Shown here piece by piece: positions 1 through 64,000 of a stretch of 64,000 nt of DNA; the first letter of the stretch is position 1; every line of letters starts with the position of its first letter. The stretch comes from Carcharhinus amblyrhynchos (Eukaryota). The DNA lies in contig OZ336878.1 in the NCBI GenBank assembly GCA_965287045.1, positions 105,772,001 through 105,836,000 on the forward strand. The letters are read 5' to 3'. A program made the translations under genes and the position numbers. The notes beneath the pieces are model-generated. The model did no database searches, was not told where the DNA came from, and saw only the letters and a list, made by a program, of their open reading frames with translations.

Positions 1-5
1 TCGTT
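1..5 (-). CDS. Probable start of microexon 25, cut by the window edge (ER...)
   Basis: gtagtattgcag|AACGA; lies 592 nt after exon 24, close to the 573-nt intron between paralogous exons 7 and 8; only 5 nt are visible. Confidence 0.5.
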
Positions 6-597
6 CTGCAATACTACTGACAATGATGTATATTTGAACACCGTTTATACGTCTGTGTTAACTTCGTGCCGTTTGCGTTGTCGCATGAACAATCACCACC
101 ATAGTTTGTTCTGTGTAATTATTAAGTATACCTTTTCTGTAAGACTGCTTGTGTTTTAGAAAGATCAATGCTGCTTGAAACAATTTTGCGCCTTCTACTT
201 TACTTGATGTATCAAATCCGAAAGTGGTGCATTGTTTTTCAACCTTCTGTTCAGCATCATTCGAATAAAGTAGGAAAGCATGAGCAGAGTATTCAGGTTA
301 TGAACTGTGCAGCATATCTCCGTCTTTCTATCGATCTATTATCTGGCTGTTTATCTGACTGTTCGTCTATCCGTGTATGTAGATGTCAATTACTTGTATT
401 GTTTTTTTTAGTCTTTTTTTAAAATTTGGTTTAGCGAGACATGTAGTGCATATATTGGCGTTTTTTGAAGCAAGTGCATGCTATGTTCTCACAAGGTTGA
501 ATGTTGTGGGGGGGGGGGGGGGGATTCATTTTCCATTCTGAAAACTGTGTTTATAGAAACAAGAAAAGTTTATATTAAGAGAGACAAACATGCTCAC

Positions 598-633
598 CAA
601 TATCTTTCCGAATTATTTGCAATTCCTTTAATT
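598..633 (-). CDS. Microexon 24 (36 nt), ELKELQIIRKDI
   Basis: gttttattttag|AATTAAAGGAATTGCAAATAATTCGGAAAGATATTG|gtgagc. Confidence 0.9.
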
Positions 634-901
634 CTAAAATAAAACAGCCAAATTTGTATATATTGTGTTTGTAAGTCAAACCACATTCACCACTAATTTG
701 CAAAACTATCCTAAACTACCTGCAGGAAAACGACAGGGGGAATGAACGGAAAATGTGTTTCGTGGTGGAATCACGCTGAAGCTGCTGTAAATGGCGGAGG
801 ATTCTGCTTTGCAAGTAGAGGCTTGTGCGGTCACATGTGAGGCCAAGGGGAAACGTTCCTTCTTCGAGGAGTTTAAATCGGGGAATGGGGGTAAATTAGA
901 T

Positions 902-1137
902 ACAGTAAAAAGTCTGACAACACCAGGTTTAAGTCCAACCGATTTATTTGATAATACTCACAAGCTTTCGAGGGGACTGCCTCTTCGTCAGGTGAATGGA
1001 ACTCTCCATTCACCTGACGAAGAGGCAGTCCCCTCGAAAGCTTGGGAGTATTATCAAATAAATCGGTTGGACTTAAACCTGGTGTTGTCAGACTTTTTAC
1101 TGTGTTTACGCCAGTCCAACGCCGGCATTCCCACATC
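902..1137. mobile_element. Penelope-like-element-derived palindromic non-autonomous insertion with 11-bp TSD
   Basis: Arms 902-1000 and 1005-1103 are reverse complements with one mismatch (960/1045) and a 4-nt loop ACTC. A 34-nt tail follows. Direct repeat GTAAATTAGAT at 891-901 and 1138-1148. Confidence 0.85.
956..997 (-). ncRNA. Minimal type I hammerhead-like ribozyme motif (mirror copy at 1008-1049 on +)
   Basis: ATTCAC-CTGACGA-A-GAGG cagtcc CCTC-GAAA-GCTT-GTGAGT: core CUGANGA/GAAA, stem II, palindromic minimal stem III and stem I pairing. Such motifs are known from Penelope-like elements. Confidence 0.6.
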
Positions 1138-2288
1138 GTAAATTAGATGGTCAGGGGTTTCAAAACTATTGCGGGTTTCTGATCTGCTTATTATCGGTTG
1201 AAGCTCGGATTTGTCGTTTTGGAAACTTGGGTCACCTGATGAAGAATATTTCCAGTTGGTTTGTGATCTACGTGTAGAGTTGGGCTGTAGTGGTGATTGC
1301 ACGGGCAAATTCTATTTGAATTCGGAGATTGGGAGAAGTTGGCGATATTATTTGGGAGAAGCCATAGAGATGTGGTTTACATTGAGCGAGAGGGGCGTTT
1401 GGAGTTTCCTGGGGAATCTCGAATGTCTGACGAATCACATGCCTGAATTGACCTTGGCGCTGCAAGCAGCTGGATGGATGCGAGTAAAGATTGTATTTTT
1501 TATCACAGTTTTCTTTGTAATTCTTAGCGTAACTCTGTTGAAACAATCAAAGTTAAAGATTTTCAGATGTGCCGGGGGAGGTACGAGCATTAGAAGACGT
1601 AATTGGACACTCAAACGTATCAATACTTGCAAAATACAAGAAGCAAAATTGGAAAGCACCATCAAATATTCAGCATAATATGAACATGTGAAACAGTGTA
1701 CGACAGAAAACGCAAAAAAAAGCAGATATTAAGGTTTCGAATCAAATGATCACAAAATAATTGGAGGTGACATCAAATGAAGCATTGGGAAAATAAAACA
1801 TACGCCGTAAGTGTTAAAATTAATGGAAGACACTTAGCGCATCCTCGTTGGGCAGAAAACAGAAAGATAAACGGTGATAATTATTAGCTCATCTTTCGTA
1901 TTCGTGTAAAATTTAAATTATGCGTGTGTTTTTGTTGTTGGTGGCAGAAATGGCGGCGGGTTAATTGGTAGCACACGGGGCGGAATATTTAGTGTCGTTT
2001 CCCTATTCCAGTGGACATCTCCCCCACAGATATATTCTATGACTGAATTTGCAGATCATTGCGTTTGTTCTTGTTTATAGCATATGAATTACCTAACCTC
2101 GTTGTTTTTATCTATCACTGATGAATGGTGATCCAGATGAATTATTAACTTTGTTTCTATCTGCAAGGGCACGGCAAGATCTAAAACGAACTTCCAGTCC
2201 CTTCCATGTAATATTTCGGAAGTGTCTAATCTTGGATTATAACTGCGTTCTTATTCAATTTTTTTTCAGCAGAAAAAAAAGTGCTCAC

Positions 2289-2315
2289 CAGTTTTAGAAT
2301 GCAAAATCCGTTCTT
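2289..2315 (-). CDS. Microexon 23 (27 nt), EERILHSKT
   Basis: gtttatcttcag|AAGAACGGATTTTGCATTCTAAAACTG|gtgagc. Confidence 0.88.
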
Positions 2316-3689
2316 CTGAAGATAAACAAACAACACTAAACAATTGGAATGAATATATTACAAGAATGCACTTAGAATTTAACCTGTTACGAACATTAGT
2401 ACTGTAATATCACACGTATCTCTGTTTTACTACTTAATGCCTATTTTCCAGCACTTATTTCTTGCCACGAATTAGTACTTATGTACGTTTTGAATGCGTT
2501 ATTTATTTGTCCTGAAATGCATGATCGCATCTAATTTTACTGGAAGTAAAATGATGCTCCTGATAAATATTTCCTCGTGACGTTCCATGATTTAGTCTTA
2601 AAATTAAGCCCAACATTTCGTTTTGAGAAATAAAAGCAAGCCGGCTTTCTACATAATACGTGCAAACGTTTGAACAGCTGCATTTACTGCAATTTGTTTC
2701 GGTTAGTGATGAGCTTGAAGAGAAAAGCCGCATAACATCCCACGAAGGCGATATACAATCACAGTGAAAATTCATTTCAACAAAATGTAGGCTTTATAGG
2801 TGTATCCTGTGAAGGAAATGGCATTTCATTACCTAGACGACTTGAGAAGAGTTATATCCTCCAACGAATGAATGTTAATTCAAATCAAGAATTGTCCATG
2901 ACAATGTGGTGATTCCATGCATTCATGATTCTCTCTCAAAGTCCTGTATAATTGGTAATGATTACACTATTTTTACACAATTCTCTCACTGGTTTAGTGG
3001 CAAGAACTGTATTCAGTGGCTCACCATTTTTTTTCTGATGGCAACATCTCTTTTTGTCACGAGGCCATTCCAGAACCATTTGCTTTGATATTGACAATTT
3101 TATCTATTGTCGAGTTCCATATTGCAATTAATGGGAATTCCATCAAATCTACGAAATGCATGATTAATTATTTGTACTTAGTTCCATATGATTCAATCTA
3201 TACCTCCAATCTTGGGGAAAAACAGAAGGCGTTGAGTGACTTACAATTGCAGTGGCGATAGCTTTTTTTAACATCACACTGCTCACTCATCTACTGAAAC
3301 AATCAATCTTCCATAATTTAAAGAGTTACAGAACTTTGCAATATAATGTTTCCAATATGTCATTGTATAATTATGATGATCTGCTTCATTCCTGATACTG
3401 AAGACATGTTAACATGTATAGATACCTAATAATCCAATTAGTGCCACGCTTAGTAAAATGTTATATATTTAAAAACGTCTCAATTTTAAATCCACTTTGA
3501 ATTAATGCTCCCACATCAAGGATGTTGCGGTGGTGGGGGGAGGGGTGGGGGGTGGTTCTGGAGGGATGGGGGTGTGCGTGAGGAGGGTGGCAGCTTTTGG
3601 AAGTTCCCAGGTAAGTGTAAGCCCACTGGTTGCTGAGCAGGTTTAACTGAACCTGAACATTTCAAACAGAACAATTTAAATCATTAACT

Positions 3690-3920
3690 TGTGATGGTTC
3701 AGCAACTTTGACACAGATACAGCTGGGCTCATAGGGCCCCACTGAGCCATGTTGTGGATGTGGCATTGATGTACTGGGGAATTCCTCCAGGAAGAGTTCA
3801 TGCACAGGCTGTCCTGGAATTGTGCAAGAGAGTTAACTTTCTCTGGGCAACTTTTCTTGGTCGGAAAACATCTTACAAAGCGATTAAGACCATTAACCAT
3901 TGATGACTCTGCCATTTCCA
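3690..3920 (-). mobile_element. Tx1/L1-clade LINE 3' remnant
   Basis: Minus strand gcacaattccaggac...ggctcagtgggg resembles the Tx1 ORF2 C-terminus as recalled; highly diverged. Confidence 0.3.
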
Positions 3921-3975
3921 CCGTGACATTTTTCCTGAACTAGCATGAAGACAGGAATTTTTAACTTAATTGTAG

Positions 3976-4420
3976 TTGTACTCAACTCCGTTGCCGAGCC
4001 CTACACACTCAGCGCAGACACACCATACCGACATTAATGCCAACTTCAAACCCACAGAACACACAGCTGAACCCCCACTCCACACCAACCCCAACATTCA
4101 AATGGATGACAGTTACCTTCCACGTTTAGCCCCACAAAGAAAACACACCTGCCGGACAGATTGAACCCAACAATAAACATCCATATATATGTCTAGCCTG
4201 ATTTATACTCTTCCCCCTTGTCTGAGTGAGGAAAACCTGTCTGCTGATCCAAAATACCGCCTGGCCTCAACAACACCTTCCCCTTCCGAACCCGTACTTC
4301 CCAACACCCGCACCATCCCCATTGTCATCCAACTGCGACAAAGCCGCTGGTCCTTCTTTGGCGCCGACTCCGGGTTATGCTGGGCGTTCATACCCAAATG
4401 CCTCAATATCGCGTCCTGAC
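3976..4420 (+). mobile_element. Very degenerate LTR-retroelement reverse transcriptase relic
   Basis: One frame gives ...IQMDDSYL...RWSFFGADSGLCWAFIPKCLNIAS, matching YxDD and LRSFLG..GYCR.FIP...IA in the expected order; internal stops present. Confidence 0.5.
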
Positions 4421-4891
4421 AGGCACATACTGTGATTGCCGGTTGGACGTTGGCCACAATAGTCTCGGTATTTTTCGTTGCATTATCCAAATTTAGTAGC
4501 TAAATACCTTCGAGTAGTTTAAATTATCGACAATCATTTGCCTGCTGGTTGTCAGAAGTCTCATTTCCAAAAGAAGAGACCAGAACGTAGTTGCAATTTC
4601 TGTGTAATAGATCAAATATGCCACTTGTTTAACATTTCTTAAATTCATATTTACAATATATTAGTTTTAGTATTTTTTTTCGCAAAGAGCTGTGAACTGC
4701 AAAGCAACTAAATGTTTAAAACTGAAATTTGGTCATAAGTTTGATTTGGGTGCTTCTGGTCATTACCACATTCGCCTTAATTTGAATGGAAAACAGTTTC
4801 AGCTTAGCTTCACCCAATCAAACTTTTATCAAGAAACGATCATATATAATCACATTCTGCTCTGTCCTGTATTTTATTCATGGCTACTCAC

Positions 4892-4918
4892 CATCTACTT
4901 TGACGTGCTCCAGAAAAT
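4892..4918 (-). CDS. Microexon 22 (27 nt), DFLEHVKVD
   Basis: atttccttcag|ATTTTCTGGAGCACGTCAAAGTAGATG|gtgagt; HxxxD as in exon 43434-43460. Confidence 0.88.
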
Positions 4919-5062
4919 CTGAAGGAAATTATTGAACAGGTGTCAATCAAAATACGTATTGCTTGAAGAATGTAAGTAAAGATTTTAATTTAGGAAATTT
5001 ACAATAAAAAGAATGCCGGAAACATACTTCCGAAGGCCGGAAATCCTGACAGGGCAATTTAC

Positions 5063-5089
5063 CTGACTCTTTCTTCTTCAGTTGTTTCT
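5063..5089 (-). CDS. Microexon 21 (27 nt), EKQLKKKES
   Basis: gttcaattgaag|AGAAACAACTGAAGAAGAAAGAGTCAG|gtaaat. Confidence 0.83.
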
Positions 5090-5429
5090 CTTCAATTGAA
5101 CAATTATATTGTTAATGCATAATAATGAAGTTAAGCATAATCCAGTACCGAATTTCGTCATTTCAACCAAAGCACGGAACAAGGAATTTGAGAAAGAAAA
5201 TATACATTAACGGAAGTTGACAGCATTCCAGAACGAATGGCTTCGGAAATATTGATTCAGATTCCATTAACAAATGTATTGATGAAACTTAATCTAGCTT
5301 ACTTTTTCCACAAACATGTGGATCAAGATCAATAATTCGATTAACAGCTTTCGTGGCCACAAACAGTCTGAAATAAATATTTCTTAATTGTGTTTAATAA
5401 TTTATTTGACAATCATTTGTCATTATAGC

Positions 5430-5655
5430 TAACATTCAAGGTAAGAAAAAGAGTTTTATAGAGATTTGACGAAAATAATTTTAGTCAGAGGGTGGCGGGA
5501 ATATAAAACTGCTTGAATGAGTGGGGACATTCAATATTTAAAGAAGCATTTTGATGAGAACTTGAAACATTGCAAAGCTAGAGATTAAGTGTTGGAAACT
5601 GGACTAAAATATGCAGTTGCTTGATAACTGCTGAAGGGCCCCTTTCTGTGGTGAA
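5430..5655 (+). mobile_element. CR1 LINE 3' end fragment (old)
   Basis: tttagtcagagggtgg...tttaaagaagcattttgatga...gctgaagggcccctttctgtg is a CR1 3' terminus pattern. Confidence 0.6.
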
Positions 5656-5682
5656 GACATTGTCTCAATTATACCTTCTTAC

Positions 5683-5718
5683 CTGCGCTCTGCAAGGCTT
5701 CGTTGGCATGGTCTAATT
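5683..5718 (-). CDS. Microexon 20 (36 nt), ELDHANEALQSA
   Basis: gattttttttcag|AATTAGACCATGCCAACGAAGCCTTGCAGAGCGCAG|gtaaga. Confidence 0.9.
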
Positions 5719-6149
5719 CTGAAAAAAAATCAAATTATTACCGAAGTGCAACATAATGCACAACAGTAATGTAGTGCTTATTTTATTACAAACTAAGAAT
5801 ATGTCAATAATTTGATGACAAAGGGCATACATTCAAAATAGATGAAACAGGGAATTCTCGGTATTGGACGGGAAGAATTAATTTAATTCCGTAATATTAC
5901 TTGTATTATTCCATTTGCATCGCCCTTTGTTTGTTTTCCAACATGGTTGCATGTTAGCATTCATATTCAAAGTCCTCAAATCAAGGTATTTTAGTGGACT
6001 GAAGCCTATGAATGTGCCCCTAGTATTGACCAGAAACAATCTCATTCCTGCACCTCCCCCCCCCCCCCACCCCGCACACACAGTCGGAGACGGAGATTGC
6101 TAGTTGAATAGAACCCGACGAAAGACTTAAAATTATTGCAAAATTATCG

Positions 6150-7315
6150 CAATAGTTCTGTTTGCTAACTGAGATTCCTAGGGCTCCTCAACGAAATAGT
6201 TGGAACTGTTTAATGTGAAAGAGGTATGATTGAATATCATAAATCTCTAGATATGTCTTTGAGGTCGCTGTCTGAAACTGGCAGGCAAGAATTTTATATT
6301 ATGAGGAATAATTTGGAATAATCAATAGAAGTAACCTCAAGGTACGATAAGAAATGAATTGTGGCATGCATGTTCTTGTGCTTCTAGAGTGATTATGAGA
6401 TGCATAAAGAATACTATAGCAGGTTTTAAATTTCACAAAACATTCCTAGAGGCTTATATCAGAACACAGTGTATGGTGGTGAACTTCAACAATATGATGA
6501 TCATTAAATGGTTGATGTAACACAGCTCCTTACATGAGGAATCTAGAATAGCGAGCCTAAAAGGTCTAATGATTTGGCAACCTAGGCAACTGGTGATAAG
6601 CAAAAGAGAAACAATTAAAATACTTTAAGGACAAGTGATCGGATTTATACAACACCAAGAATTCTGAGGTTTGCAATTCTCGGAGTGATTGCAAGGGGAG
6701 AAATGATGACTCACCCAAGGATTTTAGGTAGGATTTTTTTTTTTAATTTGTTGACTGGCTAGAGAATCGTAGAGTTCAGGGATCCGTGGGCTGACAGATG
6801 ACTGAAACTTCCAGGGAAATAAGATAACATGACAGAATCAATGTTTTTTTTGTATTTTTCACGATTAACACTAAATGAAGACAAAAACTTCAGGGCAAAC
6901 TAAAAAAGTGTAGCATGATCAACTGATGTTTTCAAAAAGTAAAAACTAAATCACTACTATGAAAAATAATGCAATTGCAGATTGGAACTGTTTGGCCTGT
7001 TTAAACGTTACTCAGAACGATTAAGCTCAATAGGAGATTTTGATTTTAGGTTCCTGAAAGATCAATAAGATAATGTCTAGGCATAGGGACTTGGAATGCT
7101 ATTGTGCAGCGTCTGAATTGTCTCGCAAATAAAACTGAGAAATCAATGAAACCTGCAATAACTTGATGAGCCTTTAGAGACGATTGCTGAGACATTTGTA
7201 CATTTCGTACTCATATTCGACTGAAGCGGGGGATTGGGCTATCTGCTGATGCAAAACAGAGTCGGATCAGCTTCTATGGCTGAGAAGCCTACTTCTGCTT
7301 GAACTAATTCGTTTG
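6150..7315 (+). mobile_element. Highly degenerate CR1 LINE fragment
   Basis: Remnant RT-region sequence ending in a CR1-type tail (atggctgagaagcctacttctgct). Confidence 0.45.
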
Positions 7316-8149
7316 CATATAACTGCCCTTCCTCGTGAAGATGGAAGTGTGTTCAGACACTTGTCATTGAATTTGATCACCTAATCCCTCGGCGAACAAC
7401 TGAAGCAATTAATAAGTCATGCCCAAATTGCATCAGTGAATTAGTGACAGATGAAAAACTGTGCGTGAGTGCTTGTTTATGTGGGACAGATTGTTTTCAT
7501 AGGATATTACAGATATCTGTCAGCGGTTCCAGATTTGAACAACATGTAACAGGATTTCATCAGTAATGAATTTAATGTTAGTTTTCCTTGGATGTGGCCT
7601 CGGACAATTACGGATGGTGAACAAATGCTGACTTCCCCTTGTCCTCCCACGTGGCATGTAAGAATAATGGAAACAGACATCTCGAGCTCTTTTTGTTTGA
7701 TTTGGTTTAGTAAACGTTTTTTTTTTCTAATTTAAAATGTGAAAGTTTATGCTTCAGTTTGTATTATAAATTACGGGATTCAGTTTTTTTTAATGTTTCA
7801 ATGGTCTTTGAAAATCTTAAACTACACAGTTTCATCTGTGTGGGGTGTAACATCCGTGCGATCAATCCAAATATCACTCGAATAGTGGAACCTTCTTATG
7901 ATAAGGCATGAATAAGCTTTTTTCAGGAATGTATCAGTCCTGAAGGCATCCATGCCAGGCCATGCTGCATATTAGACATTGTCTGCGTTACTGATGGCCT
8001 GAGTAAAAGTTGCAACACTATGTTTGCGTCAAGTGATTCATGATCATTTCATACAGAATAACTTATTCTAAGAGAGCTGTTTTTTTAAAAAAATACAACT
8101 ATTGGTCATGAAACCAGTGAATATTTAAATTGGGAACATTTACATTATA

Positions 8150-10190
8150 CAACTGCTGCTTAAATCACTACTGATCAGAATTCAGGGAGGCATGTTCTTG
8201 TAAGGCCAAGGGTTGTCAGGTAAGGGGCGCTTAGATAACTACCGACGTTGCGAATATAATAGAAAAGGGAGAATTTAAAAAAAAACAAAGCTCAGGAAAT
8301 TAAAATCGGATAAGGCCGATGAGATATAACAAAGCAGGAAAGAATTCAAGCAGGGTGCTATTGAAGCAGAGACCATGGATTGACATTGGCAAGCAGGGTT
8401 AAAGAGAATCTCAAGTCATTCTCTACATAGATTAAAAACAAAACAGAACTAGGGAGATGCTATAACCACTTGGATAAAGGGGGAATATTGTGCCTGTAAT
8501 CAGAGAATCTAGACAAGTTACTAAGTGGGTACTTCTCTTCGGTAATTAGCAAGGAGAAAGATACCAACGGGAGTGAAACGAGTGTGCAGCATGCTAATAT
8601 GCCAGCGTAATTTGAGGTCAAGACGAAAGATGTGTTGGGGGTCATGAAAAAGCATTGATGTGGATAAGACCCAGGGACCGAATCTCACCTAGCCCAGGTT
8701 ATTGAGAGAGACAAGAGAGGAGATTTTTGGCTTCCTGATAAATATGTTTGTATTCTTGCTCGCAAATGGAGAGGTCGTAGAGGACTGTAGAGTACGAAAT
8801 GTTGATTTCTGTTCAACAAAGAAAAAAAGGTTCACCCATAAAATCATAAGCCGAAGAGTCTCATTTTGGGTGGCAAGCTATTCGAGTAGATTCTCAGCGA
8901 TACACAATTTACCCAGGTTTGGGAAATCATGTCCTAATTAATGAAAGCCAACACGGAGTGGCGTGGGCAAGGTCACATCTTACTAAATGGATTTTTTTTT
9001 GGAGGAGATGACGAATATGATCAAAATCGTTAGAGACAAGGCGCTGTGCACATGGATTTTAGTAAGGCTTTTGATAAGCAGTTTTAAAGTAGTTTTATCC
9101 AGAATATTTAGGTGCATGGGATACAAAGTGATTTGGCTGGTTGTGTTCAGAATTTGCTTGCCCATAGAATTCAGAGAGTAGTGGTGGAAGGGTGGTTTTC
9201 TGGCTGGAAGTCCGTAACTAGTGGTGTTCCACAGAGATCCGGATTGGGACCTCTGCTGTTCATCGTATATTTAAATGACTTGGACAAAAACATAGATTGA
9301 AAGGTTACTAAATTTGAGGATGGCTCAAAGATAGGTTGTGTTGTGAAAAGTGCAAAAAGTCGTCAAAGGACACAACCATATAAATATCAGCTGCACGTAC
9401 GGGTGTCGAAATAGCCGGTGATGTTTAATACAGGCAACTGTGAGGTGATGCACTTTGGGAAATCAGATTTTAAGAGTAAGTATAAAGATAATGGCAAGAC
9501 GCTGAGCTGCGCTTATATACGGGAGTATTTGGGGTTCAAGTCTATAAGTCACTGAGTTTGACCACGCAATTAGATGTTGTGGTAAAGAAGGTGTATGCCA
9601 AGCTTGCTTGTATTGTTGAAGGCATTGAGTAGAATAGAGAGGATGGCATGTTTATTTTAATAAGATTTTGTATAGGGCACACATAGAGCATTATGTTCTA
9701 CTCTGGTTGGCTACTACAATAAGGATGCAAAGGCTTTGGAGAAGGTCCTGATGATGTTGCCAGGATGCTGCTAGGATGAGAAGGAGTGACTGATAAGGAG
9801 AGGCTCGGCAAATTGACGGTTTTTATTTTTGCTCATTAGAGTGTCCGAGGCTGAAGTGGGAACTGATTCATGTCGAGAGGGTAATGAGATGCATAGATAG
9901 ATTGACAGTCAGAAACGTTTTCCCAAAGATAAACTGCTTAATAGTAGGGGGAATTCACTTAAGTTGAGAGGGGTGAGTCAATGACGATGTGAGCGACAAT
10001 GTACAACGTTTTTACACAGATTTGTGTATCTGGAACGCGCAGCTAGGACTGTGGTGCAGGCAGACAAGATAGACGTGGAGGGGATGGCGGGGGGTGGTGG
10101 AGGTAAGCGGCTTTTAGAGAAGCACTTACAGTAGGGTGCCATGCATGAAGGGATCAGTTTCGTTTGGCGTCATATTCTGCACAACACCAT
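8150..10190 (+). mobile_element. Degenerate CR1 LINE ORF2 3' half
   Basis: Translates RVVVEGWFSGWKSVTSGVPQRSGLGPLLFIVYLNDLD at ~9170-9300, collinear with the intact CR1 ORF2; many stops and frameshifts. Confidence 0.85.
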
Positions 10191-10249
10191 GAAATGATCC
10201 TAATTTGCTGAATAATAGTGCAGAGATGTTGTTGGGTAATTCTGTATTG

Positions 10250-12380
10250 GACCGTTTGAAGGAATGCAAGTTGACAATGAAGACAAAAGGCGGCTAGTCA
10301 CTGATACATTGACAGTCTTTCAATACTTTGGGGGGATCTGAAATTTATTGTAGAATATTTATCAAATTGATTTGAAAGATTCAAAAATGTAACTGCGTTC
10401 AAAATGGGAATCGATCAGAAGGGCAATAACGCGTTTCGGTTCATGCAATGATGTCAAGGGTGATGCAGTCAACGTTTATTTTGTGCATCGGGTGGTAATG
10501 ACTTTTTAAAGTAGAATGATCGTTTCAAATGTCATGGACCATGAAAAAAAAAGAAATGTGATGGAAGGTCGGTTGCTCAAGGATCTAGGGTAGTTGAACC
10601 AAAAAGAAAGGAACGTAAGTAGTCAGGTGAAAATGAACTCAGGGAGGGAATGAATTGATTCGGCAATCAGCTGAACCCCCCAAAAAAAATGATTTCTGAG
10701 AAAATGCTTGGATAATAATGAGGAAAATTGAACTAAGGTGTTTATGGGCAGCAGTCAAAAAGATAGAAACTATTGGCTTAATTGACGATATAAATGTGAG
10801 GGAAGGGAGCAAACTGAAACCCCGTTGTGTTGATGTTGAAGCTGGAGGGAACAGGGCAGAGATGTTTGAGAAGGCGACCCGCAAATGACAAAGTAAGACG
10901 TGGTATTGCACTTGTATTATCGCATGATTCTGTCAGAGAAATATTTTAGCAGGTTCCAAAAGCCCCGGCAATGTTTAACTGTCCCAGTTATCTCTCTCAG
11001 CAAGGAGAGACAGTAGTGTAATTCCTCAACAAATCGAGGCATCATCATTAGGAATAAAAAATCTCCAAGCCGTACCATCTATTGTGAATCATTATTTTTC
11101 AAGGATATGTTGAAGAAGTAGCGTCAACTGTCTTAAACAGTTGCCCTTTGAATATTTGCACTGGAGAATGGGAGAAAGGACATTTTGCAGCATTGTTTGG
11201 GAAGCTATGTGTTAATTTAATGCAAATACTTGGATAGTGGATTGGATAACTCAGAGTGGACAGTCGGGAAAAAGAGAATATTCTCAGGTTAGAAGTCATG
11301 TAATTAACATATATCCAGTTGTCAGGTCCTGCGGCAACAATAACGTACGACCCCATAACTTGATTTAGATGAATACACTAACTGCATAGGAGATATAAAT
11401 GCAGGTTCAACAATGAATAAGAAAAATAAGTTGTGAAAATGTCCTAATTTTCTTGGAGGAGAGATAAGTCATTATGGTCACCAGGGAAATCGGCAGGCCA
11501 AGCATAATATAGGAACATATGAAATAGTCCGCTTCGACAAGAGCAAAAAAAAAGTCCACTAATTAACAGAGACAAACTTTAAAATGCCGCAGTGCAGGGA
11601 TCTCTGCAAATCAAATTTGAAACAGATCAAGTGAGTAATTGTTGAGCAAATGGATATTTGACCGTGTCAGGTGGTGTGGAATATTCAAATAGGAACGCGT
11701 TACACACAGGAAAAAAAAGAGCATTGGCAAACAAGCACCTAGAATTAAAAAAAACTAAGCAAGGGGAAACTCATACCAAATTAAATATTTAGTTGGTTGA
11801 TATGGAGAGATGAACGAGGCAAGTAATTAGCAATCTTTGAGTAGGCTGGTTATACTCGTTGGTCCGTAGAATAATGATATATGATCCTTTCCGAAAGTAT
11901 AAATTTCTGAGAAATTTTGACTGCCAAATGCTCAGAGGAGATTCCCACTCCTTTCGGAACATCGAACATCGTGAGGGGTGAGTGCGCATATGTGCGGAAG
12001 GGTGAGGGCTGGCGGCCTGGTGAAGGGGGGAAGGAAGTTGCTGGGATTGACAGATGTTTGAAAATATATATGCATAATTTAAAACAGTTGTGATTTGAAA
12101 TTCGTTTCACGGGGTATTTTAGCATTCAGAAGTCTGTTTTCCAACCCTCTCTGAGAAGAGCTGGGGTTAACTTTTGGTATATATTCTATGTTGAAATAGA
12201 TAATATTTTAGTCTACATAGATATGCCGAGTCATGACAGGTAAAAGAGAACGTTAAAATCTGAGTGGTGGAGTGTCAGTGGAAGTGAAAATAGGAGTTAC
12301 ATTATACCATCATACATGATCGTATTTAATTACGGAGGAAATATATGCCATTCAACGGCTTACTCTTCAGTCTGTTTCTG
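10250..12380 (+). mobile_element. Very old CR1 LINE fragment
   Basis: Purine-rich degenerate ORF2-like sequence with recognisable CR1 3' region (~12110-12380). Confidence 0.5.
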
Positions 12381-12864
12381 AGCTTTTTTTTTCGGGGGGG
12401 GGGGGGGGGGAATCTGTTTTGCATTCTGGCACCGAAGATTAGTGAAATGTTGTGTGATATTCTTCATAGCAAGCTATGGAAACTATTTTCATCTTTACTG
12501 AACGAGACCTGCCAAAATATCCCTTAATGAGCAATTAATTGTTCTAATAAAGAGATTGTGTGGAATTAAAATGGCCAGCTTCATCATATCTGCTCGCATC
12601 GGTTGTCCAAAGGGACGTAAACTTGCTTTGAAGCATGCTATGTCTGATCTTTTTCAATCGCTGCAAATTTGTTATTTCACAGAAATAGAACATAATGGAA
12701 TGACCTTCAAGGCTACGTCGCACACTAACATCGAATCTTGCAGGCAAGGCCAAAGGCGAAAATTGTATGCATGTCATCCTCCGGATCCAGCAACATGGAT
12801 GCAGAAATAACACATTAAATTTTGAAATGTCACGACATTTACAGATCAGAAATAACACTCGGAT

Positions 12865-13750
12865 ACATGGAAACGTCAAAAAAAACAATGAAGATAGAAG
12901 GAAGAGGAGACCGTATGGCCTTTCGACCCTGCTCCGATCATTCTTCATGATCAAGATTTATTATCCAACTCAATAGTTTAATCCTGCTTCCTCCCCATAA
13001 CCTTAAATCCCACTCACCCCAAATGAAATTCCTAGCCATTCGAAAATGCATTCAATGTTTTGGCATCAGCTACTTCCTGTGGTAATGAACTCCACAGGCT
13101 CACCATTCTTTGGGTGAGGAAATGTCTCCTCACGTCCGTCCTCAATGGCCGACACTGAATTCTCAGACTATGACCCCTGGTTCTGGACTCCCACCATCAG
13201 GAATATCTTCCCTGCATCTACCCTGGTTCGTCCTGGTAGAATTCGGAATCCACCCTCCCCACCCACCCCACCCCATTCGTCTGAACTCCAGCGAAAAACA
13301 ATCCTTACCAAGTCAATCTCTCTCCATACATCAGCCCCGCCATCCCCGGAATCAGCCTGGTGAACGCTCGTTTGCACTTCCCAGAGAGCAAGAACATTCT
13401 TCCTCAGAAAAGGAGACCAAAACTACACACAATGCTTTCAGTGTGGCCTCACCGAGGCCCTGCATAATTGCAATAACACTTTGCTGTTCCTGTAATCGAA
13501 ATCTCTGGCAATGAAGACGAACTTTCCATTTGCCTTCTTTATCGTCTGCTGCACCTGCATGCATACTGTCAGTGAATGGTGCACAAGGACACCGACGTCA
13601 CGCTGCACCCGCCACTCTCCCAATTTTAAAGCCATCCAGGTAGTAATTTCCCTTCATGTTTTTACTTCCAAAGTGAATAACATCATATTTATTTATTTTA
13701 TACTGCACCTGCTTCTGATTTGTCAAACTCGGCAATTGATTTGATCCTGA
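12865..13750 (-). mobile_element. CR1 LINE 3' fragment
   Basis: Minus-strand ORFs VQRDVGVLVHHSL..MQVQQTIKKANG..FIARDFDYRNSKVLLQLCRASVRPH match CR1 ORF2; the tail is at ~12865-12950. Confidence 0.88.
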
Positions 13751-14715
13751 GCATTTCGCTTTGTCGCCAAATAAGGAATATTCGTTTTATATTACATTTC
13801 ACGGGAAACCACATTCATGTTTACTATTAAAATTCCAGAAATAGGTTGAATTTTCTTGAAAAATAGACCTTCCTCCTGTATGCCTTATATCGTTAGTTTT
13901 GTAGATGCACATTTCATTGTCCATAAGATCGAAGTCTGAACAAAAAAATCTAGTAAACTGCCCCATTTTATCGGTCGAAAGCTTCCAAATATACCTCTGG
14001 TTTCCTTGTCAGCCTCCCTCAATTATCCGTGATTTATGTTGCTTCAGAATTTTAATGTTCCATGTTTCCTCTGCAACCCAACTTCCATTTCTTGAACACG
14101 TTTTCAAAATAACAAAATATATTAAATAATCAAGTTAATTTGTTGTATAATGGCAGAATATTTGAGTTATTGTTCTCACAGGCATGAAGTTGTCTTGTAA
14201 TTACAGTATCGCAAATGTTATGCAACAGTGTTAAAAATAAGTGCGCAAAAAGAAGGAACAGATCAGGGAAACGAACCCAAAGTATAAAAAGCCAATTGTT
14301 GCCTCTTTAAGCTTGCAATAAATGGAACGGAATAAAACAAGGCTCCACTTTTCAACAGGTGTGCATTTGTAGTACAAAGGTAACTGGTGAATCAAATCAA
14401 TTTCTTCACAATTTACTGTAAAATAGCTTCAATAATGAATTAATGAGTCTTAATACTAATTCTTTCCCTCAGACATGGTTTGCATCTCTTATATTATCAC
14501 ATACACCCTTTCCATTCTGAAACTTAAATTTGATTAAACACCTATCTTGATTAACAATACTGTGGCTTCTATGTATGCACAGCCTTCAAGTATTCCACAA
14601 ACGACCACACAATTTCCAAGAAATAATATAAACACAATTACTCCGTGGAAATTACGTAGTAGCCGAAACATTAAATACTGAAAGTTTTCAAAAATAAAGA
14701 CGTTAGTGCACTTAC

Positions 14716-14742
14716 CTGTTATTTTTTGACGCAGATACTTAT
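14716..14742 (-). CDS. Microexon 19 (27 nt), DKYLRQKIT
   Basis: cattcaatatag|ATAAGTATCTGCGTCAAAAAATAACAG|gtaagt; LRxK as in exon 57822-57848. Confidence 0.87.
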
Positions 14743-14929
14743 CTATATTGAATGAATTAAAAGAATAATGTAAATAATAACAATAAACAATTCTGTCACA
14801 ATGAACCTTGAGGCTACTCATGTTGACATTATGCGATAAAGGATCCACTACACAAAAATAAGTATTATAATATTGCTGAAATATTTGGATAAAGGCTGCA
14901 ATCAAGATGTATCAATGGCTAGTCGTTCT

Positions 14930-15450
14930 TTCAATGAATGAGCTCTGTTGTTTTCCTTGTTAAGCCTTTCTAATAATACGTATTCATCCCGAATAATTCC
15001 AAACTCTGTCTATGTTCTCCCACCGCGCAGAATTCTTCCCCCTCATCCTTCCTTATTCACCCGTTCGAATAGTCTGCATACATGAGGCAAACAATTATCA
15101 TTGTAATCTCACCTGATGTCACAAGTACTCGTTGTAAACATATCCTTAATAGTCACAGATAAATCATTGTCTGAAATTTGCATTGTTACAGACTCGATGT
15201 TCAAACCCATCTGAATGTCAATTATGTCTTCATCTGTATTCATCCCTTTAAGATTCAAAGAACATATCTCACGTACAACTTTCACTTTTAAAATCCCAGC
15301 TCTGTTGACGTTGGCATTCCGATCACCATAGTTGTGTTGCAACTACGATTTTCTAAGCAGTATGTTAAAATTGATGATGTTCCTGATTCCACAGTTAGGG
15401 GATATTATTTTCACTTCTCCTCTCTCAGGCACGACCACTGTGTCTTTTAA
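14930..15450 (+). mobile_element. Degenerate Penelope-like element, GIY-YIG endonuclease region relic
   Basis: Ordered remnants: TYHP-like, ILPPHPSLFTRSNSL, RCK.CP-like (cgttgtaaacatatcct), NVNYVFIC, LRFKEHI, FLIPQLG. Confidence 0.5.
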
Positions 15451-15508
15451 CGTTACAAAAATAATAGCTTTCCTGATTAGAAAATGTCCTAAATTGCTTC
15501 GTATTTAC

Positions 15509-15532
15509 CATGACCTCCAGAACTATTCTCCG
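15509..15532 (-). CDS. Microexon 18 (24 nt, spacer type), AENSSGGH
   Basis: ttagtttgcag|CGGAGAATAGTTCTGGAGGTCATG|gtaaat. Confidence 0.72.
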
Positions 15533-15726
15533 CTGCAAACTAATTTAGCATGCTATTGACTGACAGTGTTTTTCCCATTGTTTTTCTTTTCTACAAATCC
15601 GAGGGAAAATATAAACGCTACATTTGTCGTCGCCTCCTAGGCACACCTTCTCTTTTAAAGCAAACATGTTACACAATCTGAAATTCCGACATAGATATTC
15701 CATGTTTTTTTCTGCTTTTAAACGCG

Positions 15727-16031
15727 TTTAAAGTTAACTTATTAGTGTCACAGGTAGACTTACGGTAACACTGCAAGAAGTTACTGTGAAAAAACCCTGT
15801 AGTCGCTGCACTGCGGCGCCTGTTTGTGTATATTGAGGGAGAGTTCATCATGGTCATTTCACATAACCGCCACGCCATTCGGACTATGGAACGAAACTTG
15901 AGCAGCCAGAAGAAACCCACACACGCACAGAGAGAACACAAAGAATCTACAGAGAAATTGACCCAAGACAGAAATCGAACCTGGATCCTGAGCGCTTTGA
16001 GACAGCAGTGCTAACCAGTGTGCAACTGTGC
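15727..16031 (-). mobile_element. tRNA-derived shark SINE (variant with gtgacactaataa tail)
   Basis: Minus-strand head gcacagttgcacactggttagcactgctgtctc...ccaggttcgatt has A/B-box-like motifs; similar to copies at 54062 and 55118. Confidence 0.85.
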
Positions 16032-17734
16032 AAACCGATTTGTTTGCAACCATATACGTTGTTATTCCACCTAAAATAATAGTTGTATGAAGCTCGAAGG
16101 TGATATCGCAGAATATTGTACGCGTGGGAATCTGGCAAAATGCATTTATTAGTGTCAATATTCAAGGCAACATGTTACCTTGTCATGTAACTTCGCATTA
16201 ATCGTTTAACTTAAATTTGCCGTTAATTTCAATGTTGCAATTATACACATCCCAGAGAGAGAGCTAAAATTATACAGTAGTTAAACATAAGAAAGGTTGT
16301 TCTCACATAAATAGAATTTTTGCAAGGAAAAATAACCTAGACACAATCACTTCCAAGTCACACAACTAGCCCCATCTTTATTCACTCTTCTAAAAATAAG
16401 TTTGTCAGGCTCAGCAGATGACTTAAGCAAGCACGAATGCCGTATATTCTTATTATGACATATTAGATATTCGATAAACTGTCGACCTTTCCACAGTTCA
16501 TCTCTTTCAGTGATGGCACGAAGATTGAACATGGTATTCGTTTTTTTTAAAAAATAATGTTATAGATAAGCTTATTTCATGGAGAAATAAGCTTCCGGTT
16601 ATTGAAGCTGCCCTTCTTATTGAGGTAGCTTGCAAGCTTCAGTTGGTTCGTCTATCCACCAGGTACAGTTTTAGTTCTTAGTAATTTCAGAAATGCAGAT
16701 GATCTTGACGACAATAGATTTAAAGCTGCTAAAGCATCTTCTCTTGAACGCACAACTGAAGAAAACACAAGATGTGAAAGTTGTTAGAATGCTAATTTGG
16801 ACAGTGTTTAAGTTTGTGATGTTCAGAGAATTATGGAAGAGAAGAAGAAAGCACTTCAAGCGACGGAGCCAAATTGCATCACTGGACAAGAGAGCTGAAA
16901 CATAAATGCATTACGTCGCAGAAAAAAAAAAGATATTGCTGAGATTGTAATTATTTTTGCTCGCCATAATATAGGCTACCTTTTACGCACGAAATGGATA
17001 TGTCTATAGGCGTTTCATTAAATGCATCCTCCAAGGAAATGTCAGTCACTCAGCGATAAACAATCCTGTAATGACATCGCTAAATATAATTTGCTTCCTA
17101 ACATTTTCTGGAGGTATCAACGCACTTGGTGTTCTACAGATTCAGCATGCAAATACGGCTGGGCATCCGTTTTATCAAGGCAACAACATTTGTTGTGCGT
17201 TGCTGGCGCTTGAATATCGCTAATAACTTAAAGCGTGAGCAGTGGAAACTGACACATTCCAGGAGGAAATATGCTTGGTTGTGTTATTCCAGGAGGAAGT
17301 TACAGTGCTCCGTCTAATATTTCAGTGAATCAGTCGGTTGACGGAGTTCTGAGTGTAGGCTTTGATGGGTACTCTCCCCCATTCCCCCCACACACCGCGC
17401 CTCCACCCCCACCCCCCAATTCCCCCGACCACCCCACTCCAATTGCAAATAACCACTTGTTCTTGCCGCAATTGAATGCACCGCAGCCAGCATGACAAAT
17501 GTGAAACAGCCACCTGGAGCACAGTGCACTAGAATTACTAGCGGAGCTTCGAGTCCCTGTAGTCAAACGTGAATCGAATTTTGTGTTTTCTGCGAGTACG
17601 AGTAAAAATGACATCTTCATTATGGAATGGACCGTCTATTCGGGACGCATGGATCCTGTTTTCGAGGCGTAATCGGTCATTTAAGGGATATGTGTTACTA
17701 ATAATTGCGAGCTATACCTGAGTGAAGTAAACGT

Positions 17735-19419
17735 AAGAACATAAGACCATAAGAACATAAGAAATAGGAGCAGGAGTAGGCCATCTAGCCCTTCGAGCCT
17801 GCCCCGCCGTTAAATAAGATCATGGCTGATCTGTCGTGGCTCAGTTCCACATTCACGCCCTCTCCCCATAACCCTTAATCCCCTCGCTTATCAAAAACCC
17901 ATCAACCCACGTCTTAAAAATATTTAGCGAGGCAGCCTCCACCACTTCAACGGGCAGAGAATTCCAGAGATTCACCACCCTTTGAGTGAAGAAGTTCCTC
18001 CTCAACTCCGTTCTAAACCGCCCCCCCCCCCCACTTTATCTTGAGGCTGTGCCCCTCGTCCTACTGTCCTTTCTGAGCGGGAAGAGTCTCTCCACCTCTA
18101 TCCTATCCATCCCATTCATCATCTTAGACGTCTCAATGAGACCTCCCCTCATTCTTCTAAACTCTGACGAGTACAAGCCTAGTTTATTCAGCCTCTCCTC
18201 ATAGCTCAACCCCCTCAACTCCGGTATCAGCCTAGTAAACCTCCTCTGCACTCCCTCCAAGGTCAAAATATCCTTGCGTAATTGCAGCGACCAAAACTGC
18301 ACACAGTACTCCAGCTGTGGCCTCACCAATGCCCTATACAGCTGCAGCAAGACCTCCCTACTTTTATAGTCAATCCCCCTCGCTATGAAGGCCAGCATCC
18401 CATTCGCCTTCCTGGCCACCTGCTGCACCTGCAGGCTGGGTTTTTGAGGCTCATGCACAAGGACCCCGAGGTCCCTCTGCACCGTCGCATGCTGCAGTTT
18501 TTCTCCACGTAAGTAATAGTCCTTCCTACCATTATTCCTACCAAAGTGGACCACCTCGCACTTGCCAACATTAAATTCCATTTGCCAGTTCCTGGCCCAT
18601 TCGCCCAGCCTATCTGGATCCTTCTGCAGACTCTCCACACCCTCCGCACAATTTGCCGTTCCACCAATCTTGGTGTCATCAGCAAATTTCGACACCATAC
18701 ACTCGGTTCCCTCCTCCAGATCATCTATATAAATGGTAAATAGCTGAGGCCCCAGCACCGACCCCTGGGGCACTCCACTAGTCACCAACCGCCAATCCGA
18801 ATAGTACCCATTAACCCCCACTCTCTGCCTCCTATTTGACAGCCAATCCTCTATCCACGCTAACACCCTACCCCTAACTCCATGCCCCTTACCTTCTGCA
18901 ATACCCTCCTGTGTGGTACCTTGTCAAAAGCCTTTGAAAATCAAGAAACACCACATCCACCGGCTCTCTTCTATCCACCGCCCTAGACATATCCTCATAG
19001 AACTCCAATAAATTTGTCAGACACGACTTCCCCTTAACGAAACCGTGCTGCGACTGGTCTATCAAGCAATTCTCCTCAAGATGCCTCGCTATTTCCTCCT
19101 TGATGACGGATTCTAACATTTTACCTACAACAGACGTTAAACTAACCGGCCTATAATTCCCTGCCTTTTGCCTGCCACCCTTCTTAAACAATGGCGTAAC
19201 ATTAGCCGTTTTCCAATCTTCCGGCACTTCTCCGGAATCCAGCGGCGTTTGGAAAATAACCACCAAGGCATCCATTATCACCTCCGCCATTTCTTTCAGA
19301 ACCCTCGGATGCATTCCATCCGGTCCTGGGGACTTGTCCACAATCAGCCCCTCCAGTCTGTCGAGCACCGCCTCTCTCGTAACAATAATGTCATTGAGAC
19401 CCTCCAGTCCTACCAACTT
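17735..19419 (-). mobile_element. Young 5'-truncated CR1 LINE (sister of the 46325-50680 copy)
   Basis: ORFs 18889-19416 and 18036-18866 are nearly identical to ORF2 47900-50587; frameshifts near 18935 and near 18050; (TTCTTATG)n-type tail at 17735-17765. Confidence 0.96.
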
Positions 19420-20029
19420 TATGAATAATGGTGCATTGTTCCCTGAACTCCGAACAGTTTTCCCCGGTCGAGTGCAATAAGTGTGAGGAATTGATCAGTT
19501 CAGCTCATCAGTGAGAAATGAACGTGTTTCAGATATTTTAGTTAGGATAATTTCGGACTGGCAGAATAAACATCAACCAAAATAGATTTATCGTCGCAGG
19601 AGTTTAACGAAGCAGTAATAACACAGAATATGAAATAAGGGGATAGGGAAGAGTTCGTAAGGGCTTCAATGAAATACTCACGTGCAACTTTCAAACTCAC
19701 ATTTATTACACAAAGCGCATTAGCAATGTTTAACCACTGAGTTAAAATATTACAATGTTCTCCTACAGTAACATCTTGGGAAATCCATTGACAACCATGC
19801 ACATTCCAGACTCCGACGATCTCCTGAGACCATCCTGACGCCAAAAATGTTCAGAGGGTAGCGTAAGAAATATATATGCATGGATGTGTTCATCGAAAGA
19901 TACACCAGAATAATTGGCCCATGCGTACGTTGGTCCTTGCAATCGTGCACTGCATGAATGACCTTGCATTTCCAGGCGGTTTGTGTGACCCACTTCAGAC
20001 AACAATATAGTTTCGATGCTCACGCTCAC

Positions 20030-20065
20030 CTTTGTCCTCCAGAACTTGTTTCAGTTGCATTATTT
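20030..20065 (-). CDS. Microexon 17 (36 nt), EIMQLKQVLEDK
   Basis: catctttaaaaag|AAATAATGCAACTGAAACAAGTTCTGGAGGACAAAG|gtgagc; paralogous to exon 22491-22526. Confidence 0.87.
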
Positions 20066-20507
20066 CTTTTTAAAGATGAGGAAATAAAACGTGGACTTCA
20101 CATCAGAATTTAATTAAAAAATGTTGCCACATCTGTACATTTTAAAAGAATTTACACTAAAGTGACGTTGTGTTAAACATCAAACTTAACAACTGACGTT
20201 ATTCTGTCATTGGTGGGAATTTTTCAATTGCATTAGAGGGCATTATTTTTTAACGTAGAGCATCGTTTGCAAATCATGACCTTAATAATGACCTTATCCA
20301 AATGTATGTGTATGTTCCAAGCTGCGGTTCAGTGAACAGTGTGTTTTGAATCACGATACAATTCTTGTAAAATGATGTTACTCATTGTCACGCTTGCAGG
20401 GACCAGCTGAAATTATTCCGAAAATATTCTTACAGTGTTCACTGGGGATCAGATGCATGAGTCGATTTTCTATGCATAACCATATCGCGTTTGTTGAAAT
20501 ATTATAC

Positions 20508-20534
20508 CTGTGTTTGCCATCTTCAGCTTCACTT
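20508..20534 (-). CDS. Microexon 16 (27 nt), EVKLKMANT
   Basis: ttcggcttatag|AAGTGAAGCTGAAGATGGCAAACACAG|gtataa. Confidence 0.83.
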
Positions 20535-21089
20535 CTATAAGCCGAAAATCAGTTAATTTAAGTATGTAATGAGGAGAAAGTATAAAATCGAAAACACGCA
20601 GAAAACACCAAACAATCAAATACAAAAAAAGGTCAATTTCCGAACAACGATTTATTCAAATGACTTCACACAGGCAATAAACATTACTTGCAGAATAATG
20701 TCATAGATCCGGAATAATATTTTCCCACGTTTTGAATATCAAGTTAATATTGCGTTTGAACGGCACAAGAAATGGAAACATTTGAATAGTTCCCACATGC
20801 AGATCAGCGTACAACGTAATACGATCCAGACGAGATTTTCTTCTTAACGGAAAGACAGTAATTGTGCAACGCAGTTTCCGTTCGTGTGAGTAAACACAAA
20901 TTGCATTCAAAGTTCAATGCAAGTGGAACAAAGTACAGATCTTTCTGAACGATAAAACGACATATTATTCTTGCTTACTAAAATGAGCTAGTTCACTGTA
21001 ACAATTTCAGGGAGCAGGATAAGTATGATTAGATATGACGAGATAGTTTCAGCTGCATAATAACCGATCTATTTACACCTGTCATCTAT

Positions 21090-21510
21090 CTAACCACACA
21101 GATCCATTCCCTCCAACAGCGATGCTCAGCAGCAACAGTGGGTACGATCGAAAAAGATTCACTCCAGCAACTGGAGAAAAATCCATACGCAGCACGAAGA
21201 AAACACACATCCACTTCCAGCTGACAGGGCAATGGGTGCAAATACATGAGAACACAACCACCTGCAAATTTTCCTCCAAGCCATTCACCATTCTGACTTG
21301 GAAACATATCGCCGTTCCATCACAGGTGCTGTGTTAATATCCTGGAGTTCCCTGCCTAAAGGAATTGTGGGTCAGTGCAGTACGTCGACTGCAGAAATTC
21401 AAGAAGTCAGCTCACTACCATATTCACAATGGAAATTTGCTGCGTATTAAGTCTAAACTAGAAATCAAAGCTCGTGCCCCATCAACGCATAAAAACGGGA
21501 GAATAAATGA
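21090..21510 (+). mobile_element. LINE 3' end fragment (CR1-group family distinct from the young CR1)
   Basis: cattccctccaacagcgatg...ttcaagaagtcagctcactacc; homologous to 27980-28310. Confidence 0.65.
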
Positions 21511-22060
21511 AAAGAAGATACATCTGTGGTCAGAAAAAGCGGTACAATGAGTGGAAAGAAGATAATATTTTGGAAATCGCCAGTTCCTTTGGAAAATAAA
21601 TGTACAGCTTGCATTATCGGGTAGGTGCGCCACTCATGTCATGTTTTGAGAACGTAATGGTAAGGCTGACATAATAATATCCAGAAAGAAACATCATGCC
21701 CTCGATTAAAACGCTGTTCCCACAGATATTACTCAGTAACAGAGCAAAATAGGGCGCTACTCCATCCAATTTAAGGGTTGGAACAATGCAGAGGGTATTG
21801 TAAGTTGTTTTTTTTCCACCATTGCTGAAAGGGTCCTCTTTTATTTGCTTAAACACTCGTTGATACACAGTGAATGAGCACATTTTGTTCGTCAGTTTTA
21901 ATATAATTGATCACTTAACTGTTGCACCATCGGATGGCTGCTGCACGTTTCCTACCACAACATATATTACCTATGTTGTTGTGATGTGTTTCCGGCCAAA
22001 AATCGATTGTTTTTTTTCGGTACAGAGAATCGTAAATTGTGCAAATTCATTCACGTTTAC

Positions 22061-22087
22061 CTAAATTATGATCCACCACTTGTTTAG
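22061..22087 (-). CDS. Microexon 15 (27 nt, spacer type), AKQVVDHNL
   Basis: ttttatcatttcag|CTAAACAAGTGGTGGATCATAATTTAG|gtaaac. Confidence 0.8.
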   Translation of the reverse strand, partial: LNKWWIII

Positions 22088-22490
22088 CTGAAATGATAAA
22101 AACAGCAGAGCAAGTGCGAAACTGAGCTTTACTTCCTGACTGCTTGATCCGATTAAGCGCTATGAACTCAGAAATATATCGCTGGGGCAAAATTTCGAGG
22201 TAATTGTGCAACAAATTTATCTCCAATAAAGTAAGCGAAGACTATCCAAAATCCATTTCAGCAGAGGTCACCAAACTGTTTCACTTACGAATGTATAAAC
22301 ATTTTTTCTTCAGTTTGCATAGCTATGACTATATCTCAAAGTGTCAGCAGCAGTGGTGGAGTAAAACATTGTTGTTGTTTTCACTCCAGCACACTAAAAT
22401 TGATTCTGCTTAAAAATTGCTCGAATTGTACAAATATATTTAATAAATCTTCACCGAATATGGCAGTTGTTCGTTTAAAATTCTCCTCAC

Positions 22491-22526
22491 CCTTTTCGTC
22501 AAGACGTTTTTTCAATGTTTGTATTT
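22491..22526 (-). CDS. Microexon 14 (36 nt), QIQTLKKRLDEK
   Basis: ttctttcttttcag|AAATACAAACATTGAAAAAACGTCTTGACGAAAAGG|gtgagg. Confidence 0.9.
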
Positions 22527-22659
22527 CTGAAAAGAAAGAACAATATGTTTTAAGAAGCTGCAAATTTAATGTCATATTTTCTTGTGTGTTTGTGCTGAAT
22601 GTTTATGATGTTGTTATGAATTGCCTAGAACTGCGCATCGAGTTTCAGTTAGCTGTATT

Positions 22660-23892
22660 GGGCTCGACGGGAGCGAAAACTTGGTAAATTCGTGCGTAAG
22701 GCGATTAGCACGATGCGCGCCCGCGTCCGCGCAGATGCCCACTGTACCAAAGTCCGAAAATGGCCGCGATTCAAACTGCGCTCGAAATGGGCGATACGGC
22801 AATTCAAATGCATTTGCATGTATTTAAATTGAATTGATGGACTACTAGCCCAACTTTACCTGTATTTCCCCATTTACCATCGCGTTGGCGTGTCCCGATT
22901 CGGTGGGCAACAGACATGTTTGGCAAAGGTCTGTTTCGGGCGCTCCAGCTTCTGAAGACGTAGGCTTGACTACGAATTTTGATTCGCAGGGGAGGGAGGG
23001 GGGTGAGGCGGTGGGAAGGTGGGGGAAGGGGGTTGAAAGTCGGGCTACATCATTCTCTGATGGAAGGGAGGAGCAGGGAAGCCCGATCATTCTCGGCTGG
23101 GGGCAGTGGTGTGGGGCTTTTCAGGTGTATGCCTGGTCGAGGGGGGAAGAAGGCCAGGTCATTCTTTGGTGGGAAGGAGGGAGTCTCTTTTTGGGGGGAG
23201 GGAGTGGGTGGTGGAAGGAAAAGGCCAGTTGGTTTTCTGGTGGAGGAGGGAGACCAGATGATCCTCTGGTTGGGGGCGGAGGAGAGGGGGGTGGAGGGGA
23301 GAGGACGAAGAATAGAAGGCAGATGGTTCTCTGATGGTGGAGACAGGGAAGCAAGACATATTGTTTTCTGATGTGATGCTGAGAGAGGAGGGAGTCCTGA
23401 TTGCTCTCTGGAGAGGAGGGGTCGGGAAAGAGGGAGTCCTGATCGTTGTCTGGTGTTGGGTTTGGAGGGAAGTCAGATCGACTTATGATGAGAAGGAGAG
23501 AAGGAAAATGCAGGCTCTATCGCTCTCTGAAGGAGCAGAAGGGGACTGCTGTCAGTCAGCGAGCGATTGGCTTGCGTGGGGAGGTGGGGGGTGGGGTGGA
23601 TGGGGAAAGGGAGGGGGGACAAGGGGACCAGAGGGTCGCGAACGGTCTGGGCAGCGGGAATGGGTGGGTAAGGGGAAACGTTATGTCGTGGATATGAGAC
23701 GATGTTTGTGGAGGCTATCACTCCCTCTTTTCACTTCTGGGTCTCTTTATCCGCTGTTCGCATGCACAGTTCAAATTTCCGATCAGATTGGCAGCTTTTT
23801 GGGCCGATGGGAGCCGCATTTTTTTTTCAGGTTACGTCCGTATGGGGGCGCCTGGAGACAGATTCCTAAATCGAAATGGTAAAATAGGGCCC
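22660..23892. mobile_element. Non-autonomous DNA-transposon-like element with G-rich low-complexity interior
   Basis: GC/CpG-rich island bounded by gggctcga... and ...ggtaaaatagggccc (imperfect GGGC-type termini); internal imperfect G-rich tandem units at 22990-23660. Confidence 0.5.
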
Positions 23893-25216
23893 GTTGTCTT
23901 TAAATGGCATATACTGCTGAAGGACGGAGTGGTGAATTTTCATGAGGGAAAGAACATCTACGGGTGAGTGACCTCAATTATGTTAGTAAGATATTTAACG
24001 TGAATTATTTTGTAGAAAGCTGAACGCATGGAAAGCTGAATACATGAAAAAATATAAATAATCGCACAGCTTCATACGAAAGTATTAATAGGTAGATAAA
24101 CTATTTAAGACAAGCGGGGCATTCATTAACGGATATCCAAGGATGGTGGCGACAAACTAAGATTCCAACAATGAAGCATTTACAAACTGCTGCAGGCAAG
24201 ACTTTGGTACATAAGATGCATTTTGTAGCGAACATTGCCCAGCCACGGAAATACGCGCGCCGCCAGTTTCAGGATCCCATTTGCAACTGCAAATGTTACA
24301 GCCTAAGCAAAGCGCGGTTTTCGCCATGTGTAGCGAAGGGAAATGTTGATAGCAATCGGTAAAGTGGGATATGACTTATAATTATTATTGGTCAATATTA
24401 AAATGGTGGGAGACTAAAAATAAGATCTGCACTGCACGTATCTGTCAGGAACGTTGCAATATTGGCGACTGAAACAAGTAATGGATCAGACTTCCTTGGC
24501 AGTACTGCCCATTGACGTCTTCCTCGATTTTGTTCATCACTGTCAATTGGGGTTCATGAAAATAAATAAATAATTTGGCTTGCGAAACGGTTTGCCGATT
24601 TGTCCAAAAAACTCTTGCGCTTCACTGCAAGGGAAATAGTAACTTTTTAAAAATGATTTGAAACATTGAACACTGAAGCCAGAAAAAATTAAAAGGACGC
24701 TGTCTCTGTTCTGTGTATACACGTGCGTGTGCCACGCGAAGGGTGCGGTTCGTTTGGAGATATTTTTGTATTTGTTTGAGGCTATCGGGGCAGCAGGGTT
24801 GAAGGCGGGGGGAAGTTGGGGACGGGATGCTCTTCTATAGGGAAATAAAGTGCCACGATCAGTGCAAATAGTGATGTAGGTGCCAAAACCATTTGAGAGT
24901 TTGACGGTAACTTTCGTTAAAACTTAGTCACGTGCTATTGCACTTAAATATCATTTAGTGCAATTTTTCATTGTTAACAATATTTTTTTCGAGGTAGTTT
25001 ATTCTCGACAGCACTGAACCAAATGTGGTATCTGAGGGATCAAAAACATGGCATGCATCAACGATTGCTTATTTATAGGTGCCATAACTCAGATCGTTTC
25101 CACCCTCAGCATGAAGATTTGTATTTGCGGTGAATTTCATCCTCACTGTGGAGAGTCGGTTTTGTGCTAAGAAAACAGTTATAAATTGAACTCAGAGAGA
25201 GAGAAAAAAATCTTAC

Positions 25217-25243
25217 GCGTATTTTTATCATGCAGGTCCGTTT
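25217..25243 (-). CDS. Microexon 13 (27 nt), (Q/E)TDLHDKNT
   Basis: ctttgcctcacag|AAACGGACCTGCATGATAAAAATACGC|gtaaga. Confidence 0.85.
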
Positions 25244-26604
25244 CTGTGAGGCAAAGTGTTCAAATTTGATCATTCAGATTTACATTGATTTCCACGGCGG
25301 GAACCTAAGATTGTCCGTACCTGTGCACATGTGTTCGAACTCCAGACTTTCACTGCGCTGAGATTCGTTACTTGGACCATTCCGCGTATTGCTAAGACAT
25401 TGACTTTGGCTGTCTGCATTGAAGTAGCCGGTAATGTATATTAGTTTGTCACATGCCTTTAATCCTACGGATTGGAAAAATAAACGGTTCGACCTCGATC
25501 TGTAATACCTGTGCTTTATGCAATACTTACGTAGGCATTGCTCCCAGAAGAAGCAACACACACTAGTAACGATGTTAAAATCCACAACTCTCACCATCGC
25601 TTCGGGCATTCATTGTAATACGTCATGATGTGCCTCATTGACTACTTTTACGTTGCTGATCGTGTGTTCCTAATGGTAAAATTTAACGCGTTAAATGCAC
25701 CATGCCAGCAGAAACTGCACACTATTCTGAATTAGAAATATTCCATCGTTATTTCGTTGTCTCCGGCAAATAACCTGGGACGCACAGACGCACAGCTTTA
25801 TATTGATGCCAACTCTAAATGGAAGGCAATGATTTAAGAATAGGTTCAATAAGAATTATAAAAAAAATAATTGTTTTCTTTGCCTGGTTACGGTCACATC
25901 AATGAAAGAAGGAAAACAAAAAATCTGAGCATTGTTGATCATGTTTCTGAAGATGTCTGTTAAGTCGCTCTTTGTTTATGACAGTGCCCTTTAAATCTAA
26001 GTCAAAAAGATCGATATAGAAGAACATGCAATATACTGCAAGGAAACTAATTTGGAGAACTTAGAATTTTCTTTATGTACCTCAAATCTTTAACATTGTT
26101 GTTAGAACAAATGGAACAATCAGTCTATTGTGTGAATAAGATTTCATGTGCCAAGCAAGCTACTAACCAATCACTAATTAATCCCCAACAGGCGCGTTTA
26201 TTGACCTGGACAAGTTCTAAAATTTTTTTTGTTACCATTATTCTCTGGATAGAGTACTAGATTCAGTCAGTATGTGGGAACAATTAGTTAAAATAGGCAT
26301 AAAATAATATGTTATTAAAATATAAGTGCAACTGAAAATACGGATCCAAACTGCTGTAACGGAAATTAAGATAGGCATTTAGTTGTGGTTATTAGTTAAA
26401 GTATTGTGACACTGTTTCCGATCACCTGATTTGCTGAAATCTACATAGCTAACATATATACCATCTCCATCCACTTGAAATGAAATAAAGGCTGGAAGGG
26501 TGTGTGGAGGCCGGATGGGATCACGTAGGAAGGGGGGCGTGGAGAGAAAATGGATGACATTTCGCACCAAATCACAACTAACTTAAATTACACTATGACC
26601 ATAC

Positions 26605-26640
26605 GTGGAGGTATTCCTTTAGTTTCGTTCATTTTTATTT
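26605..26640 (-). CDS. Microexon 12 (36 nt, spacer type), EIKMNETKGIPP
   Basis: cattttatcag|AAATAAAAATGAACGAAACTAAAGGAATACCTCCAC|gtatgg; fills the spacer slot of the 36-spacer-27 pattern; the donor is weaker and the peptide less coiled-coil-like. Confidence 0.55.
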
Positions 26641-27059
26641 CTGATAAAATGAGCAATAACCAAACATTAATGACCTCCCCGGCTCACTCTGCCTTGCAGG
26701 AGTTCTTAACAGTGGAGATTGTTCCATGCCTTTGTTCTAGGAGAGGCTGGGGAAGCGGCAAAAACATTTTGGTGTTCAATATGTTGTTCCGAAATTTTCT
26801 GGACTTTTTTTTGCGTGATGATCGGGAGTACCTTTTTATTCAATTTTATGAAATGCAATCTCCCCAAAGCGTTCCTTGGCTTAAAAAGAACACATAGTGG
26901 GGGTGGGGGGGGGAATAATCCTTCTGCAAACGCATTTAATTTTAATGAATTGCTACAGTGTCTGATGCTTTATTGAAACATTACATTCACAGTTCCTCAA
27001 CACAACACTTGATTTTATGACAGATTTTTTTTTTCTCTTTCAATCTAACATGTATTCCA

Positions 27060-28310
27060 TGATGGATCACGAACAGCCCACTTGGGCAGATATTTCGATT
27101 ATACACAACGTTATTGCTGACAAAACATCTGCTCCCATTGTCGTCAACCTGACTTCATTTTATCACATGTTCAAACATAGACAAACGGTGTGTCTGCCAG
27201 AGGTGAGTTGAGAGCGACTGTCCTTCATATAAAGGTAACATTTGGCCAAGTACGATTTCAACGAGGCCTAGCAACGGGAATCATGAAAAAAAAACTTTCC
27301 ACTGGTTCGAATCATACCTGGAACAGAGAAAGATGGCTATGGTGGCTAGAGGTCAAGCATCTCAGCTCCATAACATAACTATCAGTGCTCCTCCGGATGG
27401 TTCCCTTCCTCCAATTAGCTTGAGCCCCTCATCCATGGCCTGCCTTCCATTATTTAATCAGAAGTGCGGATGTTGACAGATTGCTACACATTGTTCAGCA
27501 TCGTTCACGATTCCTCAGGCACTGATTTTTTTCAGGTCCAAGTGCAGCAAGACTTGGACAATATATCGGCTTGGGCTAATAAGTAGCACATAACATTCGC
27601 ACCACAAAAGTTTTGGGAAGCGACTTTTTTTTTAAAGAGAGGATCTAATCATCGACCTTTGAAATGCAATGGCATTACCATCGCTGAATCCCACATGTTA
27701 AAGACCCTCGATGCAATCGTTCACCAGATCTTGAACTTCATTAGCATTAGTTCAGTGGCTACTAAAGCAGACAAATGGACAGAAATCTTATGGCGAGTAA
27801 ATTATCTTTAGCTCCACACCGCACCGCACCCCCCTCCCCACCCTACCAAAGCCAGTCCAGCATTTACAAGACTCCTGACAGGGATGTCGTGGAAAAAATT
27901 CCATTTGCCTGGATTAGTGAAGTTACAAGAATGCTGAGCAAATTGACACCAGCAAGGGCAAAACAGCCTGCGTGATTGCTACCACTTCCACAAACATGCA
28001 ATTAATTAAGGAATAGTGGAAGCATATGTATTAGTTTGACGATAGCAACTCGGCAACGCGACATAGGCAGACGCTTGCACATTGAAAACCAACATCATAT
28101 AGAATGGCTACAGTTGTAGGTGCCTATGGGCACGACTTGGATGTTCCCCTTCAAGCTACTCAAAATCACTTTTTTTTTAATTTATCGTCGCTGTTGTTGG
28201 GTCAAAGTCCTTAAAACCATGGAAACTCTCCTGGACACTTCTGTGGGCACACTTACACCTCAGCGATTGCAGCAATTCAAGAAGGCAGCTGACAGCTATC
28301 TGGAAGATTG
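27060..28310 (+). mobile_element. Degenerate LINE RT-to-3' end (same family as 21090-21510)
   Basis: RATVLHIKVTFGQV (cf. ALDIKAAFDRVW), HWFESYLEQRKMAMV, VQQDLDNISAWANK*. Confidence 0.75.
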
Positions 28311-28660
28311 ACGGTGGCACAGTCGCAAGCACAGCTGCCTCAGCGCGGCATCAACCCAGCTTTGATTCCGGCCTTAGGTCACTGTCTGTGTGGTTTCTGC
28401 ACTCTCCTCTGCCTGTTCGGGTTTTCTTTTGACACTGCGTTTTTCTCCCACAGTCCAAAGATGTGCAGGTTATTTGGACTGGCTAAGTTAACTTACTCTT
28501 AGATTCCAAAGATATGTAGGTAGAAGGATTAGTGGGTTACATTTACGAATGTTAAAGGGACAGGGCAGGGATGGGCTCGGGCACGATGTTCCATCTGGCA
28601 CTTGAAGTAGCTTCGATGGATCAAGTGCCTTCTGTTTGCGTTGTAGATCATCTATGATTG
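28311..28660 (+). mobile_element. HE1-type tRNA SINE (CR1-like tail) inserted at the LINE 3' end
   Basis: Head acggtggcacagtcgcaagcacagctgcctca, body ctcccacagtccaaagatgtgcaggtt, tail ctatgatt; GATTGA on both sides. Confidence 0.85.
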
Positions 28661-29189
28661 AAAAGGGCAACATGAAATGCGAAAGAAATGTTGAATTAGA
28701 CAGTGGAATTGTTACTTATTTTTAATTATTCTGAGGTTGTGCACATCAGATTCAGAGCCAGGGCTCACTAGATTCAACTTATCATTACCCATTCGAAAAA
28801 AAAACACTGCAAATTAATGAGGTCGAATCTCTTTTCTTCTATCCTCCCGATGGCATAAGACAGCTATGTTTAGAAATCAATCAAAGAATAATACATCTTT
28901 CCAGGGAAATATCGAACGTAGTTGAGCAATCTTTTGCAGTAATGTATGTTTATATTATAGATGCATTTTGTATGCCATTCATTAAATAAACGTTCTTGAA
29001 CATGTTAAGTACCGCTTTTTTCCCCTGTTTTATTATTATATTTTTATTTTAGCTTATTTATTAACAAAGAGAAGTGGTTCTTCACTCATATATGAGAATC
29101 GATCCTTGTTTAACCTTATCTTGTTTTTTTTTCGATTTGGAAACAGTCTTTTTCTCAAATTTATCATGCGTTTCGTTATCAGCGCCTTA

Positions 29190-29521
29190 TGGATATCAGA
29201 AACTTTTCCCAGGGTGGAAGAGTAAATTAATAGGTGGCATAGGTTTGAGGTGCAAGGTGCAAGTTTTGAAAGAGATGTACGAGTCCGACTTGTTACACAG
29301 AGAATGGTGGATGACTGGAGCTCATTGCCGGGGGAGGTAGCGGAAGCGGATACTGTAGTGGCTTTTAAGGGGCATCTTGATAAATACATCAATCAGATGG
29401 GAATAGAAGGGTGTGGTCCACGGAAGCGTTGCGGGTTTTAGTTAAGTCAGGTAGCGTGATTGCTGCAGGCGTAGTGGGGGAAGGGCCTGTTCCTGTGCTG
29501 TAATTTTGTTTGTTCTTTGTT
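29190..29521 (+). mobile_element. CR1 LINE 3' end
   Basis: TQRMVDDWSSLPGEVAEADTVVAFKGHLDKYINQMGIEG plus gaagggcctgttcctgtgctgta tail. Confidence 0.88.
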
Positions 29522-30879
29522 ACGTTTCCTACATTATTGTATTACAAGTTAATCACAACTCAGTAAGTACAATGTAGTGTATCTGGAATAGCTCGCCTAT
29601 AATCTGGAGCAAAACATTATGCATGCTAAGTTCTAAGCATCTCAATTGAACTGGAAATACTCAGTGTTGTTGACTGGATTTCCAAACATAGAAAGATATT
29701 TAAAGATCCAAAGAAATTATTTCACATTCCCAGAAAAGACGGCGCATAAAAACATGATTCAGCATATGTTGTTCAAATGCAGGAACACAAAGGAAGGAAA
29801 TAATGAACATAATGAAAGCGTAGTTATTTGACCATGATAGGAAGAGAATAAAGGACAGTTAAGCAATTCAACAAATGGTTATATTAAAAAGTAATAACTT
29901 TATTATAAAAACAAAATAAATTATCAGTGTGTGTTTGAACACAGCATTATAAACAACGTGTGTAAAGTTTGAACAAGAATAACAACACGAATGGGCAGAC
30001 ACATGGCAAAAACGGGATCTATTCTGCCGACCAGCGTGTTTTTTTTTTCTCTGCAATTGTTGAAATAAACATTCTGTTCGCAAGTAAAGGCAGTGCATAG
30101 CCACAATGAAGGGTGTTCTTCGACAAATTCACGCTGAAATTAATTGGAACACTGCAAAGCCAGGCGGAAGACGCGTTAACTTAAGAACAAGGTGATGAAT
30201 TTAAATACCAACTCAATGGACGTTTTGAGTCATATTGTTTGCTAAATGGAGGTGTTCCTCAAACGAGAAATACATTCTGCCATGCACATCCAGGACTGTC
30301 GTGCCTTGGAGCACACGACCAACCCAGCCATGCCTCGACTTTCTTTTCAAGACACATTTATTTTAATAGGTAACTCGTTATTAAATTAGTGACAAAACAT
30401 AGGAGAACTTCCTGTATTGGAATCAAAGAATGAACACTTGTCAGCGACTCGAGGTAAAAAAAAAACAGCTTAAATAGCAGAGCACTACCCTACTGCATTG
30501 AAATTAAATTTGCAATTAAGTTATGATTTATGATTTTGGATTGTGTTCATGAAAATCTCTGTTCCAGGACAAAGCTGTGCACTGAAAAGTAATAAACTAG
30601 GCTTTTCTCTTAAACAGTCTTTCTTACATCCAACGACAGCTTCACCTAACGGTAACCAATGTGTATTCAGAAAACCATTTTCAACTCAGGTAAAGTTTAC
30701 TTGGCTAATAACCGAACTGTCGTGCAATCACACAATCTCACTCATCATGGAAAACGGCAAGACTTCTTTCAAAATCATAATATACATTACACAATCTTTG
30801 AAAATGTAGTCCGTTAGTCATTGAGTACAGCATTCGTAATTCCTGACAATTCATTTTTTGCAACAAAATTTAAGTCGCT

Positions 30880-31059
30880 NNNNNNNNNNNNNNNNNNNNN
30901 NNNNNNNNNNNNNNNNNNNNNNNNNNNNNNNNNNNNNNNNNNNNNNNNNNNNNNNNNNNNNNNNNNNNNNNNNNNNNNNNNNNNNNNNNNNNNNNNNNNN
31001 NNNNNNNNNNNNNNNNNNNNNNNNNNNNNNNNNNNNNNNNNNNNNNNNNNNNNNNNNNN
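30880..31059. other. Assembly gap (180 N)
   Basis: Run of n. Confidence 1.
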
Positions 31060-31539
31060 TGTACTTTCGATTTATTACTGTGGTTCATTTTTGAATTCAC
31101 CTTAGTTTAAGAGGAACCAACAGAGAATCTAAGAATAGAGTGAGACTTGGCATAAAAGGGAAACTATGTTCTTTTCACTTGCATGTACATAGTAAGCTTG
31201 CGACAGTTTGAATTGGCCCTATTGGCGACAAAATGCATTTTGTACCATTGGGGGCACAGAAATGGATTAAGAAACGAAGACAACGAAGACAATTATGCTG
31301 AACATAATTTGCAGATATGTAATTTATGTATGTATTAGATTATTTTATCTTCATCAGTTCATCCTTTTTTGGCGTTCCGTCCTTTTACGTGTTTATGTAT
31401 TGATGTATGTCGTTATTCATGCATTCATTTCGGTGGGTATTTATTTATTCAGTGACTAGATGCGTTCCCATTTATGTGAACAAAAGAGATACAGTTTGCA
31501 TCTTAAACTACAGAGCGAAACTTGGAAAAATGCCAATGA

Positions 31540-31920
31540 TACCTAACTTGGAAAATGGCAAAAATATTGGGGATCACAATTGTCTGCAACAGCATAAAAA
31601 CTGGCATGTGGTGGAGGATAATTATAATGTATATTTCTTAGGTGAATAACGTTGGCAAATTGGATATATACATGCAATGTAGACTTGGAAGAATACTTCA
31701 GAACAGTGTGGAGTACAAAATGACTTGGGCAAATTTACATCGATCATTGAAGGTGGCAGTGAGTATTGAGATAACGCAGGGCAATATCTAAGTGACGCTT
31801 GGCTTCGACAGTTAAATAAAAAACGTTGTGAAGTTATGCTGAACGATTAAAAACTCAATCTGATAATCAATTGTAGCACTGCAGCCGGTTATGTAAAAGA
31901 ATTTTAGGAAGAATACAGCA
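31540..31920 (+). mobile_element. Old CR1 fragment
   Basis: Degenerate match to the CR1 ORF2 region downstream of FADD. Confidence 0.4.
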
Positions 31921-32021
31921 ATAAATAACACATTTCTCTAGCTGTTTGAATGGAACTTTTTTTTAAATTGTGTGCTGGCCGACATTAATTGTTTATCTAT
32001 AAGTTCCGTTCTGTATGTTTT

Positions 32022-32265
32022 TAGAAGCCAGACACATTTCTAGAGGTGTAAAGTCACATATAGTCCCGGTAAGGTTGGCAGATTTCCCTTAAGGGACATT
32101 CGTGACCCAGGAATTCCATTTTTCCTCCGGCAAATATTTTATGATTCATACTTTTAGCTGCAATTTTGCATTCAATTAAACCATCTGCCGTAGTGGGATT
32201 TGAACTCTTGTCTCCGAAACATTCGCTGATTTTCTGGATTAATAGATTGACTACTCGAAGATTTT
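32022..32265 (-). mobile_element. tRNA-derived SINE, second family (degenerate)
   Basis: ggtaaggttggcagatttccc...ccatctgccgtagtgggatttgaact; homologous to the 39005, 62565 and 63335 copies. Confidence 0.7.
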
Positions 32266-32699
32266 GCACTCCTTTCCGCGGGTAAGATTAAGAGGAGATT
32301 CATGTAATTCTTCATTCACATGAAACGTTTTGTTGTGAAAATATGGATGCTGGAAAATTTCTCCAACGATTTGTATAGCAGGCATGTTTTTTGGAACAGC
32401 TAGATGAGTAACGAAAACCACAAATTCATGTAATTCATGAAGGGCAGAATGAACATTTTATAGTTTGTGGCAGCAACTGCTGTAAAAATAATCCCGCGGC
32501 TCAGTACCAGTTTCATGCCTTCTTCCCACGGGTGGTAAATTTGTGTATTCTTCCATTTTCATGTCACAATCTCGTTACATTTCGAATGATGAAACTGAAC
32601 CTGCCTAGGCCAAGCAATGCATTTGGAATTCACGCCACTTGCTGCGCTATACATTTTATTTTCCTAGTAACTGTACTTCGTTGGTTAATTTAAATTACT

Positions 32700-33290
32700 G
32701 CAGTTTTTCACCTCCTCAATAACGATGCTTCAACCAGTGGAAATAACGTCTCAATATCTATTTTGTTCAGATCCCTCAGGCCTTTCAACATCATTATCAA
32801 ATCTCACCTTACTCTTATTTACTCAAAGGAGAGCAGTCCTAATTCAGCACTCTATCGCTTTAATGCCCATAAAAATAAATACATTCTTTAAGAATCTTTC
32901 TGCTCACCTTCATGTATAACTCGACATTTCTCCAAATATATAGGAAATATAATTGAAACTAATACTATATATAAAGCCGAATGTCAAACTTTTACACGTT
33001 CAATATAATGTCCTTGTTCTGGTCCTCTCTCACCGCATTAATAAATTCCACAAAACCCTCGTGCTTTATTGGTGACTCTCTCGAACTCCATTACACATTC
33101 CAATATTTATTTACAGATTAGTCAATGTTCCACTGCTGCCAAGAATCCATTATAGTCTTGTACTTTAATGTTTATTGTCTCTCCACGTTCTTTCCACCAG
33201 CACCTCACATGTCATTACATTGAACCCGATATGCCACATCTCTGCCCATAACACAAAATTATTATGTCCTTTTCCAAGTGTACATTACTT
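32700..33290 (-). mobile_element. Old CR1 fragment
   Basis: Pyrimidine-rich degenerate reverse complement of the CR1 ORF2 3' region. Confidence 0.4.
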
Positions 33291-33757
33291 TGGCAGTGGG
33301 GCACAACTCTTCGACGCTTAGTGAGGTGTTTTTTTTTCACAACGAGTCTCCATGAGCTTGCAAGTACTGGCAAGAAGGGTCAAACAATCAATGATTTTTA
33401 ACAAAATCAAGAACGTGCATGGCGATGCAAATGATCTGACCGTGTGGAACCGACCGAGATCATTAGATGAGGATTAAGGATGGCCAATATATCCCCCCCC
33501 CCCCACCTTTGTCATTATTGGCTGCATTCCATATTTCGTATGTTCCTTGGAACTGCTGAGACTTTTGAGCTCTGTTTTGTACAGGTTAACAATTGTTGAA
33601 TTGTCAATAGCATTACGGAAGACGCATGAGTGCACCAAAGAGGTTGATATAGCTTACAATTGTATGTATAATAATATTTACTCAAAGTGAATTGTTGATG
33701 AGGATTATTTTTGTAGTTTCCATTTTCAGTTGTTAAACTTGGCATTAATTATCCTAC

Positions 33758-33793
33758 CTGTGTCTCTTACACGTTTCCTTAGCTTTTCTATTT
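33758..33793 (-). CDS. Microexon 11 (36 nt), EIEKLRKRVRDT
   Basis: attttgtttag|AAATAGAAAAGCTAAGGAAACGTGTAAGAGACACAG|gtagga; similar to exons 22491-22526 and 20030-20065. Confidence 0.88.
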
Positions 33794-33829
33794 CTAAACA
33801 AAATAATTGCAAATAGTCTTAATTAGAGA

Positions 33830-35500
33830 GAGACTATGAAAGCCAACAGAATTCAGAGAAAGGAAGCTGATTGGTCACGGTGCTCAAATTCACAGGTCAA
33901 AGCATTGGCAAGAAGTCTGGGTAATCTGAAAACCAAAGTGAGAACAAAACATTATCGACAAAAAATAGTACTATCAACAAAGAAGCATAAGACCTTCAGT
34001 GCGTCGTAGAGGTGTCGTCTGAAAAGTCTGGTTGCATCGATAAAATGTCTCAGTAAAATCAACAATGGAGAGCAAGTCAGACAATTTCAACCAAATCTCG
34101 AAGGGCCGGCAGCTCTCTCGCCCCAGAGAATTGTGGAAGTTCCAGAGCAACCCAGTTGCTCAAATAGTATCCACATGGAAAGACAAGAAGTTTCCTCACT
34201 CGTGAGGTGGGAGGGAATGTGGGGTGAGGGGGAAGGTGAGGCGCAAGGGAAGGGGATCGATGTGGAGTGGGGGGCGGGGGTGCAGAGGGGGAGGGGCGCA
34301 TGAGTGAGAAGATTGACTCTCAGAGAACTTCTGTCAGATCTCATTCACAGTGCTAGAGTCCAGGATATCTAACTGTGTTAAGGTGCAGATAAACATTCTG
34401 GTCAGTAGATCTAAGCTCCAAGGAGTGTGGGTTTGCTGTTCATGTTGTGCTCGTCGAGGAGGGGACACCGTTTGGAATACGTTGTTTAGGTTTGGTCGCC
34501 CGTTGTAGAATGAAAGCCTGTCAAGAAGGTCTCCTTCTCTTTCAACATCAGTAGTAAAATGTGTGGTGCACACCCAACTGGAGGCCTCAACAAGGTAACC
34601 TTGAAAGTTCCGTTCTTTATGGTCCAGGCTGCTCTCCATTTTCTCCAATAATAACCCACCACCTCCTACCCCCAGTTGCTTCTGCTCCCCTCTTCCCCTA
34701 AGGTTCTGACTAGAGCACACGCATGCCCACAAACCCTGTCTCAAGGCTTCACCATGCGAAGGCCCTGGACCATGTCCAAAGAACACAGCACTGTGGACTG
34801 GCAGAGAATAACTGTTAAATGATCATAAATTCCCCTATTTGTGCGAACGGAATGCATACGGCCCGAGGCCTTGCTCGTCCCAAGTTATAATAGCAGAATG
34901 GTCCGTGCCAACTAGAAAGTAATGCACGAGACATGTTGTGAGATCGAACCGTTTGCAATTCCACTGGGACATAGCATAAACTTTATCTACAAGGGCAACT
35001 TTACACCAGAACACCACCCACTCTACTCCCAAACGGCAACAACGGGTAGGTTAGGGAACTGGAGTGGGAGAACGAGTTCCTTAATATGCCATAGCTTGGA
35101 TAGAAGCATTACGAATAAGTGTCACGAAGATAATGATAAAAGCATCCAATACCAGTCATTCATTACATTTAATTTTGCGAACAAGGCACTAATTACACTG
35201 TATTTCTATTAGTTTATGTAAGTGTCTACGGAATTCCAGGGTAGCCCTGATCTCTTAGACGGCCACTTGCTTACAAAGTTTCTCTGGCTGCTTAATCTCT
35301 AAATCAGATTTTCCGTGTTTGATTGGTACAGAAATCATTAAGATGCTTTAGTGTGCATTGGGACTTCCATGATGAGACCAAATGAAATATCGGTCAGATG
35401 ATCATGCACTTCAAAGTTGTGGGAGATCACTTGCCCCTGGAGTGTCTGCTACTCTCAAACTGGTGCTGTGCATTGGAGAAATCTGGAAGAGTTTAATGTT
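33830..35500 (+). mobile_element. Very degenerate Tx1/L1-clade LINE ORF2
   Basis: Ordered remnants: DQEKAFD-like (~33860), KLQGVW (~34415), RRSPSLS (~34525), HWDIA* (~34962). Confidence 0.4.
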
Positions 35501-36828
35501 GGAGAAATGTGGTCAGTCGATGTCATCAATCGATTAAGTTTCTGCAGATGATAAACAGAACAGATTCGAAATGTAGTTTCAAAAAAGTTAATTCCTAGTT
35601 AAGGTCGCAGACTGGTGTGTGAAACTTGCTTAATGAGGTTTCACTTATACGTGATCTAATTGGTGTCTGAATATAGAGCATATCTTGATATTTGCAACGT
35701 ATACTGCAGTGAGTAGCAATGAAATTGAGATAACCATCGGTAATAGACAAAAAAAGTTAGTTACTGGCGGTGTCAAACACTAACATTTGCAATCGTTGGG
35801 AAGAAATAAAAACGTACGAATGAAACGGTAAGTTCTTACATACGGAATGCACTAAACAATAGGGAAAAAAAAGCTGCGTAAACAAAGATCAATTAAATTC
35901 TTGATAGAAGACACATGAAAGAATGGTTCAAATTTTTGATGTGTTGGCAACAGTTTTGGGGAATTTCAATATTCAGCAAGGGCCGACTGGAGCAGGAAAA
36001 CGTTCTGCCATTAGTTTTTGTGTGTGCTTTCCAAGGCGTTAAAATGCTCTCCGGTCGAAAATGCACTAACTAAATCAATCGTATCACTTTGCATGCAGTG
36101 AGAAGATTCTTTAGTACGAGAAGGAAACAGTAATAGATCCAAATTACTTAGCATTAATTTCCAGCCCATTTTACATATTGTGTCTATTTACGAAACCCAA
36201 GTTTCCATTTTCTTCACTAATTAAATTGTCAAAATTTTCTTCAGCATTCACGGAACATTGTGCTTCAAGTATGTTTTTTTTCTATTGGGTAGGTCAACTT
36301 TTGTCACTGATCCCTAATTTTCCATCAGTTAAATTGCTTACGAGGCAATTTCACAGCACAATGAAGAATCAATCATAATGCTGCAGGTCTGGATTCACAG
36401 TGGATCAATCCTGGTTACAATGCCTGGTCTTCTATCATTGACATCAGTGGGCGATACATTTTCTTTTCTACTTCATTTGATTTTATTTTCTTTTTTTGGC
36501 ATGGTCGCCATTCCCGAGACGAATTTTAGATTCCAGGTGAAATGCTTGAATTTGCATTGTACCAGCTAGTATGAGGAGTGTGTACACGTTTATATGATTT
36601 TCTCATGCGTTACGAATAAATGTTCAGAGAAGTGTTGCACTTGATACCAATCACGGTTGACAGTTGTCCACTTCCGTACAAAATCAGAATGCAAGCAACT
36701 GCCTTCTTGATTAGAGATACAAAAGCATATTTCCACGGCGGTCTTGTGATATGGATGTTACGTTTACTAATGAGCATGAAGACAAAATTGACACCCAATG
36801 GGTTAAGCACCATACTAAGATCGTTTAC

Positions 36829-36855
36829 CTGAAGTCTTCACAAGCAGTTCATTTT
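36829..36855 (-). CDS. Microexon 10 (27 nt), KNELLVKTS
   Basis: atgctttgcag|AAAATGAACTGCTTGTGAAGACTTCAG|gtaaac. Confidence 0.87.
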
Positions 36856-38746
36856 CTGCAAAGCATCAGAGGTTAATGCATGGGAATATGTCGCTCATAA
36901 AATAGGTTTGCTTACGTGTAGAATAGCTTATCTGTGAAGTGTGTATTGACAAACATTAAAACATGAAATCGAATACATGTCACTCATCCCCCATCTCCCC
37001 AGGCATGGTATCCAAACCTATTTTAGTTGCATACCTTCAAACATTGGAGCTCAGTTTATATATATTTTACTTCGCCCTTCAGTTTTCAAACAATGCACAT
37101 TCAAAACCAAGATATTTGTTGAACTTCGTAGAAGAGAATTCCTCATATTGTTATTCCAGCTCAACTCTTATTCCACAAAGCAAATCGAATGAATTGTAAT
37201 TAATGGTTTGTTGACGTACCAGCATCATCAAGCTTTTTTTTCAGGTCACTTGCATCTAAAGGGAACAACTCAACTTTAATATTTGTGGATTATCTGCTGC
37301 CTAATTTTGTTCGTTAGTCTGTTGTAAATCCGTATTTTGGAAGCGAAGTTCGTGACCGGTGGCTGTGATTGTAGTTAACTATTTTGGTAAGCAGGAATGC
37401 AAATAAAGAAAAAAACTACAATTCTGAATAATGGCTTGGTTTCAATTAGATTTTCTCTCATACCCGCGCTGAAGGAGGAGCGGAATAAATTGCTTCCTGG
37501 GTGAAGTGAAATTAATTGTGACAAGATTAAATGCGCAGTGACACTCCAAAACGTTTGTGGTATGTTGCAGAAAACTGAGGAACGAAGAGCAAAACATATA
37601 TAACGACTAACGGATTTATTTTGTTTAATTTTAATGAATAGATCGCGTCGAACCAACAGTTATCATTCCTTTTTTTCTGGGAAATGCATTTCTTTACAGG
37701 CTCACGCTATCTTCACTGTTGCAAACTTTTTTTTTAAAATAAGGGCTGATGTTTCATGAAACTTTGCCTCTGGCACTCCGTTTGATTTGGTGGTGCTACT
37801 GCCTGATAAGCTGAATATGGCGATTATAATAACCTTAAAAAATATCTGCTTGCTGCAGTTGTCATCGAACAACTAGCCATACAATGTAACAAATTAAGTT
37901 GAATGAAGAACCCCAAACTCAATCAATTTGATGTTTATTTCGTTGGAGCTCTTTTCTAACAATATGGCTTCACGGACAGCGGAGGATAGATAAGGACGAT
38001 GACTCGCAATGATTCACTGGAACAGTGGAGGAGATGGATTGGAATTATAAATTCGGAAACAAAAACTTTGCAATATTTGGTGGCTGACAGAAAGGGAGAA
38101 AGTGTGACTCGAACAAATTGAATACCATTTTCAAATTGCCAACACGGGACTTAAAATCAGAATATCGTTTTCTGTGACGAATCATCATCTTGTTTTCTCT
38201 GGTTAAAATATGATCTGGGATTCCTACAGCTATATAGTCCCTTTGCTATTAAACAGGGGCTAAAAACAGGTCATGATGTGAACGAACAAACAATTCCAAA
38301 CCATCAATAAAGCGTGTAAAGAAGCTCCCGTGTGTTTGCCACATGCTAGATCAGGTTGTGCAAAGATCTATGATTTGAAGGCAAAAATTGTTTCGGTTTT
38401 GCATGGAACAAAACTTCGTGTAGGGGTGTCCGCAACTTTTCCCGTGCAGTAAAGCCGCGAACAATCATGTCCAGCATGTCAATCAGGAATCATATCTTCA
38501 TCATGTAGCTTTAAATTGTTGCTTCTTTACAATATGACAGTTGTGTCTGTCTTGATGAGCACAAAATCAGTAGGAGCGTATAGGGTCAGCCAGAAATCAA
38601 AGGGTCAACGTTGTCCAAAGTGTACGGCCAAAGTTTATTGATAATTTTAAAAAATCCAGATTCATTGAACTTTGAGTATCTTACGGACAAATAACCCATG
38701 CAACAATAAACACATTTTCTTTTTAAATGTAGGAACTGATACATAC

Positions 38747-38773
38747 TGCCAAGCTTACGAAGTTCTTCATTCT
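38747..38773 (-). CDS. Microexon 9 (27 nt; alternative 15-nt form 38759-38773), ENEELRKLG
   Basis: gtttggtacag|AGAATGAAGAACTTCGTAAGCTTGGCA|gtatgt; an internal C|gtaagc donor gives an in-phase 15-nt variant. Confidence 0.75.
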
Positions 38774-39004
38774 CTGTACCAAACATAGAATTAAGAATTA
38801 CCATTTCTGAAAGTCCAGTGTAAGCCGCTGTAAATTATGAACGTTGTTTTAATGTTAATAATATGTTTTTTGCGTATGTTAACAATACATTATAAACGGT
38901 TACATTCTGATGAAGGAAATCAACTGAATCCTCAGCTCCCTTGGGCTCCACGCATTTTGCAAGAACTGAAGAATTTGACCACTTACTTATTCTTGTTCAC
39001 AATG

Positions 39005-39325
39005 TTTTTTTTTAATCATTTAACGGATTGTGTGCGTCGCTGCCGGGGCCAACATTTCTCGCCCATATTCAGTGTCCTCCATTTAAAATGACATTTGAGA
39101 GTCAGTCATACAAAGGGCCTGGAAACACATATACGCCACGCCAGGTGAACTAAATGTTTTTTTTTGTCACTCGATTCATGATCATCGTTAGGCTTTTTAA
39201 ACTCCGGTCTTTTTTTTAAGTTAATATTTCACCCATAATTGTTTTCGAACCGGGGTCCCCGACGCATTACGTTGCGTTTCCGGATTACTAGCCCAGCGAC
39301 AATGGCACTACAACACCACGTCCTC
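39005..39325 (-). mobile_element. tRNA-derived SINE, second family
   Basis: ttcgaaccggggtcccc...ggattactagcccagcgac head region; tail at 39005-39070. Confidence 0.75.
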
Positions 39326-39915
39326 TCACATCGGCCATGGATTATGCAGTGTTCTCTAAAATCTACTAAATTATATTGATCTCCATCCGGTATTCAATTT
39401 TCATCTCTGATAGTATAAGGAAATGACAAAAAAATTGTTTTATTTTTAAGTTAATTAGGTATTGCATTCCCTGTCCGTTTGCTAATTTATATGATTGCAT
39501 ATGTCTCTATCTTTCTTTGCTGAATAAAATAAGTTTGTTCAATATTTCAATGTAAAATTAATCCCAGGGAAGCGCCAAAGCTGCTTGCTCACTGATTGAC
39601 TTTTCAGGAACCTTATGCCATTCAGAAATGAATGAAGCAAAGTCAACGAATTTGATGGCCGCTATCCGCCATTTTTTTTCAGGCATGCAGTCATGAACAT
39701 TGAATTCCTGCATTATCCCAAAGATAAATTCTGACATCAAAAGTCAAGGTGAGGTTGAATTATTCTAGAAATCACTTTTTTTTTAATGATGAAACCCAGT
39801 ACGAAAGGGATAGCATGTCTGAAAATTCAAGGATAGTCACCATGTCTCAGAGGAACAAAGACAAAGATCGTGTCAATGTTCTCCTGGCCGACGTCCGGTT
39901 TTGCACTTTACATTT

Positions 39916-40038
39916 GGGCCGGAGTTGTCCCGCCCGCCACGGGAATTCTAGAGGACAGCGGGCAGCGGATGGACCATGCAAAAGTCCATTGATCTCGAGT
40001 GGGTTTCTCCCGTTTGACTCGTCCGGATAATTCTGCCC
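39916..40038. mobile_element. Small MITE
   Basis: Imperfect terminal inverted repeats gggccggagttgtcc / ggataattctgccc. Confidence 0.55.
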
Positions 40039-40543
40039 GGTATTCTGAGATATTTCGTAGACGTAGCTTCGAGTTGACAACAACGGCCAAAGTAATTCAC
40101 CCGCGGTTTGAAATGGGCCAGATTTTGGACTTGCCTTTTTTTCCCAAGAAAATATGGCTGGTGCCATTTGACACCTCTGGCGCAATTGCACGTTAATACT
40201 TGTTCTTTTTGTTGAAATTAACATTGGTGTTTTTCTTCTCTTGCCCTCTAGCATCACCTGTTATTGATGCCCTGCTATCCCTGCAGTTTCTGCGCGTAAT
40301 AGAAAATCAAAAGTAATTGTCAAAAATCTTTCAAGGAACACTAAAAAAACAAAGTTCGTTCATGTATCAGCCTGTTTTCACGTAGCTGCATTTACGTTCG
40401 AAACAACATTCTCAAGTAGTGGGTTCGAATTGGCCATGGCTTCATTGATTCACATCACGTTCACCCAGCTGAACCGCCATCGAAATTGTCTTCATCTAAA
40501 CTCCGGACCAACATGCGACCTCTTTTAACTGCTACTTTATTGT

Positions 40544-40830
40544 CATCATAGAATCATAGAATCATGAAGTGCAGAAAGAGGCTGTTTGGCCCAATGTGCC
40601 TCTTCCGCTCACAATCCGACCAGCCTCTATCGGCGTCGTTCCACGTATTAACCCTGCTAATCCCCCGACACGATGTTGAAATGTAGCGTAGCTATACGAC
40701 ATAGCGCTCCGGACCACCCACAGGAAACCCACACAGACCTGGAGAAAATGTGCAACTCCGCAGTGACTTCAGTCAAATCCGGGAGCGGAACCCGTGTCCC
40801 GGGCGCTGTGAGGCAACAATGTGTCACTGT
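40544..40830 (-). mobile_element. HE1-type tRNA SINE
   Basis: (CATAGAAT)2 tail, ggaaacccacacagac body, gaacccgtgtcccgggcgctgtgaggca head. Confidence 0.85.
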
Positions 40831-41139
40831 CAGTTTCAGCTGTGAAGTTATACATCCTGCAGTGATTAATTCGACATTTTATCGTTTATTTCTCCTCCTT
40901 TGTTTCGCCCTTCAAAGGACGTGGTGTCCTGCCTTACATTTCTTTATATACTTTGACGTAAAATGTCGCAAGGGTTTCCCGCTTGAAGCATTTCCCTAAA
41001 TGGTCTTTCTTTGTGGTGTTTTGTCGTAATTTGCTTAAGAATCAATTGCTTAATTATAACAAAACGTTGACATTGTGCACGAATGAAACGTCATTAACGT
41101 TTGAAATATAACATCATGTAGCAATCTCACATCCATTAC

Positions 41140-41166
41140 CTGCATCTTTCAAACGCAACAGTTGTT
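41140..41166 (-). CDS. Microexon 8 (27 nt), EQLLRLKDA
   Basis: cttttcctggaag|AACAACTGTTGCGTTTGAAAGATGCAG|gtaatg. Confidence 0.83.
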
Positions 41167-41739
41167 CTTCCAGGAAAAGAAAAATCGGTCGAGTTAGTAA
41201 AGATAAATCACGTATTTCATTTACAAATAGCCTGCATATCCCTTTGTCATTTAAATACGTTTGAACGTTGTTTTCAATGTAATGTTGAATCCGATGTGCA
41301 ATGTCAACTTTTCATTTTTCAGATGAATATGTTGTTATTTATTTCCCTATTTCATCTAATATCTTGGAATCTAATCTTGGAAGCTCTGTTGAGTACTGTC
41401 ATTTTTAATTCAATGGTCAAGTAATAACACATTGGCTGCATGCATTTCCACCTAATTCAAGTTCATTTTTTGACAGCAGCGGCTAACTTAGATTTCATAT
41501 CAGCTGTTGTTTTATGCGGTGCCTGATCATTACGCCCATATGCAACTAATTACATATTTGCATTTTCTCATCTTACTTTTAGCATTTAAAAAAATGAAAA
41601 TATACTAAGGATATCAAATTAATCCTGAACAAATTAAACCAGGATATTTTAGCTGACGGTGTCGAAAAATAGAAAAAAAATATATAATGCTGGGTTGTTT
41701 TATTTTGATATTTTCTTGAAGTGGCATTCAGATGCTTAC

Positions 41740-41775
41740 CAAGGTCTTTCCTAATGGCTTGTAACGTATCCTGTT
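41740..41775 (-). CDS. Microexon 7 (36 nt), EQDTLQAIRKDL
   Basis: gtcattttag|AACAGGATACGTTACAAGCCATTAGGAAAGACCTTG|gtaagc; shares LQxIRKD with exon 598-633. Confidence 0.9.
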
Positions 41776-42865
41776 CTAAAATGACCACAAATGTCTAATT
41801 ATTTTAGCAGAAGTACGAGCTTTAATTCCTTGCTGTTTTAGCAGAAGTCAAATGTGTATCGTTCGTACGGTTAAAAACATTGTTAGAGAGCTATCAGTTA
41901 CTTTTGATTTCGCTCTTCTATTAGAAAAGCGTAGTAAGAACAACTTAGGTTGCCTCGGTTGCTTAATGCTTTATAATTGTGAGTTTTGCTTATTGCCATG
42001 CAGAACAATGAACACCGTTAGGGTAGATGCAGTTTGCTTTAATCGCAGTCTGTGATGATTACGATAACAGATGGGTTACACAGGTTCAAGGAAAATGGGT
42101 GGTGGGGGAAATATTCATTGCCTGGATATTCACTTAGCAAAAAATGTAAGAACTGTCATTAATGATTATAACTATTGATGATAAATAGATTACAACGTCT
42201 AAAAACATGACTGACCTTGAAAATAAATCAGGTTGGGACGTGCATAGCGGGGCAATTTTCAAAATATTTGTAAAACTATTATACTGGCAATAAAAAAGAG
42301 TGGAGAGATTTTGGAAACAATTATACTGTCCACGTGCATGCCTTCCTTTCTATTTACGCAGAAATATTTTCACATTGTATTATTAAGCTGCGAAAATAAA
42401 TGTAAAAATGGTGCATTCAGGGCAAGCAAACTTGAGAGAATAAATCACCACGTTATAGATTTGCTTGATGCATCAGTGTAATTCTGATGATGATGACAAT
42501 ATTTCGCTTTCCGTGCCTCACCTTAAGCTGCGTATGTGAAACTTGGGAAGTGTAATGCAGGTTATAATCTGCGGTTTTCTTATTTAAGTCCTCGTGCAAT
42601 TCAGGACTTATCTATATCTGTGCTCCATGTCCATGTGAATATCGCAGTACCAACTCAATCAATTCGTAATCATACGTATGAAAATATCAAACTATTACTG
42701 CATTTGGGAAAAAAAACTGCTCAGGGAATCTGTGGAGGCCTGGCCTCATGAGAGCTAATGTGGAGACAATATAATCGGTCCCATTTGTGATGTATTCGTA
42801 AATATCATGGTACTTTTGCATACGTTCACCTTATGATTTTGGCTAACACCGAATTAACAATTTAC

Positions 42866-42892
42866 CTGCTTTCAATTTATGTATCTTCTCTT
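42866..42892 (-). CDS. Microexon 6 (27 nt), EEKIHKLKA
   Basis: gaacttgcag|AAGAGAAGATACATAAATTGAAAGCAG|gtaaat. Confidence 0.85.
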
Positions 42893-43433
42893 CTGCAAGT
42901 TCAGAATAGCGAAATCAAATAGCCTGGAAAAAAATAATAACGCAATTGCGTATCGGCCGCTTTGTTCCACGCCCGAATTTCAGACATGTATGTACCCCTT
43001 CTGCTCGTCCGGTCACAGGCACATCCATCTACCAAGAAGTCCTTTCTCACAATAGCACGCACCCCTCGCCCCATTACTTTCAAAAGTAGCAGCTCAACAG
43101 TTTTTTTTTTAAATGCACCATGTACAATACCAAACAGAAGACTGACTACTTAGCTGCAATGCAAAATTGGATTTTAATTGGTTATCGAACCATTATTGTG
43201 CATAATTTTGTCTCTAATTTCAATTTAAATATTCATGATTCAATTGTCAAAATTATGGAATGATTATACACGGAAAATGCACTGCCCTAAAAAAAAAGTG
43301 CAACTCTGGTACTGCGTGCGGTCTGTCCCGTGGTGAATTTTGCAGTCCACGCACCCGATCGTAAATACAAACATGCTGCAAAATATACCATACTACATAT
43401 CTTGTGTTTGTTTTTTTTTTATCCATTGCTTAC

Positions 43434-43460
43434 CGTCAGTTTCCAAGTGAGTTTTCATTT
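43434..43460 (-). CDS. Microexon 5 (27 nt), EMKTHLETD
   Basis: atgaattcag|AAATGAAAACTCACTTGGAAACTGACG|gtaagc. Confidence 0.85.
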
Positions 43461-43637
43461 CTGAATTCATAAGAATAATCAATTAGAATCAATATTATTG
43501 AGAAATACCATTCTTTTCTGTGCAAACTCAAGGCAAAACTCGGCAGAAATCGTACCAAAGAGCAACCAGTGTAATCAATCTATGTAATCAAGCGAATCAA
43601 ACTGGTACATGTTCATTGAGTAAATATATCCTCTTAC

Positions 43638-43664
43638 CTACGTCCCTGCGCCTCAGTTCGTCCT
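43638..43664 (-). CDS. Microexon 4 (27 nt), EDELRRRDV
   Basis: tttttatcaacag|AGGACGAACTGAGGCGCAGGGACGTAG|gtaaga. Confidence 0.88.
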
Positions 43665-44099
43665 CTGTTGATAAAAACAAAGAGTTTCATCCAAATCCAA
43701 CTTTAAGCAGTAAATATAATTCCCCACCATCCTGTGGCGTCTCTGAATCCAATAAAGCAAACACGCTTTTGCATTTACCCATCTGTCTATTTCCAAATGC
43801 AGATCAAGTATCCCGGCCTCCGCCGCAATTCTAATAATGGGCCAAATGCTATGATCACCAGTAATGACTCCTTCCTTGACGTTGATTGCAGACATTATTG
43901 TGTACCTTCGGATGGGATTCAGATCTGTCCGGGAGTGGGCAGCTTTGAAGCAAACATTCGATGAGAAGATTGTTAAAGCGGATCAATGACGAGGACACGC
44001 AGCAGTTTTGACATTCCCTGACGTGTGCCAGGAAATTTGAAACGTTTGCAAGCCTTTTCAGGGGGATTATTGCTGAGCAATATGATGAACACCTGTGCA

Positions 44100-46310
44100 A
44101 TATGTTGAGTGAGGATTTAAATGACGAGTGTTGAATGTGAATTAATTAGAGGCTAAGTAGCTGGGTCAGTGATTGTGGTTGCATGACTGATGTGTTAAGT
44201 CATTGAGCGGGAACTGTGTTGGTGTGTCAGTAAATGAGTGGAATGGAGAAGCAGCGGCTAAAATGTTTAAAATAGCACAGTTGGCGTGATTAATTGGGTC
44301 AGGTCTGTACATCGTTAGTACATCAGTGGTAGATGACTGATGAAACTTGAGTAAAGATTATTCATTTTCTGTCAGGGTTACCAGTGATAATGTCAGAGAT
44401 ATCTGTTACCGATCTGTCTTAAAGTTTCGGATTGTTGCCTAGAGGCTTGACTGATCAGTTGGGACTGGCTGCTCAGATTGAGGTAGTAGATAAAGTAGGA
44501 GAAGTTTAGTTGGTTGCAGTTATTCAGTTTTGGGCTGGGTAGTACATTCGGTTGTAAGCTTGAAAATGTGGGTTCCGTATGTTGGGGGGAGGGGGGTCAT
44601 CACGATGCAATTACCGCATTGGTACTACATCACAGTGTAAACAGAACCGTGTTTCCGCATTAAGAATACGCAACACTGATCTTGAGGAAGATTTCAACTC
44701 TGCCATTCATGAATGTGAGGGACTTTCGGAGGATAAGTGTAACAGCTCAATCTGCCGGTCTGATGCCTTAAATCCGCAGGTTGTTGCATCGGACCTGCGC
44801 AAATCAGGGCATGTCCGAACACGAATCAGCTGCTTAGTGGAGAGGAATTTTTTCTTCAATAAAGTGGACATTTTTCGTCCACCCAGTTCGATTTACGATC
44901 TTCTACCGACTAAAACATTTGTTCATGTTTCACAGCCTATTTGTCTCATGCTTTAATGACACATTCTTACAAAATGTAATTTACTAAAAAAAAACGGCCT
45001 GTACCTCGCCAATGCGATCGATACGTCATCAATTCGAATGGTTACGCCAATATGTGTTGTCATTATGAGCCTCCGAACAAGTCATCTCAAATTGGTCAGA
45101 TGTTTATCATTCCTGACACAGTACATCCCATAGAACTTTTCGAGAGATCCTCGTCTCCGGTAATGTTCTACTTAATCTGCTTAAGTTTGCAGATCCCGGA
45201 CATTGTCAGAAATGATGCATATCATGTCCAACGACGAATAACATATTTGGTTTTATTTTGTTATGCCATCATTACTGATTATAAAACTCGAATCCATTCC
45301 TAATCGATACGAGGCAAATCTCAATGCACCATTCTAGGATCGTTCTAATAGGCTACAGAATTTCCACTGATGTGCAATTTTATCTCCAAGTTGCACCAAC
45401 CACAATGTTTGGGAAATCACTGAGCTATTCATGGGAGTGAAAAACATACCGGAACAAATTGCAAACTAAAGTTGAGCGATATTTCAAGACTTCAGACCTT
45501 AATATTAAAACCGACTTGCAATAGTAATGGCAAAGAAGATGACGTGCCTGTGCAGCTTGTGTCAAACAGTGGATGGCAATTTAATACGCAATAATTATGT
45601 CAGCGAGAAATCTGAGCAACGCGTGAAACGTCGACTGACAAACGCTGAGCGGGAGTTGGACGTGAGTCAGTTTCGCAACATGGAGTCACAAATATGAGAT
45701 TCGTTGTTCCAGGATATAACCGCATCCTCTATGAATAGTTAATAAGATTTTACCCATCCTAAAGTACTAGATGTGCGTGGATTACTAATCATGATAAAAC
45801 AATAGGTATCAGAAAGCAAATCGTGTGTTCATCTGGTTAACAGGGTTGGCGGATGGTCAAAGTGCACTTCCGGTAAGACAAAGTTGATTAATTGAGTTGT
45901 TGTTCTCCTCATCGTGGCGTTACTGCTTGGCAGTTAGGTAGTCGACTAGGTAGTCAACATTGTTGTCAGTGATCTAACGTGAAGAGATAATAAGCGTCTC
46001 TGCAATGTTAGCCACTTTTGGGAGACTGTCTCACAATTACAGGAGGTCGGGACAGGTTGGGAGATAATCTGTAGATTTGGGTGCAGTAGGAAGACAGTTG
46101 AGAATGCTGTCAGAGTGTGGGGACCGCTCATGGCGCTTGGGGGGCAGTGTCCATTAAGTGGTTCATTTGTGTTTGGAATTTTGTCAACTGGGGAGTCATC
46201 TCAGTACCGGTAAGCAAGGGAGTAGGCTTTACTTACAGCACCATCTATGCTAGGTGTGTGTCGAGTGTGTAGGGGATTTTCACGGGATAACAGTATAGCT
46301 AGAATGTCTT
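44100..46310 (-). mobile_element. Very degenerate LTR-retroelement integrase-region relic(s)
   Basis: C/A-rich minus-strand blocks at 44100-44580 and 45830-46310. LHTRHTPSIDGAVSKAYSLAYRY* resembles the integrase HHCC region. NWVD...FVFGH near 44800-44900. Confidence 0.3.
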
Positions 46311-46670
46311 TTCTGGAAAAGAAGGCTGTTTGCTGGAGCAGAGAGAGAGATAAGATTTTTACCTGTTAAAAACCTGTTTAAATAAGTTTAAAGCACTTTG
46401 TTCTTTGTAGACCTGTTTAAAGCATTTATTTTATTGTATTTACTGCTTTAAGAATTCTGAGGGAGCGGTTAGTAGGAGTTGTGGGCCAGCCAGCTTTAAA
46501 TCAGCGCCAGGTTTAAAAGGAGGCCTGGTGTAGATAGCGGGCAGCGTCGGAGCGGGCAGTGGAGTGAGAGGGAAGCAGAGTGAGCAATTAGGGCTTAATA
46601 TCAAAAGGGCTTGGGAGAAAAAGGGCCAGGTGAGTTCATGTGGAAATTTTCAAAATTACTGCAGTGAATA

Positions 46671-47598
46671 ATGGAGGGGCATGTGATGTGTGGTTTCTGT
46701 ATGATATGGGAACTGGTGGACCCCAGGGTCCTCCCCAGTGACCATGTCTGCAGTAAGTGCAGGTTGCTGGAGGAGCTCCAGCTCAAGGTAGATGAGCTGG
46801 CCTCTGAGCTACAGACGCTGAGGCTCATCAGGGGGAGAAAGGGTGCCATTGTCAATGGGGTGCAAGTAACATCCACCCCCGCTAGACTGGCTAACTCTTA
46901 GGGTCAGGAACAAGAGGGGGCTGCTGAGAGGAGGAAGGAGGGTGGGGAGAGGAGGCCTCAGCCTCTCAAGCTGCATAATAGGTTTGAGGTTCTTGCTTCC
47001 AGTCTGAACGAGAACGAGGGAGGTGAGGTCGGTGAGCAGACTGCACACGGTACAGTGATGCAGCAGGCCATAGGCAAAGAGAAGGGGAAAAGGAACGTTG
47101 TTGTAATTGGGGATAGTGGGGTGAAGGGTATTGACACTGTCCTTTGTCACAATGACAAAGTGCACAGAAGGGTGTGTTGTCTGCTTGGTGCTCGGGACAA
47201 GGTTGTCACATCTGGGCTGCAGAGGAACCTGGAGTGGGAGGGTGATAATCCGGTCGTAGTTGTTCATGTGGGTGCCGACGACGTAGGCAAAATGCAAACT
47301 GAGGATCTGGAGAGGGAGTATGAAAAGCTGGGAATGGAATTAAAAGTTAGAACCGACAAGGTGGTCATCTCTGGGCGACTTCCTGAACCGAGTGCAGACG
47401 GGCGTAGGATAGGATTCAGGAAGTGAATGGGTGGCTCAGGGATTGGTGTGGGAGGAATGGATTTGAATTTACGGGGCATTGGCATCAGTATTGGGGTAGG
47501 TGGGACCTGGTCAGGTGGGATGGGGTTGGTCTGAACCGTGCTGGGATCAGAGTGCTGGCTAATCGTGTAAAGAGGACTGTAGACAGGGCTTTAAACTA
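46671..47598 (+). pseudogene. CR1 ORF1 (CxxC...CxxC zinc finger/leucine zipper plus SGNH-type esterase), frameshifted
   Basis: CGFC...HVCSKCRLLEELQLKVDEL (46671-46901) and VVVIGDS...VCCLLGA...VVHVGADD (47055-47426). Confidence 0.88.
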
Positions 47599-47763
47599 AT
47601 TGGGGGGGGGGGGGGTGTGAGGGTAGGTGACATTACGGGGTCTAAAGTAAAGGAGACGGTACAGGTAAGGATAGAGGCCAAGGATGTCCCAATAATAGAG
47701 GGAGTGAGGGGCGTAAGTATGATTGGTGGCGTTCTGGCAAATAAGGTCCAGGTGAAGGCTGGG

Positions 47764-50587
47764 ATGAAGGTGCTTTATCTGAATGCGCGAAGCATTCGGA
47801 ATAAAGTGGATGAGTTGGTGGCGCAGATCGACACAAATGGATATGATCTGGTGGCCATTACAGAGACGTGGCTGCAAGGTGACAGGAACTGGGAACTGAA
47901 TGTCCAGGGGTATCAAGTGTTTAGGAAGGATAGGCAGGAGGGAAAAGAGGGGGGGGGGGGGCATTGCTCTGCTGATTAAGGATAGCATCGGGGTGGTAGC
48001 GAGGGATGATATTGGAGCCAAGGAGCAGAAGGTGGAATCGTTGTGGGTAGAGATTAGGAACAGCAAAGGGAGGAAGACGCTGGTGGGTGTCGTCTATAGG
48101 CCCCCCAATAATGATCTGGAGGTGGGGCGGGCTGTTAACGCGCAAATAAGTGCGGCGTGCAGGAATCGGACGGCCGTAGTTATGGGGGATTTCAATCTGC
48201 ATATTGATTGGTCGACCCATGTTGGACGCGGTGGGCTCGAGGAGGAGTTCTTGGAATGCTGCAGGGATAGTTTCCTCGAACAGTGTGTGTTGGAGCCGAC
48301 GAGGGAGCGAGCTATCTTGGATCTGGTACTATGTAATGAGGCGGGTAGAATTAGGGAACTTGCGGTGAAGGATCCTCTTGGGGAGAGTGATCATTGTATG
48401 GTGGAGTTTCTGGTGCAGATGGAGGAGGAGAAAGTGGGTTCCCGGACACGCGTCCTTTGTTTGAACAGAGGGGAGTACGGTAGGATGAGAGAAGAATTGG
48501 CGAATGTGGACTGGGGGAGCGCGTTGGAAGGTAGGTCTGCCGAGGAGCAGTGGAGGATCTTTAAGGAGATCTTTCTTGGTGCTCAGCGGAAATTTATTCC
48601 GATGGTCAAAAAGGACTGTAGGAGGAGAGGTAATAAGCCGTGGATAACGAAGGAGGTGAAGGAAAGTGTTAAATTAAAAGCGGAGGCGTTTAGAGTAGCT
48701 AAGAGTAGTGGGCGAGAAGAGGATTGGGAGAGGGTTAAATGTCAACAAAGATTGACAAAGAAGTTGATAAAGGAGGGTAGGAGAAACTATGAAGCTGGGC
48801 TCGCGCTTAATATAAAAAAGGATAGCAAGAGTTTTTATAAATATATAAAAAGGAAGAGGCTGGCTAGGGTGAACGTTGGTCCCTTAGAGGATGAGAAGGG
48901 GGACTTAGTAGTAGGGGATGGGGATATGGCGGAGATCTTGAATATCTTTTTTGTTTCGGTCTTCACGGAGGAGGACGTGAATAATTTGCCGGATGTTAGA
49001 GATGGAAAGGTGGTAGGACCGGAGGGTCTCGATGACTTTACTGTTACTAGAGAGGTGGTGCTTGACAGACTGGAGGGGCTGATTGTGGACAAGTCCCCAC
49101 GACCGGATGGAATGCATCCGAGGGTCCTGAAAGAAATGGCGGAGGTGATAGTGGATGCCTTGGTGGTTATTTTCCAGACGTCGCTGGATTCCGGGAAAGT
49201 GTCGGAAGGTTGTAAAGCGGCTAATGTTACGCCGTTGTTTAAGAAGGGTGCCAGGCAAAAGGCGGGGAATTATAGGCCTGTTAGTTCAACGTCTGTTGTA
49301 GGTAAAATGTTAGAATCCGTCATCAAGGAGGAAATAGCCAGGCATCTTGAGGGGAACTGCTTGATAGAGCAGACGCAGCACGGTTTCGTTAAAGGGAAGT
49401 CGTGTCTGACAAATTTACTGGAGTTCTATGAGGATGTGTCTAGGGCGGTGGATAGAAGAGAGCCGGTGGATGTGGTTTTTCTGGATTTTCAGAAGGCGTT
49501 TGACAAGGTACCTCACAAGAGGTTATTACAGAAGGTAAGGGGGCATGGAGTTGGGGGTAGGGTGTTAGCGTGGATAGAGGACTGGTTGTCAAATAGGAGG
49601 CAGAGAGTGGGGGTCAATGGGTGCTATTCGGATTGGCGGTTGGTGACTAGTGGGGTGCCCCAGGGGTCGGTGCTGGGGCCTCAGCTATTTACCATTTATA
49701 TAGATGATCTGGAGGAGGGAACCGAGTGTAGGGTGTCGAAATTTGCTGATGACACCAAGATTGGTGGAAAGGCAAATTGTGCGGAGGGTGGGGAGAGTCT
49801 ACAGAAGGATCCAGATAGGCTGGGCGAATGGGCCAGGAAATGGCAAATGGAATTTAATGTTGGCAAGTGCGAGGTGGTCCACTTTGGTAGGAATAATGGT
49901 AGGAAGGATTTTTACTTACGTGGAGAAAAACTGCAGCAGGCGACGGTGCAGAGGGACCTCGGGGTCCTTGTGCATGAGTCGCAAAAACCCAGCTTGCAGG
50001 TGCAGCAGGTGGTCAGGAAGGCGAATGGAATGCTGGCCTTCATCGCGAGGGGGATTGAATATAAAAGTAGGGAGGTCTTGCTGCAGCTGTATAGGGCATT
50101 GGTGAGGCCGCAGCTGGAGTACTGTGTGCAGTTTTGGGCGCCGTACTTACGCAAGGATATTTTAGCCTTGGAGGGAGTGCAGAGGAGGTTTACTAGGCTG
50201 ATGCCGGAGTTGAGGCTGTTGAGCTATGATGAGAGGCTGAATAGATTAGGCTTGTACTCGTTAGAGTTTAGAAGAATGAGGGGAGATCTCATTGAGACGT
50301 ATAAGATGATGAATGGGATGGATACAATAGAGGTGGAGAGACTCTTCCCGCTCAGAAAGGATAGTAGGACTAGGGGGCATAGCCTCAAGATAAAGGGGGT
50401 GGGGGGGCGGTTTAGAACAGAATTGAGGAGGAACTTCTTCACTCAAAGCGTGGTGAATGTCTGGAATTCTCTGCCCGTTGAAGTGCTGGAGGCTGCCTCG
50501 CTAAATATTTTTAAGACGCGAGTTGATGGGTTTTTGATGAGAGAGGGGATTAAGGGTTATGGGGAGAGGGCGGGAATGTGGAACTGA
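47764..50587 (+). CDS. CR1 ORF2: apurinic endonuclease plus reverse transcriptase (one frameshift in the G-run 47949-47961)
   Basis: YLNARS, AITETWL, GDFN, LDLV, SDH; FQKAFD, GVPQGSVLGP, KFADD; open to the TGA at 50587. Confidence 0.95.
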
Positions 50588-51184
50588 GCCACGACAGATC
50601 AGCCGTGATCTTATTGAATAGCGGGGCAGGCTCAAAGGGCTAGTTGGCCTACTCCTGCTCCTATTTCTTATGTTCTTATAGTATTTGAATATCGGAACTA
50701 TTTCTGATTTTAACCCTCAGGAAATTTCGTGCATGATTATTCTGCGAACAATGAGGGAAGCATTTGAATTCTCCGATACTAACAGTCGCATAAGTTTCCC
50801 ATGAGTTTCAAATCCCCAGGTAATTTGCGTTGACCACTACTCTCCGCCCCCATTTACTTCCTCATTAATCTTCTTGCAGAAATCTCGGCTTTCGACGAAT
50901 GCATCCGTTATGTTACACTGTCCCAGTTTTACAAGTTATTGGGCAATGGCAAACGATAATTGTTAAATGAAAACGGAATAAGAATACGTCAGAGAAATAA
51001 GCATCAGATAACCAAATGTGTTAGCGCAGAAGCAACAATACTAATACCAGGTTTCCCACAAAGTAATTTCCAGACGGTTTTGAACAGTGAAGGCTTAATT
51101 CAGTATTTCACTCAGCATTTACACCAATATTGTGCCAGGTAAGGATCAATTTCCCAAAAGAAATAACATAACTATGTTCCCTTG

Positions 51185-51445
51185 ACTAAAACAAAAAAAA
51201 GGAAAATCTCAGCAGATCCGGAAACATCGTTAAACGTAGAAAAGAGCTGTCGTATCTACTCCAGATGGCGCTTTATCGAAGCTTTGACAATCGGGAATCG
51301 AAATGTAAGGTTTCTTTTCTGCCCTTGCAGATGCTGTAGACATGCTTTCCTCCCAACCCCCCACCCCCCCCCCCCCCCCCCCCCACCCCCGCCCAGCATT
51401 TTCTCTTTCGGTTTCGGATTCCAACGTCCGCAGTTGTTTGTTGTA
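51185..51445. mobile_element. Degenerate Penelope-derived palindromic element
   Basis: Imperfect inverted halves ggaaaatctcagcagatcc...catc / gatgctgtagacatgct...cagcattttctc centred near 51280, with a C-run insertion. Confidence 0.6.
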
Positions 51446-52328
51446 ATCATATTCCTTTGGCATTTAGTTTTGTTACTGTTGCAGTATTACTCACTCACCC
51501 TATCCTCCGTTTTACCATCAAGCAGGATCATAACTGGAACAGCCATTCAATACAGTCGTTGGGAGGGTTTGAGCCCTGGGAATTTTGCGGAATGTAACGA
51601 GATGATGTTCTCCAAATCCCGCCCACTGTCTATAAAGCACAAGTAAAGATTGCATTGTAATGGTGCTTAATTATTTTGGCTAATGCAGCTCCAACAATCC
51701 TCAAGAAATTTGAAACCGCCCTTGGGCAAGGCAGTATTTATTTTATTTTCACACAACATCTATTCACTTCGACATGCAATCACTCCAACATGATGTTAAG
51801 TTCGTTGCAACCGTAAACAAGGTACATTGCAGCAACTCGGTAATAGACCTTTGGTAACACATTCCAAACCTTGGCATTTTTCCAATACAAATATAAGAGA
51901 AAGTGTGGAAACTGATTCCAAACATTGGCATTTTCACTTCCAAACGATGCATCTTCCTGGCATGAAAATCTTTCGCCATGCTTTCTGTGCCGTTGTGTCG
52001 GAACTCTTATATTCATTTCCGAACTGTTATGCATCTTAAATTCATCACATGGGCAGCAGAGATTCAAAAATTTGTTTCTCCACCATCGCCCGAAGAGCAT
52101 TCCTGGATGACTCATAAAACGTATGCCACAACCAACAACGCCGACGTACGTATGAAGACAAATAACCTCAACGTTCGTAGAACCATTTCAATTTTGCACT
52201 GTTAAATACTCAGCAAAGACAACCTTTATAATCTAATTAGATGATGTCGGATCTGAAACTATACTGTACTGTTGAAATTCAACGACATAACTGAGATGAT
52301 TTTTATGTTTTTGTTTTGTGTTCCATAC

Positions 52329-52364
52329 CTTTACTTTGCAGATCTCGTTTCACATTTTCTAGTT
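52329..52364 (-). CDS. Microexon 3 (36 nt), ELENVKRDLQSK
   Basis: aaatttcag|AACTAGAAAATGTGAAACGAGATCTGCAAAGTAAAG|gtatgg; 21/36 nt identical to exon 5683-5718. Confidence 0.88.
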
Positions 52365-52779
52365 CTGAAATTTAATTGAAAACATATGGCATACAACATT
52401 GACGTTTTATTGCAAAGCGGCAAGTATTTCAAATTAGTGTCGAATGATGTAAGTTTCAATAAATTAATCGCAGAATAAATATCTAAGAGTCTAGGTTGGA
52501 ACAGCAGTCTCAAAGTAACCTTCAATGAAGAGGTAAACATCGTTGGATTGATATATCATTCGTCTCTTTACATAGTTTAGACTGGAGATCCACATTTTAT
52601 ATGCATACTTTTGAATCAGGCGTCTCAGAAAAATTGAACGTATGTGATAATTGTGTAACTTCCCTGAAAGTTTAGAAACGTTAGGGAAAGTCAGCCTATA
52701 TACTCATATCGGTACCAATTTGCATAAATCAATAAGATTAATTAACTTTTTTGGCGAAACTCCACGTTTGTAAGTTTGT

Positions 52780-53230
52780 GTTAGAATGTTTGGTAAGTGG
52801 GTGAAAATCAAATGAGTTAGCTGGATAAATGTGTCGAGCATATTGGGGATTTTGGAGTGAAGTTGATTCTGTGGCCGATGGTGCGTTCATCGGGCTGTGG
52901 GTGTTGCACGAGAATTACGCTTTTCCGGAAGTGGTGATGTGGTGGGCGAGCATTGGTTGCTGTGGTTGAGTTTTATTTGGTCAATGAGAGATTCACGGGA
53001 AATGAGAGGGATCATATGTAAGTAGAAATATAAGTAAGTTCGGAGAATGGTACGGGTAGAATAATATGACGGTGTAAAAGGTCAGTTGTGGAAGGTAGAC
53101 AGATTTGTGTATCTGGGCGCTAGGTGTTTGTCGGGTATGATTGAGGTCCATGACATGGGGGATTTGGGTTTAATTAGGGTTTGTATGTGATAGTCAGACT
53201 TGGGTCTTGCCGGCTGTTGGTCGATGTTCG
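52780..53230 (-). mobile_element. Very degenerate LTR-retroelement RT-connection/RNase H relic
   Basis: TLIKPKSPMSWT...FHN*PF.PSYYSTR...TAR* resembles L.K...F.WT / PF / PVAYYS / ARW; C/A-rich strand. Confidence 0.4.
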
Positions 53231-53429
53231 AACAATTGCACCTTGCAGAATGAATTTATGACCCTTTTTTGACTTAGTATGCAACTAATGTTTAATTCAG
53301 TTTTCCACTGCGGGGTTTAATTATTCTTATATCATGGCAAATCACGGAAAAAAAAGGAGAACAACAACGTTGTTTCTTGAACAGAGTAGTGCAATTATCA
53401 ACGCAACAATGAATGGGAACGATTTCCGC

Positions 53430-54550
53430 CTCAAGTCGATTTTTAAGATTGCTGATGGCAATTGTGCAATGGATTGGATCTCAAACAATGACATGGCGGA
53501 GTTCAGAAAAGGTATAGAAAATTTGTTGAAATAGTGCGACAATATCTTCAATAACAGTAAAACAAAGGAGACAACCGTCGACTTAAGGGAACGTAGTAGA
53601 GGAATTGTCCCCTACTACATGAACGGTAATGAAGTCAAAGTCGTCGATTTCTTCATGCCTCCAGGAGTCCAGATCAGCAACGACCTGACCGTATTCCTTT
53701 ACTCTCACTTGATATTTAAGGAAGCTCACCAACGCCTCTATTTTGTCAGGAGACTAAGGATATTCGCTATGTCTGCCAAGTCTCCCAAATTTTCATAGAT
53801 GTACCATCGAGAGCGTCCGTTCGGGATGCATCGAAGCTTGGCGTAGCTCTTGCTCTGACCAAAGCTGAAAGAAACTCAAATGGATTATGAACGTAGCCCA
53901 ATCCATCATACAAACTATCTTCCCATCCATTGACATTGCCTACACTCCTGCTGTCTCGGAAAAGCGGCCAACACAAACAAGAACACTTCACCGGCATACT
54001 CGCGTAAACCTTTCTTCATTAAAGTAAAATTGAAAACACATACCAATTGACTCAAGAAGAGCGGGGACGGAACGGTAGCATAGTGGTTAGCAATGCTGCT
54101 TCAGAGCCAGGAACCCGGATTTGGTTCCCGGCTTGGGTCACTGTTTGTGGAATTTGCACGGTTTGCCCGTATCTGTGCGAGTTTTCTCTGGGTGGTCCGG
54201 TTTCCTCCCACATTCTGAAAGACGGGCTAGTTCGGTGCATTGACCCGAACACCTACTGACTGTGGTGATTAGAGAAAGTTCACAACATTTTTGTAGTGTT
54301 AATGTAAGCCTTACTTGTGACAAATGCATAATCTTTAACTTCATTTGAACTTCACCCGTGCTGTCATTTGAACTTTAAATCGGCGTACCATATACTGCTG
54401 ATGTCTTAATCCTATCTCTAACTATAGCAACTTTCTTGTACCCTCTCCTGCCTTCTCCCTGAGTTAACTCTAAGAACAGAATGTTTTGTTTGTGGATCAG
54501 ACAGGAAAAAAGATACAATTTATCCCAATACCTGTGACAACAAATACATC
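53430..54550 (+). mobile_element. Rex1/Babar-clade LINE 3' portion, split by a SINE
   Basis: KIADG..MDWISNNDMAEFRKGIENL, SKTKETTVD, KEAHQRLYFVRRLR, RCTIES; tail tacctgtgacaacaaa. Confidence 0.85.
54062..54345 (+). mobile_element. tRNA-derived SINE nested in the Rex/Babar element
   Basis: ggtagcatagtggttagcaatgctgc...ggttcccggcttgggtcactgt; tail gtaagccttacttgtgac. Confidence 0.85.
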
Positions 54551-55117
54551 AAGTTAATGGATTTGAGGATCCCTTCAAAGAGTCACTGTATATAACGTGA
54601 AGGGAATCCTGAAAAGAGGTAAACCTGACACTTCACCTCACCCAGTGCAAGTTGCAACTGCAGAATCAGTTAAAAACAGCATCACCCGATTTTGAATGCG
54701 CCATATTTACAAATTCATACTCTCCCTCCGGCATTCGTGGGTCGGTTTCCATTGCCGAAATCTGCCTCTCTACAATAATCTGACACGAACTGGGCAGAAA
54801 TTAATGATCGAATAATGACTAGAAAAATGATTAATGTGATGTTTTCTAACTGGATATTATATCCAGGCATACAAAATATTGTATCATATTGCAGAATATT
54901 GGACATTTCAAAAAAAAATCACGATTTACGCATTAACTTCCAATGAAGAAAACAGTCATTAAAAAATATTAGGTATGTGGCCTGATGAAGAAGCTATCGT
55001 AAATTTAGAATATATATATATATATACATATATTTATTTATGACTCTATGCAACGAGCGATGGAGAACATTTCGAAATCTTTCCATAATACCCATGTTTT
55101 CTGCTACATTTGTTTTG

Positions 55118-55387
55118 TTTTATTAATGTCACATGTAGGCATGCAATAACACTACAATGAAGTTACTGTGAACATCCCCTGCTTGCCAAACTCCAGTACC
55201 CGTCTGTGTACACAGGGGGAGAATATATCATGGTCAATGCACCGAATCAGCACACCTTTCGGACTGTGGGAGAAAATCAGAGATCCCGCAGTGAAACGTG
55301 ATGACTCTGATCAATCAGAGGCCCAAGCCGGGAATTGTACCCACTTACCTGGCGCTGTGAGGCAGCAGTGCCCAGCACTCTGGCAGC
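55118..55387 (-). mobile_element. tRNA-derived SINE (same variant as 15727)
   Basis: ttattaatgtcaca...aatgaagttactgtgaa...ctggcgctgtgaggcagcagtgc. Confidence 0.85.
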
Positions 55388-57821
55388 ATATGAGTGTGGA
55401 CAAAGTATTAGTTTGTGGGTGGTATTAACATAGGGGGGAGCGTACGTGCTGAAGATGACGTGCATCACCCACAGAAGGACAGGTGAGAATCTCTTTAGAT
55501 TAGGGGAACAGGCAAAATTTTTGCCAATGGAAAACGGCGTAGTAAAAAAAAAAATCGCAATCATGCGCATCGCTGGAAAAAAAGTAACGGAAAGTAATAT
55601 TATTTAAATAAAAAATACGACAGGATACTTCAGCACCAACAACATTGGGTGTTCTTCGCACATAACTCACAAAAAGCCCGCATGGCAGTTCAGCACGCAG
55701 TTTTGAATGCCAAAGGTAATTTTGCCCAGTGCTTGACGTAGATTTGAGTCATGCAATGGGGAAGTCTAAAAATATACAGCATACTTGTTTACCCACACCT
55801 GGAATACTGCGACCTTTGTTGTCCCCTCGTCTCAGAGGAAAAAGAAATATATATATAGGAGGCAGTCCAGTGAATTTTCATCGGTTTGATCCTTGGTCTT
55901 CAGTTAGTTTTATATCTGATGAGGTTCAGTAATTGGTTCTGTTTCTCAACATAGTTAAACACAATGGCATACGTCCTGATTGAGACACATATGATTCTTG
56001 GGAGTCAAGGCAGGGTAGCTTCTGAAATTTTGCTCCCAATTTTGGAAGAGTGTAAGCTGAGGGCGTGCAATCTCAGAGAACGATGTCTCCGACGAAAGAG
56101 AGAGAATAGCACAATATATTCCCCCTGATTGTAGTAAATCTGTGGAATCGTTTACGGAAAGTGGCTGTGAAGATTGCCACATTCAGTATGCCTAAATAGG
56201 CAGAATTTAATCAGTGAAAGTTTATTGAGATAAGGTGGGAGACCGACGTTTAGAATAATTAGATCAGAAATTTTCAATTAAATAACAGAGATGGTGGGCC
56301 GAATCGCCAACTTACAATCTCTCGATAATTTCAAACTTGCATATTCCTGAACTGAGAGGAATGTTAACCCTGCAACTGATTTGCATCGAGCAGGACACAG
56401 AACATAAAAATCCAAAATTTGCAAGCAGCGGTTCAATGTATGGAAAGGGACAAACGTTCTGATTTTTTTTTTGAAATTAGCACTTACTGTCTCCGGCCCT
56501 GTGTGGTGAAATAAAGCTGATGGTACTATCCACAAGCTCCCCGATAATCCTGAAAGACAGGCGTTTTCTTTTCGGATTGCTGAAGAGAACTCTCTCAATA
56601 ATCAAATTACTCAAAACAATATGACTGCATGTCATTTCTAGCTATTGAAAACGAATCAAATTAAGAATCCGGAGGATCGTAGGAAACACTTGTTCATGTA
56701 GGAACGTTCAACGAGCCTTTCCTACGATGGAAACACATCAACCATGATTTTGTTTTAGCAATCTTGCAATTGTTGGCTAAGATGAACCAAAGTCAATTGA
56801 CTTTGCCAACACTGGCACACTTTACGACTTGTTGTAAGCATATGATAGTTATGTGCCCTTTCAATCAGAAGTTAATTCTTCAAGTCGGGCAAATGTGTTT
56901 CAATTATCAAAGAACCAGTTCGGACAGGCAAACTTTAAGGGGTCCAATCAGAGCTGGCATGTCAAACAATCAGTAGGCGTTTCCCCCTAAGATTAGCTGC
57001 TGTCGTTGTTGGCGTCCGAATGAGGGCAAGACAAAAAAAAAATCCAAACATAGGTAGCTTTGGTTTTTTTTTAACAAATATCAACATTTGCAATTATTTT
57101 TTACATGAATGACCCGCACTTACATCTGTCAAATATTTACAAAAGCGTTGATAACTCGTTATCTTCACACGCACACATCCTGCCATGCAACTTCACATGC
57201 TAATACAATCGCCAGTTCAGAGCTAATACGTAATATTGAAGAATTCATCTCGAAGTGAGAAGCGAACGTGTTTTTCGCTTTTAGCAAGGCGGCATTCCAA
57301 TGAGCCTCAGCTAACAAATATCCTGTTGCATTTAGAAAGTTGGAATCGCAACGATACACAGACCTCGTGAGGTCTGAGTATGCCCGGGGCCAGCAGCAAA
57401 AGCCATACAGGTGCATCTATTACCAGTGCAATATTACTTACATTTCATGTTTTGTGGCAGTTATCAAAACACATTTGTCAAACAGCTCCGCCTCATATCG
57501 GGGTGTGCTTGTTCTGATATAGCAAGTACTAAATCGATATTTGAGCTGTTTTTAACGGTTCATTATTGTTTCCAATAGTTAATTACTCATATCAAAAACA
57601 TATATTTAGAATAGGGACGGTATCCGATCCAGACTTCGTAGGCTGTGTGTTTTAACATTCGCAAACGATACCGACAGCTAGAAAGTTTAACTGTCGTGAA
57701 CTGCAATTAAATGAGCTCCTAAATAGAATGTCATGTTGGTATGTGTTATAACTCTTCCTTTCGTTCAGTTCTGTAATTGCATCATTTACCGATTTTTTTT
57801 TTCAAACAAGAAGCCACTCAC

Positions 57822-57848
57822 CCACTGTCTTAGCACGCAACTTTTGTT
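57822..57848 (-). CDS. Microexon 2 (27 nt), EQKLRAKTV
   Basis: ttctattgcag|AACAAAAGTTGCGTGCTAAGACAGTGG|gtgagt. Confidence 0.88.
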
Positions 57849-58333
57849 CTGCAATAGAACGTAAAATAGTTGGTGCGCATAATAATGAAAAAAAAACAGA
57901 AGAAATGAAAATGTATCACCTATGCTATGAACACCATGCTTAATGATAAAATGGTGATGGACGGTAACCGCTTCTGTCTGTTTTTGCTGTAGGCTTAGTA
58001 GTGAAAGAAACGTTTTTTTTCTCACAAATAACAATTCACCTTTGCATGTGATTTAAATAATATTGGTTTTGCAATCTCAGACTTTTAAATTGTTGATGGT
58101 TACCCTGTCGTAATATTTGTTGGGAATGAGTCCCCCGTTGCCGCACATTTCATTTGGTTCCAGGGCTTGGAAAATTACATCTGCTTACCCATTCCCTAAT
58201 TCGTCACCAATTGTCTGCTGCAATATTTAGTTGAAAACACGGATTATTAAAACTGTGTTTCCTGATATATTTCCACTTTGTTACTGCCTACTCAAGAGAT
58301 CCTGCACCGCTAAAGAAACGGACTGCTCCTTAC

Positions 58334-58357
58334 CAAAATCTAATAGCGTCTGGCTTT
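58334..58357 (-). CDS. Microexon 1 (24 nt), (x)SQTLLDF
   Basis: gtcattttcag|AAAGCCAGACGCTATTAGATTTTG|gtaagg; phase 1-1; positional counterpart of the 24-nt exon at 15509-15532. Confidence 0.8.
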
Positions 58358-58706
58358 CTGAAAATGACAATTAGAAAATAATTTTAATCGAAATTGAAGA
58401 CACACACTGTTAATATTCGCATATATTTTGACCTACGTAAGGTGACCCTGGTGCATTACATTCAATAAGACATATTCCCCGGGATGCCAGAAGAAAATTA
58501 TGCAAATGCCTAAACATTGCTTGGGCACTGTGGAACTTTTTTTAAATTTACCTGTGAACATGAAAAGGATGAAAAATCTGAAGCGGCGGGAATTGTTACG
58601 CTTTATGCATCCGATGCTCCTTGCATACCAATCATTGTTGTTCAACAAAGAAACCCAACTTCTCAAAAAAATCCTAATCGTGTGTCAATAATTAGTTAGG
58701 ATTGGT

Positions 58707-59299
58707 GGGCGCGAATTTCGGTGGCAGCCTATCATAATATATATAAAAAAAGTTCGCTTCAGCTGTTTCCAAGCGAATTGCTGACACTGCTATGCTGTAC
58801 TGAGATAACATTGCTGGAGTATGTAGGTGTGAAAACAGCAAAACACATCGCTGGGCGTGTGAGCATGAAGAGAGCCCACAGAAGCGTATCACCCCTTCTT
58901 TTCTTGTCGGCTTCCCTGAATATGTTGTCGCCACCTGTTCTGCCCGCTCTTAATGTCTTATATTCTTCAACAGCCCCATGGATCTGCGAAGTGTCCAAGT
59001 GCTGCAGATATCGTTTTTGTTCCCAAACCATCTCGCATTACTTAGAAGGCGCACAAACGAGTTTTGCTGCTGTCAGGATTTCTAGTGCTGACTGTCACTT
59101 TGTTTAGTCGGCAAACGTGCACTGACTGAAGGAAGTCACATAGTGAACTAATTGGTCCAAATAGCAGTCGTTTTCTCTGTCAGGCAGCTTTCCTTTGTGT
59201 AGGGGCGGCTGCCAGGATTTCACATCTCGGCGGGATGGTGGAAGGTGAAGCCGTTTATTGTTCCTCCAAATCCAGCCACCCGCCCGTAAAATGCAGCCC
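58707..59299. mobile_element. Probable MITE / non-autonomous DNA element
   Basis: Termini gggcgcgaatttc / gtaaaatgcagccc and subterminal ggcagcc / ggctgcc inverted motifs. Confidence 0.45.
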
Positions 59300-61185
59300 G
59301 TACAATTCTGAGGTTTATCTCACTATCAACACAATAGTTTCAACAATGAGTTCAATCTGGAAGACGGGTGATTTCGGGCAACCTATGGTTACTACCGCTT
59401 TAAAATTCATTGTGATACCTTACAAAGACGGCATACATTTTACAATCCCATGATATTGAAACATAATGGCATCGAGCATTCTACAGGCTCTTGCGTCCTG
59501 CACAGTTATTTCTAACTGCAGAATAAGGATTCGTTGTTTTTTTGTTGAATTTTGTAGAATAAATTGATCCAAGCAATCGATAGTCAAATAGTTTTACAAT
59601 CCAATAAGTTCAGTTCGCCATTGTTTAGAAGGTTATATGCTGAATAAGCAGATCAATCTCATCATTATACTGGCATTGAAATTTCTTGCAATCAAAAATT
59701 GTCATTTCCAGTGAAAAACAATAAACTCATATTTTCAAGAATGCTTTCCATTCAAAACGCAGGAACTGACAGATTAATTAACAATGTTTCGCAAAAGCCA
59801 TCGACGGAATGGTAACTTCATAAGATGTTGTTAAATTGGTCTAAACCAATTGTCCGTACGTGTTAATTCAAATAGAAGGTTGCTCTCAGTTGTTTGTTTT
59901 AATGCAGAAGAACAATACGACCCAATAATATTAATAGTAGAAAAAATGTTTGGAAGCTAATGTTAGCTTTGTTATTCAAAGAAAAAAAAGGTTCAATTAT
60001 GATCAGTCGTTAGTAACCCTCTATAACCATTATATCCTAATATAATTGGTTCCCTAAAATGGATAAGTATAGCATGTAACATTAAAAATTTCCTCAAGAC
60101 CTATTGTCGTTTGTAGAGCAAAAGGCTAACCATTAACCATACCTGTGTTTCCGAACCTTCATTTCCGGAAGGATTGGCTCTAATTTCTGACAATTTATTT
60201 TTCAAACTCTTCACCAAATTTGGATAGTTTAATACTGTTTATCTTACGCTCTGTGGCATTGTGGTGCGGTACTAACATTACTTTATTTAGACAGTGATCA
60301 CTGGTCCATTTCAGAACTTGATGGCTATGAGTATTGCGTTTCAGTAATGTGGCCATAAAAACGATTTTGATTTTGAAAATCATTGCAACACGTTTTTCGG
60401 CAGACAATGACAGTTTTAGAAATTCCTGGCCAGCAATGCTGCAAAATGCAGGGGCAGCCAAATGTACCACTTTATCCAGCATAATAATGGAGCAAACAAA
60501 CTTGAGACGATCTTGTTAGATTGTGATCACTGGAGAGAGAGATAAGGATTCTGCCATTCATAACATGACAATTTTGATTATATCGACATTTCGCCTTTTT
60601 TTTTGGGAAGATGACTTAGTCGGTACAATCTCTAAACGTCAATGAGGTTTTCCAATTGTGTAAAACTACAGTGTACTTCTTTCAATTTCAAAGAATATTT
60701 ACCACGGCCTGATGCCCACCACGTCTCATGTTACCCCTTCTGTGATTCAATGGGACATGAAGGAACACTAGCACAGCAGTTAACTTGTGGTGCTCAAATG
60801 CTGTCCATATAAATGCGTATGTTTCATTTGTTTTCTGCACATTTTTCCTGATACTAAACAATATGTACATGGATCCAAACGTATCATTCGATCGTGAATA
60901 TCTCCATTGTCGTGTCATTTATAAGCTTGGATTCTGATCCGTTCTTTCGTACAGATATTGTCACATATTAAGGCTTTGTATTCATTTTTGCCTCTTCTAT
61001 AATTGTGAAGGGAAATTTAAAGATAAGGTTTCGAGGGAGCAATATCCTTGGTCTCGGTGCTGGAAACAATTTATATTGAATAGTGCCTGTATAGCAATTT
61101 ACATTAGTAGGGAAAATAGTACGAAATAAACATGAATTAATTTACTGTTTTACGATCACGAAGAGCATGCATGAAAACGTCACCA

Positions 61186-61757
61186 TGTTTAGAGGAGCTC
61201 AAGATAGTAAAAAGACACAACTTGGATGCTAGTTTTAACCACATTCCAGAAACCACAAGCTGGCTTGAGCACAAGCTTATGCACAATAGACCAAAGATAC
61301 TGGACACTGGTACCAGTCCATGATCTGAGATCTCCGATGGAAATCAAACACGGAGCATTAGTACAGTCATGGGAAATGATAAGGAGGGCCACTGGCCAAG
61401 GGGTATTGTACAAACAAGGACTCCAGATGGGAGAAAGAACAAAAATAAATGATGAGGTTGCATGAGTCGTGATCCTGAGACCACGAGCTGTTCATGCACA
61501 AGACCACTTCACGTAATGCCTGTTTTATTGGCTATTTGACTACTGCATGCAATCTGTAAGCAATATTATTGGACAAGGTCCACCCGTGATGGGCTGAGTA
61601 GATGTTTGAAAAATGTATAAGAATGGATGGTTTTCCTTTGTTCGTCGGAGAGAGTCATTGGGTTCAACAGAAGCGATTTCCCCGTCGGCGAAAATAAACT
61701 GACGCGTGGACCAACCCTGAGCGGTGAGTGATTCCTCCGAGCGTCTCGCTTGCTAAT
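61186..61757 (+). mobile_element. Probable solo LTR (ERV-like)
   Basis: TG start, ATTGG boxes, TATAAG at ~61616, AATAAA at ~61693, U5-like gtgagtgattcctcc; no clean CA end or TSD seen. Confidence 0.5.
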
Positions 61758-61839
61758 ATTATGTAATTGAAAGCCTTCAAAAATGGTAGCATATCAAAAT
61801 ATCATGTAAAAAGTAAATGGATCAGCCTTTCTAAATTAC

Positions 61840-62000
61840 ACTCCGGTTTGCGAGTATTTTAGTTTCGATGGATTCGCCATTGCTTTCGTGCAGGCTTATG
61901 GGTTTCGGGCGATGGAATGTGCCTGGGTCAAATGTTCTTTTGGGAATCGGCCCAGACTCAACGCACCAAAAGATCTTCTGCATTTCGAGTTTCTACGGGT
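61840..62000 (+). mobile_element. HE1-type SINE 3' half (degenerate)
   Basis: atgggtttcgggcgat...gcctgggtcaaatgttcttttgggaatcggcccagactc. Confidence 0.45.
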
Positions 62001-62564
62001 GAACCTTTCACATATGTGTCTTTGACCATGTATTTCTATTGCCCATTGTGAAGTATTTTAGCAACTAAGTCCCTGTGCAACTTAGTAGTAGCATCATCAG
62101 CATCTTGAATCAGTGGGTGTAATGGACAACTCGAGACAAAGATTCCAACAGTCAGATAAACAGAAGAATATAATATGCACAGACCTGACACCTTCCCAGC
62201 AACAACAATTTCTGATTAAAAAAAAGGAAACAAGTAAAGTTTTACGATTCTGTAAAGAAGTGTAATTCTCTCAACTTTAACTGGAAAAAAAAGATGATCT
62301 TACTCTATAGTTCCGATTTTGTTATTGCCCCGCCCACTGTTTATAATTTGAGAATGCACGTGGGTTCGGTGGTGAGAAGATGTTACATGCCTGGCTTCTC
62401 TATCTCCAAATCGCACGGCAAGGCATCAGGCGTTGCAGACTCGGGGAAACGCGTATCCGCATTTTTTTTGTAATTGCGGAGGCCATCAAACTTCTAATTT
62501 CGCGCAAAATGTCGTGGGTACATACAACTTGATAGCAAGAAGCTGCCGCTGCGCTTGCACATTT

Positions 62565-62897
62565 TCCGTATTCATTCTGGACCTCAGCATCGCTGGCTGG
62601 ACAGAATTTATTGTCCATCCCTAGTTGCGTTTAGAGGGCAGTTGAGAGTCAACCATATACTATGGCTCTAGATTCACGTATAGACCAAATTAGAAAAGGA
62701 CTTCTGATTTGTTTCCGTTACGTGCATTAGGGAAGCAGGTCCGTACAACATCAATGATATCATGGTCATCAGTAAAAATTAACTTCAGTTATATTTCATT
62801 GAATTCAAAAACCACCAGCTGCTTCGGGACAACAGATCATTTTCTGTGTTTCTGGACAAATAGCCCAGCGATAATGCCACAAGGGTTTCGTCTTCCC
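62565..62897 (-). mobile_element. tRNA-derived SINE, second family
   Basis: atttattgtccatccctagttgc, agagggcagttgagagtcaacca, cagcgataatgccac. Confidence 0.85.
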
Positions 62898-63334
62898 TTT
62901 AATCTGGAAAGGTTCGTGTAATGTTGTCCTGAGAGGGACCATGTTAACCACGGCTTCACAGTGCACCGTGACCATCACAGAATCTCCGAAACATGAGACA
63001 CACATTCAACTTCGCTGTAGGTTCTCAAATATGCCATGTCTCCCAGCCGTCTTCAACTACAACCTCCTGCCACACGTCTCAATTAATTGGCTAGGGCTTG
63101 GAAAGTTGGCTCCAATGCAGCATACTTGTTTCATGAGCTGCCTCACTGGGCTTGCGATAATCAACATAATTCAATTTGATGCCTAATCATTTGCACGAAC
63201 AGCAGAGTAATTTAACGTGATTTATGATTCGGATCATCTGTACATCTGCACAGAACGCTGTAAAGTCTTTTCTCTTTAAACAATACATTGGAGAACTATG
63301 TTTCCTATGAAAGTGCGGAGATTCCTATGTTCTT

Positions 63335-63652
63335 ACATTATGCTCATCCCTAGCTGAGCTTCGAGGTCAGTTGAGAGTCAACCAAATTGATATGATTATG
63401 GGGTCACATGTAGACTTGACCAAGTTCGGATAGCTGATTTTGTTCGCTAAGGGAAACGAGTGAACCAGACGGTTTTTTTCCGATGATCAATAATGGATTC
63501 CCGGTCATGGAAAGATGAGTTATTACTTTTTTTTTGTATTAAATTTAAATTCCACTACCTGCTGAGGCTGAATTTGAACTCGAATCGCCAGAACATTAAT
63601 TCAGTTTATCAAATAACAGTCCAGTGATTATATTAATAGGACATCACGTTTC
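63335..63652 (-). mobile_element. tRNA-derived SINE, second family
   Basis: catccctagctg, cagttgagagtcaacca, gaatttgaactcgaatcgccagaacatta. Confidence 0.82.
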
Positions 63653-64000
63653 CTATGTCATGCTGGGCTGTTGTCCCCACATAAATTATCATATTATTAT
63701 TTAGACTTTGCCCCAGAACACTTGCTTTACGGCTCTTATTGCTGTCTTCGGGGAAACTAAGCCACCATACATTAAAATCATTCATCCAAATAATTTATAT
63801 CAGTTGTCAATATTTGAGAATTCGGCACTGATCTTTCAACCACGGCATTATCAGTTTGTCAGCACAAAAAAAACATTTGTTGCTACTGTCTCTTTCTCTG
63901 TTAGCCAACCAATCAATTGCCCAACCAATATACTATCACCACATTGTGGGTTCATAACATTCTTAGATGCCTTTGCACATTTTCCCATACCATGGAAATG

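Follow-up and report, generated by a model that had tools for sequence, protein, structure and literature searches.

The window, a 64,000-nt stretch of the Carcharhinus amblyrhynchos genome, contains 25 microexons, all on the minus strand. AG..GT scans with a check of the AG/GT boundaries placed a 24-nt phase 1-1 microexon at 58334..58357, 27-nt microexons at 57822..57848, 43638..43664 and 43434..43460, and 36-nt microexons at 52329..52364 and 37220..37255. The AG..GT scans likewise located 27-nt microexons at 42866..42892 (with no substitution among the differences listed for the relatives), 36829..36855, 22061..22087, 20508..20534, 14716..14742 and 2289..2315, 36-nt microexons at 33758..33793, 22491..22526, 20030..20065 and 598..633, and a Gly/Ser-rich 24-nt microexon at 15509..15532 that is likely a hinge. 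Matches to modules of the catshark (Scyliorhinus canicula) protein XP_038671249 mark the 36-nt microexon at 41740..41775 (7 of 11 residues), the 27-nt microexon at 41140..41166 (7 of 8) and, for the next module, the A-ended 27-nt microexon at 38747..38773 (6 of 8). The microexons at 5683..5718 (36 nt), 5063..5089 and 4892..4918 (27 nt each) were found by scan and are identical in two related organisms, X1 and X2. The C-ended 27-nt microexon at 25217..25243, from the generic scan, has a weak donor. The proline-ended 36-nt microexon at 26605..26640, from the scan and boundary check, is the least secure of the 25 because of its weak donor, its two prolines and the lower heptad periodicity that it brings; skipping it raises the periodicity by 0.39. 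An extra 27-nt microexon further upstream, at 62185..62211 on the same strand, is uncertain, with a strong acceptor, a weak donor and residues untypical of a coiled coil. The scan excluded a masked stretch (30880-31059).

The first-pass annotation had listed 24 of these exons, and de novo scans located every one. It overlooked the 36-nt exon at 37255-37220, which changes one junction residue, and its last two residues found no support, the next exon lying ~3.2 kb past the left edge of the window. The 25 exons total 750 nt, or 1.3% of the span rather than the ~1.2% first estimated. In order, their lengths are 24, 27, 36, 27, 27, 27, 36, 27, 27, 36, 27, 36, 36, 27, 36, 27, 27, 36, 24, 27, 36, 27, 27, 27 and 36 nt, which is no strict alternation. 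The proposed 27+36 pair is just one of several modules.

Several lines of evidence indicate that these exons are coding. All 25 are bounded by AG and GT and read without a stop in phase 1, while in either other frame the join of the original 24 meets 25 stops. The plus-strand and shuffling controls proposed at the outset gave 21 exons on the minus strand against none on the plus strand in a generic scan of the window, 2.1±1.2 exons (maximum 5) in 40 third-order Markov shuffles and 2-5 exons for off-length triplets, these chance controls having used untrained splice scores. Over 782 kb, the minus and plus strands yielded 41 and 2 exons of 27 nt, 28 and 2 of 36 nt, and 14 and 4 of 24 nt, whereas all remaining lengths between 9 and 90 nt gave 9 at most. 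The predicted coiled coil was also borne out. The spectrum of the translation peaks at 3.48 residues, and the genomic order of all 25 exons keeps the heptad register, with a heptad power of 3.19 versus 2.06±0.29 for shuffled exon orders, none of 300 of which reached it. Alignment with XP_038671249 scored 287, compared with 185±16 (maximum 236 of 300) for shuffled orders; this match reflects paralogous modules and not an orthologue of the window's stretch. In X1 and X2, none of 39 substitution sites fell in the 90 exonic bases of about 900 compared (chance ~0.02), and these ~900 bases held no exonic indels. The introns of the two relatives differ by about 2-5% while the exons are unchanged. The first 40 of the 585 differences listed for X1 include none in three exons, a number too small to carry weight alone. 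Duplicated exons have a pooled dN/dS of about 0.56. With the exon excess, the single open frame and the catshark alignment, the hidden coding gene first suspected here is upheld, and we regard the coding nature of the 25 microexons as nearly certain.

The scale of the locus was underestimated at 58 kb. The whole window (1..64000) lies inside a minus-strand array of about 2.36 Mb that runs from about window position +547,000 (C9:106.32 Mb) to a B30.2 exon at C9:103,955,186-103,955,686. The array is flanked by two intact B30.2 exons and holds an estimated 400-500 exons. Its exons are each symmetric phase-1 and of 6-13 codons; 78 of 184 are 27 nt long, 61 are 36 nt and only 4 are 21 nt. The window's likely unit, also on the minus strand, extends from +547,000 to about -344,000/-371,000 (~0.9 Mb, ~190 exons). 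A census of this unit returned 161 minus-strand versus 6 plus-strand matches and recovered 20 of the 25 known window exons, although the minus-strand counts are partly circular since the matrices were trained on the array itself. Recent cassette duplicates are visible in the array. CpG scans found 10 windows in 1.46 Mb, none at a unit start, and searches assigned no unit a first exon, start codon or promoter, which leaves room for a signal or anchor exon that escaped notice. A hydrophobic ORF at -413,844 was rejected as a signal exon, as it lacks a suitable donor and sits after a rod exon.

XP_038671249 is collinear with the last 245 kb of the array (C9:104,199,469-103,955,186), starting at residue 8 of the protein and reaching as far as the B30.2 exon. 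The gene upstream of the array ends in SPRY (4e-12) and matches catshark XP_038672306/8/9. Together with the two intact flanking B30.2 exons, these matches support the suspected B30.2 link, and a cartilaginous-fish origin is likewise supported. Since the window's exons are phase-1 27/36-nt modules in the order seen in XP_038671249, on sequence grounds they very likely belong to a chondrichthyan family of microexon-encoded rods with B30.2 domains. Annotated models that share this B30.2 lineage and module order are XP_038671249 and XP_038672306-9 (Scyliorhinus canicula), XP_069775384-90 (Narcine), XP_042191566-8 (Callorhinchus), XP_060706632 and XP_078422387. They carry automatic names ('zinc-binding protein A33-like' or 'TRIM39-like'), lack RING, Ig and transmembrane motifs and appear 5'-truncated, the longest having 945 aa, equivalent to 245 kb of the 2.36-Mb array. 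No sequence retrieved was an orthologue of the window's stretch. Public isoforms of the family differ by internal 6- and 9-residue blocks. In a midpoint-rooted B30.2 tree from which 20 RING rows were left out, 14 family domains lay on one side of a branch (support 100/99, length 0.8), versus 15 Ig-motif and 25 RING-motif rows; the family branch is common to sharks, a ray and a chimaera. This family of cartilaginous fishes is apparently undescribed. A literature search whose scope excluded supplements and most subscription journals returned no description of it, and six family accessions had no associated papers. An entry named 'zinc-binding protein A33-like' from catshark skin mucus, as it appears in part of PMC10707392, has a generic name that cannot be tied to the family.

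The array most likely consists of tandem gene copies, with the window mid-way in one unit, because it contains a broken B30.2 exon at C9:104.389 Mb, which shares 69% identity with the terminal exon, and because a second, weak remnant follows the window's unit. The broken exon overturned the idea of a single terminal B30.2 for the whole array. The second, putative remnant, near -371,400, is weak (E 1.5e-4 over 1.46 Mb, with none on reversed sequence). It lies on the correct strand within a 55-kb, nearly exon-free gap that follows the window's unit. Two other models gave it E values of 0.1 and 0.47, a C16-only model did not detect it, it has no protein-level match, and a pyrimidine tract supplies part of its score. 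A B30.2-like peptide match at -599,403 was due to chance. The nearest intact B30.2 exon on the same strand is 1.82 Mb downstream of the window. A heptad region followed by B30.2 is present in the upstream gene and the terminal unit; for the window's unit the sole candidate is the weak remnant. The interval from C9:104.22 to 105.17 Mb may hide further B30.2 exons, since the B30.2 search left out about 680 kb of its 950 kb and the one broken exon known had escaped protein searches.

The whole 2.36-Mb array could instead be one read-through gene, formed by fusion of tandem copies, that skips the decayed B30.2 exons and joins its 400-500 exons into a rod of >4,000 residues with one B30.2 head. On C9, intact family B30.2 exons number only two and flank the array; all exons share strand and phase, 22 of 27 gap samples contained exons (49 minus versus 3 plus), those upstream of decayed heads still look intact, and the start codon of the catshark model XP_038671249 sits inside a microexon run that continues upstream. 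Against this stand the 55-kb gap, the AATAAA signals 1.5-1.7 kb past the putative remnant, the reappearance after such breaks of modules resembling the N-terminal half of XP_038671249, and a 174-nt tyrosine-motif exon at -399,622 (without a Pfam family or homologue) that could open the next unit. Empty 10-kb samples were discarded as unit boundaries, as one falls inside the catshark-matched gene. We consider a read-through gene unlikely and lean towards the window belonging to a separate ~0.9-Mb unit.

The first-pass annotation had also raised the possibility of the tail of an Ig-superfamily membrane protein, and suggested looking for signal, Ig and transmembrane exons upstream and a terminal or B30.2 exon downstream. 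The flanks yielded B30.2 exons, but 1.73 Mb of contiguous sequence gave no convincing signal, Ig or transmembrane exon. No match to Ig or RING regions was obtained when 161 proteins (15 Ig-motif, 45 RING-motif) were searched by tblastn over 1.73 Mb, and 0 of 116 boundary ORFs matched an Ig, transmembrane or zinc-finger family above the cut-off. Of 1,793 candidates, the best 150 included no V-set match close to the locus, and there was no convincing hydrophobic phase-1 exon, first or internal, in that contiguous sequence. Among 15 public family models, none has an Ig, transmembrane or RING motif and only one (XP_060706632) has an N-terminal hydrophobic stretch; the 19-residue hydropathy window reaches at most 1.53 in family models, and five that were scanned contain no RING or B-box Pfam family. 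These negative results and the separate B30.2 branch count against the Ig-superfamily proposal, and the encoded rod is probably soluble and cytoplasmic. The rod might alternatively belong to a secreted or membrane-anchored protein (type II or butyrophilin/BG-like) with an unrecognised anchor exon, forming its cytoplasmic tail or its extracellular stalk. In favour of this, a coiled coil plus B30.2 is the layout of a butyrophilin tail in portions of PMC8813856, the small-exon design resembles that of BG in portions of PMC4046983, and cysteines recur at fixed positions upstream of the window. Given the absence of Ig or RING matches and of a convincing hydrophobic exon at the locus, and the distinct B30.2 lineage, we think such an anchor quite improbable.

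Judged by its sequences, the family is neither butyrophilin, BG nor TRIM. Chicken BG and its zipper protein are alike in having a long coiled coil encoded by numerous small exons that undergo expansion, contraction and alternative splicing, and the zipper tail affects actin-myosin (both from sections of PMC4046983 and PMC8813856). BG genes differ: they encode a single IgV and a transmembrane segment, use exons of 7 (sometimes 8) residues and lack B30.2, whereas the array has hundreds of exons, mostly of 9 and 12 codons, no Ig or transmembrane exon was found in it, and family proteins carry a C-terminal B30.2. Butyrophilins (BTN/BTNL) share a heptad region followed by B30.2, according to parts of PMC8813856, PMC12841164 and PMC7348870. 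Butyrophilins also possess IgV-IgC and a transmembrane segment, and their heptad region is short; in the family, IgV-IgC and a transmembrane segment were not found, the rod greatly exceeds that length and the B30.2 sits on its separate long branch. TRIM-B30.2 proteins (TRIM39-like and others) likewise combine a coiled coil for oligomerisation with a C-terminal PRY-SPRY for ligand binding. Family models have no RING motif and therefore no ligase module, no RING or B-box match occurs at the locus, and the coiled coil is spread over microexons.

That the window's unit is a decaying pseudogene with exons not yet eroded is very unlikely: its B30.2 exon appears lost or decayed, donors are weak at 38773, 26640 and 25243 and dN exceeds dS in 3 of 9 duplicate-exon groups, but all 25 exons retain an open frame, AG/GT and register, are identical in two relatives with ~2-5% intron difference and are far less eroded than the putative remnant.

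We therefore favour, with moderate confidence, a model in which the 25 window exons sit midway along one ~0.9-Mb unit in a cluster of tandem gene copies. Joined in their genomic order, they would likely contribute to a predicted cytoplasmic coiled-coil rod of ~1,900 residues, in a family that normally ends in B30.2 (PRY/SPRY). Symmetric phase-1 exons could allow cassettes to duplicate without a frameshift, with selection keeping exon order in heptad register. Whole genes also seem to have undergone tandem duplication, after which certain terminal B30.2 exons decayed, clearly that at C9:104.389 Mb and probably another after the window's unit, about -371,400. We infer that the rod would dimerise via a/d leucines and act as a long tether or scaffold. 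In full members it would keep two B30.2 heads a fixed distance from each other or from their anchor point. The window's unit, probably without an intact head of its own, may produce a headless rod that pairs with headed paralogues or binds the cytoskeleton, the latter by analogy with the BG-derived zipper protein. Local changes in rod length would come from leaving out individual exons.

The findings point to an old gene family of sharks, a ray and a chimaera that annotation cuts short and mislabels as TRIM or butyrophilin, and some of whose genes are on the megabase scale and consist almost entirely of microexons. The family offers a natural setting in which to ask how a spliceosome can join 27-36-nt exons by the hundred across introns full of repeats, and how a coiled coil can be built up by duplicating one exon at a time without losing register. 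In the cluster, gene duplication, terminal-exon loss and possibly fusion appear to be under way. Titin has 363 exons; should the read-through gene be true, it would exceed that count while being invisible to standard annotation. This B30.2 lineage, separate from those of TRIMs and butyrophilins, may bind a novel ligand and take part in the immunity or cell structure of sharks.

The first-pass annotation had described 24 microexons on the minus strand of the window, which spans 105,772,001-105,836,000 of contig C9. De novo AG..GT scans of the window, with a masked stretch at 30880-31059 outside their reach, recovered all 24 and added a 25th at 37255-37220. Each of the 25 exons is flanked by AG and GT, with weak donors at three of them (38773, 26640 and 25243). 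Their summed length is 750 nt and their phase-1 frame is free of stops; the other two frames of the 24-exon join contain 25 stops each. With untrained splice scores, 21 candidates were found on the minus strand of the window and none on the plus strand, which had been suggested as a null, while 40 Markov shuffles of the window yielded 2.1 ± 1.2 candidates with a maximum of 5. When the scan was run over 782 kb, the minus strand exceeded the plus strand for candidates of 27 nt (41 versus 2), 36 nt (28 versus 2) and 24 nt (14 versus 4), and every other length gave 9 or fewer. The microexon finding is real; its scale is larger and its kind different from what was originally proposed.

Sequence was examined over 1.46 Mb surrounding the window, over 270 kb from the far end of the array, in 27 samples of 10 kb taken between them and in six 10-kb stretches of C16, another contig of the same genome; this covered all but ~680 kb of the array. 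For the exon count, a single rule that had been trained on the array itself was applied throughout, and it recovers 20 of the 25 window exons. This census returned 184 minus-strand and 8 plus-strand matches from +550 kb to -600 kb (signed positions extend the window coordinates in both directions), 67 versus 2 in the far 270 kb, and 49 versus 3 in the gap samples, 22 of which were positive out of 27. By extrapolation, we estimate that the array holds ~400-500 exons across ~2.36 Mb.

The predicted product of the window shows a periodicity of hydrophobic residues that peaks at 3.48 residues. The heptad register of the 25 exons scored 3.19 in genomic order versus 2.06 ± 0.29 in shuffled order, and none of 300 shuffles was as good; with the 24 originally described exons, one of 300 was. 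Since the genomic order holds the register better than shuffled orders, individual exons can be omitted without a frameshift but cannot be freely exchanged. When window 4850-5780 was compared with contigs of two related organisms, 0 of 39 substitution sites lay inside its three exons, these exons being ~10% of the compared stretch. For duplicated cassettes elsewhere in the array, the pooled dN/dS was ~0.56, with dN greater than dS in three of nine groups. Cassettes of three exons (27+30+36 nt) and of four (21+36+27+27 nt) have recently duplicated in tandem at +157,000 to +228,000 and -109,000 to -157,000, and the introns of the first set are still 75-83% alike. In the upstream part of the window's unit, from +340,000 to +547,000 (minus), cysteine-bearing 36-nt exons are paired with 18-nt exons; the window segment is cysteine-free.

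The introns of the array also harbor other elements. Window 47900-50587 (plus) is occupied by a LINE-type element whose 895-aa endonuclease/reverse-transcriptase ORF is uninterrupted; copies elsewhere in the region are 92-96% identical, and a partial copy lies at 18036-19494 (minus). A retroviral-type gag/protease/RT element is found at +424,893 to +421,321 (minus; sequence pieces L056-L057). Nested on the array's own strand is an intronless 429-aa leprecan-family ORF (+202,270 to +200,984, minus; L014:6984-8270; TPR_leprecan Pfam 7.5e-112), present as a single copy in 1.46 Mb; it is likely an intact retrogene and we take it to be CRTAP-like. An RRM-like exon and a zinc-knuckle ORF (+746,203 to +779,719, plus; L129 and L132), presumably RBM4-like, form the upstream bound of the cluster.

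The relatives of these exons are chondrichthyan microexon-rod proteins that normally end in a B30.2 (PRY/SPRY) domain. The upstream gene (~+716 kb to +612 kb) is closed by a SPRY exon with 67% identity to the catshark 'TRIM39-like' protein XP_038672308, onto which the microexons of that gene map. The array itself is closed by a B30.2 exon at 103,955,186-686 of C9, the contig of the window, where it is preceded by the same microexons and shows 63% identity to catshark XP_038671249. Starting at residue 8, this 945-aa protein can be placed on the array one exon at a time across 245 kb, and because microexons run on upstream of its start, the public model is probably truncated. The window product aligned to the modules of XP_038671249 with a score of 287 versus 185 ± 16 under shuffled exon order, and at the level of sequence this module homology places the window in the family. 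Annotated relatives exist in Narcine, Callorhinchus, Hemiscyllium, Cetorhinus and Rhincodon; the isoforms of their models differ in internal 6- and 9-residue blocks, which suggests microexon skipping, provided that the models are RNA-based. A tree of 54 B30.2 domains, which excluded 20 RING rows, every row with neither motif and isoform duplicates, separated the 14 family rows by a long branch (100/99) from 15 Ig-motif and 25 RING-motif rows. Six more family B30.2 exons are located at G000:C16:60.4-66.4 Mb, probably as a second cluster, with microexon candidates upstream in five of six sampled stretches. A V-set cluster and numerous additional B30.2 exons are likewise found on C9, at 84-85.6 Mb and 96-112.5 Mb.

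In protein searches, C9 yielded intact B30.2 exons of the family at only two places. Inside the array, one of the gap samples contains a broken copy, disrupted by frameshifts and stops (C9:104,388,734-104,389,232, minus; L155:8734-9232); it is 69% identical to the terminal exon at C9:103.955 Mb and went undetected by three protein searches. N-terminal modules of XP_038671249 recur in samples upstream of it, which indicates tandem duplication of whole genes. We consider it unlikely that the array is instead one 2.36-Mb gene whose 400-500 exons are read through. When the three C9 B30.2 exons were turned into a DNA profile, its best match outside the training set lay at ~-371,400 on the minus strand (E 1.5e-4, 0 matches on reversed sequence), beginning at an acceptor-like site in a gap of 55 kb past -344,010 that is almost devoid of exons. 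Other profiles gave E values of 0.1 and 0.47 or no match there, and there was no match at the protein level; this site is therefore only suggestive of a B30.2 remnant. Our best reading, with separate gene copies, is that the window's unit spans ~+547 kb to ~-344/-371 kb. The exons counted in it were 161 on the minus strand (6 on plus), and after correction it would contain ~190 exons encoding ~1,900 residues. A candidate exon of 174 nt in phase 1-1 (-399,622 to -399,795, minus; L061:205-378), flanked by very strong splice sites and encoding two acidic tyrosine motifs, may open the next unit; searches for a Pfam family or homologue of it found none.

The microexons had been read as the possible coiled-coil tail of an Ig-superfamily membrane protein, an idea that the flanks did not bear out. 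Among 116 ORFs from three candidate boundary regions, none matched an Ig, transmembrane or zinc-finger family above the cut-off, and the sole match above it was a transposase. Exon searches at the locus gave no convincing candidate for a signal or transmembrane exon, and a search there for a first exon and promoter identified none. Matches in tblastn of 161 proteins against 1.73 Mb were limited to B30.2 exons and repeat fragments. In exon design the family resembles a BG tail (PMC4046983), and in domain order a butyrophilin tail or a RING-less TRIM; on the features tested it falls outside all three groups. No published description of the family was found in a literature search that left supplements aside.

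Exon anatomy, register-preserving order, cassette duplication and a decayed terminal exon are established at this locus. We propose that the window exons would be spliced in genomic order and that their product would be a dimeric, cytoplasmic rod serving as a tether or scaffold, with the window's unit probably lacking a B30.2 head. As a coiled coil extends ~0.15 nm per residue, the predicted rod of 1,900 residues would be close to 280 nm. TRIMs use B30.2 for ligand binding and the coiled coil for oligomerisation, and a BG-derived coiled coil acts on actin-myosin (PMC8813856). By analogy, headed members of the family would hold paired binding domains at the tip of a long spacer, and the headless unit would pair with headed members or bind the cytoskeleton.
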